Assembly: GCA_964499695.1 (NCBI GenBank) | Contig: CAZCMD010000001.1 | Location: 13,872-77,871, forward strand | DNA length: 64,000 nucleotides | DNA from: an uncultured Desulfatiglans sp. | Lineage (GTDB): Bacteria; Desulfobacterota; DSM-4660; Desulfatiglandales; HGW-15 | Reading direction: 5' to 3' | Shown: positions 1 to 64,000 of the stretch, one piece after another | Numbering within the stretch: the first letter of the stretch is position 1 | Layout of the letters: the number at the start of each line of letters is the position of its first letter | Made by a program: the position numbers and the translations under genes | Notes under the pieces: generated by a model | The model's input: only the letters and a program-made list of their open reading frames with translations | Told to the model about the DNA's origin: nothing | The model's database searches: none

Positions 1-298
1 ACTCCCATTTCCCGAAAAAGGGTGATCCCTTTCTTATATCCACTGCCACATCATATATCTCGCCCCTTACAACATAAATGAGCTTACCCTGCGGGTGTTT
101 AAGCTGGTAGTGGAGCCCGCGCAGGGTGCCTTTAACTGAGTGTGAATGGTTATCCTGTACAAACGGTGTACTTATGCCATTTTCAGCAAACCTGGCAAAA
201 TGGTATGTCTCTAAAAAAAAGCCCCTTGCGTCATTGAATACAGAAGGTTCTATAATAACTGCACCGGGCAGGTCTGTATTAATAAATGATACTGGCAT
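1..298 (-). CDS. rfbC: dTDP-4-dehydrorhamnose 3,5-epimerase (RmlC), N-terminal part; 3' end lies outside the window
   Basis: Not in the ORF track because the window edge truncates it. My reverse-strand translation from the ATG at 298-296 gives [34 protein letters not shown]...[41 protein letters not shown], which is typical of the RmlC cupin. Its start overlaps the rmlA stop (TAATG). Confidence 0.85.
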
Positions 299-1173
299 TA
301 AGGCTGCTCCCCCTCTGCAATGGTCATAAGGTAACTGCCATATTCATTATTCCTGTATTCATTTGCCAGCTCTTTAAGCTGTTCATCGTTTATATAACCA
401 AGCTGATAGGCTATCTCCTCAATACAGGATATCTTGATCCCCTGCCGCTCCTGTATGGTCTCAACATAATTTGATGCCTGCTGAAGAGCCTCATGGGTGC
501 CTGTATCGAGCCAGGCAAATCCCCTTCCTAAAAGCTCCACCCTGAGCTGCCCGCGCCTCAAGTATTCAAGGTTAACATCGGTTATCTCATACTCGCCGCG
601 TGGAGAGGGCTTAAGGTTTTCTGCTATCTCTATCACACTGTTATCGTACATGTATAAGCCCGGTACAGCATACCTGGACTTGGGCTTTGCAGGTTTCTCC
701 TCAATGCCTATTACATTTTTATCTTTGTCAAACTCCACAACGCCATACCGTTCAGGGTCTTTAACCAGATAACCAAATATAAGGCCGCCCTTGTCCAATT
801 TTACTGCGTTCTTGAGTATGGTATCTAGATTATTGCCATAAAAGATATTATCTCCAAGTATAAGGCACACATTATCTTTTCCTATAAAATCTTTACCAAT
901 AGTAAATGCCTGTGCCAGGCCGTCCGGGCTGGGCTGCTCCTCATAGGTAAACCTGATGCCAAGTTTTGATCCGTCACCAAGCAGCCTTTTAAAACCTGGG
1001 AGATCAACCGGTGTGCTTATGATCAATATATCCCTTATCCCGGCTGTCATAAGGATGCTCAGCGGATAATATATCATTGGTTTGTCATAAAGGGGTAAAA
1101 GCTGCTTGCTCACAACCCTTGTTAACGGGTATAACCGTGTCCCTGATCCGCCAGCAAGTATAATTCCTTTCAA
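298..1173 (-). CDS. rfbA: glucose-1-phosphate thymidylyltransferase (RmlA)
   Basis: N-terminus is [18 protein letters not shown]. Full-length similarity to RmlA, including YGVVEFD and [12 protein letters not shown]. Confidence 0.95.
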
Positions 1174-1185
1174 AGTGATACTCCT

Positions 1186-2244
1186 TTATATTGGTTTCCC
1201 ATATTGTTTATCTATCCATGACTGGTATTCACCGCTTTTTACACGATCTATCCAGCCCCTGTTATCAAGGTACCATCTTATTGTCTTTTCAAGACCGGTC
1301 TCAAATGACTCTGAAGGATGCCAGCCCAGCTCCCTCTGTATTTTTGAGGAGTCTATGGCATAGCGCCTGTCATGACCGGGCCTGTCCTTTACAAATGTGA
1401 TCAATTTCCTTCTTGATTTATGATTTTTCGGTCTCTCATTTTTATCCAGGTAATCACATATCAGTTCAACAATGCGGATGTTCTCCATCTCATTATTGCC
1501 GCCGATATTGTATGTCTCACCCCTTTTACCTTTATCCATTACCATTTTAATGGCGCTGCAATGGTCCTTAACATAGAGCCAGTCACGCACGTTTTTACCA
1601 TCACCATATACCGGAAGCTGTATCTCGGAAAGGGCATTAAGGATAATCAGTGGTATCAGTTTTTCAGGAAACTGGTATGGACCATAATTATTGCTGCAAT
1701 TTGAGATAGTGACAGGAAGATTATAGGTCTTGAAATATGCCCGCACCAGGTGATCCGATGATGCCTTGGATGCAGAATAGGGGCTGTTTGGTTTATATGG
1801 TGTAGTTTCTGTAAAAAGCCCCTCCTGACCCAGGCTCCCAAAGACCTCGTCTGTGCTCACATGATGAAAGAGTTTAAGGTTATCCCGGTATTTTCTTGCA
1901 CACTCAAGCAGGTTGAATGTGCCTATGATATTTGTCTGTATAAAATCTGATGGGCCGACAATTGATCTGTCAACATGGGATTCTGCTGCAAAGTGGCAGA
2001 CCGTATCTATCTTATAGTCCCTGAACACAGGTTCTATTGCATCCATGCTGCATATGTCTGCCTTGATAAAGATGTAGCGGCCAGGGTATTTATCGTTAAG
2101 CCCCTCCAGGTTTTCCGGGTTACCCGCATAGGTGAGTTTATCAAGATTGATAATACGACCCTTGAAATCCGTATCCTCAAGCAGGTACCTGATAAAGTTA
2201 CTCCCTATAAAACCGCTCCCGCCAGTTACCAGTAGATTTTCCAT
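1186..2244 (-). CDS. rfbB: dTDP-glucose 4,6-dehydratase (RmlB)
   Basis: VTGGSGFIGSNF Rossmann motif, the HFAAESHVDRS and YSASKASSDH (YxxxK) motifs, and RmlB-like length. Confidence 0.95.
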   Translation of the reverse strand: MENLLVTGGSGFIGSNFIRYLLEDTDFKGRIINLDKLTYAGNPENLEGLNDKYPGRYIFIKADICSMDAIEPVFRDYKIDTVCHFAAESHVDRSIVGPSDFIQTNIIGTFNLLECARKYRDNLKLFHHVSTDEVFGSLGQEGLFTETTPYKPNSPYSASKASSDHLVRAYFKTYNLPVTISNCSNNYGPYQFPEKLIPLIILNALSEIQLPVYGDGKNVRDWLYVKDHCSAIKMVMDKGKRGETYNIGGNNEMENIRIVELICDYLDKNERPKNHKSRRKLITFVKDRPGHDRRYAIDSSKIQRELGWHPSESFETGLEKTIRWYLDNRGWIDRVKSGEYQSWIDKQYGKPI

Positions 2245-2249
2245 TTATC

Positions 2250-3911
2250 TCATTCCTTGAATATAGCGCCTGTATTGGCTGAGGTTACCTGTTTTGCATA
2301 CCTGTAAAGATAGCCTGTTTTTACCTTGTAGTCAGGCCTCTTCCATTCTGCGCTGCGTTTTTTGATCTCATCATCTGTCAGTTTTACATTAAGTGTTCGT
2401 TTGGGGATATTTATCTCAATTATATCCCCCTCCTTGAGTATTCCTATGGGCCCGCCCTCCTGTGCCTCAGGTGATACATGGCCGATGGCTGCGCCGCGTG
2501 TACCGCCTGAGAACCTGCCGTCTGTTATAAGTGCAACCTCTTTATCCATGCCTACACCTGCCAGCGCTGATGTTGGGGATAACATCTCCCTCATGCCAGG
2601 GCCCCCCTTAGGCCCTTCATAACGGATCACTATTACATCACCCTTTTTGATCTTTCCATCCATAATGGCCTTCATGGCATCCTCTTCGCTGTTATAGATG
2701 CGTGCAGGGCCTGAGTGGGTGAGCATTGAGGGATCAACAGCAGATTTTTTGACCACAGCGCCAAGAGGTGCAAGATTTCCAAAAAGTATTGCAAGGCCGC
2801 CGTCAGCAGAATAGGGGGCATCGATCTTTTTAATAATATCTGTGTCAAGTGACTCTGCCTTACCTACAATCTCTTTTACCTTTTTGCCGGTTACTGTGAT
2901 TACATCGGTATGAAGCAGATTTTTTTTCATGAGTTCTCCCATAACTGCCTTTACACCTCCGGCTGCATGAAGGTCTTCCATGTGTGCAGAGCCTGCCGGT
3001 GATATCTTGCAGAGGTTGGGTGTCTCTGCGCTTATCTTATTGAAGAGATCAAGGTCAAGCTTAAAGCCTGCTTCATGGGCAATGGCAGGGAGGTGCAATA
3101 CCGTATTTGTGGAGCTTCCTATGGCCATTTCAACATGCATGGCGTTTTCAAATGCCTTCATGGTGGCAATATCCCTTGGTTTTATGTCATCTGCTACAAG
3201 CTTCATTATTCGTTTACCTGCCTCCTTGGCGAGCCTCTGTCTTTCTGCCATTACCGCAGGTATTGTGCCGTTTCCAGGCAGGGCAAGGCCAAGGGCCTCG
3301 CTCAGGCAGTTCATGGAGTTTGCCGTAAACATACCTGCGCATGATCCTGCGCCGGGGCATGCGTTTTCTTCCATATCATGAAGGTCATCCTCTGTGATCT
3401 TCCCTGCCTTTCTTGCCCCGACCGCCTCAAAAACAGTTATAAGATCGATATCTCTGTCTTTGACCTTTCCTTTCAGCATGGGGCCGCCGCTTATTATCAA
3501 TGATGGGATATTAAGCCTGAGCATGGCCATGAGCATGCCCGGTACGATCTTGTCACAGTTGCACACAAGCACAAGGCCGTCAAACGGGAAGGCCGTGGCC
3601 ATTATCTCTATGGAGTCTGCAATCAGTTCCCTTGAGATCAGTGAATATTTCATGCCTTCATGGTTCATGGCAATGCCATCACATACGCCTATGGTTGGGA
3701 ACTCCAGTGGTGTGCCGCCATTCATGGCTACACCCATCTTGATTGATGTTACAAGGCTGTCTAAGTGGATATGACCCGGTATCACCTCATTGGCGGAGTT
3801 TACTATACCTATTATCGGTCTATTAAGTTCATCATCGGTAAGCCCCATTGCCTTGCATAAAGATCTGTGAGGTGCCCTTTCAAGTCCTTTTTTCATCTTG
3901 TCTGATCGCAT
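2250..3911 (-). CDS. ilvD: dihydroxy-acid dehydratase (IlvD)
   Basis: [35 protein letters not shown] and TDGRFSGGT motifs. I placed the start at the ATG at 3911 (GGAG 7 nt upstream). The longer track ORF, which runs to 3986, reads through a heptamer-repeat hairpin. Confidence 0.93.
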
Positions 3912-3930
3912 TTGTTTCTCCTTAAAATTA

Positions 3931-3994
3931 GTTCGAAGTGCGAAGTGACTAAAGTTTGAAATTAACTTCAAACTTCGAACTTCCAACTTCGCAC
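3931..3994. repeat. heptamer-array hairpin between nadE and ilvD
   Basis: Right arm AACTTCA AACTTCG AACTTCC AACTTCG (3964-3991). Left arm CGAAGTG CGAAGTG (3934-3947). Central AAGTTTGAA-attaac-TTCAAACTT is a perfect 9-bp inverted repeat. Confidence 0.8.
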
Positions 3995-3995
3995 A

Positions 3996-5636
3996 TTAAA
4001 AAAATTCACCCCCTCGAGCAATGGGATATCTTCTCCCGTATCCGAATGCCTTTGAGGTTACCTTTAGGCCGGGCGATGCCTGCCTGCGTTTGTATTCGTT
4101 AATGACTATACGTCTGAATGTATCCTTTACGATATGAGGATCATATCCCTGTTCTATTATCTCTTCAAAGGAAAGATTTCTCTCCACGATTGCCTCTATT
4201 AATTTATCAAGCATATCATAAGGAGGTAAAGAGTCCTGATCTGTCTGGTTGGGCCGCAACTCAGCAGATGGTGGACGCTCTATGATTTCCTGAGGGATTA
4301 TCTCTTTTTCCCTGTTTATATATGCTGCCACCCTGTAACAGAGGGTCTTTGGTACATCTGAAATAACCGCGAGCGCACCGCACATATCGCCATATAGAGT
4401 GCAATAACCTGTGGCTGTCTCGGATTTGTTACCGGTAGTTAAGAGCAGCGCATTAAATTTGTTTGACGTTGCCATGAGGAGGGTGCCCCTGATCCTGGCC
4501 TGCAGGTTCTCCTCTGTCTCATTCTCCTTGAGCCCCTTAAAGGAAGGTGAAAGGGAGGTCTTATAGCTGCCAAAGATATTCACAATGGGGATTTCATCAA
4601 AATGGATGCTTAAGTTTTCTGCCAGTGTTCGTGCACATCTTTTACTTAAATCAGAGGTGTACTCTGAGGGCATGCTGACCCCTGTTACATTTTCAGGGCC
4701 AAGGGCCTTTGCGGCTATATATGCCACAAGGGATGAATCCAGGCCGCCGGATAAGCCGACCAGGACCTTTTTAAAACCGCACTTTGTAACATAGTCCCTG
4801 GTACCCAGTGTAAGACAGTTGATTATAGATTCCTCTTCTCCCGGCCACGGATCAGTTACTGGCGAATAATCCTCATCACTGTCCCATATAATTGTATCAG
4901 ACTGGAATTCTTTACCACGAAGAATAAGCCTGCCTTTTTTATCAACCACCATGCTTGACCCGTCAAAGACAAGGTCATCATTTCCGCCGACCTGGTTGCA
5001 ATATATTATCGGGAGATCATATTTACTGGCAATTTTTTCAAGCACCTTCATCCTTAAGGAGGGCTTTTTTATTGTGTATGGTGAGGCAGAAATATTAACC
5101 AGAATATCAATCCCTTTTTCTGTGAGTTCAGCAACAGGGTCTATGCTGTATCTGGGGATGTTCTCTATATCACCGACATTCCATATGTCTTCACAGATAC
5201 TTACGCCAATTATTTTACCATTCAGTTCAAAAAAAAGGCCCTTTTCTGCCGGTTCAAAATACCTGGTTTCATCAAACACATCATAGCTGGGTAACAGTTT
5301 TTTTCCACCGGTGCAGATGATCTTTCCATTATGTAAGAATGCTGCCCCGTTAATAAGAGGTTTACCTTTTCCTGAATGATTTATATCAATAAAACCGCAA
5401 ATAATTCCAATAGATAACGAATTTTTTGAAAGTTTTTCAAGATATTCTGAATTTCTTTTTATGAATGCCGGTTTTTCAAGCAGGTCTTTTGGCGGATAAC
5501 CCATTAATGTGAGTTCAGGAAAAACCGCAAGATCACATCCTGATAAGGATGCTTTCCTTACCGCTTCAGCGACAATTGAAAGGTTATGCTCAAAATCACC
5601 GATAACCGGGTTTATCTGATTGATGGATATTTTCAT
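3996..5636 (-). CDS. nadE: glutamine-dependent NAD+ synthetase (CN-hydrolase domain plus NAD synthetase domain)
   Basis: N-terminal nitrilase-like domain (FPEL, ICEDIW) and C-terminal LSGGLDSS PP-loop. The ATG at 5636 is preferred over the TTG at 5651. Confidence 0.9.
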   Translation of the reverse strand: MKISINQINPVIGDFEHNLSIVAEAVRKASLSGCDLAVFPELTLMGYPPKDLLEKPAFIKRNSEYLEKLSKNSLSIGIICGFIDINHSGKGKPLINGAAFLHNGKIICTGGKKLLPSYDVFDETRYFEPAEKGLFFELNGKIIGVSICEDIWNVGDIENIPRYSIDPVAELTEKGIDILVNISASPYTIKKPSLRMKVLEKIASKYDLPIIYCNQVGGNDDLVFDGSSMVVDKKGRLILRGKEFQSDTIIWDSDEDYSPVTDPWPGEEESIINCLTLGTRDYVTKCGFKKVLVGLSGGLDSSLVAYIAAKALGPENVTGVSMPSEYTSDLSKRCARTLAENLSIHFDEIPIVNIFGSYKTSLSPSFKGLKENETEENLQARIRGTLLMATSNKFNALLLTTGNKSETATGYCTLYGDMCGALAVISDVPKTLCYRVAAYINREKEIIPQEIIERPPSAELRPNQTDQDSLPPYDMLDKLIEAIVERNLSFEEIIEQGYDPHIVKDTFRRIVINEYKRRQASPGLKVTSKAFGYGRRYPIARGGEFF

Positions 5637-5654
5637 AATAAATAAGCTCAAGGT

Positions 5655-5712
5655 TCAATGCTCAAAGCTAAAAGTTCGTGAAAACTTCGAGCTTCGAGCT
5701 TTGAGCTTCTCT
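5655..5712. repeat. heptamer-array hairpin between the KdnA-like gene and nadE
   Basis: GCTCAAA GCTAAAA ... CTTCGAG CTTCGAG CTTTGAG CTTCTCT. GCTCAAAGCT and AGCTTTGAGC form a 10-bp inverted repeat. Confidence 0.8.
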
Positions 5713-5713
5713 C

Positions 5714-6901
5714 TTATATCCCTTTCGCAGCCTTTTCGATCGCCTTTAAAAGCCCGGGCATCTTTTCTTCCATATTGAGTGTTATCTGAAAGGTAAGCGC
5801 CCTTGACATTATGGCTGCTGTTTTTGGAAGGGCTGTCTTGCTGTAGCTGCAACGGGTAGTGCCATCAGGGTTCTTAAATGGATACCCTGTTCTTGTAAGG
5901 CTTTTTCCCTCAAGCAGGTGTTCCCATCTCTCATAATAATGCCAGTCATTATCATACCAGTAAACAGCGCCATAACCCTCAGATGCCATGACCCTGTTGA
6001 ATTCCCTTGCCCTCTTTTCATCAGGCAAAAGGAATATCATGAATGTTGCCGTGTCACCGGATGGATCAGGTATATGGCGGAAGGTAATATCCTTGAACTT
6101 TGAAAGAGTCTCCTTTATACGTGCCTTGTATCCTCTATGTATTTTAAGGATGTTATCAAGTTTATTAAGCTGTGCAACGCCCAGTGCCCCCTGAAGCTCC
6201 ATCATCCTGTAATTAAAACCTGTAAAGCTGCGTTTCTCAAGCCCCCTTGAGACATTGGGGTTATGGTCGTGCCCGTGATCAGAATACTCTGATGCCTTTG
6301 TGTACAGGGTCTTGTCATTTGTAAGTATCATACCGCCTTCACCGGTAGTTATGGTTTTGACCGCATCAAATGAAAATGTTCCAAAGCTGCCAAATGTTCC
6401 AAGCGCCCTTCCGTTGCACCTGCCTCCTGTAGACTGGGCAGTATCCTCAAGCACAGGTATCCCGTGCCTGTCAGCCACCTTGATTATTTCCTCTATATTG
6501 GCGTGAGAGCCGCACATATGGACTGGTATAATGGCCTTAGTCCTGGGGGTAATCTTTTTTTCAAGATCCTTCGGGTCAAGGCAGAGGGTATCATCTATTT
6601 CTGCAAATACAGGTACTGCACCCGCATCGAAAATGGATTCCCATGTGGCTATAAAGGTGAATCCCTGTGTAATAACCTCATCACCCGGCCCTACACCAAG
6701 AGCTGCAAGGGCTACCCTTAATGCCGCAGTACCTGATGAGACAGCAAGGGCATAACCTGCACCACAGTACTTTGCAAAATTTCGCTCAAATTCCAGCACC
6801 TTGCTGTTTTCTTTATGCTCATACCTGAGCAGAATCTTTTTTGATAATGCCTTCTGTACGGCTTCAAGCTCTTCCTGGCCTATAATTTCATATCCTGGCA
6901 T
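5714..6901 (-). CDS. DegT/DnrJ/EryC1-family PLP aminotransferase, KdnA-like (candidate 8-amino-3,8-dideoxy-octulosonate transaminase)
   Basis: SSGTAAL, FSFDAVKTITTGEGG (PLP-lysine region), SDHGHDH and WHYYERWEHL. It sits immediately downstream of an Fe-ADH gene, as in the Shewanella kdnB-kdnA pair (recalled from memory, not searched). Confidence 0.8.
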   Translation of the reverse strand: MPGYEIIGQEELEAVQKALSKKILLRYEHKENSKVLEFERNFAKYCGAGYALAVSSGTAALRVALAALGVGPGDEVITQGFTFIATWESIFDAGAVPVFAEIDDTLCLDPKDLEKKITPRTKAIIPVHMCGSHANIEEIIKVADRHGIPVLEDTAQSTGGRCNGRALGTFGSFGTFSFDAVKTITTGEGGMILTNDKTLYTKASEYSDHGHDHNPNVSRGLEKRSFTGFNYRMMELQGALGVAQLNKLDNILKIHRGYKARIKETLSKFKDITFRHIPDPSGDTATFMIFLLPDEKRAREFNRVMASEGYGAVYWYDNDWHYYERWEHLLEGKSLTRTGYPFKNPDGTTRCSYSKTALPKTAAIMSRALTFQITLNMEEKMPGLLKAIEKAAKGI

Positions 6902-6916
6902 GTGTTATTCCTTTCA

Positions 6917-6983
6917 GTTATCAATGATCAATTATCAAATTTATTTTAACAATATTGTTAACTGTTCATTGATCATTGTTCAT
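6917..6983. repeat. heptamer-array hairpin at the 3' end of the Fe-ADH gene
   Basis: GTTATCA ATGATCA ATTATCA, then the perfect 16-bp palindrome TTAACAATATTGTTAA (6946-6961), then TGTTCAT TGATCAT TGTTCAT. Confidence 0.8.
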
Positions 6984-8136
6984 AGGCGTTACGATATATC
7001 TCTGCCGCAGCCTCTTCTGTCATTGGCCTGGGGTTATTTGCTATAGGTACAGCAACCTGCATGGCTGCCTTTGCCATCTCAGGTATAGAGTCCTCAGGTA
7101 TATTCAGTTCCTTCAGTGTCATGGGTACGCCTATGTCCTCTGCCAGTTCAAACACTGCATCTGCTACAAGCGACGCATATTCCCTGCCTGAAAGTTCTCC
7201 CATCTCCTGATCCATACACAGGGCCATATTGCAGAATTTGTCGATATTGCCCGGGTAATTGTATTCAAGCACATAAGGGAGGAGGAGGCCATTACCAATA
7301 CCATGGGGTACATCAAATATTGCCCCCATCGGATAGGCCATGGCATGTACAGCGCCGACACCGGCCATGGCAAGACCCATTCCGGCAAGGTAACTCCCCA
7401 TCATCATGTTCTCGCGATATTTCAGGTTTTTACCATCAAATACTGCGCCCCTGAGGTTATCCATAATTATTTCAATGGCTTTTAGGGACACAATCTCACT
7501 CATGAAATGTGCCTTAAGTGATGTATATGACTCGATCGCATGGGTGAGTGCATCCATCCCTGTATAGGCAGTTATCATAGGAGGCAGATCAATAGTCAGC
7601 TCAGGGTCAAGTATGGCAGTGTGGGGGTAAAGATAGGGGCTGTTAATACCGCCTTTTTTCTTTGTATCCCTCTGGGTAAAAACCGCGGTAAGGGTGGTTT
7701 CGCTGCCAGTTCCGGCTGTGGTTGGTATCATAATTGTGGGAATACCCGGTTTGTTTACCTTATTTTGCCCAATGTATTCAATTGCCTTTCCTTCATTTCT
7801 AACCAGCACGGAGATTGCCTTTGCAATGTCCATTGTACTGCCGCCGCCAACACCTATAACGCACTGCACCTTTTCCTTAATGGCCAGTTCTGTAGCAAGG
7901 TCTGCGATCCGCGGGTCAGGTTCAGGTGTAATATCCGAGAATATAAAAAACCTTATCCTGGAAGATTTAAGGGCTTCTTTAACATGCTCTGCTATTACAG
8001 ATTTTGCCAGACCCTGATCTATTACAAGAAGTGCCCTTGATGCGCCCAGTTTTTTACATTCGGCACCAAGTTCCATGACAGAACCTGAACCAAAAATAGT
8101 CTTTTTAACGCCTTCTATTGTCTTGATATTATTCAT
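6973..8136 (-). CDS. iron-containing alcohol dehydrogenase family protein (KdnB-like oxidoreductase candidate)
   Basis: GVGGGSTMDIAKA, PTTAGTGSE, and His-rich metal-site motifs (DALTHAIE, GVGAVHAMAYP). Confidence 0.85.
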   Translation of the reverse strand: MNNIKTIEGVKKTIFGSGSVMELGAECKKLGASRALLVIDQGLAKSVIAEHVKEALKSSRIRFFIFSDITPEPDPRIADLATELAIKEKVQCVIGVGGGSTMDIAKAISVLVRNEGKAIEYIGQNKVNKPGIPTIMIPTTAGTGSETTLTAVFTQRDTKKKGGINSPYLYPHTAILDPELTIDLPPMITAYTGMDALTHAIESYTSLKAHFMSEIVSLKAIEIIMDNLRGAVFDGKNLKYRENMMMGSYLAGMGLAMAGVGAVHAMAYPMGAIFDVPHGIGNGLLLPYVLEYNYPGNIDKFCNMALCMDQEMGELSGREYASLVADAVFELAEDIGVPMTLKELNIPEDSIPEMAKAAMQVAVPIANNPRPMTEEAAAEIYRNAYEQ

Positions 8137-8396
8137 ATATTACCCCTTTTGGTTGTTTCCCCAATGGTTGTTTAAGGCAAACATCCAACTCTTGGTTTTA
8201 AGTGCCTTTTGTCTATCATTCCAGTGAAACCGGTATCTTTTGGAAATACCATGATAAAGATAAAATGAATTACATCAATATCAATAATTTTTCAAGTCAT
8301 TAAATAGGGCTATTATGCATGTAATCCAACATATTTTTCTTAAATTATGGCCAGTATAAGAGGGGTTTTTCTTAAAAATTTTGAATAATCACAGTC

Positions 8397-8412
8397 TGGC
8401 ATAATTATCGCA
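8397..8412 (+). promoter_or_regulatory. sigma54-type promoter candidate (TGGCAT-N5-TCGCA) upstream of the Hpt/che operon
   Basis: TGGCATAATTATCGCA. GG and GC have the canonical 12-nt offset. Located 74 nt upstream of the ATG at 8486. Confidence 0.45.
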
Positions 8413-8485
8413 TAATAATTCAAAAGTAAAATATATGCATCGTTATAACATTAAAATCTGAAAAGATTTTAGATAGGAGGAATAC

Positions 8486-8812
8486 ATGGATTTTTTAACA
8501 CCCGCTCAAAGGCTTGGGCTTGAACTTGAAGAATATATTGAGCTTATAGGGTTGTTTCTGGAAACAAGCGATACTGATATAACCGGAATGGAGAAGGCCG
8601 CTATAGCTCATGATTATGGGACTCTGATAGAACGTTCCCATTCCTTAAAGGGTTCATCAGGTAATCTTGGTCTTACAGAAATATATGAAAAGGCTAAGCA
8701 GATTGAGATGAATGCCAGAGCCAATAGTCTTGAAGGCTTTGATAATCTGTTATTACTGATAAAACAACATGTTATCAAAATCAAAGAAGCTTTTAACAAG
8801 CAGGGTTCTTGA
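8486..8812 (+). CDS. single-domain Hpt histidine phosphotransfer protein
   Basis: HSLKGSSGNLG phosphotransfer motif, 108 aa, AGGAGG RBS. Confidence 0.8.
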   Translation: MDFLTPAQRLGLELEEYIELIGLFLETSDTDITGMEKAAIAHDYGTLIERSHSLKGSSGNLGLTEIYEKAKQIEMNARANSLEGFDNLLLLIKQHVIKIKEAFNKQGS

Positions 8813-8922
8813 GAAAGGTTGCAGTGTATTTAAATGTCAAAAAAGCGTCGCATTCAGTCAATCGAATGACTGGTAATCTCTGAATTTCTTATTCTGAAAG
8901 CTGTGTAAAACTGGAGGTTTAA

Positions 8923-9225
8923 ATGGTTGAAGGCAGGAAAACAAATAAAAAGACTATCAAGCCGGGTAAGGATATAGCAGGGTCAATTGTTGAGGATCTT
9001 AGAGTGAAACTTTTAAAACTGATCAATCAGGATGTTAGTGAACTGGCAATAGACATGAAGGGCATTAACATGATTGATTCAACAGGTCTGGGGGTATTGA
9101 TAGCCACCAGAAACTCCCTGGACCAGGCTGGCAGATTATTGAGACTTACGAATGTGTCTGAAAATATAATGAGTCTTTTTAAAATGATAGGGATTGACAG
9201 ATATTTAAATACTAACGCTGCATGA
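8923..9225 (+). CDS. STAS-domain protein (anti-sigma-factor antagonist, SpoIIAA/HsbA-like)
   Basis: DMKGINMIDSTGLGVLIAT, the conserved Ser/Thr-Gly region of STAS. 100 aa, GGAGG RBS. Confidence 0.75.
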   Translation: MVEGRKTNKKTIKPGKDIAGSIVEDLRVKLLKLINQDVSELAIDMKGINMIDSTGLGVLIATRNSLDQAGRLLRLTNVSENIMSLFKMIGIDRYLNTNAA

Positions 9226-9308
9226 GCCGGTAATTGCACGCAGTGATTTTAAACATATAGAAATGACAAATGATAGAACCTGTCAGATGTAAAATGGACA
9301 GGGTATAA

Positions 9309-12300
9309 ATGGCGATGGAGGAAATTATGAGTATGCAGGATGACGAGACCTTGAGACTTTATGTCGAAGAATCAATTGAGCATTTGGCAGACATTGAAAA
9401 TGATCTGCTTGCTATTGAAAAGGATGGCGCTGATATCGATGAAGAACTGGTAAACAAGGTATTTCGTGCTGCCCATTCAATAAAGGGTGGCGCCGGGTTT
9501 ATGGGGCTTAACAATATCAAGGAACTCTCCCATAAAATGGAAAATGTCCTGGGTATGATCAGAGAAAGGGAGATGGTGCCAAACCCTGAAATTGTCAATA
9601 TACTCCTGCTTGCATCAGATACACTAAGAAATCTGCTCAATAATGTCGGCGCCAGTAATGAGATGCCCATTGAAGAACATGTTAATGCCCTTGTTGCCCT
9701 TACAACAGGTGCTGTTCCTGAGAAAAAGGCTATAAAAACAGAGCAAAACATAAACCTGATCTTTGATAATGGCAGGATGACTTTTAATATTTCTGCCTCT
9801 GATCTGGCCAATTCCAGAAAAAAGGGACAATACATATATCTGGCAGAGCTGGATCTTGTTCAGGATGTTGAAAAAAAGGGTCTCACCACTATGGATCTAT
9901 TAAAAAGGCTCAGTGAAAGTGGGACGATTCTATCTAATGAGGTCGATGTACAATCGGTTGGTACACTTGAAAAGTACTCAACATCAAGCAAGGTGCCTTT
10001 TCTCGTCCTGTTCGGGACGATACTTGAACCTGAAATGGTAAACGCCCTTTTTGATATTAATGAAGAGAATATTTACCTGCTGGAAGACAATAACAGTTTT
10101 ATAAGGCTTACCGAATATGGCCAACCTCAAGAAACCGCAGAAGTCAAAAAAAGTCATGAGGAAACTCCTGTGATTCAACCTGAAGAAAAGGCTTTTAAAG
10201 AAGATACAACATCATTCTCTTCCCCTGAAACAGGTTCAACTATTGCTGCCAAAGAAACGGATATATCTGCTTCTTCCGCTTCAAAAACCGCTGATACAAG
10301 CCTGAGGGTCAATGTAAGTCTTCTTGATTCCCTGATGACACTTGCCGGAGAACTGGTACTTGGCAGAAATCAGCTCATGCAGTCTATTGGTCAGAAGGAT
10401 ATCAGGGCAATAGAAGGGACCGGTCAGAGGCTGGATCTTATAACATCAGAGATTCAGGAAGCAATCATGATGACAAGGATGCAGCCGATCGGTAATGTAT
10501 TAAACAAATTTCCAAGGGTTGTAAGAGACCTTGCCCGAAATCTGAACAAGGAGGTTAAGCTTACCATTGAAGGCGAAGGGGTTGAACTGGATAAAACAAT
10601 CCTTGAAGCAATCAATGATCCCCTTACACATCTTGTCAGAAATTCAGTTGATCACGGTATAGAACTTCCTGCTGAAAGGCAGAGGGCAGGAAAGGAATCT
10701 GTCGGTCATGTGTTGCTCAAGGCATATCATGAGGCAGGCCAGGTGAATATAGAAATCAGGGATGATGGAAAGGGCATAAATCCCAACAAGCTGACAAAGG
10801 TTGCCCTTGAGAAAAAGGTGATAACCGAAGATCAGGCAATTTCAATGTCTGATAAGGAAAAGATAAATCTGATATTCCTTCCCGGTTTTTCAACAGCGGA
10901 AAAGGTAAGCGATGTATCAGGGCGCGGTGTTGGTATGGACGTTGTTAAAACCAACCTTGATAAGCTTGGTGGTGTTGTGGATGTGGATTCTGCTATCGGT
11001 AAGGGTACAACTATAAAAATCAAACTGCCCCTTACACTGGCAATTATTCCAAGTCAGTTGATAAGTGTTTGCGGTGAAAGATATGCTATACCACAGGTCA
11101 ACCTTGAAGAACTCTTCAGGATACCTGCCAATCAGGTCAAAGACAGGATAGAAAAGGTCGGTGATGCAGAGGTTGTAAGATTAAGAGGAAGCCTTCTTCC
11201 CCTGATCAGGCTTTCCGATGTTATAGGGATTGAAAGAGAATACATTGACACCAGCGAAAAAATCAAAAAATCTGACAGAAGGGAAAGCATTTCTGACAGA
11301 AGAGGGAGAAAAAGTCCTCTTAAAAAGGCTGTAAAGGATGATATCATCCGCGGGATTAATGAGAGCAGCGAAGGATCGGAAGAAAATGATACAGAAGACG
11401 ATTACTCAAACCGGAGAAAAAAATCCACTGACCGAAGATATCATGCTTCCAGTGCGGTAAATATTGTTGTTGTCTATACCGGGGCACTTAAATACGGGCT
11501 TGTTGTGGATATATTACACGATTCCGAAGAAATCGTGGTAAAACCGCTTGGAAGGCATCTCAAACACTGCAAGGCATATGCCGGCGCCACCATAATGGGA
11601 GATGGCCGTGTAGCGCTGATTCTTGATGTTGCAGGAATTTCCAAGATGGCCCGCCTGACTTCAATGGATGGTACTGAGAGGGCTGTGCAGGTTGCCAAGG
11701 AACAGAGGATGAAGAGCCAGAAAGATATCCAGTCTCTGCTTATTTTCAGGAATGCAGAAGACGAACAGTTTGCAGTCCCCTTAGGTCTTGTTGAAAGGGT
11801 TGAGAAGATAAAACGGACTGACATAGAACATGTTGGAGGGAAAAAGGTTATACAGTACAGGGGTGCAAGCCTGCCTTTATTTGCCATAGAACAGGTAGCC
11901 AATGTAAAACCCCTTTCTGACAAGGAAGATCTGCTTGTAATTGTATTTTCTATCGGTGGAAGGGATATAGGTCTTCTCGCTACACCGCCGCTTGATTCAA
12001 CAGAAGAGGCCCTGACAGTAGATGACATGACCCTCAAGCAGACTGGGATCATGGGTTCGGCCATAATAGGGAATCAGACAACCCTCATGATAAATATCTT
12101 CGGGATTGTCGAGGCCCTTAACCCTGACTGGTTTACCAAAAAGGAAACAGTTATGGTTTCTGAAAACAAGGCCGCTACGGTTCTCTATGCTGAGGACTCC
12201 AATTTTTTCAGGGGGCAGGTTACTGAATACCTGAAGGAAGACGGGTATAATGTTATTGAGGCAGAAGATGGTCGAATCGCCCTTGATCTTATTGAAAAAC

Positions 12301-12548
12301 ATATAGATGAAATTTCCCTTGTTATAACTGACATAGAGATGCCCAATATGGATGGCTTTGAGCTTACATCATATATTAAAAAAGATGCAAGATTCAGGCA
12401 TCTCCCTGTGATTGCCCTTACAACAATGGCAAGCGACGAGGATATCCAGAAAGGGAATAAAGTCGGGATAGATGATTATCAGATAAAGTTGGATAAGGAA
12501 AAGCTGATGAAAAGTGTTTTTCAGCATCTCAAGGCAGTTACGAAATAG
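9309..12548 (+). CDS. cheA: hybrid chemotaxis histidine kinase CheA with two CheW-like domains and a C-terminal receiver
   Basis: P1 motif HSIKGGAG. Kinase boxes NSVDHGIE, DDGKGI, GRGVGMD. Two CheW-like segments separated by a charged insert with repeated DRR. REC at the C-terminus (DIEMPNMDG). The start may instead be the ATG at 9327, which has GGAGG 5 nt upstream. Confidence 0.92.
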   Translation: MAMEEIMSMQDDETLRLYVEESIEHLADIENDLLAIEKDGADIDEELVNKVFRAAHSIKGGAGFMGLNNIKELSHKMENVLGMIREREMVPNPEIVNILLLASDTLRNLLNNVGASNEMPIEEHVNALVALTTGAVPEKKAIKTEQNINLIFDNGRMTFNISASDLANSRKKGQYIYLAELDLVQDVEKKGLTTMDLLKRLSESGTILSNEVDVQSVGTLEKYSTSSKVPFLVLFGTILEPEMVNALFDINEENIYLLEDNNSFIRLTEYGQPQETAEVKKSHEETPVIQPEEKAFKEDTTSFSSPETGSTIAAKETDISASSASKTADTSLRVNVSLLDSLMTLAGELVLGRNQLMQSIGQKDIRAIEGTGQRLDLITSEIQEAIMMTRMQPIGNVLNKFPRVVRDLARNLNKEVKLTIEGEGVELDKTILEAINDPLTHLVRNSVDHGIELPAERQRAGKESVGHVLLKAYHEAGQVNIEIRDDGKGINPNKLTKVALEKKVITEDQAISMSDKEKINLIFLPGFSTAEKVSDVSGRGVGMDVVKTNLDKLGGVVDVDSAIGKGTTIKIKLPLTLAIIPSQLISVCGERYAIPQVNLEELFRIPANQVKDRIEKVGDAEVVRLRGSLLPLIRLSDVIGIEREYIDTSEKIKKSDRRESISDRRGRKSPLKKAVKDDIIRGINESSEGSEENDTEDDYSNRRKKSTDRRYHASSAVNIVVVYTGALKYGLVVDILHDSEEIVVKPLGRHLKHCKAYAGATIMGDGRVALILDVAGISKMARLTSMDGTERAVQVAKEQRMKSQKDIQSLLIFRNAEDEQFAVPLGLVERVEKIKRTDIEHVGGKKVIQYRGASLPLFAIEQVANVKPLSDKEDLLVIVFSIGGRDIGLLATPPLDSTEEALTVDDMTLKQTGIMGSAIIGNQTTLMINIFGIVEALNPDWFTKKETVMVSENKAATVLYAEDSNFFRGQVTEYLKEDGYNVIEAEDGRIALDLIEKHIDEISLVITDIEMPNMDGFELTSYIKKDARFRHLPVIALTTMASDEDIQKGNKVGIDDYQIKLDKEKLMKSVFQHLKAVTK

Positions 12549-12626
12549 AAAATAAGCGGATTACAGGTATCCTGAAATCTTTTTAAAAACTATACACCGG
12601 ATTAATGGTGCGGGAGGTAATAATAA

Positions 12627-13100
12627 ATGGCTAACCATGCTGACAATAGAAATGCAGGGAATAAAACAATGGAACTGGCAACATTTTATGTCGGTGATTC
12701 GCTGTGCGGTATGGATATATTAAAGGTCCAGGAGATAAACAAGCTCCTTGAGATGACAGAGGTGCCGCTTGCCCCTGATTATGTAAAGGGAATACTGAAC
12801 CTCAGAGGTCAGATCGTTACTGTCATAGACCTTGGAAACAAACTCAGTCTGGCAGATACGGAGATCTCCAGTGAAACCAGAAACATAATTGTCAACTCAA
12901 ATGGTGAGTATATAGGTCTTCTTGTGCACAGGATAGGAGATGTTGAAAGGACAGAAGAAGATAAAATAGAACCTCCGCCGGCAAATATCGGAGGCATTCA
13001 GGGAAGGTATTTTGAGGGTGTCTTTAAAAAGGAAAAGAGCCTGATCGGCATACTCAATGTGGAAGAGATCCTGAAGGATGACAGCAGTCAGGCCATTTAG
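12627..13100 (+). CDS. cheW: chemotaxis coupling protein CheW
   Basis: FYVGDSLCGMDILKVQEI...YVKGILNLRGQIVTVIDL. 157 aa. Confidence 0.9.
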   Translation: MANHADNRNAGNKTMELATFYVGDSLCGMDILKVQEINKLLEMTEVPLAPDYVKGILNLRGQIVTVIDLGNKLSLADTEISSETRNIIVNSNGEYIGLLVHRIGDVERTEEDKIEPPPANIGGIQGRYFEGVFKKEKSLIGILNVEEILKDDSSQAI

Positions 13101-13167
13101 GAATTAGACAGAGATTGATCCCGGGCTTGATCTTTCAATTGAAAGAAAAAAGGAATTACAGGACTTA

Positions 13168-14292
13168 ATGGAAAAAACTCCCCTCAGAGTGCTTGTGGTC
13201 GACGATACCGTGGTTTATCGTAAGACTGTGAGTGATGTGCTGGCTGAAATACCAGGTGTTGAGGTAGTCGGGACTGCCAATAATGGCAAGATTGCCATGA
13301 TGAAGATAGCCTCCCTGAAGCCAGACCTCATTACCCTTGATATCGAAATGCCTGAGATGAACGGGCTTGATGTGCTGAGGGCGTTAAAAACAGAGGCGCC
13401 TGATGTTGGCGCCATAGTATTAAGCACACTTACTCACAAGGGCGGTGACCTCACCATAAAGGCGCTTGAGCTGGGCGCCTTTGATTATATTACAAAACCG
13501 GAAACCGGAAGTATTGAAGAGAGTAAAAGAACAATAAAAAAGATACTGGATCTTTTGCTCAAGAGTTACTCCAGACATCTGGAGATGAAAAAGATTCTGC
13601 GGGGCGCAGGTTACGGAAAATCATATACTACTGAGGCAGTATCAGGTCAGGCTGATTTAAGGACATCAAGGTACACTTCAGTTTCATCAACAAGATCACA
13701 CAGAAAGGTAAAAGCGGAAATCGTAGGTATTGGAATATCAACCGGAGGTCCAAAGGCATTATCTGAAATGATGCCTATGATTCCTGCTAATATTAATGTG
13801 CCTATATTAATAGTACAGCATATGCCTCCAATGTTTACCGAATCACTTGCGAAAAGTCTCAATGCACGATGTGCCATTGAAGTTAAAGAGGCAGAGGATG
13901 GAGAGATAATCAGACCCAACGTCGCATTTATTGCACCTGGTGGAAGGCAGATGAAGGTAGTTGCAGGCGCTGACGGGTTGAGCAGGATAATCAGGATTAC
14001 GGATGATCCTCCTGAAAATAGCTGCAAGCCTTCTGTGGATTATCTGTTCAGGTCAATTGCCGAGCATTATGTGGGTCGTTCTGCCGGTGTAATAATGACA
14101 GGTATGGGTTCTGACGGCACTCTGGGTTTAAGAGTAATGAAGAAAAATGGTTCATTTATCATTGCGCAGGATGAACCAAGCTGTGTTGTATTTGGTATGC
14201 CGAAAAAGCCTATTGATGAGGGGATTGTTGATATTATCGCACCCCTGGACAGGCTCGCGGATGAGATTTCTAACAGTGTAAAAGCTATATAG
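13168..14292 (+). CDS. cheB: chemotaxis response regulator protein-glutamate methylesterase CheB
   Basis: REC (VLVVDD, DIEMPEMNG) plus the methylesterase domain (GISTGGP, QHMPPMFT, TGMGSDG). Confidence 0.93.
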   Translation: MEKTPLRVLVVDDTVVYRKTVSDVLAEIPGVEVVGTANNGKIAMMKIASLKPDLITLDIEMPEMNGLDVLRALKTEAPDVGAIVLSTLTHKGGDLTIKALELGAFDYITKPETGSIEESKRTIKKILDLLLKSYSRHLEMKKILRGAGYGKSYTTEAVSGQADLRTSRYTSVSSTRSHRKVKAEIVGIGISTGGPKALSEMMPMIPANINVPILIVQHMPPMFTESLAKSLNARCAIEVKEAEDGEIIRPNVAFIAPGGRQMKVVAGADGLSRIIRITDDPPENSCKPSVDYLFRSIAEHYVGRSAGVIMTGMGSDGTLGLRVMKKNGSFIIAQDEPSCVVFGMPKKPIDEGIVDIIAPLDRLADEISNSVKAI

Positions 14293-14314
14293 GAAAAGTG
14301 TTTGTGTATAATTC

Positions 14315-15157
14315 ATGATCAAGATTACTCCAAATGAGATAAAGGTACTTTCAAAATATATCTATGATATTTCAGGGATATTCCTTGATGAGAAAAAGGC
14401 ATATCTTCTTGAAACCAGATTAAAAATGATCATGGATGCAGAGAGGTTTACCTCTTATCAGGAGCTTTATCAGAGGGCAAAATCTGAAAAAAGCGTCCAT
14501 TTGGAAAGAAAGATAATAGATGCAGTGACCACAAATGAGACCCTGTTTTTCAGAGACAAGTCGCCTTTTGAAATGTTCAAGTATAAAGTCATGCCTGACC
14601 TAATAGATAAGCGTGCAGCCCAGAACTCCGGTATGTCACCTATTAATATCCGAATATGGAGTGCAGCCTGCTCCACTGGCCAGGAAATTTACAGTCTTGC
14701 CATTATTTTAAAGGAACTGATCCCTGATCAGAAGAAGTACAAGATCAAGCTTTTAGGTACTGATATCTCGGATGATGCTGTGGCGCAGGCAAGCTATGGC
14801 AAGTATAACAGGTTTGAGATAGAGCGGGGGCTTGAAAAGGATCAACTGCAAAGATATTTTGTTTCAAATGGGAACTCCTGGAAGATCAGGGACGATATAA
14901 GGGCAATGGCGGTCTTTCAGAAACGAAATTTAATGGGACCATTTACCGGGATAGGTCAGTTTGACATTATTTTCTGCCGTAATGTTGCCATATATTTCAG
15001 TATTGATGACAGAAAAAAGCTCTTTGAAAAGATTGCAGGTGTCCTGGCTCCTGACGGATATCTTATCATTGGTTCTACAGAATCATTAACAGGCATATGT
15101 CCGCAGTTTGAGGCACAGAGACATTTGAGGTCAGTATTTTATACAATAAAACAATAA
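14315..15157 (+). CDS. cheR: chemotaxis protein methyltransferase CheR
   Basis: TTNETLFFRD, IWSAACSTGQEIYSLA and FCRNVAIYF. Confidence 0.92.
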   Translation: MIKITPNEIKVLSKYIYDISGIFLDEKKAYLLETRLKMIMDAERFTSYQELYQRAKSEKSVHLERKIIDAVTTNETLFFRDKSPFEMFKYKVMPDLIDKRAAQNSGMSPINIRIWSAACSTGQEIYSLAIILKELIPDQKKYKIKLLGTDISDDAVAQASYGKYNRFEIERGLEKDQLQRYFVSNGNSWKIRDDIRAMAVFQKRNLMGPFTGIGQFDIIFCRNVAIYFSIDDRKKLFEKIAGVLAPDGYLIIGSTESLTGICPQFEAQRHLRSVFYTIKQ

Positions 15158-15190
15158 TCAGGCGGGATCAGGAAAGGAGAAGGATCAACT

Positions 15191-16081
15191 ATGAGACACA
15201 ATAAATCATACATAGTCTGGATGCCTCAAAATGGTTCCGGTAAAACACATCAGATTGTTATAAACCCATGGTATCTCATTGCGCTTATAATAACCTTTGT
15301 GTTATGTGTCGTTTCCATACCATTTTTCCAGCATCATGTTTTTGCGCTTAATAAGAAGATTGTCTTTCTTGAAAACTCCGGCACCAGCATGAAGTTAGAG
15401 ATAGCAAACCTCAGATACCTTAAAGATAACCTGAGACAGATAGAGGAAAAAGACCATCAACTTTCTGAATATTTCGGGCTGGACAGTGACTCAAATGATA
15501 TGGAAGGATTGCCAGGCAAGGGTGGAATATCCGATAATTCCGGATACATTGAACTGGAGAAAAGTCTATTATCTCTGCCTGATAAAAATGGCCTCTCATC
15601 CCATATTAATAACCTTGATGAAAAATTCAGGAAATATTCTGAACTACTTAAGACCCGGGATCAGATTCTTGAGGTCACCCCCAGTATACTTCCTGTTGAA
15701 AAAAACAACATATCACTCTCATCAGGTTTTGGATGGCGTGAAAATCCTTTTACAAAAACAAAAGAATTTCATGCAGCGATAGATATATCAGGGGATAAAG
15801 GTGAAAAGATCTTTGCACCGGCAAGGGGCCTTGTTCTGAAAACAGGTAATGATAAAAGGATCGGTAAATTTATCCTTATCAGGCATACAGATAGAATAAA
15901 GACCTTATTTGGTCATCTGAGCCATATATATGCAGAAGAAGGAAAAGAGGTAAAGCGCGGGGACAGGATCGGTCTTATGGGAAACACCGGGCTATCAACG
16001 GGCAGTCATCTGCACTATATGGTAATAAAAGAGGGCAGGGCAGTTAATCCCCTTGAGTACATACTTGATATGAGTAACTGA
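15191..16081 (+). CDS. membrane-anchored M23 (LytM-type) peptidase
   Basis: N-terminal TM helix, a coiled-coil segment, and the HAAIDISG...GNTGLSTGSHLHY metal-site motifs. Confidence 0.85.
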   Translation: MRHNKSYIVWMPQNGSGKTHQIVINPWYLIALIITFVLCVVSIPFFQHHVFALNKKIVFLENSGTSMKLEIANLRYLKDNLRQIEEKDHQLSEYFGLDSDSNDMEGLPGKGGISDNSGYIELEKSLLSLPDKNGLSSHINNLDEKFRKYSELLKTRDQILEVTPSILPVEKNNISLSSGFGWRENPFTKTKEFHAAIDISGDKGEKIFAPARGLVLKTGNDKRIGKFILIRHTDRIKTLFGHLSHIYAEEGKEVKRGDRIGLMGNTGLSTGSHLHYMVIKEGRAVNPLEYILDMSN

Positions 16082-16083
16082 TT

Positions 16084-16755
16084 ATGAATTATATCTTTCT
16101 TTTAAACAGGAAAAATATTATACCAGTTTCATGTTTGATTATACTCTTCGTATTGGTCTCAGCCCAATTCTCCGGTGCAGCATTAAGAATGGATAAAGAT
16201 GCTGTTTTTTGCAGCTATTTTATGATTAGTGGTAACAAGCCCTCAGAACAGGACATTGAGGAGCTGTGTTTCAACAGTGGCAGGCCTTCATATACTGCCT
16301 TCAAGCCTTCTGAGATGTTTTCAAAAAAGAGCCTGCTGTCCGAGAAAAAAAAGATAGAAAACAGGATAAATGCCATTTCCGGTGACCCTACAATTATTTG
16401 GAGTGTAAGGCTTGATTCCATGGATGCAGCCGGCATTGAGCGTTTTTTCTCTGCTGATGCCATTAATGACAGTATGCCCCGTCCCACTCCCTACATAAGC
16501 GGAAGGATATCTGAAAACGGGCCGAAGTTTATCAGAAAGACTGTGACAGCATTATTTGACAGATCTTCTGCTCAAAAATATGGGAAAGGGGTTGAGGTAT
16601 TAATCAGCCTGCGGCCTGTCAAGTCTGTATATGAGTATGAAAAGAGAAATATTGTTGAACAGGATGTTCTCCTGCCTATCAGATATGTCATTTTTCAACC
16701 AATAAAAGTCCAGATACTTGACGGAAAATTGTTAAACAATCAATTGAACAAATAA
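16084..16755 (+). CDS. secreted hypothetical protein
   Basis: Signal-peptide-like N-terminus (IILFVLVSAQFSGAA). No motif recognised. The start lies 2 nt after the M23 stop. Confidence 0.55.
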   Translation: MNYIFLLNRKNIIPVSCLIILFVLVSAQFSGAALRMDKDAVFCSYFMISGNKPSEQDIEELCFNSGRPSYTAFKPSEMFSKKSLLSEKKKIENRINAISGDPTIIWSVRLDSMDAAGIERFFSADAINDSMPRPTPYISGRISENGPKFIRKTVTALFDRSSAQKYGKGVEVLISLRPVKSVYEYEKRNIVEQDVLLPIRYVIFQPIKVQILDGKLLNNQLNK

Positions 16756-16833
16756 AACGTAATAACAGAATTGCACTTACCGCCTAATATATTGATTTAA
16801 TTGAATATAAAAAAAGGTATATGCCTGCATATT

Positions 16834-16849
16834 TGGTATATATTTTGCT
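16834..16849 (+). promoter_or_regulatory. sigma54-like promoter candidate (TGGTAT-N5-TTGCT) upstream of the cheZ-like gene
   Basis: TGGTATATATTTTGCT with correct GG/GC spacing but a C-to-T change at -24. Located 54 nt upstream of the ATG at 16903. Confidence 0.35.
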
Positions 16850-16902
16850 TTGTAATTAGAAAGATATTTTTTTGTATTGATCATTATGTGGAGGGTATTC
16901 TA

Positions 16903-17991
16903 ATGGGAAATGTGCTAATGGGTGATCTTGATGGCATGACAGAAAGACTTGCCTTTGATACACATGAGATTGAACAGATTATAACAAGGTACAAGGCCAG
17001 GGTTGTCGCAGGAACAGATGACAATGACTATATGGAATATAATGGCAAAATATTTCCGGTAAAGGGAATAAAAGATACGGAAGGATTAAAACCCTACTTT
17101 ATCATTCTGAAGTCGGGTGTTGCATTTAATGCGAGTGATTATCAGATGCTCTTCAATACAGAAGATCTCCCAAACAGCCTGATTTCCGGGATTGATTCTT
17201 CGGGCAAAAAATATCTGTGCCGTCGTTATTTGAATGGAAGCAGGTTAATGGAAACAACCGTTCAAAAGTATACTGCTGGAAATAACCAGAATCTAACCTC
17301 AGATGAGGCTGAAAAACTAAAGGATGTAATAAATAAGCTGAAAAAGGGAGAGTTTTTTGAACTGCTTACAATGGAGTTTTCCGATAAGATTAAGGGAATT
17401 GCCAAGGAACTGATAGATTTTAGAAAAGATATCCAGACCAGGATAGAGCCTGATATAGTGGAAATAGCATCAAAGGATATTCCTGAGGCAAGCAACCAGC
17501 TTGAAGGTATTAATGAAACCCTTGAAGAAAGCACTATGAAGATAATGGATATCAATGAGGCCCAGATGGAGGCTGCTAATACCCATTACAAGCTTCTCGA
17601 TCAGATACTTGCAAAAAACAGTGACGGAGATGGAAATATTTCTATGGGTTTGAGCCTTGAAGAGGCCATAGAGACCATTGAAAACCAGGTCTCTTTCCTG
17701 AAAGAGATGGAACAGCGGTCACTTACCATGATGGAGCCATTGAGTTTTCAGGACCTTGTGGGTCAGCGTATCCAGAGGATTATTAAACTTGTGAGGTCAA
17801 TGGAGGTAAAAATAGAAGAATTGATCGTCTCTTTTGGAATAAAATTAAAGAAATACAAGGAAGACCCCGAAATAACATATGAGGAACTTAATAAAGATGT
17901 CGATGAGTTCATGTATGAACTAAAAGGTCCACAAAGGTCAGGGGAAGGTCTTGATCAAAAGGCCATTGACGATCTCCTAAACAATATGTAA
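16903..17991 (+). CDS. cheZ: CheZ-like CheY-P phosphatase with a long N-terminal extension
   Basis: SFQDLVGQRIQRI matches the CheZ catalytic D/Q motif (E. coli FQDLTGQVIKR). LKGPQ and the C-terminal DQKAIDDLLNNM resemble the CheY-binding tail. Start set at the ATG with GGAGG 8 nt upstream; the track start at 16801 is a TTG. Confidence 0.8.
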   Translation: MGNVLMGDLDGMTERLAFDTHEIEQIITRYKARVVAGTDDNDYMEYNGKIFPVKGIKDTEGLKPYFIILKSGVAFNASDYQMLFNTEDLPNSLISGIDSSGKKYLCRRYLNGSRLMETTVQKYTAGNNQNLTSDEAEKLKDVINKLKKGEFFELLTMEFSDKIKGIAKELIDFRKDIQTRIEPDIVEIASKDIPEASNQLEGINETLEESTMKIMDINEAQMEAANTHYKLLDQILAKNSDGDGNISMGLSLEEAIETIENQVSFLKEMEQRSLTMMEPLSFQDLVGQRIQRIIKLVRSMEVKIEELIVSFGIKLKKYKEDPEITYEELNKDVDEFMYELKGPQRSGEGLDQKAIDDLLNNM

Positions 17992-18010
17992 TCTATAATA
18001 AAAACACAAT

Positions 18011-18032
18011 AAAGCTGGTTTTACAGCTTTTT
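18011..18032 (+). terminator. weak AT-rich hairpin plus T-run after the cheZ-like gene
   Basis: AAAGCTG-gtttta-CAGCTTT followed by TT. Confidence 0.25.
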
Positions 18033-18066
18033 CACAATATAATAGGGAATATATGGAGGAAAAAAT

Positions 18067-18444
18067 ATGGGATTTGATACTTCGATCAAGGTATTAGTGG
18101 TTGATGACTTCGCTACAATGAGAAGAATTGTTAAAGGTGTGCTCAAACAGCTCGGTTTCAATGATATAATCGAGGCCGAAGATGGTAATATGGCTCTCAA
18201 AGAACTGCAAAAAGAAAAGGTTGGTTTGATCGTATCTGACTGGAATATGCCCAACATGACAGGGCTTGACCTCCTTAAGGCAGTAAGGGCAGATGAAAAA
18301 CTTAAAAATACACCTTTCCTGATGGTAACTGCTGAAGGACAGAAGGAAAATGTTGTCCAGGCTGTACAGGCCGGTGTAAGTAATTACATTGTGAAACCCT
18401 TTACCCCTGAAACCTTTAGTGCAAAACTGGAAAAGATATTCTGA
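18067..18444 (+). CDS. cheY: chemotaxis response regulator CheY
   Basis: VLVVDDF...SDWNMPNMTGLDLL...YIVKPF. 125 aa single REC domain, GGAGG RBS. Confidence 0.93.
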   Translation: MGFDTSIKVLVVDDFATMRRIVKGVLKQLGFNDIIEAEDGNMALKELQKEKVGLIVSDWNMPNMTGLDLLKAVRADEKLKNTPFLMVTAEGQKENVVQAVQAGVSNYIVKPFTPETFSAKLEKIF

Positions 18445-18627
18445 TAAGAGAAATATTTTTCCGCTAAAAGGGGAAGATTATTCCTTCTTTACGGCAGAAG
18501 ACAAGATGTTAATTGTAATTAAAAATATAAAAAGAATTAAAGAAATAATATGTAACCTGCTGAATATACAGTATAATTTTCACGCTTATCAATGCTGTGT
18601 ATTAACGGTGTATGATCATCCGGATTA

Positions 18628-18643
18628 TGGCAAGCATATTGCA
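18628..18643 (+). promoter_or_regulatory. sigma54-type promoter (TGGCAA-N5-TTGCA)
   Basis: TGGCAAGCATATTGCA, 105 nt upstream of the ATG at 18748. Confidence 0.55.
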
Positions 18644-18747
18644 ATAGAAAAAGATAATTCATATAAAAGGAGATCATACTATTAAGTATGATTTCTGTTA
18701 AATAGTTAATCGTTGTATGATTATCTGAACCGGAAAAGGAGTTAAAA

Positions 18748-19218
18748 ATGAGAATCGATGAAAGTCAGAGAATACTACTGGAACAGCAGGGGAAGGTAAA
18801 TAAATCCAAAAATAATGAGGCTGGAAGTTTTCAGCAGATTATGGAACAATTGACCGCCCGTCCTGAAACAGGGAGGTCTTTGCCCCTGAATATCAATCCG
18901 GTTCAGATATTAGATGGATCAACAGGCATTATTCCTGTAAATGGAGCTGTATCAGGCTCCAACGAAAAGACCATGCTGCTCGATTCCCTGAAGGATACTG
19001 TTAATCTGATCGATTTTTATGCGGGAAAGCTTGAGGATACCTCTTTTCCGGCAGAAGATCTTTCATCCCTTGTTGATAAGCTCGATGAGAAGCTTACTGA
19101 AATAAAAGGCATGTCATCTATGGAAGGCATATCTGACAAACTTAAGCCTGTGATCTCTGATATTGCCGTTACAATGGGTACAGAGATAGAGCGTTTTCGC
19201 CGGGGTGATTATCTTTAA
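18748..19218 (+). CDS. hypothetical protein (possibly a DUF327/YaaR-like flagellar-associated protein)
   Basis: AAGGAG RBS, 156 aa. The N-terminus (MRIDESQR...SFQQIMEQL) only loosely resembles DUF327 proteins. The function is not supported beyond genomic context. Confidence 0.5.
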   Translation: MRIDESQRILLEQQGKVNKSKNNEAGSFQQIMEQLTARPETGRSLPLNINPVQILDGSTGIIPVNGAVSGSNEKTMLLDSLKDTVNLIDFYAGKLEDTSFPAEDLSSLVDKLDEKLTEIKGMSSMEGISDKLKPVISDIAVTMGTEIERFRRGDYL

Positions 19219-19932
19219 CTATATCGGAAAACAGATAACAATATCTGCTGACTGACCTTTTCCGGTCTTAATGATTATTCCATCAGAGTGAAATATCTTC
19301 AATATCAGCATAATGTCTGATTCATTGTCAGGTGCTGTCAGCCTGTCAGATGAAAAATCTTTTTTCAGCATGTCATTGATTATACTGGCAAGATCATTCA
19401 GCCCGGTAACAATGGTAATCTCATAGAAGCCACCATTTTTTACAGTCCTGATATGAAGTGTGCTTTTCTTATTTCTTTCTATCTCTTCTATAATTCTTTG
19501 AAGCAGCCAGCTAAAAGCCAGAATAGAATTTTCAGGAAGGCCGCTTATAAGAGGCGGCTGATCTCCCAGGTCAAGAGTCGTTTCCACGTTATGTTTGTAA
19601 TATAGATTTGTATTAAAAAATAACAATTCCTGTTCAAGGTAGTCATTGAAATTTAATAAACCGTTATATGTATGCATGATCCTGTTGGATGATGCCTTTA
19701 TTATTGTGTTCAAACGATCAAGCTCTTCTTCTATGCGTCTGAGCCTGGGCAGTATATTGCTCTCGTTACCGCCACCAGCCTCCGCCCCTTTTTTAAGCAT
19801 ATACTGAGTCATCTCAAGGTCAAGGCCGATATTCTGTAGCGGGCCGTTTAAATTGTGTATCAGACCACCAGTTACCTTTCCAAGTGAGGCAAGTTTATAT
19901 AATTCGATAAGGCTGTTAAAGGACAGTTCCAT
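19219..19932 (-). CDS. soluble histidine-kinase-like protein with an intact H-box but a degenerate ATP-binding domain
   Basis: LASLGKVTGGLIHNLNGPLQNI resembles an NtrB/AtoS-type DHp H-box. I could not find N, G1 or G2 boxes in the C-terminal half. No TM or sensor domain. Confidence 0.55.
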   Translation of the reverse strand: MELSFNSLIELYKLASLGKVTGGLIHNLNGPLQNIGLDLEMTQYMLKKGAEAGGGNESNILPRLRRIEEELDRLNTIIKASSNRIMHTYNGLLNFNDYLEQELLFFNTNLYYKHNVETTLDLGDQPPLISGLPENSILAFSWLLQRIIEEIERNKKSTLHIRTVKNGGFYEITIVTGLNDLASIINDMLKKDFSSDRLTAPDNESDIMLILKIFHSDGIIIKTGKGQSADIVICFPI

Positions 19933-19937
19933 AATTA

Positions 19938-20498
19938 TTACTCCTCCGGGTTTTTCCTGTTTCTTATGTCGATCCTCTGCTTCTGGAAAATCATTTTTAC
20001 TATTGAATCGTGGGCATCATCTCTTATACAGACTATCCTTGTCGCATAGATATTTTTATCTTTCTTTTTCGTTACCCTCAGTATTTCTGTAATCAGTTCC
20101 ATATGATACTGAACAACACCGGGCATAATAAGTTCCATTTTTAATAAGGCACCCTCTTTGAATTCTTCTTCTGAGGCAAATTTTAGCCCGGAGGCGCTTA
20201 TCTCCATTATGTTGTCATGCCCTGTACATTGGTCTGCTGGTCTGGATAATATCTGTTCGATTATATAGTCAAGCTTATTATTGAGGAGATTGAGTGCCTG
20301 AAAATATTTTTCATCTTTTGAACCCTTTACTGTTTCCTCCAGAATTGTGTCAATCGGGCTGGGTATGCCGCTCTGTTTAAAAAGGGTATTACCAAAACCA
20401 TTTTTTACCGACTGTATCTCATCCTCTGAAAGTAATTTCCACTTTACAGGGACTGTTATCTCAACCCTGAAATGTTCGCGATTGTTTATTTCTGGCAT
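19938..20498 (-). CDS. PilZ-domain protein with a long insertion between the RxxxR and xSxxG motifs
   Basis: NREHFRV (RxxxR) near the N-terminus and EISASGLKF (D/N-x-S-x-x-G-like) about 95 residues later. The ATG at 20498 has GGAG 9 nt upstream; the track start is a TTG. Confidence 0.55.
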   Translation of the reverse strand: MPEINNREHFRVEITVPVKWKLLSEDEIQSVKNGFGNTLFKQSGIPSPIDTILEETVKGSKDEKYFQALNLLNNKLDYIIEQILSRPADQCTGHDNIMEISASGLKFASEEEFKEGALLKMELIMPGVVQYHMELITEILRVTKKKDKNIYATRIVCIRDDAHDSIVKMIFQKQRIDIRNRKNPEE

Positions 20499-20635
20499 CT
20501 TAACCAACTCCTGAATTTTATTATCTTGTACGGATATAAGGACTTCGGAGTATATTATATTTTTTTAATGAATGAAAAGTAAAAACAGATGTGCTTTAAA
20601 AAGTAATATGGGATAATAATATCTCAGTAGGGTTT

Positions 20636-22141
20636 TCAGACAGCAATACTGATCTGCTCCGGAATGGTATTTTCTGTGAATATCCTGAGTGATACCTCTA
20701 CAACCTCAGGGTCAAATTGTGTGCCTTTATTTCTTATAAGCTCTTCAATACATTTATCAATTGGAATCGCCTTCCTGTATGCCCTGTCGGAACTCATTGC
20801 ATCAAAACTGTCTGCAACAATGAGAATCCTTGATAAAAAGGGAATCTCTTCTGCTGTAAGGCCATCAGGATAACCTTTGCCATCCCATCTTTCATGATGA
20901 TTTCTTATTATTGCGAGTTCATCTTTATCCAGCATAAGTGGAGTAACAATGTTTACCCCTATTAAAGGATGTGTCTTTATCTTGTCATATTCCAGTTCTG
21001 TAAGCCTTGTCTTCTTGTTCAGGATACTGTCATCTATACCAATCTTACCGATATCATGTAGAGGTGCGCACGTCCTTAGCCTGTGCAGATCGTCATCAGA
21101 GCAGCCCATTACCTTTGCTATCTCTAATGCATATTTTGTTACCCGTGAAGAATGCTGACGGGTATATTTATCTTTTGCCTCAATAGCCCCTACCAGGGAC
21201 ATCATTGATGCCATAAGGTTTTGCATAAGGTTGTCATACAGGGCCATGTTTTCTATATTCAGGGCTGTTCTTTCGGCCATAAACCTGAGTATGAACTGAT
21301 CATCAGTATCAAATCCGGTATCACCTGCCTTTTCTCCAAGTAAAAGCAGCCCAAAGGGTTCATTCCTGATATTAAATGGAATTGATAGATAATTGCCATT
21401 GTGATCTGTATCGAGGGTAATATTAAAACATCTTTCAAACAGGCGTTTATTGATCTTCTCCTCTGCCTTTTCGTGACCTGTTGAGATACGGGTTCCAGGG
21501 TCAGCATTATCAAGGCCTTTTTGTGAAAGGAGGATATAATTGCTTGCTTTATCATTATCCCTGATAAGAAAACATGCCTTTTTTGCCTGGCATATCTCTA
21601 TACTTTTATTGAGGATAAACCTGTGCAGATCTTCTGTTCTGTTAATCCTTGAAAGAGAATCAACAATGTCATACATGAGTGTCTGGGACCTGATTCTTTT
21701 CTGGAGTTCAACATTGAGCTTTTCCACCTCCTGCTTTTGTTCCAGCTCCTGGTTTAGCCTCCAGTTGTTTTCCATCAGGGTTTTAAGGCGACTGATCCTT
21801 TCAAGGATGATTTTTATATCCTGAAGACGAAAGGGTTTTACCAGAAAATCCGATGCCCCGCTGCGCATTGCATCGATAACAGTCTCCATTGTAGGATAAC
21901 CGGTCATAATTATTACATTTGTCAGTTGATGATTTTCATGTATGCGCTTGAGCGTTTCAAGGCCGCCAATGCCTGGCATCATGAGATCCATGAAGATATA
22001 GTCAAAGGATTCGCGGTCGATCTCAGCAAGGGCCTTTTCGCCGCTGTCCAGGATGGTGATATTCTTGAAATTGAGATGTTCAAAGAACATGCCCAGTGTC
22101 TCACCGACCATCGGATCATCATCGACAATCATTACACGCAT
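20636..22141 (-). CDS. response regulator with REC, GAF-like and HD-GYP domains (putative c-di-GMP phosphodiesterase)
   Basis: REC (MIVDDD, MDLMMPGIGG, VKPF). HD-GYP (PLHDIGKIGI, HHERWDGKGYPDG). The ATG at 22141 is preferred over the GTG at 22198, which would overlap the upstream gene by 37 nt. Confidence 0.85.
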   Translation of the reverse strand: MRVMIVDDDPMVGETLGMFFEHLNFKNITILDSGEKALAEIDRESFDYIFMDLMMPGIGGLETLKRIHENHQLTNVIIMTGYPTMETVIDAMRSGASDFLVKPFRLQDIKIILERISRLKTLMENNWRLNQELEQKQEVEKLNVELQKRIRSQTLMYDIVDSLSRINRTEDLHRFILNKSIEICQAKKACFLIRDNDKASNYILLSQKGLDNADPGTRISTGHEKAEEKINKRLFERCFNITLDTDHNGNYLSIPFNIRNEPFGLLLLGEKAGDTGFDTDDQFILRFMAERTALNIENMALYDNLMQNLMASMMSLVGAIEAKDKYTRQHSSRVTKYALEIAKVMGCSDDDLHRLRTCAPLHDIGKIGIDDSILNKKTRLTELEYDKIKTHPLIGVNIVTPLMLDKDELAIIRNHHERWDGKGYPDGLTAEEIPFLSRILIVADSFDAMSSDRAYRKAIPIDKCIEELIRNKGTQFDPEVVEVSLRIFTENTIPEQISIAV

Positions 22142-22161
22142 GGTATTAAAATCCTGATCTA

Positions 22162-22824
22162 TTATTGCCCTATGTTGCTGAACAGTTTCGACTTGCACAA
22201 TTCAAATTCCTTTCCTGTCAATAGCCCTCTTTCTTTAAGGTCTGAAATCCGTTCAAGATTGTCCAGTATCGAGGTCTTCACATTAGACACTGTACTTGAA
22301 TAGTAAAAGGGCAGCATACTGCCGGCAATTACCGGTCTATCATCCTCATTAGTATTCTCTTCGGGCTTGTAGCTGTTTATCTCAAGCAGTTTTTTCATCA
22401 TATTCAACTGTTCATAGGCATTTTTCAGATCATCTATGAGTTTTCTGTTTTCCCGTATAAGCCTTATCTTTTCACGGGCATTATTTACAATAATCCTTAT
22501 CTCTTCCAGCTTGAATGGCTTTGTAATATAGTCATATGCACCTTCCCTGATTGCCTGAACAGCGGTTTCAAGGGAGGCAAAACCGGTTATAAGTACGACA
22601 AGACAGTCAGGGTCGATCTTTCTGGTTTCAGTCAGGACCTCCAGTCCATTAGCGCCCGGCATCATAAGGTCTGTAATTATGAGATCAAATTTCTCATTTT
22701 TACATAAATCTATTGCCTTTTTGCCATCATTACAAACAGTTACGTCATTTTCCTGGTCAAAAACAGTTTTCAGGGCAGATAGAAGTGTCCTGTCATCATC
22801 AACAATTAACAGTTTTAGTTTCAT
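22162..22824 (-). CDS. response regulator: REC domain fused to a C-terminal SHOCT-like short domain
   Basis: REC (LLIVDDD, TDLMMPGANG, ITKPF). C-terminal LERISDLKERGLLTGKEFELCKSKLF matches the SHOCT pattern. Confidence 0.75.
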   Translation of the reverse strand: MKLKLLIVDDDRTLLSALKTVFDQENDVTVCNDGKKAIDLCKNEKFDLIITDLMMPGANGLEVLTETRKIDPDCLVVLITGFASLETAVQAIREGAYDYITKPFKLEEIRIIVNNAREKIRLIRENRKLIDDLKNAYEQLNMMKKLLEINSYKPEENTNEDDRPVIAGSMLPFYYSSTVSNVKTSILDNLERISDLKERGLLTGKEFELCKSKLFSNIGQ

Positions 22825-22863
22825 CCTTTTTCTCTAATACGGAGGTTATGATAATTTAATTCT

Positions 22864-23244
22864 CTATACCTTCTCATCAAACAAAATGCCTGTCATCTCT
22901 TCAATCCTTGCGGCAAGATCAAGCATTTCTTCAGGGGGAATTTCTCTTATAACCTTTCCGCTCTCTTTTGATATAACCTTTACCATTATTCTTCCGGTCT
23001 TTTCATCTACCTTGATTTTCAGGTCCCTCTGAATTGACTGAACGTAACTGTCCATGGTTTCTGCAATGCGGCCTATCTTGTCACTCAGAGATTCCTTAAA
23101 CTGCTGGAAACCCTGTGCCTCCTTTTTGCTGTTATTATCAGTACTTATAAGACTGCTCTTAATATTTGAAGAGGAGGAGACAGGTGTTATTGCATCAATC
23201 TGTCTTTTTGCAAAGTCTCTGGTGATATTTTGTATAGCTTCCAT
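22864..23244 (-). CDS. flaG: flagellar protein FlaG (paralog 2)
   Basis: C-terminal KIKVDEKTGRIMVKVISKESGKVIREIPPEEMLDLAARI is the FlaG signature. Confidence 0.85.
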   Translation of the reverse strand: MEAIQNITRDFAKRQIDAITPVSSSSNIKSSLISTDNNSKKEAQGFQQFKESLSDKIGRIAETMDSYVQSIQRDLKIKVDEKTGRIMVKVISKESGKVIREIPPEEMLDLAARIEEMTGILFDEKV

Positions 23245-23307
23245 TCAGGGTCCTTCCTGCTTTACATAAAAGGCGTATAAATTCCATATATACCCTATCT
23301 GTATTTT

Positions 23308-23335
23308 TTATCGGCATTAATCCCTTAAGGCTTTA
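23308..23335 (-). promoter_or_regulatory. sigma28 (FliA)-type promoter upstream of flaG paralog 2
   Basis: Reverse strand reads TAAAG-N15-GCCGATAA (TAAA-N16-GCCGATAA), with a perfect -10 element. Confidence 0.55.
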
Positions 23336-23460
23336 ATGATATCCTGATTTTTTTGATTCTAAAGGGTTTGGCCGATAAATAGAAAAACAGGAAAATCCAT
23401 TTAAAAATAAGAAATTCCTGTTTTAAGTTATTCAGGTTGATATTTTATCAGGTATTCTAA

Positions 23461-23844
23461 TTAAACCTTTTGATCAAAGAGCACACCGGAGATCTCTTCC
23501 ATCCTTGCCGCAAGCGCAAGCATTTCTTCTGAAGGAATTTCTCTTATGACCTTTCCGGTCTCTTCGGAAATGACCTTGACTAAAATATCTCCTGTATCGC
23601 TGTTGACCTGGATCTTGATGTCCTTTTGTATTGACCGTACATAATTGTCCATCAGTTCGGTAATACGGGCAATCTTCTCATCAGTGGCTCTTTTTACTTC
23701 TTTCGATCGTTTTCCTGTATTTACTGCATGGAAATTGATCTCGCTGGCACCGGAATTGAGCGGATCAGAGGTTGTCATATGAGACGGTGCAGACAATCCC
23801 TGGTCAATTGGATGATCAACCGGTTTTATTGCTGAAAATGCCAT
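23461..23844 (-). CDS. flaG: flagellar protein FlaG (paralog 1)
   Basis: KIQVNSDTGDILVKVISEETGKVIREIPSEEMLALAARM. Start at the ATG at 23844; the GGAGG RBS lies inside the longer track ORF. Confidence 0.85.
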   Translation of the reverse strand: MAFSAIKPVDHPIDQGLSAPSHMTTSDPLNSGASEINFHAVNTGKRSKEVKRATDEKIARITELMDNYVRSIQKDIKIQVNSDTGDILVKVISEETGKVIREIPSEEMLALAARMEEISGVLFDQKV

Positions 23845-23917
23845 TTTATTTACCTCCATGTACTTCCCACGACATACCTGTCATGGATTCACTAGCCTTT
23901 ATACCCTAATAGCAACG

Positions 23918-24361
23918 TCATGCTGCTACCTGATGTGAAAGCCTTCTTATTTCCTGGGGAATAGCTGCATTTACAGGGGCAGGTTCTTCCTGTTCCGGCC
24001 GTATTCCTTCCCAGCCGCTTTTTAGTTCACTCAGTATATTTATACATTCGTCAAAAATAGAAAGGTTCTTTTGAATATCAGCGAGGAGGACTCTACTGGT
24101 TAGATATGTATACAATGAATCCAGGCTTGCCGCTATCTTTCCACCCTTATCCATATTAAGATTTGCCTGTAATTCACTTATTATAGCCAGGGTCCTCTTT
24201 ATTTTTTCAGACTTCTTTATGAAATCTTTATCTTTTAGATGATCTTTTGATTGTTCAAGGCATAAAATCGCTTTTTCATAACACATTATAACAAGTTCAA
24301 GTTTGCTTGCTGTTTCAATCGATGATCTTCTGTACTGCTTAAAAGCCTTTCCGTAATCCAT
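23918..24361 (-). CDS. fliS: flagellin-specific chaperone FliS
   Basis: YRRSSIETASKLELVIMCYEKAI and overall FliS-like length. GGGGG RBS. Confidence 0.88.
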   Translation of the reverse strand: MDYGKAFKQYRRSSIETASKLELVIMCYEKAILCLEQSKDHLKDKDFIKKSEKIKRTLAIISELQANLNMDKGGKIAASLDSLYTYLTSRVLLADIQKNLSIFDECINILSELKSGWEGIRPEQEEPAPVNAAIPQEIRRLSHQVAA

Positions 24362-24441
24362 TCAATCCCCCATTAGAATAATAAATAAGTTAAAAGTTAA
24401 TATTCATCCCTGAGTAATATCCCATATTAGATTGAGATATA

Positions 24442-26733
24442 CTAAGACAGTGTGCTTAACTGGCTCGAAAGCCACTGGCCCTCCGATTGCAGCTTTGAAA
24501 GAGCCAACTCCATTGCCACAAACCGGGCAATCATCGCTTCCTGTTTTCTGCTCAGCCGCGCGTTAACATTGTCAATGAGCTCTTCCTTGTTGTCGATCTG
24601 GTCAGATAGTGAATCAATCTTGTTTGCCACATATCCGTCAATTGAATCGGTTATATTAAATAGCGCCCTGTCAAAAAGCTCGGCAACACCTACTGTGAAT
24701 TTGATATTTCCCACATTCCCTGTGGTTGAGCCTGTATATTTAATAGTAAGTCCCGCAATATTGGCTGCATCTTTATCTCCGGTAAGCCTTTGTCCACTGC
24801 CTCTGGCAGCCTCTCCGTTTATGGTGCCTGCAACATCCTGTCCATTATTTACCGTTACAGGTGAACCTGCCCAGAGTGATGAATTTATTGTAAAACTGTT
24901 ACCACTGCCATAATCATCACTGCTTAAAATCAGGTGACCGGCGCCATCGTCCGATGCACCTACGCTTATGGCATATCTTCCTTCCTGGCCATCCCCATTA
25001 CTGGTTAGGACTGTCCCGAAAACAGATGCCCCGGTGCTGTCAAATGCAAATGTAAGGTTACTTGCACCCTCTTCATTATCCGTTAAAACAAGACGGCCAT
25101 TTACGTCAATGGAAGCGGATATATCATTACCAAAGGCAGACTCTATTTCAGTGAGAAGTCCCTGGATGGTGTCTGTGGAGGCACTCTCTATGGTGTATGA
25201 TCCTGAAATAGCGGACCCATCCCGTGCAGTACCTGTAAAACTGATTGCATTTCCATCAGAGAGAGTTGCCCCATCTATTGCAGCCCATGTTGTGGAAGAT
25301 GTAACAGCAGCACCGCCCGCTTGTACAGCATTATTCCCGACCAGTTTTTCAGTATAGACTGTTTCCAGTTCACTGTTTATAGCTGTAGTAATATCCGGTA
25401 TAGTCATATCTGAGGTAAGATTGATCACTGCTGTTTGATCTCCCTGCGATATGGTCAGGGTTTGATCACTCCCTAAAGTTCCGGAAATAGCTGAACTGGG
25501 GTCGGAAATACTTTTAGTAGCGGCCTGTGTTATATTTACAGCATAGTTACCGGCTTTTGTGTCATTTGTGCTGTATGCATATTCTATAGAACCGGAGGTT
25601 GAGGAGCCGTTAGCACTGAAAAGTTTTTGTATGTCACTGAAATTTGATTCCAGATATTCCCCAAGCTCTTCACTGTCAATACTCAGTTGATTATTTGAGT
25701 CCAGATGTATGCCGGCAAGTCCCATAATTGAAAATTTTGAAGACACTCCCCATACAGGATCAACGAGCAGAGATGCGAGGTCTGATTTTATAGATGAAAG
25801 TGTTCCGTCACCAAAGAGTACCGCCTGCGAATCTTTATCACTTTCATTATAGGTCTGCTGTTTATTAATATAGGAAGATACCTCATTATATGCATCCACA
25901 AATGTCTGTAGCTTTTTTTCAATCCCACTTGTATCTCTATCTATATTTAGGGTGATGGTTGTAGATGTATCCTCACCTGTAAGTTTAAAAGTTACACCTG
26001 TTAACACATCGTCTATGATATTATCCTCGCTTGTTACCGCTATTCCGTCCAGTAAAAATGAGGCATCCTTGCCTTCAACTAACGTATTTACCGTACCTAT
26101 TGAGTCTGTCCACCCCATAGCCTGTAGAATATCTGTGGCTGACCCGTTTTCAAGGCTTATCCCTTCTGCACCTGTATCGTCGCTTGTAAGGTTAAGGCGG
26201 TAGTCTGTATCACTGTATCGTATCAGGCTGGCTGTAACACCTGCACCTGCGTTGTTAATTTTATTTCTTAAATCATCAAGACCATCAGTCGCTGATACAG
26301 TTATGGTTTTGCCGTTTATAATTATATTGCCGTTGAATTCCGACCCAAGGTCATTTGTACCGCTTGTAAATGAAGCAGAACCAATTTTATGAGCTGTGGC
26401 TATATTATTAATGGTAATAGTATATGATCCTTTAACTGCAGAAGAGTCAGTTGATACACTTAGAAGATCTTCTGCATCAATATCTGCGTTGTCTGAGGTC
26501 ATGGAAGAGGAAAAGGTGTTAAAATTATCGGGTTTAGAAAGTGCAGCAGCAGCAGTTTTTAGAGAAAGAAGCTGGGTATTAAAAGAGCGCCATTCCGTAA
26601 GCTGGGTCTCATACTGGGTCTTCTGCTTTTCTAACATATTCACTGGCCTCTTTTCAATGGCCATCAATTGATCAACCATTGTTCTCCAGTCAAAACCGCT
26701 TGAAAGACCACTTATCTGATTTGTACTTGCCAT
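24442..26733 (-). CDS. fliD: flagellar filament cap protein FliD (HAP2), long form
   Basis: N-terminal ISGLSSGFDWRTMVDQLMAIEKRP, C-terminal RFVAMELALSKLQSEGQWLSSQL, and a long S/T/G-rich centre. AGGAG RBS. Confidence 0.9.
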   Translation of the reverse strand: MASTNQISGLSSGFDWRTMVDQLMAIEKRPVNMLEKQKTQYETQLTEWRSFNTQLLSLKTAAAALSKPDNFNTFSSSMTSDNADIDAEDLLSVSTDSSAVKGSYTITINNIATAHKIGSASFTSGTNDLGSEFNGNIIINGKTITVSATDGLDDLRNKINNAGAGVTASLIRYSDTDYRLNLTSDDTGAEGISLENGSATDILQAMGWTDSIGTVNTLVEGKDASFLLDGIAVTSEDNIIDDVLTGVTFKLTGEDTSTTITLNIDRDTSGIEKKLQTFVDAYNEVSSYINKQQTYNESDKDSQAVLFGDGTLSSIKSDLASLLVDPVWGVSSKFSIMGLAGIHLDSNNQLSIDSEELGEYLESNFSDIQKLFSANGSSTSGSIEYAYSTNDTKAGNYAVNITQAATKSISDPSSAISGTLGSDQTLTISQGDQTAVINLTSDMTIPDITTAINSELETVYTEKLVGNNAVQAGGAAVTSSTTWAAIDGATLSDGNAISFTGTARDGSAISGSYTIESASTDTIQGLLTEIESAFGNDISASIDVNGRLVLTDNEEGASNLTFAFDSTGASVFGTVLTSNGDGQEGRYAISVGASDDGAGHLILSSDDYGSGNSFTINSSLWAGSPVTVNNGQDVAGTINGEAARGSGQRLTGDKDAANIAGLTIKYTGSTTGNVGNIKFTVGVAELFDRALFNITDSIDGYVANKIDSLSDQIDNKEELIDNVNARLSRKQEAMIARFVAMELALSKLQSEGQWLSSQLSTLS

Positions 26734-26790
26734 GATCCACTCCTTACAAGGTGTATCGTTAAAGGAAAATCTTTCCTTATGCTGTTCATT

Positions 26791-26818
26791 TAATCGGAAA
26801 AAAATACCAGAAACTTAA
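26791..26818 (-). promoter_or_regulatory. weak sigma28-like motif upstream of fliD
   Basis: Reverse strand reads TAAG-N15-TCCGATTA, matching 6 of 8 positions in the -10 element. Confidence 0.25.
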
Positions 26819-26844
26819 ATAAAACTATCGTGATATTAGAGATT

Positions 26845-26860
26845 TGCAAGATATTTGCCA
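26845..26860 (-). promoter_or_regulatory. sigma54-type promoter upstream of fliD-fliS-flaG
   Basis: Reverse strand reads TGGCAAATATCTTGCA (TGGCA-N6-TTGCA), about 112 nt upstream of the fliD ATG. Confidence 0.55.
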
Positions 26861-26862
26861 TT

Positions 26863-26897
26863 TTTAAGGTTTTAGGTGTGCGGTTTAAGGTCTAAGG
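26863..26897. repeat. tandem degenerate heptamers (TTTAAGG TTTTAGG TGTGCGG TTTAAGG TCTAAGG)
   Basis: Five consecutive 7-nt units ending in GG, read directly from the sequence. Confidence 0.8.
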
Positions 26898-26898
26898 T

Positions 26899-26953
26899 AA
26901 AAAAAATAAAAAACCCCGCAACCGGGGATCCGGAAGCGGGGTTTTTTATTTTT
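26899..26953 (-). terminator. rho-independent (bidirectional) terminator downstream of fliC
   Basis: A-run, then CCCCGC-16 nt-GCGGGG, then a T-run. On the minus strand the stem is followed by TTTTTTATTTTTTT. Confidence 0.8.
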
Positions 26954-26956
26954 CTC

Positions 26957-26984
26957 TTTGAGCTTTCAGCCTTCAGCTTACAGC
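26957..26984. repeat. tandem degenerate heptamers (TTTGAGC TTTCAGC CTTCAGC TTACAGC)
   Basis: Four consecutive 7-nt units followed by AAAATGCT. The same unit type and the same trailing AAAATGCT occur at 62903-62945. Confidence 0.8.
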
Positions 26985-26993
26985 TCTAAAATG

Positions 26994-27752
26994 CTAGCCG
27001 AACAGAGAGAGTACACCCTGTGAAGACATATTAGCCTGGGCAAGCATTGCAGTACCTGCCTGCAGTAGTATCTGGCTCTTTGTAAAGCTTGACATCTCAG
27101 CCGCCATATCAACATCCCTGATTACAGATTCAGCCGCAGTCTTGTTTTCAATGGTTGTTGCAAGGTTAGCTGCTGCATAAGAAAGCCTGTTCTGTGCAGC
27201 GCCGAGGCTGGCACGGGAATCACTTAATGTACCAGCAGCGGCTGTAACTAGCTCAATATCAGCGGCACCCAAACTTGTTGCACTAAGACCATCAAGACCC
27301 AAATCGGCTGAACTTACGGCGGACGCAGTATAACTTATCTGGCTAAAGGTTGTAGCATCTGCACCAACCTGAATGGTTCCGCTAAGTGATATACTATTCC
27401 CGATTCTGTCTATTTCAGAGAGAAGCTCCTGTGCTTCATCAGCGGCAGTACTACCACCCTGTGTGGCAAGTTCGCCAAGCCTGCTAAGGATATTTGCTAT
27501 CTGGTCATAGGCACCTTCAGCTACCTGAATACCGGCATTTGCCTGTTCAACGTTTCTTGCTGCCTGGGTCAGAGAGGCGATTTCAACCCTTGCTGCTGTA
27601 GAAATTGCCAGACCTGTTGCATCATCAGATGCTTTATTGATTCTGTAACCAGATGACAGCCTTTCCAGTGATTTAGCCATCATATTGCTGGAAATGGTTA
27701 AATTTTTGTGTGCGTTCAATGCCTCGATGTTGTGTTGTATTCTTAATCCCAT
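26994..27752 (-). CDS. fliC: flagellin (short, 252 aa)
   Basis: N-terminal LRIQHNIEALNAHKNL...LSSGYRINKASDDATGLAIS. C-terminal AESVIRDVDMAAEMSSFTKSQILLQAGTAMLAQAN. GGAGG RBS. Confidence 0.95.
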   Translation of the reverse strand: MGLRIQHNIEALNAHKNLTISSNMMAKSLERLSSGYRINKASDDATGLAISTAARVEIASLTQAARNVEQANAGIQVAEGAYDQIANILSRLGELATQGGSTAADEAQELLSEIDRIGNSISLSGTIQVGADATTFSQISYTASAVSSADLGLDGLSATSLGAADIELVTAAAGTLSDSRASLGAAQNRLSYAAANLATTIENKTAAESVIRDVDMAAEMSSFTKSQILLQAGTAMLAQANMSSQGVLSLFG

Positions 27753-27817
27753 AGTTTTAATCCTCCATGATTAAAAAAGTTTTTATTTTCGGTTATTAAA
27801 TAACCGGTGTAAATGTT

Positions 27818-27829
27818 GGCATCCTTGCC
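27818..27829 (-). promoter_or_regulatory. candidate CsrA-binding hairpin in the fliC 5' leader
   Basis: Reverse strand reads GGCA-AGGA-TGCC, with the GGA in a 4-nt loop. A second GGA motif overlaps the SD (CATGGAGGA). Confidence 0.3.
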
Positions 27830-27898
27830 TTTGGGTTTTGTGGGATATTACAGTTTTTTTCACCTGCCTTTCATCCACTTACCCTGTGTTTGAAATTA

Positions 27899-27926
27899 TT
27901 ATCGGGATAGGCTTGAATAAACTTTA
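27899..27926 (-). promoter_or_regulatory. sigma28 (FliA)-type promoter of fliC
   Basis: Reverse strand reads TAAAGTTT-N12-CCCGATAA, about 145 nt upstream of the fliC ATG. Confidence 0.7.
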
Positions 27927-28061
27927 AATATTTTTTAGAGAGAGATGAAAAAAATGATAGGAGGGTAGGTCAGATTATTTGGAGTGATTTTTTTTTGTTA
28001 ATGTTTTAATGCCCAATATAAGGCAAAGTGGAAAAAAATAAAATAAATTAATGGGTTATCG

Positions 28062-29948
28062 TCAGACTGCAGGGGATATACATGATTCAAGTTTGTTGAT
28101 AATATTGTTAATCTTAGATGAACCATCAATACCGCTATTATTAATTGAATTCCCTATTTCGATAAAAATATTTTTTAGATCGTTAAAATTATCAATTGTC
28201 CTGTCCCTGTCAAGACCGAGGATTTCCAGTATTTTATCACAATATTTAACATGTGATTCAATATCACCTGATTTAAGTTTTATTTCACACATTGTAAGAA
28301 GATTTGACAAATCATTACCCTTGATGGCAAGTGCCTTTTCCAGAAAAATCTGTGCATCTTCATATTTCCCTATTGAAAAAGTTATCTCAGCCAGGATACT
28401 CCATGCTTCAGGGCTGTCGGGTCTAGATTCTGCAGCCTTCATAAAACATTGCAGGGCATATTCCAGTTTTCCTGAAGCTAAATAATAATTACCTAGTTTC
28501 AGAAGATCAGAATATGAGGAGCCATTTATATTTTTTGATGATCTTAATATTTCATATGCCTTACCATAATTCTCCTTCCCGAGGTATAATGAAAAAAGAC
28601 GATTTATAACCGTTTCACCTGTCCCCCCTGTTTCAACTACTCTTTCAAGTGCTCTAATTTCATCATCTGTGGAACCGCATTTCTTACTGTACTCAGCCAG
28701 CATATAGTTTGCGCCATACTCTTCCGGAACTTCTTTTAATGTCAGATCAAGATACTCCTTTGCGCAATCCATATCACCTGATTCATCTATATGATAAACA
28801 ACTATACCCCATAATGTCTTCCATCTGGTTTCAGACATGTTGCAGGCCTTTTTATAGTATTCCCGCATCTGGGAAAAATTATTTGTTGCATGGTATGCAT
28901 GGCCTATTAATACTTCTATGGCAGGCCCTTCATTCATCTGAATATGAGGTGATAAAGCTTCTTCCGGGCTGTTTTTTAAAAAAAGTTCCATATGGTAAAG
29001 AAATAATTTTCCAAAATTAATTACATTATGCCATTCACCCATAACTCTCGCAACAAATGTTAGTATATAATATGAGTCCATATGACCGGGATATCTTTCG
29101 AGAGCCTCATATGCATATTTTTTCGCTTGCTCATATTGTTTCAGTGAAAAAAATGCAGATGATATAATAAAATAAGTCCATGAGAAAATCGGATTTTTTA
29201 AATGGTGAGGTTTCAATAGATTGATACTTTTTTTAGCTTCTTCTATTGCTTCCTCAAATCTTTTACTTGAAAGGTATGATGCGCTAAGATAATGTCTGTT
29301 AAGAGGATTATCAGGATCATTTTCAATTTCTTTTTCTAAGAGCATTGTTGTCCTTAAAAATTTTTGCTCAGCCTTTATTTCGTCAAGGTCATAACCATAG
29401 TGCCATAGTTCAATGTCAGAATAGAATGATTTGGTGACTCCGAATATTATTTCATGAATGTCCCGCTCATAATGAATTTTTCGATTATTCCTGAACAACC
29501 TACCAACATTATGAATTGACTTCGATTTTCCTTTCATGCTTGGTGAATTGATTTTTACTAAAATCAAATCTGCATCTTTTGCTTTTTTAATTGCCGGTAG
29601 TATTTTTTCACCACTTCCCTTCATAAGCTCTTCATCGGCATCTACCTGGAATATCCAGTCACCTGTAGCATATTCAAAATAATGGTTTCTTGCCTCGCTG
29701 AAACTGTCCTGCCATGGATGAAGGTAGACCTTGTCAGTATATTTTTTGGCTATGTTAAGAGAATTGTCCTGCGAACCGGTATCTATGATGATTATTTCAT
29801 GCGCAATATCTTTTACACTTTTGAGACAGTTTTCCAGAAACCGCTCTTCATCCTTCACAATAAGACACACTGAGATGGCGGGCCTCTGATTTGATATTTC
29901 TCTCCTTGCCTTAACCTTATTCGATATTTTTTTATTTTTTTTTGTCAT
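28062..29948 (-). CDS. GT2 glycosyltransferase fused to C-terminal TPR repeats (GmaR-like; candidate protein/flagellin glycosyltransferase)
   Basis: N-terminal ISVCLIVKDEERFL...IIIIDTGSQDNS...WQDSFSEARN...QVDADEEL (GT-A, DxD). The C-terminal ~400 aa are repeated TPR-like helices. It is the gene immediately adjacent to fliC. Confidence 0.8.
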   Translation of the reverse strand: MTKKNKKISNKVKARREISNQRPAISVCLIVKDEERFLENCLKSVKDIAHEIIIIDTGSQDNSLNIAKKYTDKVYLHPWQDSFSEARNHYFEYATGDWIFQVDADEELMKGSGEKILPAIKKAKDADLILVKINSPSMKGKSKSIHNVGRLFRNNRKIHYERDIHEIIFGVTKSFYSDIELWHYGYDLDEIKAEQKFLRTTMLLEKEIENDPDNPLNRHYLSASYLSSKRFEEAIEEAKKSINLLKPHHLKNPIFSWTYFIISSAFFSLKQYEQAKKYAYEALERYPGHMDSYYILTFVARVMGEWHNVINFGKLFLYHMELFLKNSPEEALSPHIQMNEGPAIEVLIGHAYHATNNFSQMREYYKKACNMSETRWKTLWGIVVYHIDESGDMDCAKEYLDLTLKEVPEEYGANYMLAEYSKKCGSTDDEIRALERVVETGGTGETVINRLFSLYLGKENYGKAYEILRSSKNINGSSYSDLLKLGNYYLASGKLEYALQCFMKAAESRPDSPEAWSILAEITFSIGKYEDAQIFLEKALAIKGNDLSNLLTMCEIKLKSGDIESHVKYCDKILEILGLDRDRTIDNFNDLKNIFIEIGNSINNSGIDGSSKINNIINKLESCISPAV

Positions 29949-30085
29949 TTTTTTATGGTTTTAAGAGGCTGCTTTTAAGCTAAATCTCATTGATTATTCC
30001 ATAATCAAAAACATCAATGACATCTCTATCTATGGATTAATAATGGGTTCTCTTCAAAAGAATCAAGTTATTCGAATCATATCTG

Positions 30086-30829
30086 TTAACTACTGATTTG
30101 CCTTGTACAAAAATAAATTTCGCCTGATGCTGGTGTTAATCCCATTTTGATAGCATCATTATAATTAACAAGATCGCCTGATTTTATGACTTTTACAGTA
30201 AATCCTGAACCACGAAGTCGGTCTGCGTAATCCGGGCCGTAACGTCTAACATGATCATCCTGACCAAATGCCTTTAATCGTTCTTCAGGAGCAATTATTG
30301 ATGCATCTTCGAATGTTTTTTTACTGGTAATCGGAACATTCAGTACAGCCCATCCGTTTGTTTTAAGAACTCGAAAGAGTTCTTTCATTGCCTTTTTATC
30401 ATCTAGGATATGTTCCAATACATGGCTGCAGTAAATTATATCAAATGATCTGTCAGGATATTTAATATCACAAATATCCATTTTAACCATGGCTCTGGGA
30501 TTAAATAGATCCGCAGTCAGGTAATCATTCCCTAAGCGTTCTTTTAGTATTGATATAAAACAAAACTCTGGCGCTATGTGAAGCATTTTTTTTGATTTTC
30601 CATCAAAAATATCAGTATTGTTTTGAAAGAACAACCATGCAAGGCGATGGCGTTCAAGAGCGCCACAGTTAGGACATTGTGCATCTTTACGCGGTACTAT
30701 CCCAAATGGCTTAAAATATTGTGATGACTCACCGCACACCGGGCAGTATTTCTCATTATCGCCAGTTAACCCTTCTGTTGTTCCAAGTGATTTGATTTCA
30801 CATTTTTTACTATAAGAACGATTACCCAT
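30086..30829 (-). CDS. class I SAM-dependent methyltransferase with an N-terminal zinc ribbon
   Basis: CPVCG...CPNCG, then MLHIAPE and IIYCSHVLEHILDDKKAMKELFRVLKTNGWAV (Methyltransf_11-like). Confidence 0.75.
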   Translation of the reverse strand: MGNRSYSKKCEIKSLGTTEGLTGDNEKYCPVCGESSQYFKPFGIVPRKDAQCPNCGALERHRLAWLFFQNNTDIFDGKSKKMLHIAPEFCFISILKERLGNDYLTADLFNPRAMVKMDICDIKYPDRSFDIIYCSHVLEHILDDKKAMKELFRVLKTNGWAVLNVPITSKKTFEDASIIAPEERLKAFGQDDHVRRYGPDYADRLRGSGFTVKVIKSGDLVNYNDAIKMGLTPASGEIYFCTRQISS

Positions 30830-30951
30830 TATATGCTCTCCTTTAGTGATGCTTAGAAATAATGAAAGCCTTTTTCTGATGCTACAAGCTTGAATCTAAA
30901 ATTAGTTTTCTTTAACTTAAATACATTAGACATCCTATTTTTTAACGGTGC

Positions 30952-31290
30952 TTACCGGGTAAATATTTTAAAACCAAGAAATATTAGATTTTTATTAATT
31001 TCAGCATGGTAAGGCTCTGAAGTCGATATAAGAACCAGAGCTTCTTTTCTGTGTTGCTTAAATCTCTCTATTGAGAGAATTGGCACATCTAATAGTTTGT
31101 TTACACGAATCCTGTTATCTTTTAGAGAATACTGATCCAATATGGCAGGAGAGTTATCAATTGATCCATCATTAACACATATAATTTCGATATCTTGCAT
31201 TGGTTGTGCGAGCACGCTGTCAAGGCATTGATATATATATTTTTCTGCATTGTATACGGGTATTACAACGCTAACTTTTGGATTGTTCAT
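30952..31290 (-). pseudogene. truncated duplicate of the N-terminus of the downstream-facing GT2 gene (remnant)
   Basis: The first ~63 aa (MNNPKVSVVIPVYNAEKYIYQCLDSV...VNDGSIDNSPAILDQYS) parallel 31316-32677 (MNNPKISVVIPVYNGEKYLCQCLDSV...). About 155 nt are ~80% identical by eye (31131-31290 vs 32517-32677). The DxD region and everything after it are missing. Confidence 0.55.
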
Positions 31291-31315
31291 ATTCTATTTT
31301 TCCCCATATTTGTAA

Positions 31316-32677
31316 TTATCCCTTGATCCAGATATTTAATTCATTATCACGCCAGACAATTTTGTTTCGTGGAATACCATTGTTCTGGAGAAACTTATGT
31401 ACATCCTTAATAATACCTTTATCTGCAATTGTAATAACAATGTAATCGATGTTGTGTTTAATAATTTCAGTTGGGCTGCTTATTTCATGGGTTTCATCGG
31501 ATAATCGTTTGTAATTTTTATCTACCCAGATACATGGCTTACCATAACCCATTTCATTCATTACAGAAACAGCAATTTTGCCAAAACCACCAGCACCATA
31601 TATCGCAATTTTAGAATCCTTTTTGAGTAAATCGAGAGGAAACTGCTGCTCATAGTAGGCTTTTTGAAGAATGAAAATCTTTTGATTTTCTGATTTTGAA
31701 TCTTTCAGTAATAATGGATATGTACCAGCTAAATTTTTCTGATAATAGTTATTCCAGCGTTCTGTTTGGATGATTTTGATGAAATCTGATGAATCAATTT
31801 CATCAATGAAACGTTGGGTTTCAAATCTTATATTTTCCCAATTGTGACCTGATTCTCTGGAACGGTTGTACCAATAAAACATTTCTTTCAGTTCAATTCC
31901 GAGAATCAAATAACGCAATGAATGAGGTAAAAAATGTGTCCTTTCATCTAAAAGCCGGTACACCTCAAACAAGCATTCGAAATGATTCAAACAACCGCTA
32001 AAAAGCGATGTGGGGATATTTTTACGATACATAAGAACATAGTTATCTGAAAAGACTACTCTGGCTGCTTTCATAAGAACCAAATAATAAAATGTGTGAT
32101 CCTCGAAAGTATGCATAAAATCAAATTGTATTTTATTGTTTTGAATAAATGATAGTTTATATAAGCCATTCCATGGGGGGTAGCAAATACCATCGGGTGT
32201 AAAAGCCTCTGGATAATTTACAAAATTTATCACTTTGCCAAAGTATTCTTTGGGAATTTGAGATAAATTGTACGCAGTTTCATGTAAATTTTCTCCAGTT
32301 ATGGTATCCATTGTATGTACACGAAATTTTAAAATGTCTGCATCATATCTTTTAGCCTCTTCATAAACTGCTTCGTAGGCGTTATCTACGAGAAAATCAT
32401 CAGAGTCCAGAAAGTGGATATATTCGCCAGTGGCTATCTTCATTCCATTGTTACGGGCTGGCCCAAGATGCTGATTGTTTTGATGAATGACTTTTATTTG
32501 TTTATATTTTCGAGAGTACTCATCCAATATGGCTGGAGAATTATCAGTAGAGCCGTCATTAACACCGATTATCTCTATGCCTTTCATTGGTTGCATAATG
32601 ACACTATCTAGGCATTGACAAAGGTATTTTTCTCCGTTGTATACGGGTATCACAACGCTAATCTTTGGGTTATTCAT
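31316..32677 (-). CDS. GT2 glycosyltransferase with a C-terminal GxGxxG Rossmann-like module
   Basis: VVIPVYNGEKYL...NDGSTDNS...FLDSDDF. The C-terminal ~115 aa (KIAIYGAGGFGK...ISSP...IVWRD) are shared with 32702-33934. Confidence 0.8.
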   Translation of the reverse strand: MNNPKISVVIPVYNGEKYLCQCLDSVIMQPMKGIEIIGVNDGSTDNSPAILDEYSRKYKQIKVIHQNNQHLGPARNNGMKIATGEYIHFLDSDDFLVDNAYEAVYEEAKRYDADILKFRVHTMDTITGENLHETAYNLSQIPKEYFGKVINFVNYPEAFTPDGICYPPWNGLYKLSFIQNNKIQFDFMHTFEDHTFYYLVLMKAARVVFSDNYVLMYRKNIPTSLFSGCLNHFECLFEVYRLLDERTHFLPHSLRYLILGIELKEMFYWYNRSRESGHNWENIRFETQRFIDEIDSSDFIKIIQTERWNNYYQKNLAGTYPLLLKDSKSENQKIFILQKAYYEQQFPLDLLKKDSKIAIYGAGGFGKIAVSVMNEMGYGKPCIWVDKNYKRLSDETHEISSPTEIIKHNIDYIVITIADKGIIKDVHKFLQNNGIPRNKIVWRDNELNIWIKG

Positions 32678-32701
32678 AATCTACCTATTTCTTTTAAAAA
32701 A

Positions 32702-33934
32702 TTATTCTCTGATCCAAGCATTAGAATCGATATCACGCCATACAAGCTTATTAAATGGAACACCAATGTTCGTGAGGAACTCACGCACCTCTTTAATAAT
32801 ATTTTTATCTTCAATTGCAATAATAATAAAATCAAATTTATATTTTTCTATTAGATCTGGGCTGCTTATTTGATACCCATCAACAAATATACTTTTAAAA
32901 TTTCTGTCTGCCCAAACACAAGGTTTTCCATAACCTACTTTATACATTGCTGAAACAGTTCTTTTACCAAAAGCGCCAGCGCCATAAATTGCTATCTTAT
33001 TCTCCTTTTTAACTATACTGATAGGGAACTGCATCTCCCAGTAAAGTTTTTGACGAAGGAAAAATTGATCATTTACTTCTTTTGACTTTTCCGTTGATAG
33101 TTGACGAATACCAGCCAACCGCTTCATATAATAATGGTTCAAAGGGTTTCTTTGGATACTCTTATTGAAATCAGATATATTTATTTTACTTAAGGAATTT
33201 TTTATAATATCAAACTCCACATGATCCTGTACTTTTATATTATATTGTTCTTTTATTTGTTCCCAAATTTTTTTTCTTATCGGGGTTTCTTGAAGAAGAT
33301 CAATTTCTCGCTGACCTCCTTTCAATAAATTATGTGGATTAATACACGATATTGCATCAATTACTGCTACTTTTCCCTTAATATTTGGCCCTAAAACATT
33401 TAAAAACCAGTAATCAACCCCCCATCCTATTAAGACTGGATCATATACTTCCATGAATGCATCAAGCTTATCCTTCCGAAATAATGGACATGTAACCTCA
33501 ACAAAATTTGTATATCTCAAAAAGGTAAATGGGTTTGCCTTTGTTATAGGATGGCTGATTTTGCCTATGGGATCAAAGCTTGGTTGAAGCAACCACAGAT
33601 CATATTGTTCAAGAATTTTAAATAAATTACTAATACTGGCACTATCTATAATAATATCGTCATCAATTACTAAAATTCCTTTATAATGATTTAGAATATT
33701 TTTCCAGTGTTGGTAAACATAGTGTAGATTAGGAAATTTGCCCCCTTTTCTAGAAATGTAAAAATCGGTAATATCTTTATATCGGTTTTTCTCATCCCCA
33801 TAATAACATACCCATAAGTCAAAGCTTCGAGGTCCTTGTATCCAACGATATATTTGGGCATTATCTCCTGCCGAGGTAAAAACCAAAAACTTGTAATTGG
33901 GACTATCAATATTTTTAATCAGTAAGTTTGTCAT
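32702..33934 (-). CDS. DUF707-like putative glycosyltransferase with the same C-terminal GxGxxG module
   Basis: FTSAGD...FDLWVCYYG...VIDDDIII...LLQPSFDP...FVEVTCPLFRKD...GWGVDYW aligns by eye with plant and bacterial DUF707. C-terminal KIAIYGAGAFGK...ISSP...LVWRD. Confidence 0.6.
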   Translation of the reverse strand: MTNLLIKNIDSPNYKFLVFTSAGDNAQIYRWIQGPRSFDLWVCYYGDEKNRYKDITDFYISRKGGKFPNLHYVYQHWKNILNHYKGILVIDDDIIIDSASISNLFKILEQYDLWLLQPSFDPIGKISHPITKANPFTFLRYTNFVEVTCPLFRKDKLDAFMEVYDPVLIGWGVDYWFLNVLGPNIKGKVAVIDAISCINPHNLLKGGQREIDLLQETPIRKKIWEQIKEQYNIKVQDHVEFDIIKNSLSKINISDFNKSIQRNPLNHYYMKRLAGIRQLSTEKSKEVNDQFFLRQKLYWEMQFPISIVKKENKIAIYGAGAFGKRTVSAMYKVGYGKPCVWADRNFKSIFVDGYQISSPDLIEKYKFDFIIIAIEDKNIIKEVREFLTNIGVPFNKLVWRDIDSNAWIRE

Positions 33935-34123
33935 GTTATCTTTTTTTCATAATGATTCAGATAATTGTAAGTTTTTAAGTTTAATTTTTAAGTAATAGAC
34001 TTTTTTTGATAGTAAATTATTTTTTTGTTAGGTGTTTTTCACCGAGATAGGTACAGTATACTGAGTGAGATAGAAGCTAAGCATTATATAAGGAACAGTA
34101 ACTATACTTTAATCAAGAACATC

Positions 34124-35401
34124 TTAATATCCGCTAAATAGTTTGTACCAAATCAGGTCAGCTATATTCCAGATTGCTGTCTCATCCAGACATCCATTAT
34201 CGTTGCATACTTCATCCGGAAAGATTGTGATAGCCTTGGGAAGGAATTTTGTGAGTTCGTCATATTGTTTTTTTAATATTTTTTCTCTGTGTGCCTCCAG
34301 TAAGCGGACAATAACTTGTTTATCAATCTTGAGTTTGCATAAATCGTTTTGAATGATAGCTTTATCAACATCAAGTAGATCCAAAAATGTATAGTTGTAT
34401 CTTTTTCTGCTATCCATCTTACAATCGGCATCTTTAAATAAAAAGGTCGATACTATTTTTCTTAAAGTGTCGCTGCCGCAAACGCAAACATTCAACCCGT
34501 TTGGATTTACCCAATTCGGAAAGTATTCCTTCATAACTAAAAAGAGGGATTGCTTAAGTGATTTTATATATTGTTTCTGACCGGACATAGCAATATCATC
34601 CATCCTTTTAATTGCAAAGCGTAACTGACTAAATGCCATCTTTTCTATATACATAGAATAAGCATCAAAAAGTTTGAGCCTTTTAAAATTTTCTACCATG
34701 TTTCTGATTGAATCTGGAATACTACCAAGTGCAGACAAATAGTTAATCGTGCTGTCCTTGCGGTTTCTGAAATAAAAATACATGGGCCGGTTTACACGGC
34801 AAACAGACCGGGAAAAAGCTACTAAAGCTGACGTTACCGGAAAATCTTCATATTTTTGCTTTGACTGTTTAAGACCACTTTTAATGTAAAGAGAACGGCG
34901 AAATACTTTTCCCCAAAGGAAAGCCCTCATACGGTTTATTGAATCCGGAAATTCTATTGGTATGATTTTTTTATATTCGGGTAATCTTATTTGTGAAATT
35001 GACTGTTTTTGATTATGGTTGTTTTCTTCGATGTAATATATGTCACAAACAGCAATATCCGCATTTAATTTGCTTATTGTTTTAATCATTTCCTCACAAT
35101 AATCTGTTGACCACCAGTCATCAGCATCTAAAAAAGTGATGTATTTTCCCTTCGCAAGTTTTACTCCAATATCCCTTGCGGGGCCCTGGCCTTCGTTGTC
35201 TTTATAGATATATTGAATTTTTTTTGAATTAGTTGATGTAAATTTTTTGCAAATTTCGCCGGAACTATCCGTTGATCCATCATCTATCAAAAATAACTCA
35301 TAATCTTGGAATGTCTGGGATGCAACAGAATTAAGGCATCTTTCAATATATGATTCAACATTGTAAACGGGAAGAATAATGCTTAAGATAGGGTGATTCA
35401 T
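34124..35401 (-). CDS. GT2 glycosyltransferase
   Basis: LSIILPVYNVESYIERCL...IDDGSTDSS...FLDADDWW. The ATG at 35401 is preferred over the TTG at 35410. Confidence 0.8.
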   Translation of the reverse strand: MNHPILSIILPVYNVESYIERCLNSVASQTFQDYELFLIDDGSTDSSGEICKKFTSTNSKKIQYIYKDNEGQGPARDIGVKLAKGKYITFLDADDWWSTDYCEEMIKTISKLNADIAVCDIYYIEENNHNQKQSISQIRLPEYKKIIPIEFPDSINRMRAFLWGKVFRRSLYIKSGLKQSKQKYEDFPVTSALVAFSRSVCRVNRPMYFYFRNRKDSTINYLSALGSIPDSIRNMVENFKRLKLFDAYSMYIEKMAFSQLRFAIKRMDDIAMSGQKQYIKSLKQSLFLVMKEYFPNWVNPNGLNVCVCGSDTLRKIVSTFLFKDADCKMDSRKRYNYTFLDLLDVDKAIIQNDLCKLKIDKQVIVRLLEAHREKILKKQYDELTKFLPKAITIFPDEVCNDNGCLDETAIWNIADLIWYKLFSGY

Positions 35402-35566
35402 ATTAATCAATCTATTTTATGAGATAATCTCATCGGAAAACATATAAGCTTTCATTAAAAAGTTTGCGTTTATTCTTGTCTAGTGGGAAAAATATTATTA
35501 AAAACAATTGATATCGATGGTCCCTTGATATCCTTTATTGTGGACATACTTAATTGCTGTTATGTT

Positions 35567-36229
35567 TTATTTTATTGCATTTACATAAAGTGTGCCTAGC
35601 TTTCGATCTATACTATCCAATTCATCATCGAATTCACGACGCTGGATTTTTTTGAAGCCTGAATTGCACAAAGCCCGAGAGAGTGTTTTGAAATCATATG
35701 CAAATTTATGTTGATCACCTTGGCGAAAATGATAGTTGATATGTTCAATTTCTGTTTGGCACCATTCTGGATGCCACCTTTCTTTCGCAATTTTATAGTA
35801 ACCATCAGATTTGTTTGTATTGTACTCTATAATAGGCCACTCTGTGTCTGGCACGCCAACGCTGAATAGCCCCCCGTTCTCAAGGACTCGATAACATTCT
35901 CTAAGAAATGAATTAGCGACCTTTGGATAGTCAAGATGCTCTAGAAAGTGCTCTGAATATACTATAGAACAAGAATTATCAGAAAAAGGGAGAGGTTCTC
36001 TCATGTCAAGTGCAATTTCCGCTTTTGAAGATAGATCAATGTTTATCCAATCTTTTTTAATTTTAGGACCACACCCAATATTTAGTTTCAGATGCATCTG
36101 ATTGGAAATTTTACGAGCCTTTCGAACTCCTTTTCTATGGTTACGGAGTGTATCAAATTCGAGCTTTAAAATTTTAAGCGATGATATAAAACCATGAGTC
36201 GTATATTTTTCTAACAATTTCATGATCAT
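35567..36229 (-). CDS. class I SAM-dependent methyltransferase
   Basis: LNIGCGPK...VYSEHFLEHLDYP...LENGGLFSVGVPD. Confidence 0.7.
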   Translation of the reverse strand: MIMKLLEKYTTHGFISSLKILKLEFDTLRNHRKGVRKARKISNQMHLKLNIGCGPKIKKDWINIDLSSKAEIALDMREPLPFSDNSCSIVYSEHFLEHLDYPKVANSFLRECYRVLENGGLFSVGVPDTEWPIIEYNTNKSDGYYKIAKERWHPEWCQTEIEHINYHFRQGDQHKFAYDFKTLSRALCNSGFKKIQRREFDDELDSIDRKLGTLYVNAIK

Positions 36230-36394
36230 TTTTTAATCCTTCATAGTTATAGGGTGGCAAAGCAAAATATTAAGCAGAAAATGTTTAGATTGCTACTTTA
36301 CATATAAACTGGGTGGTAAATTAATTGAAGCAAAAGTAAACTTGGCATGGATGTCCAAATAAGGTAAAGAGTTACTGTGTGGGAGATATAACAA

Positions 36395-38884
36395 TTAGCA
36401 CAACTGGCTTTTGATTTTCTGAAAGATATTTTTTCCTGCAGAACTGTCATTTATATTGGCATGCCTATGATATGCTTTTTGCCTTGACCCATTATCACCA
36501 TTATCGAACATGGCGAAAGCAAGATATTCAAGTAAAGCAGACTTGTCATTTTCATATATAATTGATTCAAAATATTTTTTGCATTTCTGATAAACAATTT
36601 TATTCTTGATAATAAACTCATCATCTTTTTTAATTGTTAGATCAATAGTTTCTACTCCTGTATCCGGCGAATATTTAAACAAAAATGGATAATTTTCAGA
36701 GAAAATGTAAATAAACTGATTATCTGTCCAGGCAAGTTTGACTTTTCCTCCACCCCCCCTATTATCGAGTAAAGCTTTTGACAGATCCGTTACTGTTTGC
36801 AGCTTTCTGGAAATAGGATCAAAACGTAATACCACGTTATGATAATGCGGGAAAAGGAAGATTTCATTTTTATAAATAACTGGTGTTACGAACTGACTTA
36901 AGTTGCCCGAGTCTGCCAGAGGAGATGGTGGAAGAGGGACAGCAGCATATGCTTTTCGTGTTTCTCTATTCCAGCATAGTAAAGAACCAGGACCCTTTGG
37001 AGTAATCCAATTGTTTTTGCCATCGAAACATATCCCTATAAAACCTAATTCAGATTTTGAAATAAAAATGATTTCTGCGGATTTGGATTCCATATCCAAT
37101 ACAAGTAATCTCCCATGAGTTTGAAGCGTTGCAACAGTATATTTTCCACATACATGTACTTGAGCAAAAAAGGGGATGGAATTTGAATCTATTTGCTTGT
37201 CTATACCCTCAATATTACTAAATTCACCTGTTGAGGAGTCATAACAAAGAATATCCGGATACAGCAAGCCAAAAAAGAAGATCATATTATTGTAAGTTGA
37301 ACATTTGGAAAATTTCCAATTCAGACGGTATGATTTTATTTTGGTGAAAAAAGATTTGGGTAACTCAATGCTGGAAAATTCTCCAGTTGCTATTGAATAT
37401 TTTGCAATCGACTTGGCAGACATAGGACAAAAATAGATATCGTCCTTTATTTTAACAGCAAAGCTGAATAGTCTTTTTTGATCAATATCTTCCCCAGGAA
37501 AGCTTCCCATATACTGCGGTTCCAGGGTTTTTTTATCAATCCTGAACAACCCGTTAAAATGATAAGCTGATACCCAATAAGCCCCATCATAATCTATAAA
37601 GCATTCAAAGCAGGCAGTATATTTGTCCATATCATCAAGATGCTCTTGAATGGCATGGTTTTGAATCATGACCGGTTTTCCAGTTAGGCCATACATCATT
37701 AGTAAAGATCCCCCATCCCCATAATAGGCATCAGTCAATGCAATAGCTCTGTGGAGATCAGATGTATCATCATAAATGCCCCAGCCATCGTTTATGTAAT
37801 TCGAAATGATTTGTTTATAGTCGTTTAGCAGTTGTGGCCGCATTGACTTATATGTAGCCTCATTGAGAGGATGAGGGCGCCACCACAAGGCTACATCGTC
37901 TCGGTTTTTAAAGGTTTCAAGAACATGGCGCAGTTTATTCAGATACTGTTCGTTGCCCGCAAGCAACGAACCTATGCTTGTGTTGTAAAAGATAACCTTC
38001 CTGCCATTGATTATCTTATGCCATTCATCAGGAAGATTGCAGTCTTCTTTCTTTGTGTTAATGACTTTGTCGAATTTTGGTGAACCCAGTGCAACAAACT
38101 TATCCTTGGGATTTCCGAATTTATTTCCATAAGCTTTTTTAAAAGCATGTATGTAAGTATTGCGTATTTTCTCGGATTGCACTATTACCGTGTGGGCATA
38201 CACACATCCGGGAAGGGTGCAGAAATGATCCGGCAGAGGAGCATTTTCATCAACCACGAAATATGGGACATAAACAAGCATATCAGTAAGGTTACGCAAC
38301 CGCTCAAAATAGAAATCGGGATGGACTGTAGTCACAAAATTATTTGCATCATAGGGCGCGAAGGATACTATAACATCAGGGTGGCGGGCAGCAATGTCAT
38401 ACGACTCCCAATCTGTGCACTCAATGTTATTTGAATAGCAGTCCGAACCTTCAAAGTGAGGTGTTCCTAATGAACCATCACTGTTCCTTTCAAACCAGGG
38501 AATTGGTATCCAGTAGGGATCACAGTTTGGATCATCTTTGGCTGCAAGATAAATGCTCTCTATACTATCACTCATGCTTGCATTATAAGATAAAAATGCT
38601 ATTTCAATTCTGTCAGGTTTAAGTTCGTCCTTTATACAGTTTTCAATTTTGAACAGATGCTTTATCAAGTCTTTGCTGTCAATTTCTCCGTTGTTTGCTT
38701 TGAATAATGCCTCATAGTAATCTTTCAAGAGCACTGCAGTTTGAGTTCCTTCACCTTTTATGCTTTCGATAAAATCATATATTGCCGATACAGCATCCTG
38801 ACAATCAGCATACAAACCGGATGACTGTGCCTGTTTAGTTTTTTGAAGCAGATCTAAAATTTGCCGCTGTTGATACTTTCGCAT
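36395..38884 (-). CDS. large two-part protein: TagF-like (CDP-glycerol glycerophosphotransferase-family-like) region plus a C-terminal ~7-bladed beta-propeller-like repeat region
   Basis: GSPKFD, VIFYNTS, WWRPHPL and LTDAYYGDGGSL parallel GFPRND, IIWMPTF, IIKPHPV and LITDYSSVAF in the clear TagF-like protein at 49381-50526. The C-terminal half has seven ~45-aa repeats of the type hhhhP...hhhhD..TGE...I. Confidence 0.45.
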   Translation of the reverse strand: MRKYQQRQILDLLQKTKQAQSSGLYADCQDAVSAIYDFIESIKGEGTQTAVLLKDYYEALFKANNGEIDSKDLIKHLFKIENCIKDELKPDRIEIAFLSYNASMSDSIESIYLAAKDDPNCDPYWIPIPWFERNSDGSLGTPHFEGSDCYSNNIECTDWESYDIAARHPDVIVSFAPYDANNFVTTVHPDFYFERLRNLTDMLVYVPYFVVDENAPLPDHFCTLPGCVYAHTVIVQSEKIRNTYIHAFKKAYGNKFGNPKDKFVALGSPKFDKVINTKKEDCNLPDEWHKIINGRKVIFYNTSIGSLLAGNEQYLNKLRHVLETFKNRDDVALWWRPHPLNEATYKSMRPQLLNDYKQIISNYINDGWGIYDDTSDLHRAIALTDAYYGDGGSLLMMYGLTGKPVMIQNHAIQEHLDDMDKYTACFECFIDYDGAYWVSAYHFNGLFRIDKKTLEPQYMGSFPGEDIDQKRLFSFAVKIKDDIYFCPMSAKSIAKYSIATGEFSSIELPKSFFTKIKSYRLNWKFSKCSTYNNMIFFFGLLYPDILCYDSSTGEFSNIEGIDKQIDSNSIPFFAQVHVCGKYTVATLQTHGRLLVLDMESKSAEIIFISKSELGFIGICFDGKNNWITPKGPGSLLCWNRETRKAYAAVPLPPSPLADSGNLSQFVTPVIYKNEIFLFPHYHNVVLRFDPISRKLQTVTDLSKALLDNRGGGGKVKLAWTDNQFIYIFSENYPFLFKYSPDTGVETIDLTIKKDDEFIIKNKIVYQKCKKYFESIIYENDKSALLEYLAFAMFDNGDNGSRQKAYHRHANINDSSAGKNIFQKIKSQLC

Positions 38885-38928
38885 ATTTTGATTCTATCCA
38901 TTTCTCATTTTAATCAGTCACGCTACTG

Positions 38929-39981
38929 CTAGCGATCCTGCCAGTCTGCAAGCATTCTTCGATACATATCACTTAACCCATACTTGTATATCCAACCCAA
39001 TGCCTTTAACTTGTCAATATTAAGTCTGTAACCCGTCTCTGACGCGTAGCCGTATTTATGTGTATCAGTTGCTGCTTTTAAGACAACTTTGATATTTCCA
39101 TCATAAACATCTTTCGCTATAATTTCCGCCATTTCCCGTATTGTTACACTGGCAGACGGGTTGGCTATGTTATAGGCCTCAATGTCCTTGCCCTTAATTA
39201 AAATTGTAAAAAGAGCCCTAACAGAATCTGAAATGTAGCAATAATTACCGCGTGATTTACCTTCTGTATGAAGCTCGATATCTGAACCTGCCAGTACGCT
39301 CCTCGCAAATTGCCCGAATATCCGAGTGTCATCTCTCGGGGTTCCTGCGCCGAAAGTTTGTGCCAACCGGGCAATTTTTACAGGAAGTCCATATTGATTT
39401 GCCCATGCAGTACACAATGCCTCGCATAACCTCTTACTTTCAGGATAACTGCTTCTAGGGTTTGAAAGGTCCAGGTAACCTAGATCACTTTCTGCTACTT
39501 CAGGAAGGTCTGTCTGGCCGTAAACCTCCATAGATGACAGGTACAGGAAACCGCTGCAGTAGTACTTGTGTGCCAGTTCCAGCATATTCCTTGTTCCATC
39601 GACAGATATCGAAATGACATCGGCAGGCCTTGCCACCATATCTGAGGATTTTGTATTCGCTGCACAGTGGAAGATATAATCAATCCGGCTGGGGAATTTG
39701 CTTGTATTTAACGGTTTGCGAATATCGCCAATTACGGTTATTATGCCAAAATCTTTTTCGAGCCTGGCACATTTTTCTATGTCTCGACCATGGGCAATAA
39801 TCAGTAGATTCAGGTTATATTTGGTATTTGCGGAAGCAAGGACATGAACAAGCATTCCGCCTATAAGTCCGGTTGCCCCGGTCACCATGACCGTAGTGCC
39901 ATAGAACTCATTCCAGGAGATGTTAGTATCGGACAATATTTCGTTTATGTCTGCTTTAAGCGTTGGTCCGTTCAAACTCAT
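38929..39981 (-). CDS. NAD-dependent epimerase/dehydratase-family (extended SDR) protein
   Basis: VTGATGLIGG and YPESK (YxxxK). Located 3 nt downstream of the cytidylyltransferase gene. Confidence 0.8.
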   Translation of the reverse strand: MSLNGPTLKADINEILSDTNISWNEFYGTTVMVTGATGLIGGMLVHVLASANTKYNLNLLIIAHGRDIEKCARLEKDFGIITVIGDIRKPLNTSKFPSRIDYIFHCAANTKSSDMVARPADVISISVDGTRNMLELAHKYYCSGFLYLSSMEVYGQTDLPEVAESDLGYLDLSNPRSSYPESKRLCEALCTAWANQYGLPVKIARLAQTFGAGTPRDDTRIFGQFARSVLAGSDIELHTEGKSRGNYCYISDSVRALFTILIKGKDIEAYNIANPSASVTIREMAEIIAKDVYDGNIKVVLKAATDTHKYGYASETGYRLNIDKLKALGWIYKYGLSDMYRRMLADWQDR

Positions 39982-39984
39982 CTG

Positions 39985-40704
39985 CTAACCTAATATCTCA
40001 GCATTTTCTTCGGCATCATAAAGTGCTTTAAAAATATAAAAATCAGAGGGAAGGGTTACCTTTATATTATTGCTGCCACATTCTACTGTGTGGAGTTTAA
40101 CGCCATAATGGAACATCATTGATGCTGTATCAATAAATGATGACTTTCCATCTGTTCTCGCTTTTTCATGATATTTCAGGATTTCATTAAAATAGAATGA
40201 TTGGGGAGCTTTAGCAACTCTCATTGTTTCACGGTTGCCCATGTCGTCAATACAGCTTTTTTTATTGATATGAATAAACGTTTCATGTTCACGGGCAACT
40301 GTAACGCAGTTTCCGTATTGTTTTACCATCTCAATATTTTTTGAAATAAGACTCTTATCAATAAAAGGTCTGACACCGTCATTTATCAATATAATGGAAT
40401 CTCCTGTTGTTCCTGATTCTCTTAATGTGCACAAACCATTATATATGGACTGCTGGCTTGTATCACCCCCGGTTGTCAGCCATTTGACTTTTTCAATCTG
40501 CCAGCGCTTGATTTCCTTTTTCAGTTCTTTTTCCCATCCGGAAATGCACACGACAGCAATTGAATCAATGTCGGGGTGCATTTCAAAACGCTCAAGTGTA
40601 TATATCAATATTGGTTTGCCAGCATATTTTAAAAATTGCTTAGGTAAAGATTTGCTGCTCATACGTATGCCGGTGCCGCCTGCAAAAATAAGAGCAATGT
40701 TCAT
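39985..40704 (-). CDS. IspD/TarI-family cytidylyltransferase (candidate CDP-alditol synthase)
   Basis: MNIALIFAGGTGIRMSS..PKQFL..GKPIL. 239 aa, the length and pattern of TarI/IspD. Confidence 0.75.
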   Translation of the reverse strand: MNIALIFAGGTGIRMSSKSLPKQFLKYAGKPILIYTLERFEMHPDIDSIAVVCISGWEKELKKEIKRWQIEKVKWLTTGGDTSQQSIYNGLCTLRESGTTGDSIILINDGVRPFIDKSLISKNIEMVKQYGNCVTVAREHETFIHINKKSCIDDMGNRETMRVAKAPQSFYFNEILKYHEKARTDGKSSFIDTASMMFHYGVKLHTVECGSNNIKVTLPSDFYIFKALYDAEENAEILG

Positions 40705-40813
40705 TTAGTTGGACCTCTCATTGTCTGATAGGTTATTGAACTCAAAACAGATAATATTTACATCATTAAATTTATAATAACGAGTTAAAATTATATACCC
40801 TATATTATAATTA

Positions 40814-41887
40814 TTATAAAGCGTATAATATGGTGTCAACTGTCCAATTTGTATAATGGCGGATAAAAAATTTGTAATCCATATTTAAATCTATAATATA
40901 TTCGGGTATTTCTATTATATCTTCAGATTTGTGGTATATGCTTATCGCTAATTTGGGTTTAAAGCGTTTTATGGTCTTTTTTGCTCCCTTTAATGCCTCA
41001 AGCTCAGCGCCTTCAATATCCATCTTAATAAAAGTTACACCATCTTCTTCAACAATATCATCAAGAGCTACAACCGGAATCCGGGCATTTCCGGATTCCA
41101 CGATACAAGAACCTCCTCCACCGTATGAATTAAAGTCTAAAGTGTCATTACCATTCCACAAACCGGCCTCATATAATTTGACTTCACATGCGTTAAATTC
41201 ATTAACTTGTTTTTGGCAAATCTCTATATTTTTTTTATCCGGCTCAAAGGCATATATCTTTTTAAGGGTTTTGCATTGCCGGGCCAATCGGTTACTGCTA
41301 GTAAAATCAAAACTCCCGGCATCAACAAAGATTTCATCGTTCACATAATTTACCAAGCTCGGTTCAAAATATTGATCATTATGATTTGCCTGAAAATTTA
41401 TCCAATCCAGACCATTAATTATATCTTCTTCATCTATGCCATGCCCGGTAAAGAACTCTATCAAGTCTCTGTGATATTGCTTCCAGACAGCCAGGATTAT
41501 AATAGAGTTTTCGGAATATTTTGAAACAAGGGTTTGTGGGGATATTACCGGTATTCCATTAACACTGCTTGCCTGTAAATCACCATTTACATCTGAAAAG
41601 CATTCTATTTTTGCATTTTTAAGCAGATTTTCTATGATCTGTCCAACCTTGCCGGCGCCATAAATGATTATTCTTTTCCTGTTTTTTAATGACTCATCAA
41701 TATAGTCGACAAATTGCCTGACTTTTTCATTTAAAAATAAAGATGGCATCGAAGGTAAATTTTTTTTTACCATGTTTTCTATATGCACTATGTCATTGGT
41801 AATAGAATAGAGAAGCCGGTATACAAAAATATCTTTCGACTCCTTGTCTTCCAGCTCTCTATATATTTTTATTGCTGTTTTAATCAT
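40814..41887 (-). CDS. FkbM-family methyltransferase with an N-terminal GxGxxG module
   Basis: FVDAGSFDF...AFEPDKKN...IKMDIEGAELEALKGAKKTIKRFKPKLAISIYHK. N-terminal IIIYGAGKVGQ...ISP module. The ATG at 41887 overlaps the stop of the upstream gene (ATGA); the track start is a TTG. Confidence 0.8.
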   Translation of the reverse strand: MIKTAIKIYRELEDKESKDIFVYRLLYSITNDIVHIENMVKKNLPSMPSLFLNEKVRQFVDYIDESLKNRKRIIIYGAGKVGQIIENLLKNAKIECFSDVNGDLQASSVNGIPVISPQTLVSKYSENSIIILAVWKQYHRDLIEFFTGHGIDEEDIINGLDWINFQANHNDQYFEPSLVNYVNDEIFVDAGSFDFTSSNRLARQCKTLKKIYAFEPDKKNIEICQKQVNEFNACEVKLYEAGLWNGNDTLDFNSYGGGGSCIVESGNARIPVVALDDIVEEDGVTFIKMDIEGAELEALKGAKKTIKRFKPKLAISIYHKSEDIIEIPEYIIDLNMDYKFFIRHYTNWTVDTILYAL

Positions 41888-43095
41888 GATCGATTTAACA
41901 AAACTTTCCCGACACAATTTTTTCCACGAGTATAGTCATTCTGATTTATTCCTGAGACAAGAAATGAATAAAGCCTGTCATTCAGTTTTATTATGTCGAA
42001 TTCATCCTTTACTCTTGCCTCGGCATTTTTGCTTAAATCCATACGTAGATCCATATCAGAAGCTATTTTAAGCATGTTTTCGGCTATTGAATCGATATCT
42101 TTTTCAGGTGAAAGAAGCCCTGTTTTTTTATGAATTACAAGTTCAGGTATTCCTGAGTGATATGTGCTTACAACCGGAAGTCCTATAGCGTGTGCTTCGG
42201 TTAGTGCTACGGGCACACCCTCTGAATCGCCATTTTTTGCTACTACACTGGTTAGAACAAATACATCAGCATTCTGCATCTCTTGAATCACTTCAGTCTT
42301 TGTTTTAGGGCCCAGAAATGTTACATGTTCTCCAATCCCTTCCTTTTTCACAATCTCCTGACACTCTTCATATAGTTCTCCTCCACCAATAATCCTGTAT
42401 TCTGATTTAATTTTCTTATGGATTTTAGCAAAAGCCTTTAAAGAAAATTCGATTCCCTTTTTCTCAACAAAGCGGCCTACGGTAAGAAATGTGATTTTAT
42501 CTTTCATGAAAATACGATTTTTACATGAGAATCTTTCGAGGTCTATGCCATAACGGTGAATAATTACCTTGTCAGGGTTACATCCTCTTTTAACCAGTTC
42601 ATTTTTCATAAAATGACTCGGAGTGGTTATTAGATCAGCCCTTTCAAATAAATAATTATAGCAGTTATCACCTTTTTCTAAGAAATATCTGGATGCATCA
42701 TAGCCATGAAACGAAACCAAAATAAATGTGTTACATAATCGAAAAAGTGGCTCAAACATATTAAAAATTTCACCGAAATGAACATGAAAAGCGCTAATAT
42801 CATTTAAATTGTTAATTTTATTAATATCTATAAAAGAACAAAGCCATGCGTCAGGATCGTTTTTTATTTTTTCTGGCGGAGCTTTTATAAATTTTGTTTT
42901 TTTCAGCAAATCATATGTCTCGATTTCTTCATGAATGGTTTTCGTCCTGGTGGTATAAGTAGACCAGTTTTCTATATCAAATCCCCTGTCAATCAAGCCG
43001 GTCATCTGGTCTAATATAAAAGTAGCAGATACTGCAGGAAACTCCCCCTGCATAATCATAATTTTCTTTTTATTTTGAATCGGTTTATTAATCAT
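41884..43095 (-). CDS. GT4 (GT-B, group 1) glycosyltransferase
   Basis: FLTVGRFVEKKG...DVFVLTS......EGVPVALTEAHAIGLPVVSTYHSGIPELV. Confidence 0.85.
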   Translation of the reverse strand: MINKPIQNKKKIMIMQGEFPAVSATFILDQMTGLIDRGFDIENWSTYTTRTKTIHEEIETYDLLKKTKFIKAPPEKIKNDPDAWLCSFIDINKINNLNDISAFHVHFGEIFNMFEPLFRLCNTFILVSFHGYDASRYFLEKGDNCYNYLFERADLITTPSHFMKNELVKRGCNPDKVIIHRYGIDLERFSCKNRIFMKDKITFLTVGRFVEKKGIEFSLKAFAKIHKKIKSEYRIIGGGELYEECQEIVKKEGIGEHVTFLGPKTKTEVIQEMQNADVFVLTSVVAKNGDSEGVPVALTEAHAIGLPVVSTYHSGIPELVIHKKTGLLSPEKDIDSIAENMLKIASDMDLRMDLSKNAEARVKDEFDIIKLNDRLYSFLVSGINQNDYTRGKNCVGKVLLNRS

Positions 43096-43097
43096 TT

Positions 43098-46000
43098 CTA
43101 TCTCGCTTTTTTTGATAGATATTGGTTCTTGAAGGCTGTCCCTGAAAATCCGGCTGTCATTATCTGGTCTTGAAAAGCCTGCGGAGTGTAATCACTTTGA
43201 AGCAAATGGTTATAAAAGGTAAACAAATCTTTTGTGAAAAAGTCTGTCTGTTCCTTGTTCAATCCACTCCTCTTTACCCAAAGACCTATCATTTGAGCGA
43301 GGCTAGCATTCCATCCGCCCAATGCATTTATCGATATATCGGTAAAGTCTGCTGCCTTCAAATGTCTTTCCAGGGAGAAAGGAGTGTAACGGTATTCATC
43401 GTGGGGGGCATCATGCAAAGGCCAAAGAAACGGGACTGTAAAAAACAACAATCCGCCCGGTTTGAGTACCCTGTTTATTTCTTTTAAGACCGACTCGATA
43501 TCCGGCAGGTGTTCGAATAATTCGGTAGCCATAACAGTATCGACAGTATTGTCATCGAGCGGGATCTTTCTGCCATCCCAGAACATATCAGGCTTGCCGT
43601 TTTGCTGGTAGGTTGGGTTTTCGATATCCAGGCCGATATATTTTTCAACCTTGCTGTTGGATAAAATATATTGTTTATAGGGCATTTCACCGCAACCGAG
43701 ATCAAGCAAAGTGCCTTTAAAAATGTTAAGCTTTTCATCAATGGATTTTTTTATTGAAGATCTCATATAATATAGATCCATGTTTTCCGGTGTAAGGGGG
43801 ATGTTGATAAAATTATTTTGACGTGTAGAGTTAGATAAATTCTCCGAAATTCTTTTTTCTACCCAATTAATTGCTACTTTCGTTCTTTTGAGATTCTTAT
43901 ATTTATCGTTTATCTCTATCAATGACTGTTGAGCTTCCAGTACGCCGAGTAATGATAGTTTAAGAATAGCCCTTGCACATTCGAGTTCAACAAGATCACC
44001 TTTCTCAAGAAATTTCTCATATCTATTGATAGCACTATCCATCAAGCTTAGTTTTTCTTGAGCAGAAAGGCTCGAAATAATATTGTGCCTAATCTTAGAA
44101 TATGGAATTTTCTTTTTAAGTATAAAAACCACGGAGTTGTTAGGTACATAAATAATAGGTTCGAAATATTCTGAGAAAAATTCCATTGTGATTGCCAACC
44201 AAGGGCATGTCGGATGAATAAAATCCTGTTGAATGATAATTGAATGATTAGGTATCAAATTCGGAAAAAACTCACGTACAATAAAGTCATTTATCTCCCA
44301 AGACTTGGAAACGTCAATAAACAGCAATTCAATTGCTGTTTTATCCCAGGGGAAAGAGGTTATGTCCCCTTCATGAATATCCAAAATGTTTTTAATCTCA
44401 AATGTGTTCTGATCAAAGATTGATCTTATAGAATCTCCTGGTGAGTAGTCTCCATATTTTTTCAGATACTTATCAGATTGATGCTTATCAGCTATAAATA
44501 AATCATATGAATGAATAACTTTAAATTTTGATTCATTGATTTTGTTCTCCGATACCCCCATAGCCAGTGAAAGCGTAGAGCCACCTAAAAAACATCCGGC
44601 ATCAATAATAGCGCCAACACCTTTCCAATATTCTTTACCAAGCATATAAAGGAGTTGACGTTCCTCAACTGATAACATTGTTGTAATCAACTTAATTTTC
44701 TCCGGAAGTATAATCCTACGCCAATCAGAACTTATACCATCTAACGCTGCCGGATATTCATGTTTTTTCTTGTTTTTAAAAGAAGTTTTTTTATGCAATG
44801 GTATCCTTTTATCTTCTCGTGCAATACCATTATCAGTGATTTTAATTTGTGGTAGATTCATTGAATCTGATGCTGGGATCTTTATCTCACTTTTAATGGA
44901 TGTTCTCAGGACCATTTTTTTAATGAAATCAGCCCATCTGTCAGCACATACTTTAATCGTGTATTCCTTTTCAACTGTTTTACGCGCGGCTTTTGATAGT
45001 CTTCGCCAGAGACCTTTTTCATTTTGTAATCTTACTATAGTATTAAGGAAGTCTTCTTCACGATTGTCAACAAGCAGACCGTTCTCGTCGTGTTTAATAA
45101 TTTCAGTTGCACCACTCTTGGTTTTTGTGCAGACAGGTACCAATCCGCATCCCATGGCTTCCATTAATGAAATAGACATACCTTCATAGTCTGACAGCAA
45201 AACAAATACATGGTTCTGAAGCAATGCGGGAAAGATTTCATCAACTGCCAACAATCCACCATATCTAAGCCTGTTACCAAATTGCGCAGTATTTATAGCC
45301 TCAATAGCATTTCCCTGCTCCCTGTCCTCGCCATAAAGAGTTGCACTGGTGCCGGGGATTTTATCAAGTACCTTCTTTAATGATTCTATAACATCGAAGA
45401 TTCTCTTTTGACGCTGTATTAATCTCCCGGTATATACAAGATTTAATTCTCTGCCCGGTTTATCGACTGTTTTATCCGGCAGACTAATACCATAAGGACA
45501 TTTAAGCATTTCTACATCGGGGACATTTTGAGCTTCTACAAGACCTTTAATATATTCGGATACACATACAATTCCGGACAGGCGATAATCCATATCTCCT
45601 GAAACAAAATATTCAATCAGCTCATGATGAAAATTATCATCCGAGTGCAAAATGCCGACTGTCGGGATGCCTGCTTCTTTTATCCACCGTGACGCAAAAT
45701 ATGCGGGCACACTTAAATTGGGGACAAAAAGATCCGGCGGATCAGGTTTTAAGATATTTAATAATTGCAGAATATTCTGCTCAGTATATTGCTGTCGAGG
45801 CACAACGATGCAGGGTATGCCGTTCCGTTGGAGATTACGGAGAACCGTACATTCAGAATCTGCATTCATTAAGAAAATTACTTCCGGTTTTATCCCGCGA
45901 GCAGCCAATTCCGGTAAAATGCGCTGAAGCCAGATATTAGGGCCATTGATCTGATTCGGCCCATATGCTACGAACGTAACCTTTAACGGGGCTTTATGAT

Positions 46001-46946
46001 TAACCTCTATTTGAGCTTTTTTATCAGCAAAGTATTCAGGTATTAAGTTGAACAGTTTAAGCCTGTCATTTTTCTCAATAGATGATAGATTGTTGATATT
46101 GTCCAGATGATGAATAAGCATCTTCTTTATATCATCTCCATATTTACCGTTAAAGTGTTCGAGTATTCTCAGGTACATAAAGATTCTTCCGGCATGTATA
46201 TAATCTCCTTTATGATTTACAGTTATGCCACCTGAATGTTTTCTATATACTGCCCAATTCTCATCAAAATATTTAATTTTCTTATCACCACAAATAAGCA
46301 TAACAAGGGCCATATCCCTGCTTGGAACTTTAAAATACCAATCAGGTATATTAAGATTTTCAGGTCTCTTACAAACTATACTGACCGTGGGGCAAAGCGG
46401 TGAAGAAATTAAATCAGACATTGTGTAAACATCTCTATTCCTGTCAATCCCATTCCATGGGAAATCAGAATATAAAAGACCTTCTTTATTCGGATTATCA
46501 AACTCGACAACCGTGTTATGAAAAGAGATAACATAATCTGGGTTGGCTTCCAAAAAATCCACCTGCTTTTGCAGTTTATGAGGGTCTGTCCAATAGTCAT
46601 CCCCCTCGCATAAGGCACTGTATTTACCTTTTGTCCTGTCTCGCTGGATTCGCCCGATTGTACCATCTTTTTTTTGAAACTGGTTTTCTGTCTGATAGAT
46701 CGGCTTTATCAGGTTGGGATATCTTGCTTCGTATTCCCGGATAATATCGGCTGTCCTATCAGTTGACGCATCATCATGAATAAGTATCTCAAATGGAAAA
46801 TCTGTTTCCTGGATCAAAAAGCCCTCAAGCGCATCTTCAATATACTTTTCGTGATTATAACTCATGCATTTGATACTTACTATTGGTTTGGCAGCCTCAC
46901 CTTTCCAACTTTTCATTATCTCTTGTTCTGACCGTAATATTCTCAA
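43098..46946 (-). CDS. 1282-aa multidomain enzyme: GT2, GT4, methyltransferase-like domain, and a class I SAM methyltransferase
   Basis: GT2 (VSIKCMSYNHEKYI, IHDDASTDRT, CEGDDYW; ~46200-46890). GT-B (EGMSISLMEAMGCGLVPV; ~44930-45990). IIDAGCFLGGST region (~44155-44710). LLDLGCGEMP...ELFEHLPD...LKPGGLLFFTVPF (~43345-43765). The track start is a TTG; an ATG at 46916 is an alternative. Confidence 0.8.
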   Translation of the reverse strand: MRILRSEQEIMKSWKGEAAKPIVSIKCMSYNHEKYIEDALEGFLIQETDFPFEILIHDDASTDRTADIIREYEARYPNLIKPIYQTENQFQKKDGTIGRIQRDRTKGKYSALCEGDDYWTDPHKLQKQVDFLEANPDYVISFHNTVVEFDNPNKEGLLYSDFPWNGIDRNRDVYTMSDLISSPLCPTVSIVCKRPENLNIPDWYFKVPSRDMALVMLICGDKKIKYFDENWAVYRKHSGGITVNHKGDYIHAGRIFMYLRILEHFNGKYGDDIKKMLIHHLDNINNLSSIEKNDRLKLFNLIPEYFADKKAQIEVNHKAPLKVTFVAYGPNQINGPNIWLQRILPELAARGIKPEVIFLMNADSECTVLRNLQRNGIPCIVVPRQQYTEQNILQLLNILKPDPPDLFVPNLSVPAYFASRWIKEAGIPTVGILHSDDNFHHELIEYFVSGDMDYRLSGIVCVSEYIKGLVEAQNVPDVEMLKCPYGISLPDKTVDKPGRELNLVYTGRLIQRQKRIFDVIESLKKVLDKIPGTSATLYGEDREQGNAIEAINTAQFGNRLRYGGLLAVDEIFPALLQNHVFVLLSDYEGMSISLMEAMGCGLVPVCTKTKSGATEIIKHDENGLLVDNREEDFLNTIVRLQNEKGLWRRLSKAARKTVEKEYTIKVCADRWADFIKKMVLRTSIKSEIKIPASDSMNLPQIKITDNGIAREDKRIPLHKKTSFKNKKKHEYPAALDGISSDWRRIILPEKIKLITTMLSVEERQLLYMLGKEYWKGVGAIIDAGCFLGGSTLSLAMGVSENKINESKFKVIHSYDLFIADKHQSDKYLKKYGDYSPGDSIRSIFDQNTFEIKNILDIHEGDITSFPWDKTAIELLFIDVSKSWEINDFIVREFFPNLIPNHSIIIQQDFIHPTCPWLAITMEFFSEYFEPIIYVPNNSVVFILKKKIPYSKIRHNIISSLSAQEKLSLMDSAINRYEKFLEKGDLVELECARAILKLSLLGVLEAQQSLIEINDKYKNLKRTKVAINWVEKRISENLSNSTRQNNFINIPLTPENMDLYYMRSSIKKSIDEKLNIFKGTLLDLGCGEMPYKQYILSNSKVEKYIGLDIENPTYQQNGKPDMFWDGRKIPLDDNTVDTVMATELFEHLPDIESVLKEINRVLKPGGLLFFTVPFLWPLHDAPHDEYRYTPFSLERHLKAADFTDISINALGGWNASLAQMIGLWVKRSGLNKEQTDFFTKDLFTFYNHLLQSDYTPQAFQDQIMTAGFSGTAFKNQYLSKKAR

Positions 46947-47015
46947 TTCAACCTCTCAATAAAATATTGCACCCGCTTCCGTTATGGTTCATTTTAATTC
47001 AATCTTCATTTGCGG

Positions 47016-47747
47016 TTACTCTATAATATCAATAAGCTTTAGCCGCCGCGAAATCTCAGCGATTTCATCTATCGTGTTTTCCCCTATATCTTCAGAGAGG
47101 AGAATAGCATTCTCCTTCAGTATATTTACCGGCCAGTCCCACCATTTTGATGAGTCGATCCTTCTTTCGGTTTCATCATTGAAGCGCATTTTCAGCTTTT
47201 TAGCCGGTGCACCTGCAACCACGGAATAAGCCGGAACATTTTTTGTAACAACGGATCCAGCCCCTATTACAGCGCCGTTGCCAACAGACACACCCGCCAA
47301 TATGATAGCACCGGCCCCAATCCAAACCCCATTACCTATGATCGTGCGATCCCGCGGAGGGGATGGTATGTCAATCCCAAATTTTTCCTTCCAGTTGATG
47401 CCGGTCTGCATGCTTACACTGCGCATATTGTGATTAACCGCCCCAATGCTGACATTCCATGACAAAGAACACATCCGCCCGATTTGTGAATGTATAACTC
47501 GAGTATTCTTGTTTGTTGAAGAACCAAGACCGATTTCTGAAAATGAAATTAAACAATCCATATCTATACGATTGTGTCCTTCGAGTTTTGAATAGGCAAT
47601 ACGGGACCTGTCACATAATTTCGCGTCATTGCCGATTTCCGAACATGTTATATATATATCATTATATATGATGACATCCTGGCCTACAGTAGTGTCTTTA
47701 ACAACAGTATTTCTACCAATGTCTAAATTATTTTTTAAATTATTCAC
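47016..47747 (-). CDS. hexapeptide-repeat (LbH) acetyltransferase
   Basis: [50 protein letters not shown] start overlapping the upstream stop (GTGA). Confidence 0.8.
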
Positions 47748-49384
47748 TGTACCGGCATCCTTTCAGAGTTCATTTCTCTAACTCCAAAAATTATATCAAG
47801 CACCACGATCCATTCTTCAGCTCTTTTAAAGTTATCATCCCTCCAGGAAATTGCGCCAAAAATCATCGACACAATGTCAATAAATACGGCGTCGTCAAGC
47901 ATTGAGCGGTCCGCATGCATGCCAAAAAAATCTTTCAATTCCTCAAAATAATCCTTTCTGTTACCGCCGAAGTGCAAGAGTTCATATGCAATAAAGCGGG
48001 AGAACTCCATTACAAACGGGGCGTAATATCCCAAGGGATCTATAAGTTTAATATCATCGTTTTCAATCAGGGCATTGTTCCCTGATATATCGCCATGGAT
48101 GAGAAATCTTTCAGACGGCAGTCCGCGATACTTCAAGAGTGCGCTCTCAAGGAGTTGCCTGCAAAATGCTTTTTTATATCCTACTGTAAGAGCCATACGG
48201 TATTTATCCTCCAACTCGACAACATAATCCTGAATGCAGGTATCAATACCGCCTTCCGGGGCCATCTTCATAGAGGAACAGATTCGCCTAAATAGACCTT
48301 CCAGCAAGTAGCGGTGTTTTGAAAAAGCCGTATAGTCACCTGGTATAATTCTTTTAAGCAACATGGCATAACGTTCATCGTCGCTGTCTATAAGCTTCGC
48401 TGTAATATCAGATGATAGGGTTTCTAAAGTGAACTTTTCCCGTTCATATCGTCCAGTGAATGGAGGTATTACCTTAATAATAACCGCACCAAATCTTTCA
48501 GAAGATGCCTCAAAAACCAGCCCAAAATTCGATGCCGGGTGAAGCGTGTAGTCGGTTATATCCCATTTTGCCAACAAATATTCCACATCAGCATCCAATG
48601 TCCTAGCCCACTCCCGAACTTCCTTACGCCATACTATGCGCAACCTCTGAAAAAGGTCTAAAGCAACATCATTGCTATGAGCTCTGAACTGACGCTTTTT
48701 TTCACGATGGGCCAGTAACGCTTCTACAATCGCAATATCATGGGGGTATATTATCTTAATGTAGTCAGTAAAATCCCAATAAAGCTTTGTTTTGACATTT
48801 GAAGGCAGTTGGTGCGCAATGACAGTCAAAAGTGAATTTTCATTAAAATGTTTCACCAGCATGTCGAAGTGATATCCGTGTGGATTTTGTATCATGTAGT
48901 ACCTTGAACGGTCCACGCTGGGCGTGTCATAGCACCCGAGACTGGTTGGGATTTTTGATGTGGTTAGCACTACGTCATATCGGTCCAAATACTCAAAAAA
49001 CTTATCAAACAACGCGCCGGTAACCAATGGATTGACTGCATCTGTCACAACTAGCTTATCGCAATCGTAATGATTTCCAATGTAATGAAGGACTTTATTG
49101 AAAGACTTATTCCTTTCCTCACCGCCCTCAATAATCACGATGCCATATGTATGTCGGAGTTTATTTATATAATCCCCTCTGGCTGCTACGATAATCTCAT
49201 CAGCTTTGCGTGATGCAAGGGCAGCACGGATCGTGTATTCAATTACCGGCCTACCGTTGACCAAGTGATACTGCTTTGGAACTGGATCACCGAACCTGTT
49301 GCCTACACCGCTTGCAAGTATCACAATCAAGTTATTTTTCATGGATGCTATACCCTGCCTTCTTAAATTATGTTGACCTGTCAC
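47744..49384 (-). CDS. bifunctional IspD-like cytidylyltransferase plus APH/choline-kinase-like phosphotransferase
   Basis: N-terminal [18 protein letters not shown]...GRPVI. C-terminal [23 protein letters not shown] (HGDxxxxN kinase loop). The start is either the GTG at 49384 (GTGA overlap) or the ATG at 49342. Confidence 0.7.
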
Positions 49385-50526
49385 AAATCAAGAATATCCA
49401 GGAGCCTTGCGGAATTCCGATTATCTTGATAGGTGTGAATGTAGTTTTTTAGTTTTGCCCTTTGGTCAGCAAAAATGTCATTTCCATTTGCCACATCGCT
49501 CATGAATTCGATTAAATCCTTTGTGGACCAAATTTTCTTTCCGGGCATATAGTCTAAAGGGTTTTCAACAATAAAACCGGGCGTATATTCATTAAAATCA
49601 TCTAATGTGTAACCGATCGGCCTGTCGAGGAGGAGATAATCGAAAGCGACAGAGGAGTAATCAGTTATCAAAGCATCTGTTTCGGCCATTAATTGATATA
49701 GGTTGATTCCTCGTTTGCGCAGTATTTCATTTGACATCAGGAGGATATTTTCTGACTGAACGATGGTGATGGCAGAAAGGTCTTGAACCGGGTGCGGTTT
49801 AATGATCAATAAAATGTCCTTCTGACTAAGACAGTCATCTAACAGTTCTAAGTCTCCTGCAGTACTCAGCACAGGAAGTCCCAAAGCATTTCCTTTCCCC
49901 GAATCATTACAGTCTATGTAACGGTGTTTTCTGAAAGTTGGCATCCATATAATAGTTATTGTATGCTGTCTTCCGCATGTTATTTTTGCTAGTTGTCCGT
50001 TGGGGGAAAACAGATCGTCATTGCGCGGAAAACCACAGACAAAGTACTTTGACGGATTAACACCAAACCTTTCCGAGGATCCGGCAATCAGATTTTTAGA
50101 GGTGCATAGAAAACGGTCGACATTTTCATCGTAATCACTGAGATACTTTGTAGCATTTTTTAGCCCAAAAGCACCATGAGTAAGGAAGATGCCAATTTGG
50201 CTTTTTTTTCTCTTTCCTATGACCATACCGTCGGCGATCAAATATCTTGCCCTTGTCAGCAAAATTAGATCAGCTATGGTTTTGTGGCTTCTTCGGCTTC
50301 TATCCATGACGGTGACATTAGATACGTTGATGTTTTGCCACTCTAGAACGTCACGAACAAGCCACACCAGTCTGTATTTTTTGTTAAGACCCCGACGCAG
50401 CATCTCTCTATAAAGAGCGCCAGTATTACTGTCAAAATCATCTTCACTTTCAAGGATGATAATATTTCCAAGTGGCAGATATTTTAACAAATTATCAAGG
50501 CAAAATATTTTATTCATTATAGTCAT
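49381..50526 (-). CDS. CDP-glycerol glycerophosphotransferase (TagB/TagF) family protein
   Basis: CGFPRNDDL, IIWMPTFR, IIKPHPV and LITDYSSVAFDYLLLDRP. Confidence 0.8.
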   Translation of the reverse strand: MTIMNKIFCLDNLLKYLPLGNIIILESEDDFDSNTGALYREMLRRGLNKKYRLVWLVRDVLEWQNINVSNVTVMDRSRRSHKTIADLILLTRARYLIADGMVIGKRKKSQIGIFLTHGAFGLKNATKYLSDYDENVDRFLCTSKNLIAGSSERFGVNPSKYFVCGFPRNDDLFSPNGQLAKITCGRQHTITIIWMPTFRKHRYIDCNDSGKGNALGLPVLSTAGDLELLDDCLSQKDILLIIKPHPVQDLSAITIVQSENILLMSNEILRKRGINLYQLMAETDALITDYSSVAFDYLLLDRPIGYTLDDFNEYTPGFIVENPLDYMPGKKIWSTKDLIEFMSDVANGNDIFADQRAKLKNYIHTYQDNRNSARLLDILDL

Positions 50527-50571
50527 TCGTAAATTCGTTTGGTGCGTATTATATTGTCTTTGTTCACTGTC

Positions 50572-51915
50572 TCATGACCGAAGGATCTTAGCTAAATCAA
50601 AGGCGAGTTCCACCGCCTGTTCAGCATTCAGACGGGGGTCGCAGTTCGTCTGGTAATTAAGATACAGATCCTTATCGATAAGTTGTCGATTGCCGCCGAT
50701 ACATTCCGTAACATTGTCGCCTGTCAGCTCAAGATGAACACCGCCTCCAACTGTTTGCTCAGCCTGGTGGATCTGCCAGAACATTTTGATTTCCCCAAGT
50801 ATGTCTTCGTATTTTCTGGTCTTATGCGAAAGTCCATTGGTGTATGTGTTTCCGTGCATGGGATCACAGATCCATAGAACCCTGAATCCCTCTTTTTTAA
50901 ATTCCCGAAGCAGAGGTGGAAGAAATGATTCGATTTTTGTCGAACCGAAGCGTGTAATAAGCGTTAGACGTCCTACATCATTATCAGGGTTAAGCAATTG
51001 TATGAGACGTTTTATTTCGTCGATATTGTGATCCGGCCCGATTTTTACGCCGATGGGATTACCGACGCCTCTTAAAAATTCCACATGAGCCCCTTCAAGC
51101 TGGCGTGTCCGATCACCGATCCATACCATATGGGCGCTTGTGTCGTACCATTTGCCTGTAGTCGTATCGATTCTTGTCAGGGCCTCTTCGTATTCAAGCA
51201 GAAGGGCTTCATGAGAGGTGTACACCGTGATTTCGTTTAACTGGGGGGCCTTGATATCTATACCAATCGCGGTCATAAAGTTCGCGGCCTTTCTGATCCC
51301 GTTAACAAGCTCATCATATTTCTGGTTGGCAGGGAAGGAACCGAAACTGGCCTCGCTCCATGATTGAATTTTATCCAGCGCGGCGTAGCCGCCTCGGGTA
51401 AATGCCCTTACGAGATTAAGGGTTGCGGTGGACCGGAAATATCCCTCCAGTATCCTGCGAGGATCAGGTGTTCTCGCCTCCGGTGTCGGATCAGGGCTGT
51501 TAATCATATCTCCCCGATAACTGGGAATCTCGATGCCATCGACCGTTTCAGTGGTGGAAGAACGGGGTTTGGCATATTGCCCTGCCATTCTGCCGATTTT
51601 TATAATTTTCTTCTCTCCAGCGTAGGCAAGGATTATGGACATCTTAAGTATGACCTTCAGGAGATCATGGATACGCGGGCCGTTGCAACGTGAGAAATTT
51701 TCGGCGCAATCTCCAGCCTGAAGGACAAATGCCTTGCCTTCGATTACCTCAGCAAGCTGCTGCTTCAACGCTCGTGTTTCTCCGGCGAAGACCAGCGCAG
51801 GCAACTGAGAGAGCTTTTGCAGCATATCTTCGCAAACACGGGCATCAGGCCAGTTCGGCTGTTGTCGTATTGGAAAAGAACGCCAGCTTGATTTCGACCA
51901 TTCAGGAGTTCTCAT
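50572..51915 (-). CDS. class II 3-deoxy-7-phosphoheptulonate (DAHP) synthase
   Basis: Collinear by eye with M. tuberculosis/plant-type DAHPS: QQPNWPD, LQAGDCAE, GRMAGQYAKPRS, SYRGDMIN, WIGDRTRQ, CDPMHGN, CDPRLN. Confidence 0.9.
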   Translation of the reverse strand: MRTPEWSKSSWRSFPIRQQPNWPDARVCEDMLQKLSQLPALVFAGETRALKQQLAEVIEGKAFVLQAGDCAENFSRCNGPRIHDLLKVILKMSIILAYAGEKKIIKIGRMAGQYAKPRSSTTETVDGIEIPSYRGDMINSPDPTPEARTPDPRRILEGYFRSTATLNLVRAFTRGGYAALDKIQSWSEASFGSFPANQKYDELVNGIRKAANFMTAIGIDIKAPQLNEITVYTSHEALLLEYEEALTRIDTTTGKWYDTSAHMVWIGDRTRQLEGAHVEFLRGVGNPIGVKIGPDHNIDEIKRLIQLLNPDNDVGRLTLITRFGSTKIESFLPPLLREFKKEGFRVLWICDPMHGNTYTNGLSHKTRKYEDILGEIKMFWQIHQAEQTVGGGVHLELTGDNVTECIGGNRQLIDKDLYLNYQTNCDPRLNAEQAVELAFDLAKILRS

Positions 51916-51937
51916 GTTATATCCTTAACTACCCGAT

Positions 51938-53083
51938 CTAATTATAAACAGGCTGCCAGGTCATGGTATCTTTTGATTTGACCATGGATTCAATCATATG
52001 AATTCCTTCTAGCGCCAGTTCGATCCCAAACACATTTTCAGAGTGCCAATGCCCGGTTGCCCTGTACTGACAGAGACAATCGGCAATATCCATATAAAGA
52101 TTGGCAAATGCCTCTATAAAACCGGCAGGGTGCCCGGCCTTAAACCTGTTATACCGTCTCATATTTGCAACCTCCACATAAGAGGCTCTATCCATAATTA
52201 CCCTGCGCCCATCAGCGTATGATACTAGCAGTTCCTCAGGACGCATCTGATACCATTCAGCAGAGGCTTCTGAGCCATATATCCTGAGTCTTAATCCGTT
52301 TCTTTGACCCAACGCTGACTTGCTGAACCATATCTGGCCCTGAATGCCTTCCGAATAGCGACAAAGACATGTGACGTTATCAATAACCTGTGAAAACCAT
52401 CCGTAACTGTTCTGATCGGCAATAACCTCAAGGGGTTTTTGTCCCACCAGATAGTGAATCAGCTGATGAAGATGAGACCCCAGGTCAAGGTGAATCACGG
52501 GTACATGTCCGTCGGTAAGCCTCCATGACTGGGGCGCCGGCTTATTCCCATGTGCATCCACCCTGATATAGCCTTCCTGAGGCATTTCAGCCTGAAAGTG
52601 CAGTATCCTGCCAAGCATACCCTTTTGGATCATTTTTTTCAGTTCACGCACCATCGGGTACCCCGAGTAATTATAGGTCACTGCAAGGAAACTATTTCTT
52701 TGACTGCAAAGGTCCAGGACTGTTTTGGCATCGGCGCTGTTTGTAACCAGGGTTTTCTCACAGATTACCGGGTAACCCGCCTCCAGACAGGTCATGACAA
52801 TCTCATAATGGGATGGGGTCGGTGTCAGAATGGTGATAGCATCCAGACGGCCTTTTTCTTTTTTCAACAGTTCCTGCCAGTTGTCATATGCCCTGTCAGA
52901 GGCTACCCCGTAAGCCTGTGCTGTCTCAAGATTCCGCTTTTCATCTGTACTGAAACAACCGGCCTTGACAGCCCAGCGATTATCCATGGTAGAGGATACG
53001 GCATGTGCATATCCAACCGCGGAATATAAAGAACCACCTATAAAACCTAGTGACATTGGTGAGGACACTGTCGGCTTATCCAT
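51938..53083 (-). CDS. Gfo/Idh/MocA-family NAD(P)-dependent oxidoreductase
   Basis: LGFIGGS...ILTPTPSHYEIVMTCLEAGYPVICEKTL. GGGAG RBS. Confidence 0.8.
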   Translation of the reverse strand: MDKPTVSSPMSLGFIGGSLYSAVGYAHAVSSTMDNRWAVKAGCFSTDEKRNLETAQAYGVASDRAYDNWQELLKKEKGRLDAITILTPTPSHYEIVMTCLEAGYPVICEKTLVTNSADAKTVLDLCSQRNSFLAVTYNYSGYPMVRELKKMIQKGMLGRILHFQAEMPQEGYIRVDAHGNKPAPQSWRLTDGHVPVIHLDLGSHLHQLIHYLVGQKPLEVIADQNSYGWFSQVIDNVTCLCRYSEGIQGQIWFSKSALGQRNGLRLRIYGSEASAEWYQMRPEELLVSYADGRRVIMDRASYVEVANMRRYNRFKAGHPAGFIEAFANLYMDIADCLCQYRATGHWHSENVFGIELALEGIHMIESMVKSKDTMTWQPVYN

Positions 53084-53101
53084 TATAATCTCCCTTTAAT
53101 T

Positions 53102-54262
53102 TCATTGAGTTTGGTTAATCGTATACAGGTTTCTGTTGAGAGTCTTTTTGTATAAATCCAGTAGCTCTTTCTCTGAATTATTCCTTGAAAACAATAACGC
53201 AATCCTGCTAAAAGGACTGGCTTTAATCATATCGCCCGCTAAGCTTATGGGGACCATCTTTTCTATCAGAATTGGAAAATGGAACTGGATTGATCCCAAA
53301 ACACCTTCAACAGGCTGAGAAATGGTATGCCTCATTATCCAGGCTTGCTTCATAGTTACTTTTTCAAATGTGAAATTTTGTTTTACAAAGGATCTGGCAT
53401 ATGTTTCTGCATAGCTAAATCCGGTTGAGAGTTCGATCAATTGACTGTACAGATCGCCGGGACAGCGTCTTGTCACCTCAATCAACCAGAATGATTCCCC
53501 GTTTTTTATGAATTGCGTGTGGACAAGCCCATCAACCATCTTCAACTCTTTTGAAAGTAAGGTAATACTTTTTCGTATGCGATTCAGCATTTCGGAAGGA
53601 AAGTCATAAATCACACGACTGGTGTCAACCACAAATGGGTTTGCCGTACTGTTCTCTTCGACAATAAAGTCTGCTACTATTCTGCCGCTGGTAATAAACG
53701 CTGAATGGCTGTATAGCTGACCTTCAACATATTCTTCGATTATGCATGTCTTTAAACGGGAGAATTCCTTTGCACGGTTGATGGCTGATTGCAGAGCCCG
53801 TTTTTCCGGCCTTTTAAGGACAGTCATGCCGTGACCGCTGTAAGCATCAATAGGCTTGACAATCAAAGGCCTCATTTCGTCCGAATGCTCGCCCGAGATT
53901 AGAGCCGGAACCGGAAGGCCGATCTGTTTTGCGAATCTTCGAAATTTATCTTTTTTATTGATAATGTCGGTTGTCTCCGGTGTATCCAGGCCATGATAGC
54001 TCCCTTTTGAGTTAAGCTCTGCGCACACCTGGTATGAACGGTCATTACACCCGGGGACGATGTAATCAATATTTAATTTTGCTATCAATTCTTCGGTTTG
54101 TTTAACATCGGAATAATCCATATTGATATAATTTCTGACTGATTTAGCCAGAAAATCCTTTGGGTTTCCGCCAATAACAAAGACCTCGAAACCGGACTTG
54201 ATCAAATAATTATAGATCGGCGCTGATGAAAAATTGGTGTCAACTAAAAGTACTTTATTCAT
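53102..54262 (-). CDS. ATP-grasp domain protein
   Basis: NKKDKFRRFAKQIGLPVP...LIVKPIDAYSGHGMTVL...IIEEYVEG... pattern of ATP-grasp ligases. Confidence 0.7.
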   Translation of the reverse strand: MNKVLLVDTNFSSAPIYNYLIKSGFEVFVIGGNPKDFLAKSVRNYINMDYSDVKQTEELIAKLNIDYIVPGCNDRSYQVCAELNSKGSYHGLDTPETTDIINKKDKFRRFAKQIGLPVPALISGEHSDEMRPLIVKPIDAYSGHGMTVLKRPEKRALQSAINRAKEFSRLKTCIIEEYVEGQLYSHSAFITSGRIVADFIVEENSTANPFVVDTSRVIYDFPSEMLNRIRKSITLLSKELKMVDGLVHTQFIKNGESFWLIEVTRRCPGDLYSQLIELSTGFSYAETYARSFVKQNFTFEKVTMKQAWIMRHTISQPVEGVLGSIQFHFPILIEKMVPISLAGDMIKASPFSRIALLFSRNNSEKELLDLYKKTLNRNLYTINQTQ

Positions 54263-54298
54263 TATTTGTACTCACCGGGGTGTTTGAATTTAAGAAAA

Positions 54299-55372
54299 TT
54301 ATTGAGCTTTCGCATACAATACCGTCTCTTCATAATGCTTTGTAAAGTGATCTAAATAAAATTTATATCCAAGATTTAAGTTGTTTATCAAGTGAACTAT
54401 GTTAGCAAAATCATTCATGTTATGATAAATGGAGATGGCTAGCTCCGGTTTAAATCTTCTCAATGTTTGTTCGGCGCCTCTCAGTGCATTTTGTTCCGCC
54501 CCTTCTATATCCATTTTTATAAGGTCAATTTTGGCTAATTGCTCCTGATCAACGAAATCGTCTATGGTTATCGTATATATGTTATTCTCGTGTCCTTCAA
54601 ACGGTGTTAACGACACCTTACTGCCTGGACCATTATCCCGATAAAACATCCTGATACCTGATTTATCCCATAACGGATTTTCAACTATTTTTATTATATT
54701 TTTAAAATGAGGATTAAGATTAATATTTTTGTAAGCTACCTGTAGATTATTCGGAATAAACTCAAAGGAATATACTTTTCCATTCCCTTTTACCTTATTA
54801 GCAAAAAATAATGTTGTATCGCCCCAACAGGCTCCACAATCTATAACAATATTGCCGTTCTTCGCACCAATGATTATTTGATCATCCGTTATATATTCAT
54901 AGGGCTTCAGTAAAAATTGACTGAATATGGTTCCAGGCGCAGTATATAGCTTAACCGGCAAATCAAGAGGCGACAAGTCCGCGAAAAAAAGATTTTTTTT
55001 CATGGAGCTTACATAATTAACTTCTACCTTATCTTCGGGATCTATCAATGATGACAACTCATCAATTTTTTTAGAATAATCCGTTGCCGAAAGGGGCAGT
55101 CGTATTTTCCTATGACCAAGAACCCTGAATGCGAGTAAATGGAGCAGGAGCTTTTTTGATCGAAAATCATCGAGGAGATAAAAAAAGGATTCAAACTCAT
55201 CCAGGAAATTTTCTATTTCAAAAAGATTTTCCTGCCCATCAACTATTTCTCTTTCCGGTTCCCCGAATCTGGAAAAAGAAAAATTATCTTTAAAATTATT
55301 TTTCCAGGCTTTAGCAAGGGTCTGTAAAAATGCATGGAAGAAGAAATTGTCTTTAGTATCGCCATCTGCCAT
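54299..55372 (-). CDS. FkbM-family methyltransferase
   Basis: VIDCGACWGDTTLFFA...SFEFIPNN...IKMDIEGAEQNALRGAEQTLRRFKPELAISIYHN. Confidence 0.8.
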   Translation of the reverse strand: MADGDTKDNFFFHAFLQTLAKAWKNNFKDNFSFSRFGEPEREIVDGQENLFEIENFLDEFESFFYLLDDFRSKKLLLHLLAFRVLGHRKIRLPLSATDYSKKIDELSSLIDPEDKVEVNYVSSMKKNLFFADLSPLDLPVKLYTAPGTIFSQFLLKPYEYITDDQIIIGAKNGNIVIDCGACWGDTTLFFANKVKGNGKVYSFEFIPNNLQVAYKNINLNPHFKNIIKIVENPLWDKSGIRMFYRDNGPGSKVSLTPFEGHENNIYTITIDDFVDQEQLAKIDLIKMDIEGAEQNALRGAEQTLRRFKPELAISIYHNMNDFANIVHLINNLNLGYKFYLDHFTKHYEETVLYAKAQ

Positions 55373-55373
55373 T

Positions 55374-56540
55374 TTATTCTTCTCCAGCGATTATATTTAG
55401 GATTCTTTTTATGTCTGATTTGTCGATCTCAGGATAAATCGGCAGACAGAGAATTTTCTCGGTAACGGTTTCCGCTACGTGCAGAATGCCGGGTTGTGCC
55501 GATTCAAGGCCCCTGTATGTTGGGAACTGGCTTATAAGAGGATAAAAATACCGTCTTGAAAAGATGTTCTGTTTCTTTAATGCGTTATAAATATCATCCC
55601 TTGATTTTCCGAAGGTGTTTTCATCAATTACGATCGGGAAATACTGATAATTATGCCTTACTTCAGGAATGTCTTCAAAGAATGAAATTCCGGGCAGGTC
55701 TCTGAGGCGCTTACTGTAATATTCCGCTATCTCTTTTCTTTTCTGAATGGACTGGTCAATATATTTTAATTGTAGTATGCCCAAGGCGGCCTGGAACTCA
55801 TTCATCTTTGCGTTTATTCCGGGTGCTACTACAGTAGTCTCGCCGGCAAAGCCGAAGTTCTTTAAAAAATCTATCCTTTTTTTCGTTGTCTCGTCATGGC
55901 AGATTATTGCGCCTCCCTCGAAGGTCGTGAATACCTTTGTCGCGTGAAAGCTTAAAACTGAAAGGTCGCCGAAATTTAAAACTGAGTTGCCGTTAATAGT
56001 TACACCAAAGGCATGGCAGGCGTCATAGATAACCTTTAAACCATAAGTCCCGGCTATCTCCTGGATAGCCTCAACATGACACGGATTACCATATACATGA
56101 ACGGGAAGGATAGCTGTTGTTTTAGGGGTAATAGCCGCCTCGATCTTTTTGGGGTCCAGATTGTATGTCACAGGGTCAATATCACAGAACACCGGTTTGA
56201 TGCCGTTCCAGTTAAGGGCATGGGTTGTGGCTACAAAACTAAAAGGGGTTGTTATGACTTCACCAGTTATTCTAAGTGTCTGAAGAGCGCTTATAAGTGC
56301 CAGTGTGCCATTGGAGAAAAGACAGACATATTTAACTCCAAGATATTCAGCCAGTTCTTTTTCAAAACGCTCATGATATGGGCCCTTATTGGTGAGTTGT
56401 TTTGATTCCCAGATTTGTTCAAGGTACTCATAAAATTCTTCAAGCGGTGGAAGAAAAGGTCTAGTAACATATATCGGTTCTTTATTATCAATATTATCTG
56501 CAATCACATCATCTGATATTTGTGGTGTATTCGTTGTCAT
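55374..56540 (-). CDS. DegT/DnrJ/EryC1-family sugar aminotransferase
   Basis: FSNGTLALISAL...PFSFVATTHA...SFHATKVFTTFEGGAI (PLP-lysine). Confidence 0.88.
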   Translation of the reverse strand: MTTNTPQISDDVIADNIDNKEPIYVTRPFLPPLEEFYEYLEQIWESKQLTNKGPYHERFEKELAEYLGVKYVCLFSNGTLALISALQTLRITGEVITTPFSFVATTHALNWNGIKPVFCDIDPVTYNLDPKKIEAAITPKTTAILPVHVYGNPCHVEAIQEIAGTYGLKVIYDACHAFGVTINGNSVLNFGDLSVLSFHATKVFTTFEGGAIICHDETTKKRIDFLKNFGFAGETTVVAPGINAKMNEFQAALGILQLKYIDQSIQKRKEIAEYYSKRLRDLPGISFFEDIPEVRHNYQYFPIVIDENTFGKSRDDIYNALKKQNIFSRRYFYPLISQFPTYRGLESAQPGILHVAETVTEKILCLPIYPEIDKSDIKRILNIIAGEE

Positions 56541-56561
56541 ATTTTTCCGTTATAAAAGTTA

Positions 56562-57203
56562 TTAATTGTTTGTGAATTGTCTTTCATAGTTATGTTTACA
56601 GATATTGCTATGTTTATTAATCTCTTCATGCCACGACAGGGTTGATATCAACTGACCAACCCAATATTTTATAATTTGCATATGACAGAGACTGGCATTT
56701 AAACGGTTTTCAGCAGGGATATAAAAATTTATTGAGCCGAGGGTTTTTAAAGTGTTGTTAGAGTTCATTGCAGAGAGAGTGCAGACATTGTTACCGGTTC
56801 TTTGTGCTTCCATTGCAGCATTGATGATATTCCTTGATTCACCTGAACTGCTTATTGCTACAAGCATATCCCCCGTGACCATTTTTTTTCTTAGGGGTTC
56901 AGCAAATATTTCATCATACCCTGAATCTCTCGCTACCGCTGTTAACAGTGAAAAATTATTAAATGATTCAGTATCTATTCCGGTGTTTTTTGCAAGGGTT
57001 GATGCGGTGTCACTGGCGATTGAAGCGCTGCTGCCATTGCCTATAAAATATATGGTTTTTTTCCTCTCAAACACCCCAAGGGCATAATTATGCAATTGTT
57101 TAAAAGCAATGTCAGTATCTATAATATTTCCGCTTATATCACTCACGGACATTGAAAGAAGGTGCTCTTTAAGATGATTTATATGTGTTTTCCAGTTAGT
57201 CAT
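56562..57203 (-). CDS. SIS-domain sugar-phosphate isomerase (GmhA/DiaA-like)
   Basis: IYFIGNGSSASIASDTA...LVAISSSGESRNII. 213 aa. ATGA overlap with the upstream MerR-like gene. Confidence 0.75.
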   Translation of the reverse strand: MTNWKTHINHLKEHLLSMSVSDISGNIIDTDIAFKQLHNYALGVFERKKTIYFIGNGSSASIASDTASTLAKNTGIDTESFNNFSLLTAVARDSGYDEIFAEPLRKKMVTGDMLVAISSSGESRNIINAAMEAQRTGNNVCTLSAMNSNNTLKTLGSINFYIPAENRLNASLCHMQIIKYWVGQLISTLSWHEEINKHSNICKHNYERQFTNN

Positions 57204-57544
57204 TTCATACCTAAAAATTTTGTTACTTCCATTTTAACCAGGTCAGAGATCCTTTTGGTGAGCATATCTATCTCACTTTCAGGTGACTTCGTAATACTGC
57301 TGCCATTATTGAAATACTCCTTTACCTGTGAGATACTCTTGCCTGCATTTCTCAGGTTTTTTATCTTTTCAAATACCGGGATATGAGATTCTGTATACCT
57401 TCGCTGTCCACCCGGAGTTCTTGAAGTCACAATTATTCCTTTCAGCTCCTTTTCCCAGAATCGTAAAGTTGGTTTTGGAACATCTAATATTTCGCTCAGT
57501 TGTTGAATGGTAAGCTGAGGTGTGTCTTGGTCTATATTGCTCAT
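57200..57544 (-). CDS. small MerR-family HTH protein
   Basis: LTIQQLSEILDVPKPTLRFWEKE...RTPGGQRRY, a MerR-type winged HTH. 114 aa. Confidence 0.7.
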   Translation of the reverse strand: MSNIDQDTPQLTIQQLSEILDVPKPTLRFWEKELKGIIVTSRTPGGQRRYTESHIPVFEKIKNLRNAGKSISQVKEYFNNGSSITKSPESEIDMLTKRISDLVKMEVTKFLGMK

Positions 57545-57599
57545 AAAATGAACCCTTTAAGTTTATGAATAAATGTTTTTTATGGGGAAGAATGGGTTA

Positions 57600-57616
57600 C
57601 TGGTAAAATATACCAG
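57600..57616. promoter_or_regulatory. perfect palindrome CTGGTA-N5-TACCAG upstream of the MerR-like gene (possible operator)
   Basis: Read directly from the sequence. Lies 56-72 nt upstream of the ATG at 57544 and just downstream of the galE stop. Confidence 0.25.
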
Positions 57617-57649
57617 CGTGTTCATTTATTGGATAATTTGAATAACAGT

Positions 57650-58642
57650 CTATTTATAACCGGTTGGATTGGATTTATGCCATCGCCATGCGGTTTCAAC
57701 GATACTTTCGAGATCGGTGTATTGAGGTTTCCAACCTAAATCACTAATAATCCTCTCGCTTGAACCTATCAACTTTGCGGGATCTCCAGCTCTTTTATTA
57801 TCTATCTTAAACGGGATGAATTTTCCGGTTATTTTTTCGGTTGTCTCTATTACCTGTTTAACTGAATAGCCTTCTCCATTTCCCAGGTTAAAAATAACTC
57901 CCTTTTTAACATCTGATAGTTTTTCCATGGCTAAAAAATGTGCCTGTGCCAAATCTGTTACATGAATGTAATCCCTTATGCATGTCCCGTCTTTTGTAGG
58001 GTAATTGTCACCGAATATACTGATATAATCTCTCTGACCCAGAGCAGTCTGGATTGCCAGCGGTATAATATGTGTTTCAGGGTTGTGGTCTTCGCCTATT
58101 TCACCATCAGGGTCTGCGCCAGCGGCATTAAAATATCTCAAGGCAATATAATTGAGACCATAAGCTTTATGATAATCATTCAGGATTTGTTCCACCATTA
58201 ATTTACTTCTTCCATAGGGATTTATAGGGCACTGAGGATGTTCTTCTGTTATTGGAATTTCAGATGGTTCACCATATGTTGCACAGGAAGAAGAGAAAAT
58301 CAAATTATTAACATTATTTTTTCTCATGGATTCAAGAAGAGAAATGGTCGCCGCAACATTATTAAAATAATATTTGCCCGGATCACTTATTGATTCACCC
58401 ACATATGCAAATGCAGCAAAGTGCATTACTATAAAGATATTATTTTCTTTAAAAATCGTGGATAAAAGCGAATGGTCTTCAATAGAACCTTTTATAAAGG
58501 TGCCCCATTTCACTGCTTCAATATGTCCAAAGACCAGGTTATCAAGTATAATTGGATTATATCCTCTTTGATAAAGGTATTTGGACATATGGGACCCGAT
58601 ATAGCCTGCCCCTCCAACAATCAGAACGTCAACTTTTTTCAT
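57650..58642 (-). CDS. galE: UDP-glucose 4-epimerase
   Basis: VGGAGYIGSH, SSSCATYG and YGRSK (YxxxK), with GalE-like length and C-terminus. Confidence 0.88.
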   Translation of the reverse strand: MKKVDVLIVGGAGYIGSHMSKYLYQRGYNPIILDNLVFGHIEAVKWGTFIKGSIEDHSLLSTIFKENNIFIVMHFAAFAYVGESISDPGKYYFNNVAATISLLESMRKNNVNNLIFSSSCATYGEPSEIPITEEHPQCPINPYGRSKLMVEQILNDYHKAYGLNYIALRYFNAAGADPDGEIGEDHNPETHIIPLAIQTALGQRDYISIFGDNYPTKDGTCIRDYIHVTDLAQAHFLAMEKLSDVKKGVIFNLGNGEGYSVKQVIETTEKITGKFIPFKIDNKRAGDPAKLIGSSERIISDLGWKPQYTDLESIVETAWRWHKSNPTGYK

Positions 58643-58830
58643 AATAATTATTTTTGTTTTTAAAGGTTTATTCCCAGATTACAGGGCAGGCTCCGCCCCT
58701 TTGGTTTACATACCCTGGTAATGTCTTAAATATTTGGTTTCCAAAATTGATAAATCCTTTAGGGAAAGAAGAGGCTTTATTACCTCATCCCATGAAGAAT
58801 TAACTTAAGCTTTAACTTTTACTTGAAACT

Positions 58831-58846
58831 TGCAATATGAGTGCCA
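58831..58846 (-). promoter_or_regulatory. consensus sigma54 promoter in front of galE and the glycosylation island
   Basis: Reverse strand reads TGGCACTCATATTGCA (TGGCAC-N5-TTGCA), about 190 nt upstream of the galE ATG. Confidence 0.7.
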
Positions 58847-58976
58847 CAAAATAATACTAATGAAAATACTCGTTATAACAATAGGTTATATCTTTTTTAT
58901 ATTGTTTATTGGGTGTTAAAGGTCAAGCGATTGACGCTTAAAGTTGAAAAATTTGCCGGATAGTTTTAGGTGTCAG

Positions 58977-59012
58977 AAAATTGACCTTGCTGAAAAATGC
59001 ATGGCAGGTCAA
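58977..59012 (-). terminator. rho-independent terminator candidate after the SBP/hybrid-kinase operon
   Basis: Reverse strand reads TTGACCTGC-loop-GCAAGGTCAA (one bulge) followed by TTTT, starting 19 nt after the kinase stop codon. Confidence 0.45.
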
Positions 59013-59030
59013 CGGAGATTAGAAAGAGGT

Positions 59031-61706
59031 TTACCTTGCCAGTGCATCCCGTATGGCCCGCCCTATCTTTTCTATATTGTAGGGTTTTTTGATATATGTA
59101 AAGGCGCCAAGTCGCAATGTCTCTCTTACCTGTTCTGTCTCTGAAAACCCGCTTGCGATAACAGCCTTCTGGCCAGGGTGTATTTCAAGTATCTGTCTGT
59201 ATGTCTCAAGGCCGTTAATCCCCGGTTCCATGATCATATCAAGGACAACAAGATCGGCAGAGTTGTTTTTCATATATTCTATGGCCTCCTCGCCACCTGA
59301 AACCGCAGTTACCCTGTATCCCAGTTTATCTAATATCCGGGAGAGGATTATCCTCTGCTCTTCTACATCATCAACAATAAGTATGGATTCACCCTTTGAT
59401 ATATATACATCAAGTGGTATAGAGGTTTTTTTTGCTGCCACATTCTCCCTGCTGGCCGGAAAATAGAGCCTGATAGTAGTTCCCCTGTTTTCTTCACTCC
59501 TTATATCAACATACCCTTTGTGGTCTTTAACTGTTCCCCATACAACGGTCATGCCCAAACCTGTGCCGCTTCTACCCATCTTCTTTTTGGTATAAAAGGG
59601 TTCAAAAATATTTATGAGATCCGTTTCCGGTATACCATCACCTGTATCCGATACAGTGAGTGTAACATACTCCCCCTCTTTGATATTTTCATAACCTGAA
59701 ACAGGTTTGTCCAGGTATTGATTTTCTGTTGATATCTGAATCCTCCCGCCATGAGGCATGGCCTCTGCGCTGTTGGATACAAGGTTCATGATTATCTTTG
59801 AGAGGTGAAAGCCTGACCCCATTATATTGAACAGGCCCTCATCAAGGTTTATATCCACCTCGATAGTTGGATGAAAGGAGAGGATATTTTCACATTCAGG
59901 GCTTTTCAAAAACTCGGTGATTATACTGTTCAGGTTTAAAACCTCATTTACAGAAACCCCTCTTCTTGCAAGGGTAAGAAGGTCCTGCACGATTGCGGCT
60001 GCCTTTTCACCGGCCTTTTTTATTGTAAGGAGCGGGCCTTTAAGGGGATTGGTGTCAGGCATGTCTAATGTCAAAAGTTCAGGATAGCTAACTACACCGC
60101 CAAGGATATTGTTCAGGTCATGGGCCACCCCGGCTGCAAGTGTGCCTATGACCTCCATTTTCTGGGCGCGCATAAGTTTTGATTGCAACTCCTTTGATTC
60201 GGATATGTCTATCACGGTAAGTATCATACCCTTTGAAAGGTCTTTTGAATCAAGGGCGCAGGCACCTAAAATACAGTCAAGTACAGCGCCATTTTTTCTG
60301 GCCCATTGTGTTTCAATGTTGATAGTATCCCCATTAGTATCTGCAAAAAGTCGTTTATCTACGCGCTCATATTCTGTCTCATTAGTGAAAAGTATAGATA
60401 TGTTTTGTCCAATCAGGGATCCTTCTTCGTAGCCGGACATGGTAAACAGTGTTTCATTTGCCCATTCAAGTCTTGCATTGTTTATGAGCCCTATCCCTAT
60501 AGGTGAGGCCATAAGGATGGCCTTCATCTTCTGCTCGCTTTCCAGCAGCACCTTTTCTACCTGCTTTCGTTCTGCAACCTCCTTTTCAAGGGCATCCCTT
60601 GATACTGTTGTGGTTTTCAGGTCATTCACCATCAAGCTGAAACTTTTTGCAAGGTCACCGATCTCATTATTGGAGCGGATATCTATCTCAAGTGATAATT
60701 GGCCTTTACCAATCTTTTTTGCTGCATCCCTGAGTTCTATAACCGGTTTTGTAAGCCTTCTTGACAGGAATACGCCTGATATTACCGCCAGTATAAGGCT
60801 CAGGAGCATGACAGATCCTGAAAGTATAAGGGTCATTACCACAGGCTGATAAGCCTCAAGAACAGGCAATTCAACAATCACAGCCCATTCAGGTGATGAA
60901 AGCGGGACATGGCTTGCAACCACAAGCCTATTGTTAATACCCCGCGATATCCTGGGTGAAATATCAGTCATGTGTGTCTTTTCTTTTACAAAGATATCCA
61001 CCTCCCTGAGATGAGACAGGTTCTCTCTCTTTAATACAGGGGCTATATCCCGATATGCAATCAGGTATCCCTGCTTTTCCACCACATAGGCTACGCCATT
61101 TTCACCGATCCTGATCCTCCCCATCAGGTCCCACATGAATTTAAGATTCAGGTCAGCTATCAGTGTGCCAAGAAAATCGCCAAATACATCTGTTACAGGC
61201 ACTGCCATGATCATCATTGGCTCACTTGTTGTTTCATCAATATATACAGGGCCGATATAGGTTTCATTGTTTTTCGTTTTTTGAAACAATTCATCCCTGT
61301 TGAAGTGCTCAGGTTGTGTGGAATTGATTTTGGTAATACGGGCTATCCTTGCTGTCTCTTCTTTTCCTGAGTCAAAAAGGATCAACTGGCGAAATGCCGG
61401 TTCAAGCCCCATTAATCTTTCAAGGGTTGGTTCCTGTGCCTTTTTTGGGGTAATCGGCATATTTCTGCGTCTTGAGGCGGATTCCAGTTTGGTAAATTTT
61501 TCTTGTATAAAATATTCAACCGCGTTTGCTGCATCCTTTGCTATAAATTTTTGATTTGTCAGTATAATTTTTTGCTGTGCCTGGAAGCTGAAATACATCT
61601 GCAGGGTGGTGGCAATAACAAGGGCCGCCATAGTCAGCACAGAAAACCCTGTGGCCAGTGTAACTGCAAGACTTCTGAATTTTTCTGATTTTTTATTTGC
61701 TGACAA
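59031..61706 (-). CDS. hybrid sensor histidine kinase (TM, periplasmic Cache-like domain, HAMP, PAS, HisKA, HATPase, REC)
   Basis: Two TM helices flank a ~270-aa extracytoplasmic region. AAGVAHDLNNIL H-box, NLVSNSAEAM, SDTGDGI, GTGLGM. C-terminal REC (ILIVDD...LDMIMEPGING...KKPY). TTG start 1 nt after the SBP stop. Confidence 0.88.
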   Translation of the reverse strand: MSANKKSEKFRSLAVTLATGFSVLTMAALVIATTLQMYFSFQAQQKIILTNQKFIAKDAANAVEYFIQEKFTKLESASRRRNMPITPKKAQEPTLERLMGLEPAFRQLILFDSGKEETARIARITKINSTQPEHFNRDELFQKTKNNETYIGPVYIDETTSEPMMIMAVPVTDVFGDFLGTLIADLNLKFMWDLMGRIRIGENGVAYVVEKQGYLIAYRDIAPVLKRENLSHLREVDIFVKEKTHMTDISPRISRGINNRLVVASHVPLSSPEWAVIVELPVLEAYQPVVMTLILSGSVMLLSLILAVISGVFLSRRLTKPVIELRDAAKKIGKGQLSLEIDIRSNNEIGDLAKSFSLMVNDLKTTTVSRDALEKEVAERKQVEKVLLESEQKMKAILMASPIGIGLINNARLEWANETLFTMSGYEEGSLIGQNISILFTNETEYERVDKRLFADTNGDTINIETQWARKNGAVLDCILGACALDSKDLSKGMILTVIDISESKELQSKLMRAQKMEVIGTLAAGVAHDLNNILGGVVSYPELLTLDMPDTNPLKGPLLTIKKAGEKAAAIVQDLLTLARRGVSVNEVLNLNSIITEFLKSPECENILSFHPTIEVDINLDEGLFNIMGSGFHLSKIIMNLVSNSAEAMPHGGRIQISTENQYLDKPVSGYENIKEGEYVTLTVSDTGDGIPETDLINIFEPFYTKKKMGRSGTGLGMTVVWGTVKDHKGYVDIRSEENRGTTIRLYFPASRENVAAKKTSIPLDVYISKGESILIVDDVEEQRIILSRILDKLGYRVTAVSGGEEAIEYMKNNSADLVVLDMIMEPGINGLETYRQILEIHPGQKAVIASGFSETEQVRETLRLGAFTYIKKPYNIEKIGRAIRDALAR

Positions 61707-61707
61707 T

Positions 61708-62724
61708 TTATCGGATTATCTCCCTGGCCCTGCTCAATAGACCCTCGCTCACAGGGAGCCCCAGCTCTTTCATCACCCTGTAATTAATCCTGAGGTGGCT
61801 CTCAGGTGATGCAACAGGTATTGTGCCGGCAGGTGTGCCTTTGAATATCTTATCTATCATTGTGGCTGCAAGCGTGCCTGTTTCAAAAAAATCAGGATGA
61901 AATGTATAAATGGCGCCCTGATCTACAGTAAATGGGGCGCCGCCCCCAAGGGGTATCCTGTGTTTATTTGTAAAATCTACTATAGTCTGAAAACCTTCGG
62001 GTGTGTGATTGATAAACTCTGGCATAATCAGGATGGCATCTATGCCGATATCACCCTGTGCACTTCTCTTCGCAAGGGTATCCTTAAGGCTTTCAACACT
62101 TGTTATGTGATCCTCGAGCAGTGTTATGCCAAACGATGGGGCGGCCTCACGCAGGGCCTCTGCCGCCTTTTGTGTTGTAGGATAATTTGGGTCATAGAGT
62201 ATCAGGATGCGCTTTGCATTGGGAACGAACTTTGGAAAAAAACTGAGGCGCATGACATCGTTATCTGACCCCGGAAACCGGACACCTGTAATATTGCCGC
62301 CTGGCTGACGTATGCTTTCTATAAGGCCTGTTCCTTCTATATTTGCATTGGCAAAAACAACCGGGATATCTGTTCCAAGGGTTGCCTCTTTTGCTGCGAT
62401 GCTCGCCTCTGTTGGAAATGTGAAAATAAGATCAACATTGACCTTTACAAAATCCTTAGCAGCCTGCTTCTCCTGTTCTGGGTCCATATTGGCAATTTTA
62501 ACATCATAGGCAATGTTTTTTCCTTCTACATAGCCTAGCTCAGCCATTTTTGCCTTGAATCCATCTGCTATTATTGTAAAGGAGTCTACCTCGGAAAGAA
62601 TACCCACCTTATATACCTTCTCACCCCTGTCGCCACAACCGCAAAGGGATATACAGATTGCAAACAGGATCATTGAGAATAGTATTTTCCATATTGATTT
62701 TTTATGTCTGTATCTATGCATCAT
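61708..62724 (-). CDS. lipoprotein, ABC-transporter-type substrate-binding protein (ABC_sub_bind family-like)
   Basis: Lipobox ISLCGC. VGILSE...FKAKMAELGYVEGKNI...PVVFA... pattern of the BMP/ABC_sub_bind family that often pairs with sensor kinases. Confidence 0.65.
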   Translation of the reverse strand: MMHRYRHKKSIWKILFSMILFAICISLCGCGDRGEKVYKVGILSEVDSFTIIADGFKAKMAELGYVEGKNIAYDVKIANMDPEQEKQAAKDFVKVNVDLIFTFPTEASIAAKEATLGTDIPVVFANANIEGTGLIESIRQPGGNITGVRFPGSDNDVMRLSFFPKFVPNAKRILILYDPNYPTTQKAAEALREAAPSFGITLLEDHITSVESLKDTLAKRSAQGDIGIDAILIMPEFINHTPEGFQTIVDFTNKHRIPLGGGAPFTVDQGAIYTFHPDFFETGTLAATMIDKIFKGTPAGTIPVASPESHLRINYRVMKELGLPVSEGLLSRAREIIR

Positions 62725-62902
62725 GCCACCATAAATAAAGGTTTTATTTCCGGTTGACCTGCATCGTTAACCCGGAATTTTCAGTATCGCCAGGTTAATA
62801 TGAAGTATAAAATTATTCAAATTTCATGCCAGTTTAACTCAATTAATAAATTTTTAAAATGTAATATTATTTAATGCCCATCCAAAAACTGTCGTTTTTG
62901 AA

Positions 62903-62997
62903 TGGCAGCGGTCAGCCATCAGCGTTCAGCTTTCAGCAAAATGCTTTTAAAACGGGGTCTTTGCTCACGGCTGACAGCTGAATGCTGAAAGCTCCAT
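62903..62997. repeat. inverted pair of heptamer arrays (5 x NNNCAGC, 25-nt spacer, 5 x GCTNNNN) forming a long imperfect hairpin
   Basis: Left arm TGGCAGC GGTCAGC CATCAGC GTTCAGC TTTCAGC. Right arm GCTCACG GCTGACA GCTGAAT GCTGAAA GCTCCAT. Confidence 0.8.
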
Positions 62998-63091
62998 CCG
63001 GGTTTTTGTTATTTCTGTATGGGCACTGCTTAAATCTGCCTTAACTATATCGGCTTATGGGGAATATTTCATTATTTCTTAATTTTATCCC

Positions 63092-63120
63092 TTGACTTAC
63101 AGTTTTAATTACAGTATTAT
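63092..63120 (+). promoter_or_regulatory. sigma70-type promoter of lexA
   Basis: TTGACT-17 nt-TATTAT, about 70 nt upstream of the lexA ATG. Confidence 0.6.
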
Positions 63121-63135
63121 TTTGCAAACTGTAAG
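63096..63135. promoter_or_regulatory. repeat set overlapping the lexA promoter (candidate LexA operator)
   Basis: TTACAGT at 63097-63103 and 63109-63115 (direct repeat, 12-nt period) and the inverted copy ACTGTAA at 63128-63134. CTTACAGTT and AACTGTAAG form a perfect 9-nt inverted repeat. Confidence 0.35.
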
Positions 63136-63188
63136 TTTAACTGAAAGAAGCGTTGCTTTGCATGTAAACAAACAAAAAGGGGCAGGGA

Positions 63189-63791
63189 ATGAAACTCACA
63201 GATAAACAGAAGGATGTTCTTACCTATATATCCGGCTATATTAGTGAATGGGGGCAGTCCCCCAGTTTTGATGAGATATGCGCCCGTTTCGGGTTCAGTT
63301 CCTACAACACCGTAACCACATATCTCAAACTGCTTGAAAAAAAGGGGTATATACGCCTACCTGAAAAAAACATGAAACGTTCCATAGAGGTAATAAGCCC
63401 TGTTGAGACAAAACGGCTTGAACTCCCACTATTAGGAAAGGTTGCAGGTGGAAAGCCCATAGAGGCCATAGAAAACTATGATGTTATTGAGGTGCCTCCA
63501 TCCATGCTTGGCGGGGGGGATCACTTTGTCCTGGAGGTTCAGGGGTTTTCCATGCAGGAAGAGGGGATACTGGATGGTGATTTTGTCATAGTCAGAAAAC
63601 AGTCTGGGGCTGAGAATGGCGAAACAGTGGTTGCCCTTATAGGTAACGAGGCAACCGTAAAAAAGTATTACAAAACAGGCAAACATGTGGAACTGAGGCC
63701 TGCCCATGAGGGCATGGAATCCATATTTGTGGAAAAGGGAGACGTGCGTATAGAGGGCAAGGTGGTTGGGGTGTTGAGGTATTATAAATAA
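63189..63791 (+). CDS. lexA: SOS repressor LexA
   Basis: N-terminal wHTH (LTDKQKDVLTYI...SPSFDEI), the cleavage region VAGG, and the S24 peptidase motifs GFSMQEEGILDGDFVIV and ATVKKYY. Confidence 0.92.
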   Translation: MKLTDKQKDVLTYISGYISEWGQSPSFDEICARFGFSSYNTVTTYLKLLEKKGYIRLPEKNMKRSIEVISPVETKRLELPLLGKVAGGKPIEAIENYDVIEVPPSMLGGGDHFVLEVQGFSMQEEGILDGDFVIVRKQSGAENGETVVALIGNEATVKKYYKTGKHVELRPAHEGMESIFVEKGDVRIEGKVVGVLRYYK

Positions 63792-63793
63792 AG

Positions 63794-63828
63794 GCACGGT
63801 ATACGGTGTACGGTTTGAGGTATAAGGA
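63794..63828. repeat. tandem degenerate heptamers (GCACGGT ATACGGT GTACGGT TTGAGGT ATAAGGA)
   Basis: Five 7-nt units between lexA and the four-helix-bundle gene. The last unit supplies the AAGGAGG RBS. Confidence 0.75.
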
Positions 63829-63837
63829 GGGATTGTT

Positions 63838-64000
63838 ATGGGAGATTTTCAGAAGCTTAAAGTCTGGCAACGCGCTAAGGGTCTGGCTGTTTCCATTTAT
63901 AAAATAATCAATCAGGGCCCTCTAAAAAGGGATTATTGCTTAAAAGATCAGATTTGGAGATCAGCAATTTCCATACCGAGTAATATAGCTGAGGGTGATG
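63838..64000 (+). CDS. four-helix-bundle protein (23S rRNA intervening-sequence protein family), N-terminal part
   Basis: Not in the ORF track because the window edge truncates it. My translation gives MGDFQKLKVWQRAKGLAVSIYKIINQGPLKRDYCLKDQIWRSAISIPSNIAEGD, the family hallmark (VWQ.A..L, R.A.SI.SNIAEG). Confidence 0.8.
   Translation, partial: MGDFQKLKVWQRAKGLAVSIYKIINQGPLKRDYCLKDQIWRSAISIPSNIAEGD

Follow-up and report, generated by a model that had tools for sequence, protein, structure and literature searches.

Flagellin glycosylation islands that lack nonulosonate and Maf genes are well documented, with the GmaR system of Listeria and the islands of C. difficile, P. aeruginosa, and Geobacillus as examples. 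The Geobacillus islands span 13–30 kb, contain 11–23 genes, and are low in GC (PMC5109656). A TagF-like enzyme can act on a flagellin glycan; in vitro, FtaD uses a CDP donor to place a phospho-substituent on flagellin-bound GlcNAc (bioRxiv 10.64898/2026.02.12.704994; PMC10714395). The locus described here lies in a 64,000-nucleotide stretch of DNA (the window) from an uncultured Desulfatiglans sp. (GCA_964499695.1, contig CAZCMD010000001.1), where a 30-kb island lies immediately upstream of fliC, which encodes flagellin. Read as a whole, its sequence is that of a probable GmaR/GT2-TPR-type island for flagellin glycosylation. With 30 kb, 24 genes, and a GC content of 37.8%, it resembles the low-GC Geobacillus islands. 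A preliminary description of this DNA had framed the locus as a departure from the norm, which is too strong, since both flagellin islands free of nonulosonate and Maf genes and TagF-like phosphodiester modification of flagellin glycans are known.

Layout of the Island

The island comprises 24 minus-strand open reading frames, as first reported, spanning 28062–58642 with 95.8% coding density (Table 1). Co-directionality is not an island-specific trait, as every gene from 19219 to 62724 lies on the minus strand, including non-island neighbors on both sides. The tight junctions reported earlier are real, with 4-nt overlaps at 57200–57203, 49381–49384, and 47744–47747, and gaps of 1–3 nt at 55372/55374, 43095/43098, and 39981/39985. 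Two junctions hinge on the start codon used: the ATGA overlap at 41884–41887 holds if translation starts at the ATG at 41887, and that at 49381–49384 requires initiation at a GTG, with the publicly called gene beginning 14 codons downstream.

The single sigma54 transcript of 24 genes reading into fliC that had been proposed is not supported, given seven intergenic gaps of more than 100 nt, the MerR-family regulator encoded by the second gene, and the same-strand neighbors. One simple operon is likewise disfavored by these gaps together with a truncated GT2 gene and a mosaic GC content. Residues 1–63 of the truncated protein share 75% identity with the N-terminus of the adjoining GT2. The flanks of the island have GC contents of 41.6% and 43.1%, and within it a proximal block (28062 to about 46946) has 35.8%, compared with 43.5% for 47016–54262; the two blocks are parted by a 69-nt gap (46947–47015).

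Table 1. Genes and regulatory elements of the island and of the adjoining fliC region, from distal to proximal.
Feature	Coordinates	Strand	Details
Weak hairpin, possible insulating terminator	58977–59012	−	Downstream of histidine-kinase gene
Sigma54-type −24/−12 element	58831–58846	−	TGGCACtcataTTGCA; sole perfect TGGCAC-N5-TTGCA in window
galE, UDP-glucose 4-epimerase	57650–58642	−	NCBIfam TIGR01179, 462 bits (cut-off 262)
MerR-family transcription regulator	57200–57544	−	Pfam MerR_1, 61.8 bits; overlaps next gene by 4 nt
SIS-domain sugar-phosphate isomerase	56562–57203	−	GmhA-like, below cut-off
DegT-family sugar aminotransferase, DesI-like	55374–56540	−	Pfam, 374 bits
FkbM-family methyltransferase	54299–55372	−	
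ATP-grasp carboxylate-amine ligase	53102–54262	−	Pfam ATP-grasp_4
GFO/IDH/MocA oxidoreductase	51938–53083	−	Nearest named relatives are sugar 3-dehydrogenases
Class II DAHP synthase	50572–51915	−	Pfam, 647 bits; NCBIfam, 618 bits (cut-off 614.7)
TagF-like CDP-alcohol phosphotransferase	49381–50526	−	Pfam Glyphos_transf, 142.9 bits
IspD-type cytidylyltransferase fused to protein-kinase-like small-molecule kinase	47744–49384	−	IspD, 70 bits
Left-handed beta-helix (hexapeptide-repeat, LbH) acyltransferase	47016–47747	−	
1282-aa fusion	43098–46946	−	GT2, GT4, weak Methyltransf_24-like domain, Methyltransf_11
GT4 glycosyltransferase	41884–43095	−	
FkbM methyltransferase	40814–41917	−	N-terminal PglD_N-like domain; likely start ATG 41887
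TarI-like polyol-phosphate cytidylyltransferase	39985–40704	−	NCBIfam ribitol-5-P cytidylyltransferase, 163.4 bits (cut-off 166)
Extended SDR	38929–39981	−	Probable reductase partner of cytidylyltransferase (CDP-alditol synthesis)
829-aa protein	36395–38884	−	Helical N-terminus, GT-B domain (TagF or 2-epimerase-like), 7-bladed beta-propeller
Class I methyltransferase	35567–36229	−	
GT2 glycosyltransferase	34124–35410	−	
DUF707-like protein	32702–33934	−	C-terminal PglD_N/C2185-like module
GT2 glycosyltransferase	31316–32677	−	C-terminal PglD_N/C2185-like module, as in DUF707 neighbor
Truncated GT2 duplicate, remnant	30952–31290	−	112 aa
Class I methyltransferase	30086–30829	−	
GT2-TPR protein glycosyltransferase, candidate flagellin O-glycosyltransferase	28062–29948	−	GmaR-like; fliC-proximal
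Sigma28-like fliC promoter	27899–27926	−	TAAAGTTT-N12-CCCGATAA
fliC, short flagellin (252 aa), presumed acceptor	26994–27752	−	Pfam Flagellin_N, Flagellin_C
Strong intrinsic terminator after fliC	26899–26956	−	−49.4 kcal/mol, z −9.6

GT2-TPR Enzyme and Flagellin

The GT2 domain of the GT2-TPR protein has GmaR, which transfers GlcNAc to flagellin in Listeria, as its closest solved relative (E 1.3e-35), followed by the peptide glycosyltransferase SunS. The central segment of the adjacent flagellin (residues 101–185) is rich in Ser and Thr, which together make up 27% of its residues. GT2-TPR homologues lie directly upstream of flagellin–fliD–fliS in all four closer relatives examined. Of the 16 loci, drawn from several phyla, in which the GT2 and TPR parts both match, 13 have flagellin within 3 kb, and two of the other three loci stop about 2 kb or less from the gene. 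Among all 83 loci, at least 35 carry flagellin within 10 kb of a homologue. This flagellin-adjacent position is kept in relatives while the cargo at the matching position differs, consisting of NeuB and a 2-epimerase in L001, three glycosyltransferase or methyltransferase genes in L003, and two in L007. The GmaR-like enzyme beside fliC, the synteny with flagellin, and the lack of lipid-carrier or export machinery make the flagellin glycosylation role originally assigned to the island the most probable one.

Predicted Glycan-Assembly and CDP-Activation Genes

All the glycosyltransferase domains listed in the preliminary description (four GT2 plus a remnant, two GT4, and DUF707) were found. Five of its six methyltransferase domains are firm (two FkbM and three class I), and the fourth class I domain is sub-threshold (Methyltransf_24, E 0.019); the many methyltransferases encoded agree with the heavily methylated glycan that was envisaged.

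The two IspD-like cytidylyltransferases, the SDR, and the LbH acetyltransferase named earlier are also present. The kinase domain of the cytidylyltransferase fusion carries an HGDxxxxN motif, and its identification is backed by a family-profile match to methylthioribose kinase (E 2e-5). In other genomes, the fusion is paired with TagF-like or LicD phosphotransferases, and homologues occur in the Wzx-type clusters L086 and L088, which are non-flagellar glycan loci. The second cassette has its counterpart in the Sporosarcina flagellin island L065, where the TarI-like protein has a 51% identical homologue, a 44% identical SDR homologue adjoins the IspD gene, and the combination of IspD, SDR, and 829-aa protein recurs between two flagellin genes; the 829-aa family is also present in an Oscillospiraceae flagellin island (L090). 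Of the two TagF-like transferases that had been proposed, one is firm (143 bits). The other, the 829-aa protein, has a GT-B fold with a sub-threshold Glyphos_transf score of 18.8 bits: a fold search with this domain retrieves TagF (3l7i) at E 3e-6, but UDP-GlcNAc 2-epimerases score higher, and no solved TagF is among the matches of its family profile. Its AF2 model (pLDDT 83) gives beta-propeller matches. As two cassettes would each make a CDP-activated compound and a TagF-like transferase is encoded, phosphodiester substituents on the glycan are predicted, and the enzymes expected for the phosphodiester-linked glycan suggested earlier are in place. Experiments on C. difficile FtaD have demonstrated a modification of this kind.

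Distal Block and the Unity of the Island

The DegT protein scores 345 bits against DesI and 253 bits against PseC (cut-off 423), and its best solved relative is 2po3; it falls below the cut-offs for both PseC and LegC. The class II DAHP synthase matches its solved relative 5uxm with 527 bits, and no specific solved relative was found for the ATP-grasp ligase. The DegT/ATP-grasp/GFO/DAHP-synthase module has counterparts, with no flagellin nearby, in about 20 metagenome contigs; the ATP-grasp and DegT genes are neighbors in nearly all of these 20 that include upstream sequence. An AroB gene takes the place of the distal FkbM gene in L084 and L095.

These features bear on a division of function in which the proximal block, with its glycosyltransferase, methyltransferase, and CDP-alditol genes, would alone serve flagellin, and 47016–58642 (galE to LbH) would be a separately acquired and separately transcribed sigma54 unit whose nucleotide- or CDP-activated product is also used elsewhere. 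The step in GC content, the location of all but one of the long gaps in the proximal block, the sigma54 element fronting the distal end only, the occurrence of the module away from flagellin, and the conservation of the distal cassette as a unit in L084 and L085 (73–87% identity) are consistent with such a division. It is nevertheless rather unlikely, as no terminator-like structure or divergent gene lies in the short gap between the blocks, the L084 cassette is followed immediately by a homologue of the 1282-aa fusion's first GT2, and neither export nor lipid-carrier functions are encoded within the distal block.

Promoters and Regulation

The sigma54 element reported before galE is present; it is intergenic, has the right orientation, and precedes the start codon by 189 nt. 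By our own estimate, about 0.03 perfect 11-base matches would be expected by chance in the window. The neighboring hairpin also exists, but with −11.4 kcal/mol, a z of −2.7, and few U residues in its tail it is weak, and a terminator scan did not list it. At the other end, the sigma28-like motif reported before fliC was found. The number of sigma70-like matches does not exceed chance expectation, which speaks neither for nor against sigma70-type transcription.

The sigma54 match could be fortuitous or non-functional, with the island driven by sigma70-type or internal promoters or by MerR-family control, outside the flagellar sigma54 tier. The element is known as a motif match, its surroundings revealed neither activator binding sites nor a gene for an enhancer-binding protein, and the island encodes its own MerR-family regulator. 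This explanation is doubtful, however, given a single match in the right place and orientation, one-mismatch elements upstream of fliD in the window that are conserved in L001 and L002, and a one-mismatch element 47 nt upstream of the small glycosylation island of a Desulfobacterales relative (L007). Through the putative sigma54 site, at least the distal genes of the island are probably co-expressed with the flagellar regulon.

Absence of Nonulosonate, Membrane, and Export Functions

Family-profile searches found no NeuB, Pse, Leg, or Maf families in the window, as previously stated; such genes may lie elsewhere in the genome. None of the 24 island proteins has convincing transmembrane segments, in contrast to the kinase and the binding protein encoded in the flanks, and searches of the island for Wzx, Wzy, ABC, priming-transferase, or oligosaccharyltransferase families gave no matches. 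As it encodes no membrane protein, the S-layer, pilin, and LPS targets offered earlier as alternatives are unlikely. That the island or most of it makes a non-flagellar glycoconjugate (such as a polysaccharide of the cell surface, a polymer resembling teichoic acid, or a glycan on an S-layer or pilin), its position beside fliC reflecting chance or shared regulation, is highly improbable: although polysaccharide loci typically contain TagF-like, IspD-like, GT2, GT4, and FkbM genes, the kinase–cytidylyltransferase fusion has homologues within Wzx-containing clusters, and in L098 the DAHP-synthase module adjoins a membrane GT87-like enzyme, the island lacks a flippase, polymerase, priming phosphoglycosyltransferase, and exporter, its fliC-proximal enzyme belongs to a GmaR-like family tightly linked to flagellin across phyla, and matching cassettes lie inside flagellin-flanked islands of Firmicutes.

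Proposed Mechanism

For the probable flagellin glycosylation island, we infer an acceptor, a glycan chemistry, an order of steps, and a mode of regulation from the genes described. As all 24 products are soluble, the glycan would be assembled in the cytoplasm, directly on Ser/Thr residues of the short flagellin, ahead of flagellar type III export. The GT2-TPR enzyme would attach the first sugar, three more GT2 enzymes, two GT4 enzymes, and one DUF707-like enzyme would extend the chain, and the acyltransferase and five or six methyltransferase domains would decorate it. Phosphodiester-linked substituents may be added by two routes, one using the kinase–cytidylyltransferase fusion and the TagF-like transferase, and the other the TarI-like cytidylyltransferase, the SDR reductase, and the GT-B/propeller protein. 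GalE, the DesI-like aminotransferase, and the ATP-grasp/GFO/DAHP-synthase module may provide the chain with uncommon sugar or acyl units. Through the sigma54 promoter, at least the distal genes would be expressed with the flagellar regulon, and fliC would be transcribed from its own sigma28 promoter. The kind of system is already known and the gene set of this island is unusual; its product is most likely a complex, methylated, phosphate-bridged sugar chain on the flagellar filament.

Gene Content and Layout of the Island

All 24 open reading frames between 28062 and 58642 lie on the minus strand, and 95.8% of this span is coding. The GC content of the island is 37.8%, against 41.6% and 43.1% in its flanks, and is itself a mosaic, with 35.8% in 28062-46946 and 43.5% in 47016-54262; nine island proteins and the fliC product are almost all singletons in 90%-identity clusters. 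The start of fliC lies 309 nt downstream of the last island gene and is followed by fliD, fliS, and two flaG genes, which are tandem paralogues. The rest of the window holds a chemotaxis cluster, housekeeping genes, and, at its left edge, rmlA and rmlB of the dTDP-glucose pathway, both of which score above their equivalog cut-offs; a gene for a second DegT aminotransferase adjoins one for an iron-type alcohol dehydrogenase, and these are possible extra sugar-precursor genes outside the island. To the right of the island lie genes for a hybrid histidine kinase and a binding protein, and lexA.

Seven of the island junctions are overlaps or gaps of at most 5 nt, eight measure 18-45 nt, one 69 nt, and seven exceed 100 nt, six of these in the fliC-proximal half and one after galE. 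The tight junctions listed in the preliminary description are real, with 4-nt overlaps at 57200-57203, 49381-49384, and 47744-47747, and the gaps given as 1-3 nt are present at 55372/55374, 43095/43098, and 39981/39985. The overlap at 49381-49384, however, requires translation to begin at a GTG (in the public annotation the protein starts 14 codons later), and the proposed ATGA overlap at 41884-41887 exists only if the ATG at 41887 is the start. Co-directionality holds for all 24 genes but is not specific to the island, as every gene in 19219-62724, a stretch of more than 43 kb with negative GC skew, is on the minus strand; since strand uniformity is regional, it is no evidence of an operon.

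Island genes in transcription order, annotated by Pfam and NCBIfam searches, and other features of the window
Feature	Coordinates	Strand	Score or remark
GalE	57650-58642	-	462 bits vs cut-off 262
MerR-family regulator	57200-57544	-	
SIS-domain isomerase	56562-57203	-	
DegT aminotransferase	55374-56540	-	nearest DesI; under PseC and LegC cut-offs
FkbM methyltransferase	54299-55372	-	
ATP-grasp ligase	53102-54262	-	
GFO/IDH/MocA oxidoreductase	51938-53083	-	
Class II DAHP synthase	50572-51915	-	618 bits vs 614.7
TagF-like transferase	49381-50526	-	Glyphos_transf 142.9 bits
IspD-type cytidylyltransferase	47744-49384	-	310-residue C-terminal extension
Hexapeptide-repeat (LbH) acyltransferase	47016-47747	-	
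GT2-GT4-methyltransferase fusion	43098-46946	-	1282 aa
GT4	41884-43095	-	
Second FkbM methyltransferase	40814-41917	-	
TarI-like cytidylyltransferase	39985-40704	-	163.4 bits vs cut-off 166
Extended SDR	38929-39981	-	
829-aa protein	36395-38884	-	
Methyltransferase	35567-36229	-	
GT2	34124-35410	-	
DUF707-like protein	32702-33934	-	
GT2	31316-32677	-	
GT2 fragment	30952-31290	-	112 aa
Methyltransferase	30086-30829	-	
GT2-TPR protein	28062-29948	-	
Sigma54-type element ahead of galE	58846-58831	-	perfect match
Small hairpin in galE leader	58771-58786	-	T-rich tail
Element upstream of fliC	27926-27899		
Sigma54-like element upstream of fliD	26860-26845	-	one mismatch
Sigma54-like element upstream of 156-aa ORF	18628-18643	+	one mismatch
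156-aa ORF	18748-19218		after chemotaxis cluster
Tandem FlaG paralogues	22864-23244; 23461-23859		downstream of fliS
rmlA/rmlB	298-2244		dTDP-glucose pathway
Second DegT aminotransferase with alcohol dehydrogenase	5714-8136		

Two of the domain counts in the preliminary description each include a sub-threshold match. The fourth of its class I methyltransferase domains, in the middle of the 1282-aa fusion, gives only a weak Methyltransf_24 match (E 0.019), and of its two TagF-like transferases the one beside the DAHP synthase is clear, but the other, the 829-aa protein, scores 18.8 bits against a cut-off of 22.1. The 112-aa GT2 fragment is a truncated duplicate, with residues 1-63 being 75% identical to the neighbouring GT2. 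A module of about 160 residues with a PglD_N/C2185-like Rossmann-type domain forms the C-termini of both this GT2 (31316-32677) and the DUF707-like protein, with 51% identity between the two, and a related domain forms the N-terminus of the second FkbM methyltransferase; in L090 and L091, homologous loci from other genomes, such a domain accompanies FkbM and pyruvyl-transferase proteins.

The GT2-TPR Transferase and the Flagellin Locus

The GT2-TPR protein has as its best solved relative GmaR (E 1.3e-35, residues 21-211), the Listeria flagellin O-GlcNAc transferase, followed by the peptide S-glycosyltransferase SunS. Its sequence relatives come mostly from metagenome bins of Deltaproteobacteria, Thermodesulfobacteriota, and Syntrophales, and the gene order GT2-TPR, flagellin, fliD is found in all four closer relatives with readable contigs, with fliS next after fliD in the two contigs that reach far enough. 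A genome scan with this protein, taking one genome per species, returned 80 loci, or 83 with the contigs of three relatives. Flagellin is detectable within 10 kb at 35 or more of the 83. Of the 16 loci with a match to the GT2 as well as the TPR part, 13 have a flagellin within 3 kb, and at two of the other three the sequence stops no more than about 2 kb from the gene. The GT2+TPR loci span Thermodesulfobacteriota, Planctomycetota, Ignavibacteriales, and other groups, and loci matching in the GT2 part only also include Bacillota. Homology and synteny both mark the protein as a putative flagellin-directed protein glycosyltransferase. Most of the relatives (P0002, P0004-P0100) are about 1030-1090 aa long with two GT2 domains, as in L001 and L007; the single-module form of about 630 aa is found in the window, in L002, where it occurs as two tandem copies, and in a few others.

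Across relatives, the same flagellin-side position holds differing cargo. In L001, a locus from a 4.1-Mb genome whose transferase is 53% identical, the position is occupied by NeuB, a UDP-GlcNAc 2-epimerase-family gene, pyruvyl transferases, and a TPP enzyme; L003 has three glycosyltransferase or methyltransferase genes bounded by flgM, and L007 has only a TPR-GT4-methyltransferase fusion and a double GT2-TPR gene.

None of the 24 island proteins contains a convincing hydrophobic segment in a transmembrane test, the three marginal windows (1.62-1.74) falling in Rossmann, beta-helix, or kinase cores; of the flanking proteins, the histidine kinase shows two such segments in the same test and the binding protein a signal-like one. 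Pfam searches found no flippase, polymerase, priming phosphoglycosyltransferase, ABC exporter, or oligosaccharyltransferase family. Enzymes that are all soluble would suit a glycan assembled on a protein acceptor in the cytoplasm. At 252 aa the flagellin is short, and the one clue in its sequence to an O-linked glycan is a central segment (residues 101-185) that is 27% Ser+Thr.

The proposed lack of nonulosonate and Maf genes was borne out by HMM searches of the window ORFs, which detected no NeuB, no Maf, and no Pse or Leg precursor enzyme above its cut-off. No ORF of at least 90-100 aa matches the NeuB/PseI/LegI synthase family (PF03102), which is present in L001, and no window ORF matches the Maf family (PF01973) or the CMP-nonulosonate synthetase family. 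The DegT aminotransferase scores 253 for PseC (cut-off 423) and 213 for LegC (cut-off 420), and the SDRs reach at most 104 for LegB (cut-off 475) and 30 for PseB (cut-off 408). Judged from gene content and synteny, the locus is probably a flagellin glycosylation island of the GT2-TPR type, large and mosaic, with no nonulosonate genes in the window; the chemistry of its glycan is something that we infer.

Promoters, Terminators, and Regulation

The TGGCAC-N5-TTGCA element reported ahead of galE, TGGCACtcataTTGCA, is present and is the sole perfect match in the window to TGGCAC-N5-TTGCW; with one mismatch allowed, five matches were found against 2.15 expected. Its site is intergenic, in a stretch of 388 nt; it points toward galE, whose start lies 189 nt downstream, and has GG at -24 and GC at -12. 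A one-mismatch element, TGGCAAATAtcTTGCA, lies 112 nt upstream of fliD and is kept at the equivalent place in L001 (16182-16197) and L002 (4798-4813), which suggests that fliD-fliS may be sigma54-dependent in the lineage of these three loci. L007, from a Desulfobacterales bin, has two glycosylation genes followed by flagellin, fliD, and fliS; 47 nt upstream of the first of the two, within an intergenic stretch of 970 nt, lies TGGCACccataTTGCT. Because the motif recurs before fliD and in L007, a functional sigma54 promoter ahead of galE is plausible; the recurrences are silent on how far its transcript would reach, and the operon structure of the island is what we infer. Another one-mismatch element, TGGCAAGCATATTGCA, lies about 105 nt upstream of the 156-aa ORF, which has no family match.

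Rfam and tRNA scans of the window gave no matches, and so no riboswitch or leader RNA accounting for the 189-nt galE leader; a small hairpin with a T-rich tail within this leader matches no Rfam family. The terminator-like hairpin of the preliminary description, which follows the upstream histidine-kinase gene, is present; its stability is modest (-11.4 kcal/mol, z -2.7), and the terminator scan did not list it. By comparison, fliC is followed by a very strong terminator (-49.4 kcal/mol, z -9.6), and the scan found none comparable inside the island. The element upstream of fliC, TAAAGTTT-N12-CCCGATAA, has a spacing one base above the sigma28 consensus. Within the island, sigma70 and terminator scans gave matches at chance level, and therefore cannot define internal transcription units.

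Two Candidate CDP-Donor Cassettes

The kinase domain claimed for the island resides in the C-terminal extension of the IspD fusion, which carries an HGDxxxxN...D motif. A profile of 24 members of the fusion family matches methylthioribose kinase (2olc, E 2e-5), with weaker matches to Rio2 and fructosamine-3-kinase, and the extension is therefore assigned as a protein-kinase-like small-molecule kinase. The fusion belongs to a rare family of about 26 full-length relatives, and its gene adjoins a TagF-like gene in four homologous loci (L084, L085, L086, and L087) and LicD in two (L088 and L089). This arrangement fits a first cassette in which the kinase product would be converted to a CDP-X donor, from which phospho-X would be transferred by the TagF-like enzyme.

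The second cassette would consist of the TarI-like cytidylyltransferase, the SDR, and the 829-aa protein. The latter has about 3800 homologues, many with a Glyphos_transf domain or name; this GT-B and beta-propeller family comes mainly from Clostridia bins, and its members are labelled by the sources as WD40, streptogramin lyase, or CDP-glycerol glycerophosphotransferase. The AlphaFold2 model of the full protein (pLDDT 83) consists of a helical N-terminus, an alpha/beta region, and a beta-propeller, which resembles the seven-bladed propellers of the virginiamycin B lyase type (TM about 0.76) and dominates a fold search with the full model. A model of the N-terminal domain only (pLDDT 78) has a GT-B fold, for which UDP-GlcNAc 2-epimerases rank first (E 8e-8) and TagF 3l7i is also matched (E 3e-6); the sequence profile of the family found no solved TagF. 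The propeller might recognise the protein acceptor. In L065, a Sporosarcina sp. ACRSM locus, the order is flagellin, GmaR-like GT2, a gene for a protein homologous to the N-terminal half of the 829-aa one (36% identity), IspD (51%), SDR (44%), and a second flagellin-like segment. An 842-aa homologue is encoded in L090, an Oscillospiraceae contig, inside a flagellin-linked island with giant GT2/TPR/GT4/methyltransferase fusions, a SIS protein, a GHMP kinase, an SDR, nucleotidyltransferases, and an FkbM protein.

A Recurrent DAHP-Synthase Module

About 20 environmental contigs (L092-L111, L084, L085) share a module of DegT, ATP-grasp, GFO oxidoreductase, and class II DAHP synthase genes, sometimes with AroB between DegT and ATP-grasp. 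In a close relative (L084/L085), whose proteins are 59-87% identical to those of the window, the order is DegT, AroB, a 48-aa ORF, ATP-grasp, GFO, DAHP synthase, TagF-like, IspD-kinase, LbH, and GT2; this AroB is genuine (373 bits against a cut-off of 305) and occupies the place of the FkbM gene of the window. A metagenome scan with the ATP-grasp protein returned 20 contigs at 54-81% identity, with DegT upstream in 15, AroB in three others, and no upstream homologue detected in the other two; on contigs with enough downstream sequence, GFO is usually next, and then DAHP synthase after FkbM or GT2 genes. The module is not flagellin-specific, because its neighbours in L098 include a GT87-like membrane glycosyltransferase. 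A literature search found no description of the module and no paper combining DAHP synthase and ATP-grasp in a glycan context.

The aminotransferase is nearest to DesI-type 4-aminotransferases, and the rmlA and rmlB of the window could supply its substrate. No informative solved relative of the ATP-grasp protein was found in a structure search. Of the DAHP synthase, dehydroquinate synthase, and dehydratase steps, the window has the class II DAHP synthase only; AroB is present in the relatives L084, L095, and L109, and no dehydratase was seen. That the module, with AroB in some relatives, makes an undescribed glycan building block is a tentative proposal that we regard as rather unlikely. One possibility would be that the ATP-grasp ligase N-acylates an amino sugar with an acid derived from DAHP or dehydroquinate, which is consistent with the four module genes. 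Another would be a seven-carbon 3-deoxy-ulosonic acid, used like Kdo or sialic acid. As a conventional alternative, GFO, DegT, and LbH could form a WbpB/WbpE/WbpD-like 3-amino-sugar route, which is equally possible. An aminoshikimate (kanosamine/AHBA-like) route from GFO, DegT, SIS, and DAHP synthase is countered by an aminotransferase nearer DesI than NtdA or AHBA synthase and by a DAHP synthase that looks like an ordinary full-length type II enzyme, and survives only within the undescribed building-block reading. If that building-block proposal is true, flagellin here and other glycoconjugates elsewhere would carry a substituent from the entry steps of the shikimate pathway, and this, together with two CDP-donor cassettes, would be new chemistry for the post-glycosylation modification of flagellin.

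Comparison with Known Systems

Like the window enzyme, GmaR of Listeria monocytogenes begins with a GT2 domain that has a motif of the DxD type, continues with TPR repeats, and is linked to flagellin genes. GmaR adds a single GlcNAc and doubles as an anti-repressor; the window enzyme, in contrast, stands at the head of an island whose 24 genes point to a glycan predicted to be long and decorated, and no partner of the MogR type was seen here.

The logic of a flagellin glycosyltransferase, a CDP-donor cytidylyltransferase, a TagF-like phosphotransferase, and a methyltransferase is common to the island, the P. aeruginosa b-type genes PA1088-1091, and the type A flagellin modification of C. difficile, which comprises fgtA and ftaABCD, cd0240-cd0244 (PMC10714395; bioRxiv 10.64898/2026.02.12.704994). 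In C. difficile, a CDP-activated small molecule is put on the flagellin glycan via a phosphodiester: the TagF-like FtaD, for which a pathway model has been presented (PMC10714395), transfers N-methyl-phosphothreonine from a CDP donor to flagellin-bound GlcNAc, as reconstituted in vitro (bioRxiv 10.64898/2026.02.12.704994). For CD0244, it is reported to be ambiguous whether the protein is a TagF or a UDP-GlcNAc 2-epimerase (PMC10714395), and the 829-aa protein presents a parallel case. Unlike the C. difficile locus, the island is six times larger, has two candidate CDP-donor cassettes, and uses IspD-type cytidylyltransferases, one of which is fused to a protein-kinase-like kinase instead of the phosphoserine-phosphatase-like FtaA. 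As the HAD/PSP family of FtaA is absent from the island and its cytidylyltransferases are IspD-type rather than FtaB-type, the island would work like FtaABCD without being a member of that system. In place of threonine, the groups that it adds would probably be polyols or sugars.

In wall teichoic acid synthesis by TarI, TarJ/Bcs1, and TarL/TagF, a cytidylyltransferase and a reductase lead to a CDP-alditol, as the TarI-like enzyme and the SDR of the island would, and the LicA/LicC/LicD phosphocholine pathway parallels the island kinase, cytidylyltransferase, and phosphotransferase, the fusion being paired with LicD in L088. Unlike wall teichoic acid systems, the island shows no lipid-linked primer, TarGH-type exporter, or membrane anchoring in Pfam and transmembrane searches, and the acceptor of its CDP-alditol transfer is presumably a protein-bound glycan.

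In Geobacillus, Enterobacteriaceae, and a-type strains of P. aeruginosa, many flagellin glycosylation islands carry pseudaminic-acid genes. Like the island of the window, they lie beside flagellin genes, have low GC, and vary in content among relatives (PMC5109656; PMC4875605), the Geobacillus islands measuring 13.4-30.4 kb with 11-23 genes and a GC about 10% below the genome mean (PMC5109656). In contrast to these, the window has none of the pseudaminic genes and adds the DAHP-synthase module and putative CDP-alditol cassettes. In the Maf-dependent systems of Campylobacter, Helicobacter, and Aeromonas, flagellin is O-glycosylated in the cytoplasm before export and the cluster likewise lies beside flagellin genes; the window differs in having no NeuB/PseI/LegI, Maf, or CMP-nonulosonate synthetase, and its relative L001 has NeuB at this position.

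Implications

Flagellin glycans influence filament assembly, motility, and phage and immune recognition, and to our knowledge almost all characterised flagellin glycosylation systems come from pathogens. The locus probably extends GmaR-type, non-sialic flagellin glycosylation to an uncultured lineage of Thermodesulfobacteriota, in which relatives hold quite different sugar pathways at the same flagellin-side position. The kind of system is known, here in a little-studied lineage; the doubled CDP-donor/transferase cassettes and the recurrent DAHP-synthase module go beyond described examples. Two testable enzyme sets are thereby offered, namely the kinase-cytidylyltransferase fusion with its TagF-like transferase, and the DAHP-synthase module that recurs in environmental genomes. 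If the module makes no new sugar or acyl substituent, the island would be an ordinary, if large, representative of the hypervariable islands for flagellin glycosylation; if it does make one, the entry enzymes of the aromatic pathway would be tied to glycan decoration.

Follow-up and report, generated by a model that had tools for sequence, protein, structure and literature searches.

AbpA and AbpB are a pair of PF01128 and PF01370 proteins for CDP-arabinitol. Adjacent genes for a PF01128 cytidylyltransferase and a PF01370 extended SDR likewise encode HS5.18/HS5.17 of C. jejuni (CDP-6-D-glucitol) and Mnp1/Mnp2 of S. pneumoniae (CDP-mannitol), and such pairs are a signature of the CDP-ketose route (PMC10918830). 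In TagF and TarL, a catalytic-base histidine is essential (PMC10901376). TagF-like domains also occur in diderms, as in the Gram-negative capsule polymerases Cps1B, Cps3D and Bcs3, which carry non-catalytic accessory repeats and further modules (PMC5974469, PMC10299916). In flagellin glycan clusters, the TagF-like CD0244 of C. difficile and the phosphotransferase domain of PA1091 (FgtA) of P. aeruginosa are encoded beside a cytidylyltransferase, and CD0244 has been proposed to use a CDP donor to place a phospho-substituent on the flagellin-linked sugar (PMC10714395).

The locus described here lies in a window of 64,000 nucleotides (the whole stretch of DNA that was analysed) from an uncultured Desulfatiglans sp., and comprises an IspD/TarI-like cytidylyltransferase, an extended SDR and a TagF-like protein of 829 aa (T829). 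On balance, these three genes probably form a donor-plus-transferase module that adds an alditol phosphate to a glycan, most likely the O-glycan of flagellin.

Organization of the gene module

All three genes are on the minus strand, exactly at the positions and with the lengths given in the preliminary description. The cytidylyltransferase (39985..40704, 239 aa) is predicted to form a CDP-ketose from CTP and a ketose phosphate, and the SDR (38929..39981, 350 aa) is predicted to be an NAD(P)H-dependent CDP-ketose reductase that yields a CDP-alditol; the stop of the former and the start of the latter are separated by 3 nt ('cag'). The third gene (36395..38884, stop codon included) encodes T829, a putative TagF-like phosphotransferase with an inserted β-propeller. 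No terminator-like site was found between the three genes. A promoter-like site, TTGACA-18-AATAAT (40810..40839, minus strand; 11 of 12 positions, a consensus match only), lies 105 nt upstream of the cytidylyltransferase start and may mark the start of an IspD-SDR-T829 transcription unit, although the region holds no more of these sites than shuffled controls do.

The organism is a diderm resembling Desulfatiglans, and the proposed placement of the module in a diderm-type flagellar island was borne out; the island is one of flagellin glycosylation. The window has the order FliS (23918-24361), FliD (24442-26733), flagellin (26994..27752, minus strand, 252 aa; Flagellin_N E 1e-24, Flagellin_C E 3e-23) and a GT2-TPR glycosyltransferase (28062..29948, minus strand; Glycos_transf_2 E 2e-21 plus TPR repeats), followed by the island; FliS and FliD adjoin the flagellin gene. 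The flagellin is presumed to carry the acceptor glycan, and the GT2-TPR protein encoded beside it, which has homologues in 25 of 80 related loci, presumably starts flagellin glycosylation. The first CDP module contains a canonical TagF-like phosphotransferase of 381 aa (TagF381; 49381..50526, minus strand), which matches the full Glyphos_transf model (E 1.6e-41) and served as the reference for T829; the invariant residues of its family are H117, K123, T197, H245, D289 and S291. The island is AT-rich.

Proposed synthesis of a CDP-alditol donor

The cytidylyltransferase matches Pfam IspD (E 2.8e-34) and scores 163.4 against the NCBIfam model of D-ribitol-5-phosphate cytidylyltransferase, just below the cut-off of 166; in the PDB, its closest relatives are TarI proteins (4jis, 3f1c and 6xhp, E 1e-30 to 1e-28). 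The SDR matches Pfam Epimerase (PF01370, E 1.2e-42), and its best PDB match is the CDP-6-D-fructose reductase HS5.17 (8v4g/8v4h; E 4.9e-42, 30% identity) (PMC10918830). The catalytic YxxxK motif is conserved, as are the CDP and hexitol contacts of HS5.17: T110, S112, M151, E152, R176, Y179, K183, R220 and T239 of the SDR correspond to ligand contacts and are invariant in the 17 orthologues linked to T829 homologues. Because the SDR is nearest to HS5.17 and the ligand contacts are conserved, it is likely that a ketose phosphate is cytidylylated first and then reduced, and the alditol is possibly a hexitol, a reading that is weakly favoured. The Bcs1/Acs1 analogy of the preliminary description, with reduction before cytidylylation to give CDP-ribitol, is not the best fit.

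The putative catalytic region of T829

The AlphaFold2 model of full-length T829 has a pLDDT of 92.8 and a pTM of 0.87, and that of its N-terminal half a pLDDT of 94.6. Residues 1-87 (38624..38884, minus strand), conserved across the family, form a four-helix bundle (helices 3-21, 25-43, 48-64 and 70-87; pLDDT >90). Foldseek, hhalign and the invariant residues indicate that residues 93-410 (37655..38608, minus strand) are a GT-B-like catalytic region, with an acceptor-side Rossmann domain at about 93-235 and a TagF-like donor-side domain at about 260-410. Foldseek matches of the N-terminal half are GT-B enzymes and include TagF (3l7i; E 2.1e-5, rank 25), with UDP-GlcNAc 2-epimerases at the top (E 5.8e-8), all at TM-scores of only 0.4-0.5.

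Pairwise BLASTP gives a poor match to TagF381 (26% over 107 aa, E 4e-4). At the profile level, residues 230-408 of the T829 family align with 136-307 of the TagF381 family (77 members; hhalign probability 81%, E 1.2e-5), and propeller-less relatives of T829 align with a probability of 95% (E 3.2e-8); in the latter comparison the homology extends over the full length of the donor domain and takes in the C-terminal helix. The four motif blocks that had been noticed in both proteins are real and in register (GSPKFD with GxPRND, KVIFYNTS with KIIWMPTF, WWRPHP with xIKPHP, and TDAYYGDxSS with TDALITDYSS), and H338 of T829 is aligned to the invariant H245 of the TagF381 family. In T829, K270, D272, R336, P337, H338, P339, D390 and S393 are invariant, among which H338, K270, D272, D390 and S393 were found in all 117 family sequences.

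The predicted TagF/GT-B-like nature of the N-terminal half was upheld by the GT-B fold, the TagF match and the donor-side motifs including the PHP histidine. T829 has no recognisable W-H catalytic-base dyad, which in TagF enzymes holds the first catalytic histidine. Its N-domain has no invariant histidine, and the acceptor side instead presents an invariant Y205-x-P207-Y208 loop, D106, D179 and H188. The suggested search with the Glyphos_transf model did match T829, but at 18.8, below the gathering score of 22.1, which is passed by the homologues P0001 (25.5 bits) and P0037 (28.9 bits). T829 had no NCBIfam match and no PDB match by sequence. By hydropathy it lacks a transmembrane segment (highest 19-residue Kyte-Doolittle mean 1.31), in keeping with a cytoplasmic location.

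The inserted propeller

The seven repeats that had been supposed to form a propeller do so in the AlphaFold2 model: residues 426-748 (36641..37609, minus strand) comprise seven four-stranded blades (426-460, 473-507, 525-558, 573-607, 615-650, 669-697 and 715-748). The best Foldseek match is the seven-bladed virginiamycin B lyase (Vgb; TM 0.76-0.79, E ~1e-10 to 3e-11), at 11-13% identity. Sequence conservation in the propeller is weak, with no invariant residue in 117 sequences, and its conserved positions look like blade-core residues.

Residues 753-829 (36398..36628, minus strand) form the C-terminal helices and carry a motif of the type DGxxGxxIYxYxK (here NDSSAGKNIFQKIK), in which G817 and I820 are nearly invariant. 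This motif in the T829 family is aligned to the C-terminus of the TagF381 family, which identifies the segment at the alignment level as a homologue of the TagF-family C-terminal helix. Because propeller-less homologues of about 500 aa retain the final helix and the motif, the propeller is best read as an insertion inside the TagF-like domain, before the terminal helices, rather than the C-terminal fusion first described. Short homologues (in loci L011, L068, L079 and L081) have the same SDR and IspD neighbours, so the propeller appears to be dispensable for use of the donor.

Distribution and neighbourhood of T829 homologues

The T829 architecture was found in at least 3,809 protein clusters and at least 368 species genomes, mostly of Clostridia and Paenibacillaceae, and it has already been annotated automatically, some homologues being labelled 'streptogramin lyase'. 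No characterised member of the family was found, in line with the preliminary view of such a fusion, but the architecture is not rare. T829 probably represents an uncharacterised yet very widespread teichoic-acid-type transferase with a propeller inside its catalytic domain.

T829 homologues are often encoded beside flagellin and usually beside a cytidylyltransferase, the neighbours being overwhelmingly IspD-, MobA- and TagD-type cytidylyltransferases; this genomic linkage bears out the supposed tie of the module to CDP-donor synthesis. Of 63 loci, most have a cytidylyl- or nucleotidyltransferase gene directly downstream (29 NTP_transf_3, 22 IspD, 4 CTP_transf_like and 3 CTP_transf_3, counts that overlap because the same gene may belong to several families), and the upstream gene encodes a PF01370 SDR in 17 of 45. 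Close orthologues of both the SDR (51-62% identical) and the IspD protein (45-51%) are present in 17 of 80 loci, in a gene order unlike that of the window; the IspD orthologues flank T829 homologues in at least 17 related loci. Carriers of the triad include Paenibacillus cellulosilyticus (locus L015), in which a flagellar gene is lacking within 10 kb, and Cohnella endophytica (locus L026), in which flagellin is encoded 8 kb upstream.

Model and alternative interpretations

We infer a donor sugar, an acceptor and a role of the propeller for T829 as follows. The IspD/TarI-like enzyme would use CTP and fructose-6-phosphate or xylulose/ribulose-5-phosphate from central metabolism to make a CDP-ketose, whose keto group, as the homology to HS5.17 suggests, would be reduced by the extended SDR with NAD(P)H to give CDP-glucitol or CDP-mannitol, or else CDP-arabinitol or CDP-ribitol. 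In the cytoplasm, the C-terminal, TagF-like Rossmann domain of T829 would then bind the CDP-alditol through GSPKFD, RPHP with the invariant H338, and DxxSS, and the enzyme would move the alditol phosphate to a hydroxyl group with release of CMP and formation of a phosphodiester. The acceptor is most likely the flagellin O-glycan while it is under construction by GT2-TPR and other transferases, before export, and the propeller may dock this acceptor, either flagellin or its glycan. In the searched literature, no alditol phosphate on a flagellin glycan was found.

The same CDP-alditol chemistry could instead serve a capsule, LPS/O-antigen, an S-layer glycan or a wall polymer, possibly a teichoic-acid-like one, which we regard as unlikely, though deserving of attention. 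Those TagF-like enzymes that have been characterised polymerise wall teichoic acids or capsules (PMC10901376, PMC5974469), and HS5.17/HS5.18 and Mnp1/Mnp2 supply capsule synthesis (PMC10918830). Of the 42 related loci with complete flanks, only 14 have a flagellar filament gene at a distance of 10 kb or less, so that some members may serve other glycoconjugates. However, this proportion of about one third is judged to be far above chance, and the module lies within an unbroken minus-strand glycosylation run that starts at flagellin and GT2-TPR. A membrane segment is missing from T829, and no flippase, Wzx/Wzy, ABC-exporter or polyprenyl-phosphate priming-transferase was present among the scanned island products. 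The formation of a teichoic-acid-like polymer, as originally proposed, is unsupported, and TagF-like decoration of a flagellin glycan has a precedent in CD0244/PA1091 (PMC10714395). A TarI/TarJ- or Bcs1-type route, in which the SDR would reduce ribulose-5-phosphate to ribitol-5-phosphate for the cytidylyltransferase to make CDP-ribitol, is quite doubtful. The near-threshold NCBIfam score and the TarI relatives of the IspD protein speak for it. TarJ, however, belongs to the medium-chain dehydrogenases and the reductase of Bcs1 to the classical SDRs, whereas the SDR of the window is of the extended, nucleotide-sugar type. CDP-6-fructose is the substrate of its closest relative of solved structure, the cytidine- and pyrophosphate-binding residues S100, R164 and T227 of HS5.17 are invariant in it and in the 17 linked orthologues, and the pairing of PF01128 with PF01370 is itself that of the CDP-ketose route (PMC10918830).

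It is very unlikely that the N-terminal half of T829 is another GT-B enzyme, either 2-epimerase-like or an ordinary glycosyltransferase, with convergent or vestigial TagF motifs. The lead of UDP-GlcNAc 2-epimerases over TagF in Foldseek (TM ~0.5), the missing W-H dyad and the sub-threshold Pfam score would agree with such an enzyme, but T829 has no Pfam Epimerase_2 or glycosyltransferase-family match at E < 0.01, and the profile homology to the TagF-like family, the invariance of the PHP histidine and the cytidylyltransferase neighbours all argue against it. Least probable of all, and only barely credible, is a bifunctional T829 with a catalytic propeller (a lyase, hydrolase or lactonase; Vgb- or SMP-30-like): the superposition on Vgb and the 'streptogramin lyase' labels favour this reading, which is opposed by the poor conservation of the propeller half, its low identity to Vgb and the existence of propeller-less homologues with the same neighbours.

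Comparison with known systems

In mammals, a CDP-alditol is made by ISPD (CRPPA), and FKTN and FKRP, which are not GT-B/TagF-like, act in placing ribitol phosphate on the O-glycan of α-dystroglycan. The logic, an alditol phosphate on a protein-linked O-glycan, is the same as in the module proposed here, and the transferase step is an analogy, not a homology. With Vgb and other seven-bladed propellers, T829 shares the fold of residues 426-748; the likeness is one of fold only, and a conserved set of catalytic residues was not seen.

T829 has the GT-B fold of TagF/TarL (S. epidermidis TagF 3l7i; S. aureus TarL; PF04464), shares with their donor domain GxP[RK]xD, [KR]PHP with the invariant histidine, DxxSS and the C-terminal helix motif, and is likewise linked to CDP-polyol synthesis genes (PMC10901376). 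It differs in the unrecognisable W-H dyad, an N-domain without detectable sequence similarity, the additional four-helix bundle and the propeller before the last helix, the lack of an evident membrane-binding segment, and its location in a flagellin glycosylation island rather than a wall teichoic acid locus. The predicted donor-synthesis pair resembles HS5.18/HS5.17 and Mnp1/Mnp2, but is situated in a flagellar island and coupled to T829; compared with HS5.17, D212 is replaced by Q in the SDR, and R56 and R233 lack conserved counterparts in register. In Cps1B, Cps3D and Bcs3, which are polymerases for exported capsules, the accessory TPR is appended, whereas the propeller of T829 is inserted in the catalytic domain. 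CD0244 and PA1091 share the setting of a flagellin glycan cluster with T829, to which they are likened by description: the donor proposed for them is CDP-threonine, whereas that of T829 would be a CDP-alditol from the IspD-SDR pair, and a propeller is not mentioned for them (PMC10714395).

Gene Organization and Genomic Setting

The three genes of the triad lie on the minus strand and encode an IspD-like protein of 239 aa (39985-40704; PF01128), an SDR of 350 aa (38929-39981; PF01370) and T829, a TagF-like protein of 829 aa with an inserted propeller (36395-38884). The spacing of 3 nt between the first two genes given in the preliminary description holds, as the SDR gene starts 3 nt past the IspD stop codon, and the T829 gene starts 44 nt past the SDR gene. 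No terminator-like sites were found between the three genes, and 105 nt ahead of the IspD gene there is a promoter-like hexamer pair (11 of 12 matches), a match to the consensus and nothing more. The minus strand carries every gene in the interval 24442-58642.

The triad is surrounded by flagellar and chemotaxis genes (CheA-CheW-REC, CheB, CheZ, FliS, FliD and a 252-aa flagellin at 26994-27752, in the flagellar filament and chemotaxis region), and approximately 30 kb of glycosylation genes directly follow the flagellar region. This glycosylation island contains GT2-TPR, the glycosyltransferase adjoining the flagellin gene, together with several GT2 and GT4 transferases, methyltransferases, a 1282-aa GT2-GT4-methyltransferase, DegT, SIS and an ATP-grasp enzyme. 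The gene for TagF381, a canonical TagF-like protein of 381 aa (49381-50526, minus strand), also lies inside this gene run.

Several other genes of the window deserve mention in their own right. The partner of the TagF381 gene (47744-49384, minus strand) encodes a 546-aa protein with an IspD domain (residues 20-224) and a 317-aa C-terminal part that has only faint kinase-like matches (methylthioribose kinase 2olc, E 0.009; RIO1, E 0.016), and it may be a fusion of a kinase and a cytidylyltransferase that makes a different CDP donor. Directly upstream of the TagF381 gene is a class II DAHP synthase gene (50572-51915), for which the glycosylation island is an unusual place. A 112-aa ORF (30952-31290, minus strand), which matches only the first 57 of the 168 positions of the GT2 model, adjoins the full-length GT2 gene at 31316-32677 and resembles a remnant gene or a duplicate that has been truncated. 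The chemotaxis cluster at 9309-17991 (plus strand) encodes a 1079-aa CheA to which CheW-like and receiver domains are fused, a CheB, and a protein of 396 aa that ends in a CheZ domain.

Because the IlvD of the window shares 95% identity with its counterpart in a Desulfatiglans sp. MAG, the host is taken to be a diderm member of the Thermodesulfobacteriota. The GC content is 32-39% in the island (28-48 kb) versus 43-47% in the housekeeping flanks (1-8000 and 50000-54000). This low GC content, together with the occurrence of the T829 family mainly in Clostridia and Paenibacillaceae while the host is Desulfatiglans-like, suggests that at least part of the island was acquired horizontally.

Predicted Fold of T829 and Its Kinship to TagF

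The AlphaFold2 model of T829, for which 117 homologues were used, is of high confidence (pLDDT 92.8, pTM 0.87) and consists of a four-helix bundle (residues 1-87), two Rossmann-type domains (residues ~93-410), seven four-stranded blades (residues 426-748) and terminal helices (residues 753-828). Residues 1-415 were also modelled alone (pLDDT 94.6), since the full-length Foldseek search returned only propellers. This N-terminal half gave 112 PDB matches at E <= 1e-3, and all 50 matches listed are GT-B-fold enzymes; UDP-GlcNAc 2-epimerases stand at the top (E 5.8e-8, TM about 0.5), and TagF (3l7i_D) is found at rank 25 (E 2.1e-5, TM 0.41), beside LpxB, HepE and OtsA. The predicted fold is GT-B, comprising a pair of Rossmann domains and a terminal helix that crosses back and whose motif aligns to the TagF381 family, and TagF is among the matches, as the preliminary description had anticipated in naming AlphaFold and Foldseek as a check; the fold alone does not point to TagF specifically.

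It is profile homology, rather than fold, that marks T829 as TagF-related. The Pfam model Glyphos_transf (PF04464), also named in advance as a check, gave a result that fell short, as T829 scores 18.8 bits (E 8.5e-4; residues 249-408, profile positions 146-292 only), below the gathering threshold of 22.1 bits. The threshold is passed by the homologues P0001 (25.5 bits) and P0037 (28.9 bits), in the donor half only, and a precomputed PF04464 match is present in roughly a third of the homologues listed. When the T829 family profile was compared with a reference profile of 77 members of the TagF381 family, in which H117, K123, T197, H245, D289 and S291 are invariant, the two aligned over T829 residues 230-408 with 81% probability (E 1.2e-5), and all four motif blocks that had been recognized by eye proved to be in register between the two families. 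Propeller-less relatives of T829 alone aligned with 95% probability (E 3.2e-8) over 245 columns up to the extreme C-terminus, including the terminal DGxxGxxIYxY motif. Full-length and family-profile searches of PDB sequences with T829 yielded only chance matches to Fab chains (E > 0.04), and a search of NCBIfam yielded no match.

TagF and TarL depend on a pair of invariant histidines, the second of which (TagF H584/TarL H433, in a [KR]PHP motif) contacts the alpha-phosphate of the donor (PMC10901376). Its equivalent in T829, H338 within R336-P337-H338-P339, is found in all 117 sequences and pairs in the alignment with H245, which is invariant in the TagF381 family. The donor-side motifs GxPRxD and TDYSS of the TagF family are likewise matched in register by T829, in which K270 and D272 of GSPKFD and D390 and S393 of TDAYYGDxxS are invariant throughout the same 117 sequences.

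The acceptor half departs from this pattern. A Trp residue precedes the first histidine (TagF H444/TarL H300), for which the role of catalytic base has been proposed (PMC10901376), and upstream of T829 residue 212 the profile alignment detects no similarity to the TagF family. If the alignment is extended by 5-6 residues, the invariant Y205-V-P207-Y208 of T829 falls where T-H117-G of TagF381 lies. None of the N-domain histidines is invariant among the 117 sequences, the most frequent being H188 (114/117), H231 (103/117) and H220 (90/117); D106 and D179 are invariant. The conserved N-domain residues follow predicted beta-strands, where they would line the GT-B cleft, and the catalytic base of T829 may be a residue that differs from the canonical histidine. 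Also considered was the polyol-selectivity motif GAF/PL of TarL/TagF (PMC10901376), which is inapplicable to T829 because the loop is not alignable.

T829 as a signal-peptide or membrane protein was rejected, since it has no hydrophobic segment (maximum Kyte-Doolittle mean over 19 residues, 1.31). In TagF-like phosphotransferases, association with the membrane is monotopic, by way of amphipathic helices; for T829 the analysis covered hydrophobic segments. An assembly or frameshift artefact as the source of its composite structure was rejected as well, because hundreds of homologues are likewise ~830 aa long.

The Inserted Propeller

The seven repeats with a propeller-like pattern reported in the preliminary description are borne out by the AlphaFold2 blades, which DSSP resolves into seven groups of four strands, and by the best superposition of the full model, which is with the seven-bladed virginiamycin B lyase (Vgb; Foldseek TM 0.76-0.79). 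The description of the propeller as a C-terminal half fused to the TagF-like part was mistaken. In T829 relatives of ~500 aa, residues roughly 420-800 are missing and the final helix is kept, so the propeller sits inside the TagF-like domain and is not appended to it.

The propeller sequence is weakly conserved among the 117 sequences. Among named repeat families, Kelch_6 matches a single blade at 20.4 bits against a cut-off of 25.3, WD40 does not match, and the DUF6923 threshold is passed only by the homologues P0010 and P0108. Within the window and the 80 loci compared, the propeller is not reused in other proteins beyond a tandem paralogue of the T829 family in one locus, and this search so far lends no support to a portable 'flagellin-docking' module. 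The locus concerned (L031; Oscillospiraceae MAG WRDH01000003.1) carries two full-length paralogues in tandem, at 7403-9973 and 10001-12529, whose propeller halves share just ~23% identity with the propeller of the window.

Predicted Enzymes of Donor Synthesis

The IspD-like protein falls clearly into PF01128, scoring 119 bits where the cut-off is 27. Its full-length score against the NCBIfam model of the D-ribitol-5-phosphate cytidylyltransferase TarI (NF001183) is 163.4 bits, below the cut-off of 166, and its nearest solved structures are TarI enzymes. The SDR is of the extended nucleotide-sugar type (PF01370, E 1.2e-42), with an N-terminal GxxGxxG motif (G35ATGLIG) and the catalytic YxxxK motif (Y179PESK183), and its best solved relative is HS5.17 (8v4g/8v4h; E 4.9e-42, 30% identity), the CDP-6-D-fructose reductase of C. 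jejuni, the next family following at 2e-24. In that system the cytidylyltransferase HS5.18 joins CTP and fructose-6-P, and HS5.17 then reduces CDP-6-D-fructose to CDP-6-D-glucitol; HS5.17 likewise shares 30% identity with the CDP-mannitol enzyme Mnp2 (PMC10918830).

Eleven of the 19 HS5.17 ligand contacts listed are identical in the SDR of the window. In HS5.17 numbering, they include M139, contacts to CDP (S100, R164 and T227), the catalytic residues Y167 and K171, and contacts to the hexitol hydroxyls (E140, Q196 and R208); nine of the shared contacts are invariant in the 17 SDR orthologues that adjoin T829 homologues. The pairing of the SDR with a PF01128 cytidylyltransferase, 3 nt away in the window, is kept in 17 related loci. 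Because of the kinship of the SDR to HS5.17 and the conservation of these contacts, donor synthesis likely starts with the cytidylylation of a ketose phosphate, and the resulting CDP-ketose would then be reduced. This order differs from that of TarJ and of Bcs1, the latter being the model cited in the preliminary description. The conserved hexitol contacts point weakly to a C6 alditol rather than a pentitol.

Distribution and Gene Neighbourhood of the T829 Family

Relatives of T829 number at least 3,809 at E <= 1e-3 (clusters at 90% identity), and most are ~830 aa long and 38-54% identical. Their source names are 'WD40 repeat domain-containing', 'CDP-glycerol glycerophosphotransferase family', 'streptogramin lyase' or 'hypothetical'. 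When one genome per species was scanned, 368 loci came to light, the hosts being mostly Oscillospiraceae, Family XIII/Anaerovoracaceae, Defluviitaleaceae, Lachnospiraceae, Paenibacillus and Cohnella, with a few loci from Holophagaceae, Fibrobacterota, Treponema and Desulfatiglandales. Many of the loci come from MAGs; the same triad is carried by cultured Paenibacillus and Cohnella strains, among them Cohnella endophytica (L026) and Paenibacillus sacheonensis (L030), in both of which a flagellin gene is situated some 8 kb upstream, and Paenibacillus cellulosilyticus (L015).

Neighbouring genes were counted in the 80 best loci, the downstream gene being scanned in 63 and the upstream gene in 45. 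A cytidylyltransferase gene adjoins the T829 homologue in most of the 63: the gene directly downstream matches NTP_transf_3 in 29, IspD in 22, CTP_transf_like in 4 and CTP_transf_3 in 3, counts that overlap as a single gene may match several families. UDP-galactopyranose mutase takes the place of the cytidylyltransferase in nine of the 63. These loci (L043, L044, L050, L062, L063, L065, L069, L070 and L072) are from Paenibacillus and Cohnella, and the mutase hints at an acceptor containing galactofuranose, with the donor made elsewhere in the genome. Directly upstream, a PF01370 SDR is found in 17 of the 45 loci. In two loci the gene in this position has a Cas12f1-like TNB match, one with an IS605 OrfB HTH as well, and these are TnpB-type mobile-element genes adjoining glycosylation genes.

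Close orthologues of both the SDR and the IspD-like protein occur in 17 of the 80 loci in the order SDR-T829-IspD, which differs from the order IspD-SDR-T829 of the window, and this survival of linkage through gene-order rearrangement speaks for functional coupling of the three proteins. The same SDR/IspD pair lies beside four propeller-less homologues, so the propeller is probably not needed for use of the donor. Of the 42 loci with full flanks, 14 have a gene for flagellin, FliS or FliD no more than 10 kb away, a number that rises to 18 when GT2-TPR is counted.

Proposed Mechanism and Alternatives

From the gene structure, predicted folds, homology, conserved residues and genomic linkage, we infer the following chemical steps, acceptor and propeller role. 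The IspD-like enzyme and the SDR would make a CDP-alditol by way of a CDP-ketose, and the TagF-like donor domain of T829 would bind it. T829 would then move the alditol phosphate to a hydroxyl of an O-glycan growing on cytoplasmic flagellin, releasing CMP, with the inserted propeller possibly docking the acceptor.

Other readings of these data differ in how well they fit. An acceptor elsewhere, in a capsule, LPS or S-layer glycan, is plausible for part of the family. A TarI/TarJ-type order of donor synthesis would accord with the TarI-like structures nearest to the IspD-like protein, and the nature of the SDR speaks against it. T829 could be a GT-B enzyme of different activity, given the epimerases that head its structural matches; both the profile homology to TagF and the neighbouring genes argue against this. 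Catalysis by the propeller itself, for which the lyase that best superposes on it might be invoked, is made improbable by the missing conservation.

With transfer of alditol phosphate onto flagellin glycan as the preferred reading, a broader proposal can be put forward tentatively, as one that we consider possible and still rather unlikely in full. T829 would represent a large, unrecognized class of cytoplasmic alditol-phosphotransferases directed at protein glycans, with a TagF-type donor site, a new acceptor-side catalytic loop (Y-x-P-Y with Asp/His) replacing the W-H dyad, and an inserted propeller docking flagellin, and its members would place glucitol, mannitol or ribitol phosphate on the filaments of Clostridia, Paenibacillaceae and, by horizontal transfer, diderm sulfate reducers. 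If the preferred reading holds, a function would be assigned to thousands of proteins whose present annotation is vague or missing ('WD40 repeat protein', 'streptogramin lyase', 'hypothetical'), and a phosphodiester-linked sugar alcohol would be a new flagellin modification in gut and soil Firmicutes and some diderms. Flagellin glycans influence motility, filament assembly, and phage and immune recognition.

Comparison with Known Systems

In the literature searched, coverage of which was incomplete, neither the T829 architecture or any characterized member of the family nor a flagellin glycan bearing alditol phosphate was found. The CDP-ketose reductase route is already known, as are TagF-like donor domains and the presence of TagF-like enzymes in flagellin glycan clusters; what is new is that a propeller is inserted, that the family is so large and that, relative to TagF/TarL, the acceptor half is divergent and has no recognizable W-H dyad. 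The IspD/SDR pair would take the recently defined CDP-ketose reductase route beyond capsules, and T829 would be a teichoic-acid-type phosphotransferase retargeted from a lipid-linked polymer to a protein-linked glycan by means of a swapped acceptor half and a propeller. The published precedents are the TagF-like proteins CD0244 of C. difficile and PA1091 of P. aeruginosa, which have been proposed to move phosphothreonine from CDP-threonine to the GlcNAc of flagellin (PMC10714395). The logic of TagF-like phospho-transfer onto a flagellin glycan is the same, whereas the donor proposed for them is CDP-threonine and the one proposed here is a CDP-alditol. If the broader proposal is correct, the T829 system would parallel, in bacteria, the modification of dystroglycan with ribitol phosphate by ISPD-FKTN/FKRP.

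Follow-up and report, generated by a model that had tools for sequence, protein, structure and literature searches.

Described systems for attaching phospho-alcohols

The closest described counterparts of the three genes studied here are the FtaABCD set of Clostridioides difficile (CD0241-CD0244) and PA1088-PA1091 of Pseudomonas aeruginosa. In C. difficile the TagF-like enzyme FtaD transfers phospho-N-methylthreonine from CDP-N-methylthreonine to the flagellin GlcNAc (bioRxiv 10.64898/2026.02.12.704994; PMC10714395). Both sets follow the same logic: a phospho-alcohol is synthesized and converted with CTP to a CDP-conjugate, on which tailoring may take place, and a TagF-like transferase then links it to a flagellin sugar as a phosphodiester (PMC11833859). 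The original prediction had placed an ATP-grasp protein in the C. difficile locus; this was mistaken, and what accompanies the TagF-like FtaD there is a ThrH-like phosphotransferase, a nucleotidyltransferase and a methyltransferase (bioRxiv 10.64898/2026.02.12.704994). The trio considered here – a TagF-like transferase, a cytidylyltransferase-kinase fusion and an acetyltransferase, found in the 64,000-nucleotide stretch that was analysed (the window) – resembles these sets in adjoining a flagellin gene and would appear to follow the same logic, but with different parts. In FtaABCD the phosphate is supplied by a ThrH-like phosphoserine:threonine phosphotransferase, whereas here the candidate is an APH-fold kinase, and no ThrH-like gene was found among the window ORFs scanned. 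The FtaABCD nucleotidyltransferase is GDP-mannose-pyrophosphorylase-like and a separate protein, whereas that of the trio is IspD-like and fused to the kinase; tailoring is by a methyltransferase there and, putatively, by an acetyltransferase here. Set against FtaABCD the window thus matches in the TagF-like component and in location only, and the likeness of its TagF-like protein to FtaD is one of description.

The LicA/LicC/LicD system runs, as is proposed for the trio, from a kinase through a cytidylyltransferase to a CDP-alcohol phosphotransferase. The LicCA fusion of Treponema even has the domain order of the fusion described here. The trio differs from LicA/LicC/LicD in that its kinase lies outside the Choline_kinase family, its cytidylyltransferase is IspD-type, its transferase is TagF-like and there is no choline permease. 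In the pneumococcal CDP-2-glycerol pathway a dedicated kinase and cytidylyltransferase supply a TagF-like glycerol-phosphotransferase. The enzymes, Gtp1-Gtp3 and WchX, are encoded in a glycan locus (PMC1391919); they are separate proteins and include a reductase (Gtp1), and their likeness to the fusion is one of described pathway. The CDP-ribitol systems (TarI/TarJ with TarL, Bcs1, and mammalian ISPD with FKTN/FKRP) share the cytidylyltransferase fold with the fusion, whose N-terminal domain has a target-normalised TM-score of 0.75-0.83 against IspD/TarI structures (Foldseek). Their downstream phosphotransferases are likewise TagF-like or LicD-family (PMC4873967; PMC8587909). In these systems, however, the phospho-alcohol is made by a reductase rather than a kinase, and the DAxRP arginine and the QTPQ motif of their cytidylyltransferases are replaced in the fusion.

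Organization of the trio

The three minus-strand ORFs of the original prediction were confirmed (Table 1), and its domain calls hold: the proteins match PF04464, PF01128 and Hexapep, and the HGDISGNN motif (fusion residues 430-437) lies within the catalytic loop of the kinase domain. The genes belong to a co-directional, tightly spaced array that runs from 57203 down to 28062, upstream of the flagellin gene and FliD, and in which promoter and terminator motifs show no excess over shuffled sequence.

Table 1. Features of the trio and of the flagellin island within the window
Feature	Position	Strand	Basis
TagF-family CDP-alcohol phosphotransferase, 381 aa	49381..50526	-	PF04464
Spacer of 38 nt from TagF-like stop to fusion ATG, with purine-rich, SD-like AAGAAGGCAGGG inside	49343..49380	-	sequence, homologue N-termini, gene calls
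Bifunctional cytidylyltransferase-kinase CDS, 532 aa from the conserved ATG, including stop	47744..49342	-	public 532-aa product, homologues, model
546-aa ORF of the fusion, counted from GTG at 49384	47744..49384	-	ORF list
IspD/TarI-like CTP:phospho-alcohol cytidylyltransferase domain, N-terminal (residues 15-235 of the 546-aa ORF)	48680..49342	-	PF01128
APH-fold small-molecule kinase domain, C-terminal (residues 236-546 of the 546-aa ORF)	47747..48679	-	predicted structure, family profile
GTGA start/stop overlap, fusion/acetyltransferase	47744..47747	-	sequence, gene calls
XAT-class hexapeptide-repeat acetyltransferase, 243 aa, GTG start	47016..47747	-	PF00132
Separate TarI-type gene	39985..40704		163.4 vs cut-off 166
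GT2-TPR protein, immediately upstream of the flagellin gene	28062..29948
Flagellin gene, presumed carrier of the acceptor glycan	26994..27752	-	conserved flagellin N- and C-termini in translation
FliD	24442..26733

Both junctions had been read as GTGA start/stop overlaps, and for one of them this is correct. Between fusion and acetyltransferase the TGA stop (47744-47746) and the GTG start (47747-47745, with GAAAGGA ahead of it) overlap, the gene calls overlap by 4 nt, and the arrangement is kept in L010, an 87%-identical relative. At the other junction GTGA is present as sequence, but the GTG at 49384 is almost certainly the wrong start for the fusion. Every one of 25 homologues begins at a methionine matching residue 15, that is, at the ATG at 49342; public gene calls give 532 aa, with the exact product on record; in L010 the stop is TAA, and GTG is absent at this position; and residues 1-13 of the longer ORF are modelled with pLDDT below 50. 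With the start at 49342, the true junction is the spacer carrying the SD-like sequence. Four-nucleotide overlaps are commonplace within this array, so an overlap by itself is weak evidence: the signal beyond chance is the conserved neighbourhood.

The component enzymes

The fusion family is rare, with 26 full-length homologue clusters (516-553 aa) among 5.8 billion proteins, and a literature search returned nothing on the fusion and no report of an activity for the family. The full-length model has a pLDDT of 86.2 and a pTM of 0.66, at which the geometry between the two domains is not confidently predicted.

The IspD/TarI-like call for the N-terminus is borne out by its fold, by the match to IspD (PF01128; E 3e-19, 70 bits against a cut-off of 27) and by the best solved sequence match, TarI 4jis (E 1.4e-15 alone, 5.9e-25 with the family profile). 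Across the 26 homologues GxGNRFG, PKQ (K37), R159 and K210 are invariant; the invariant positions G26, G28, R30, K37, K210, P214 and D216 make up the GxGxR P-loop, the PKQ lysine and KxxxPxD. Two further motifs are altered. The fusion has DAVNP where DAxRP is expected and QNPH (QNPHGY) where QTPQ is expected, throughout the family these motifs read DAV(N/C)P and Q(N/S)P(H/Q/D), and TarI 4jis shows HDSVRP at the aligned position. The arginine of D-A/S-x-R-P and Q-T-P-Q are the polyol-binding residues in IspD/TarI structures. Scores also fall far under the equivalog and subfamily cut-offs (TIGR00453, 88.1 vs 181.3; NF001183 for TarI, 69.6 vs 166), and these scores together with the replaced motifs rule out a true IspD or TarI orthologue. 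An IspD/IspE isoprenoid enzyme, which the original prediction had raised as a competing identity, is likewise ruled out: the C-terminal domain has a protein-kinase-like APH fold and no match to GHMP, the IspE kinase type. The small alcohol that the fusion would handle (hereafter X) is not MEP.

Pfam gave nothing significant for the kinase domain (best E 0.016; no match at E<=10 to APH (PF01636), APH_6_hur (PF04655) or Choline_kinase (PF01633)), so the domain was placed by profile search and structure modelling. The family profile matches MTR kinase 2olc (E 2.4e-5), and also Rio2 and fructosamine kinase. The AlphaFold model (pLDDT 90.9) has a bilobal PKL fold, which Foldseek matches with probability 1.0 to APH(4)-Ia, LicA, APH(2''), amicoumacin kinase, MTR kinase and homoserine kinase (for LicA, TM 0.64/0.70 and rmsd 3.9). 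The catalytic residues, whose possible loss had been flagged at the outset, are all in place: K304, E316, H430-x-D432, N437 and D449 supply the beta3 lysine, the alphaC glutamate, HxDxxxxN and the Mg-binding aspartate. Of these, K, N and D never vary among 63 kinase relatives; conservation of E, H and D is 90% or more. Pfam assigns 31 of the 63 to APH_6_hur, 26 to APH and a single one to Choline_kinase (E 0.0095); of the "APH/choline-kinase-like" call, the APH-type fold and the APH(6)/APH relatives stand, but the sequence relatives are not choline kinases. The fusion is not a LicA, LicC or TarI orthologue. In three members of the fusion family (P0023, P0024 and P0026) HGN replaces HGD, and in two of these INP also replaces IDP; given these substitutions, the kinase may be dispensable or inactive in some family members.

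The TagF-like protein matches PF04464 (Glyphos_transf) over profile positions 14-364 of 367 (E 1.6e-41, 142.9 bits against a cut-off of 22.1). Its closest solved structure is the ribitol-phosphate polymerase TarL (8va1; E 9e-8, residues 16-376), and it scores well below the NCBIfam equivalogs TarF (44.2 vs 550 bits), TarL (40.4 vs 1000) and TarB (26 vs 500). The catalytic histidine pair of TagF is H444/H584; the protein in the window contains THG (around residue 116) and KPHP (around residue 245), and its one full-length alignment, to TarL, puts no histidine of TarL at the first site. A search at E<=1e-10 yields 1454 homologues, none of which exceeds 44% identity unless it belongs to the protein's own lineage. 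The neighbours of the nearest of these vary – an NTP-transferase/aminotransferase fusion in L031, a TagD-Gfo fusion in L032 – and are uninformative as a clue to the donor.

The third protein has the left-handed beta-helix of XAT enzymes, as indicated by its Hexapep match (PF00132) and by alignment to VatD (1khr; E 1.8e-24), in which the NH residues of the catalytic loop are aligned; CatB and ApmA match too. It matches TIGR03308, the phosphonate-associated hexapeptide transferase, at E 1.3e-35 (123.1 vs 201.65 bits), and lies below the cut-offs for Vat (101.9 vs 300 bits) and CatB (90 vs 350). Most fusion loci have no acetyltransferase. A hexapeptide acetyltransferase does stand beside the kinase in L033 and L016, but both are CysE/EpsC-like, not XAT, and hence not orthologous to that of the window. 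The acetyltransferase is thereby ruled out as a conserved component: judged by gene content, it is an optional, lineage-specific accessory. As one module, then, the trio of the original prediction is supported for the kinase, cytidylyltransferase and phosphotransferase, but not for the acetyltransferase.

Conserved neighbourhood, proposed pathway and alternatives

A gene for a CDP-alcohol phosphotransferase adjoins the fusion in about 20 of about 20 distinct loci, which come from Oscillospiraceae, Lachnospiraceae, Hungatella, Anaerovoracaceae and metagenomes. The partner is TagF-like in the window, L010, L002/L015, L034 and L020, and LicD in L004, L035, L006, L008, L013, L016-L019, L036-L040 and L033. 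This strict adjacency supports a pathway from kinase to cytidylyltransferase to phosphotransfer. The trio probably forms a sub-operon, within a flagellin glycosylation island, for adding X, a phosphodiester-linked small alcohol, to the glycan. The C-terminal kinase domain would phosphorylate free X with ATP; the IspD/TarI-like domain, by analogy with its family, would join X-phosphate and CTP to give CDP-X and pyrophosphate; and the TagF-family GT-B enzyme would move X-phosphate from CDP-X to a sugar hydroxyl with release of CMP, as its family and the conserved adjacency suggest. The weakest step is the last, in which the coupled XAT-class acetyltransferase might place an acetyl group on X, before (as CDP-X) or after its transfer, or on a neighbouring sugar. 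The flagellin glycan is the presumed acceptor, from the location of the genes. The "phosphorylate, CDP-activate, transfer" scheme originally put forward thus gains support from an intact kinase fold with its catalytic residues, intact cytidylyltransferase motifs and a TagF-like or LicD gene alongside at about 20 loci.

If the pathway is as proposed, then X is most likely a small polyol, somewhat less likely an amino alcohol or hydroxy-amino acid, with choline and all other compounds equal and well behind; ribitol-5-phosphate and choline are both probably not the substrate. More tentatively, the fusion could make an undescribed CDP donor – not CDP-choline, -ethanolamine, -glycerol, -ribitol or -threonine, but for example that of an N- or O-acetylatable amino alcohol, polyol or cyclitol – whose group TagF-like and LicD enzymes would place on flagellin glycans and on cell-wall polysaccharides of gut Firmicutes. 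If this is true, both the phospho-substituent and the enzyme family would be new; if X is choline, glycerol or ribitol, the locus re-wires a known pathway in an ordinary way. Decorations with phosphocholine, ribitol-phosphate, glycerol-phosphate and phospho-N-methylthreonine affect antigenicity, motility and host recognition. The strategy is a known one in a rare version, kinase and cytidylyltransferase being fused in one protein, and the rare, uncharacterised family offers a compact marker, recognisable by sequence, for phosphodiester-linked decoration. The family occurs both in an environmental flagellin island and, among gut bacteria, in capsule or cell-wall loci of Oscillospiraceae, Lachnospiraceae and Hungatella: the donor of one fusion could hold for all loci, and might prove to be a previously undescribed CDP-activated metabolite.

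A special case of the same mechanism, with the fusion as a LicA/LicC analogue and the glycan gaining phosphocholine via CDP-choline, is unlikely. LicA does give the best TM-scores among solved structures, LicD is the partner of most fusion homologues, and in L006/L007 the fusion and two LicD genes flank a protein with choline-binding repeats. Such repeats are, however, unspecific for choline, the kinase has no PF01633 match and only the one relative in 63 noted above, the cytidylyltransferase is IspD-type and not LicC-type, a LicB-like permease occurs in none of the loci examined, and phosphocholine offers the coupled acetyltransferase nothing to acetylate. Less likely still is sugar salvage, in which the kinase would make a sugar-1-phosphate and the N-terminal domain a CDP-sugar for a glycosyltransferase instead of the TagF-like enzyme. 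Fusions of this order exist (Bacteroides FKP joins an N-terminal nucleotidyltransferase to a C-terminal kinase for sugar salvage; AmgK-MurU is a further salvage pair), NahK and AmgK are APH-fold anomeric kinases, and sugar genes do lie near some fusions: a sugar-type periplasmic binding protein adjoins it in L020, and SIS/CBS, HAD and RbsD-type genes are close by in L004. Yet the constant neighbour is TagF-like or LicD, with no particular glycosyltransferase family, and all characterised IspD/TarI-fold enzymes matched use primary phospho-alcohols rather than anomeric phosphates.

The proposed pathway also requires that the kinase feeds the cytidylyltransferase. That X-phosphate comes instead from central metabolism, with the kinase acting elsewhere (for example on an acceptor sugar, as POMK does) or serving as a structural or regulatory pseudokinase, is about as improbable as sugar salvage. 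It would accommodate the HGN/INP substitutions, the stand-alone cytidylyltransferase relatives that adjoin LicD with no kinase present, and L033, where the N-terminal domain has decayed, the kinase gene is kept and a second IspD-like gene lies alongside. But all catalytic residues are conserved in the window protein and in most members, and the kinase domain, although less conserved among fusion relatives (30-42% identity) than the cytidylyltransferase (44-71%), is by this comparison under clear constraint; consecutive steps would be the simplest account of why the domains are fused in this order and stay so across phyla. Least probable of all, and by some distance, is that X derives from the products of adjacent genes – a class II DAHP synthase, an oxidoreductase and an ATP-grasp protein – as a DAHP- or dehydroquinate-derived cyclitol or heptulosonate phosphorylated by an aminocyclitol-kinase-like kinase. 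The kinase relatives are APH(6)-type, the acetyltransferase resembles ApmA, and the gene immediately upstream of the trio encodes DAHP synthase, both in the window and in L010; the set immediately upstream in L010 also comprises ATP-grasp, Gfo and a bona fide AroB. A literature search found nothing on DAHP synthase in flagellin glycosylation. About 18 fusion loci have no DAHP synthase, and their cytidylyltransferase domains are 62-71% identical to that of the window. Conversely, the cassette of DegT, DAHP synthase, Gfo/Idh/MocA and ATP-grasp is intact in polysaccharide loci of Flavobacteriaceae that have no fusion, and its ATP-grasp family is large (1826 matches); on this distribution, the DAHP synthase and ATP-grasp genes upstream of the trio are a separate, widespread cassette.

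Gene order and junctions of the trio

The three genes of the trio – encoding the TagF-like protein, the cytidylyltransferase-kinase fusion and the hexapeptide acetyltransferase – are co-directional and lie within a long minus-strand gene array (~57203 down to 28062) that ends just upstream of the flagellin gene and fliD. The flagellin gene is adjoined by a gene for a GT2-TPR protein, and chemotaxis genes, rmlA and rmlB are found beyond the flagellin gene and fliD. Judged by its position the region is a flagellin glycosylation island, and it is this location that marks a flagellin glycan as the presumed acceptor of the trio.

Coordinates of the trio and of other features in the window and in loci from other genomes and metagenomes
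Feature	Locus	Position	Strand	Remarks
TagF-like ORF	window	49381..50526	minus	381 aa, ATG start
Fusion ORF, longest form	window	47744..49384	minus	546 aa counted from GTG
Acetyltransferase ORF	window	47016..47747	minus	243 aa, GTG start
GT2, GT4/GT1, methyltransferase protein	window	43098..46946		1282 aa
Four-gene DAHP synthase cassette	window	50572..56540		
Four-gene DAHP synthase cassette	L010	1..5445		
Four-gene DAHP synthase cassette	L049	5661..10537		
Segment of raised GC	window	50001..54000		DAHP synthase and oxidoreductase genes
Second CDP-alditol module	window	36395..40704		
TarI-type cytidylyltransferase	window	39985..40704		163.4 vs 166 bits for ribitol-5-P cytidylyltransferase
SDR	window	38929..39981		follows TarI-type gene
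829-aa protein	window	36395..38884		sub-threshold Glyphos_transf match (E 8.5e-4); long uncharacterised C-terminal half
Flagellin gene	window	26994..27752		
fliD	window	24442..26733		
Fusion and second IspD-like gene	L033	1294..3583		
Fusion and second IspD-like gene	L016	684..3451		
Distant fusion homologue and flanks	L020	8910..12542		Anaerovoracaceae MAG
TagF-like homologue P0034	L031	8001..9887		
TagD-like fusion	L032	10241..11545		

The original prediction linked the three genes by two GTGA couplings. That between fusion and acetyltransferase, with GAAAGGA ahead of it, stands: the overlap is used by public gene calls and is kept in L010, a relative at 87% identity. The overlap between the TagF-like gene and the fusion is not a genuine coupling, because 25 of 25 homologues begin at a Met matching residue 15 (ATG at 49342), the product in public records has 532 aa, L010 has a TAA stop and lacks the GTG at this junction, and residues 1-13 of the fusion model have pLDDT < 50. 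Together these all but rule out the GTG at 49384 as the start of the fusion; the actual junction is a 38-nt spacer. Overlaps of 4 nt are found elsewhere in the array too and are therefore unremarkable by themselves. A scan for promoter and terminator motifs gave the same result as shuffled sequence.

The fused cytidylyltransferase and kinase

Searches with Pfam and NCBIfam upheld the three predicted domain assignments: Glyphos_transf (PF04464, 142.9 bits) spanning the whole length of the TagF-like protein, IspD (PF01128, 70 bits) at residues 20-224 of the fusion, and hexapeptide repeats in the third protein. The N-terminal half of the fusion is an IspD/TarI-fold cytidylyltransferase. Its closest solved sequence match is Bacillus subtilis TarI (4jis; E 1.4e-15 with the single sequence, 5.9e-25 with the family profile), target-normalised TM-scores against IspD and TarI are 0.75-0.83 (Foldseek), and the family shows no variation in the P-loop GxGNRFG, the PKQ lysine, R159 or the KxxxPxD motif. 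Scores nevertheless fall far under the cut-offs of the IspD equivalog (88 vs 181 bits) and TarI subfamily (69.6 vs 166 bits) models. Two motifs whose residues touch the polyol in IspD and TarI structures are replaced: D-A/S-x-R-P by DAVNP (DAV(N/C)P across the family) and Q-T-P-Q by QNPHGY (Q(N/S)P(H/Q/D) across the family). The substrate of this domain is thus probably neither MEP nor ribitol-5-phosphate.

An orthodox TarI-type enzyme is encoded separately, in a second CDP-alditol module of the window, where its pairing with an SDR would resemble the reductase-plus-cytidylyltransferase logic of Bcs1.

Residues ~236-546 of the fusion gave no significant Pfam match (best RIO1, E 0.016). A profile built from 26 homologues picks up methylthioribose (MTR) kinase (2olc, E 2.4e-5), Rio2 and fructosamine-3-kinase near the catalytic loop. 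An AlphaFold model of the domain made from the family alignment (pLDDT 90.9, pTM 0.89) matches APH(4)-Ia, pneumococcal LicA (TM 0.64/0.70), amicoumacin kinase, MTR kinase, APH(2''), macrolide kinase and homoserine kinase in Foldseek, all with probability 1.0 and 11-16% identity. No residue of the canonical catalytic set is missing (K304, E316, H430-G-D432, N437, D449); across 63 aligned relatives the K, N and D do not vary, and conservation of the E, H and D is at least 90%. Relatives of the domain are few: phmmer, run exhaustively against 1.84 billion representatives, returned only 227 at E<=1e-3. Among the 63, Pfam assigns 31 to APH_6_hur, 26 to APH and one to Choline_kinase (E 0.0095). The predicted likeness to APH and choline kinases therefore holds at the level of fold; by sequence the domain leans towards APH(6)/APH rather than choline kinase. 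IspE, which has a GHMP fold, is ruled out. In part of the family the kinase may be catalytically dead, since HGD is replaced by HGN in P0023, P0024 and P0026, and in two of the three IDP also by INP (alignment A2, columns ~430-450); their cytidylyltransferase motifs remain intact. Foldseek found no solved structure covering both domains, and the inter-domain geometry of the full model (pTM 0.66) is uncertain.

The full-length fusion is rare, forming 26 clusters among 5.8 billion proteins. Its carriers comprise six species representatives in GTDB and seven metagenome loci, and include Oscillospiraceae, Lachnospiraceae, Hungatella, Anaerovoracaceae and one Synergistaceae MAG. Within the family the cytidylyltransferase half is 44-71% identical, the kinase half 30-42%. 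About 20 distinct loci were examined using precomputed Pfam calls and tblastn, the queries including TagF-like and LicD proteins. In every one a CDP-alcohol phosphotransferase gene adjoins the fusion, usually directly upstream: a TagF-like gene in the window, L010, L002/L015 (4-nt overlap), L034 and L020, and licD in L004, L035, L006, L008, L013, L016-L019, L036-L040 and L033. This pairing spans phyla and two unrelated phosphotransferase families, and its invariance is the strongest support for a chain in which the fusion makes CDP-X – the activated form of a small alcohol, X – and the phosphotransferase consumes it. Besides the HGN and INP substitutions there are two further caveats: stand-alone relatives of the cytidylyltransferase adjoin LicD without any kinase, and in L033 the N-domain has been reduced by decay to 34 aa and the kinase persists next to a second IspD-like gene.

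In several Firmicute loci (L033, L016, L017-L019) a second, stand-alone IspD-like gene with a TarI-type VRP motif directly follows the fusion; in some of them a CysE/EpsC-like acetyltransferase lies between the two. The distant fusion homologue of L020 is flanked by a GT2-TagF-like fusion, a Peripla_BP_4 sugar-type binding protein and, on the opposite strand, an HTH-IspD-like fusion; the arrangement hints that alcohol activation is coupled to uptake.

Proposed transfer and acetylation, and the nature of the alcohol

From the identities of the domains, their catalytic residues and the gene neighbourhoods we infer that the C-domain of the fusion would phosphorylate free X with ATP, the N-domain would form CDP-X with CTP, and the TagF-like enzyme would move X-phosphate onto a glycan hydroxyl with release of CMP; acetylation would be optional. 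As far as computation allows, the domains, the catalytic residues and the invariant pairing support the predicted 'phosphorylate, CDP-activate, transfer' module. Among the closest characterised systems are LicA/LicC/LicD, pneumococcal Gtp1-3 with WchX (PMC1391919), and the CDP-ribitol systems TarIJ/TarL and ISPD/FKTN/FKRP (PMC4873967, PMC8587909). FtaABCD of Clostridioides difficile and PA1088-1091 of Pseudomonas aeruginosa share the logic and flagellar setting of the trio, but their cytidylyltransferase and the enzyme that installs the phosphate come from families other than those of the fusion. The ATP-grasp protein that the original prediction placed in the C. difficile locus finds no support in the published accounts (PMC10714395, bioRxiv 10.64898/2026.02.12.704994). 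What is new here is the fused enzyme, rare and uncharacterised, which would supply a phosphotransferase of familiar type; its interest would grow should the CDP-donor turn out to be new.

The best solved structure for the TagF-like protein is the ribitol-phosphate polymerase TarL (8va1, E 9e-8). Judged by NCBIfam models, no curated Tar enzyme is its orthologue. The protein has > 1400 generic homologues, at <= 44% identity outside its own lineage. Two of the closest of these (P0034 and P0036) carry an N-terminal Gly_transf_sug/Caps_synth glycosyltransferase domain, and the same fused layout is reported for P. aeruginosa PA1091. In L032 a TagF-like homologue has as its neighbour a protein that joins a TagD-like cytidylyltransferase with a Gfo/Idh/MocA oxidoreductase, by its domains another unusual, putatively CDP-alcohol-forming fusion. 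The gene directly downstream of the trio encodes a multidomain protein in which GT2 and GT4/GT1 are combined with a SAM methyltransferase at the C terminus; as a candidate for glycan assembly, this protein may create the acceptor.

The acetyltransferase is of the XAT class. It matches VatD (1khr, E 1.8e-24, catalytic-loop NH aligned), CatB and ApmA, an aminocyclitol acetyltransferase. Among curated families it scores best against TIGR03308, a phosphonate-associated hexapeptide family (E 1.3e-35), but all curated matches lie under their cut-offs. Its predicted membership of the module is borne out in the window and L010, where it is translationally coupled to the fusion, but does not extend further: we treat it as a lineage-specific accessory because most fusion loci have no acetyltransferase and those directly after the kinase in L016 and L033 are CysE/EpsC/WcaB-like rather than of the XAT class. 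FtaC methylates CDP-threonine prior to transfer (bioRxiv 10.64898/2026.02.12.704994), and by analogy the acetyltransferase of the trio may act on CDP-X.

That X is a polyol is quite possible, if somewhat short of an even chance: all characterised IspD-fold enzymes matched here use polyol or ketose phosphates, and a sugar-type binding protein stands beside the fusion in L020. An amino alcohol or amino acid, a somewhat less likely candidate, has a precedent in FtaD, a TagF-like CDP-N-methylthreonine:GlcNAc phosphotransferase (bioRxiv 10.64898/2026.02.12.704994); the relatives of the acetyltransferase are phosphonate-associated, and in most members of the fusion family the QSPDAY motif contains an acidic residue. 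Choline is unlikely, given an IspD-type cytidylyltransferase, the absence of a permease from all loci examined, the lack of a Choline_kinase signal in the fusion and the coupled acetyltransferase, despite the structural similarity of the kinase to LicA, the LicD partners of fusion homologues and the choline-binding-repeat proteins in L006/L007.

The DAHP synthase cassette

Directly upstream of the trio are genes for a class II DAHP synthase (618 bits, barely above the equivalog cut-off of 614.7), a Gfo/Idh/MocA oxidoreductase, an ATP-grasp ligase and a DegT aminotransferase; L010 additionally has a bona fide AroB. This adjacency, with APH(6)-like relatives of the kinase and an ApmA-like acetyltransferase, would fit a DAHP-derived cyclitol as X, an identity that is nonetheless highly improbable. 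The ATP-grasp family is large (1826 matches at E<=1e-20), a Flavobacteriaceae polysaccharide locus has the intact cassette without the fusion, and ~18 fusion loci have no DAHP synthase; the cassette is therefore a unit separate from the trio.

The cassette is conserved in glycan loci of different phyla: the Flavobacteriaceae copy lies in an O-antigen/CPS-like locus and adjoins rmlA/rmlB-type genes, and the > 1800 members of the ATP-grasp family are 56-80% identical. The arrangement suggests that a 4-amino-4,6-dideoxyhexose is N-acylated, the acid being derived from DAHP or dehydroquinate. A literature search on DAHP synthase in flagellin glycosylation found nothing, and the cassette may be more novel than the trio itself. 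Its DAHP synthase and oxidoreductase genes reach a GC content of 0.45, compared with 0.35-0.39 over most of the island, which is consistent with separate acquisition.
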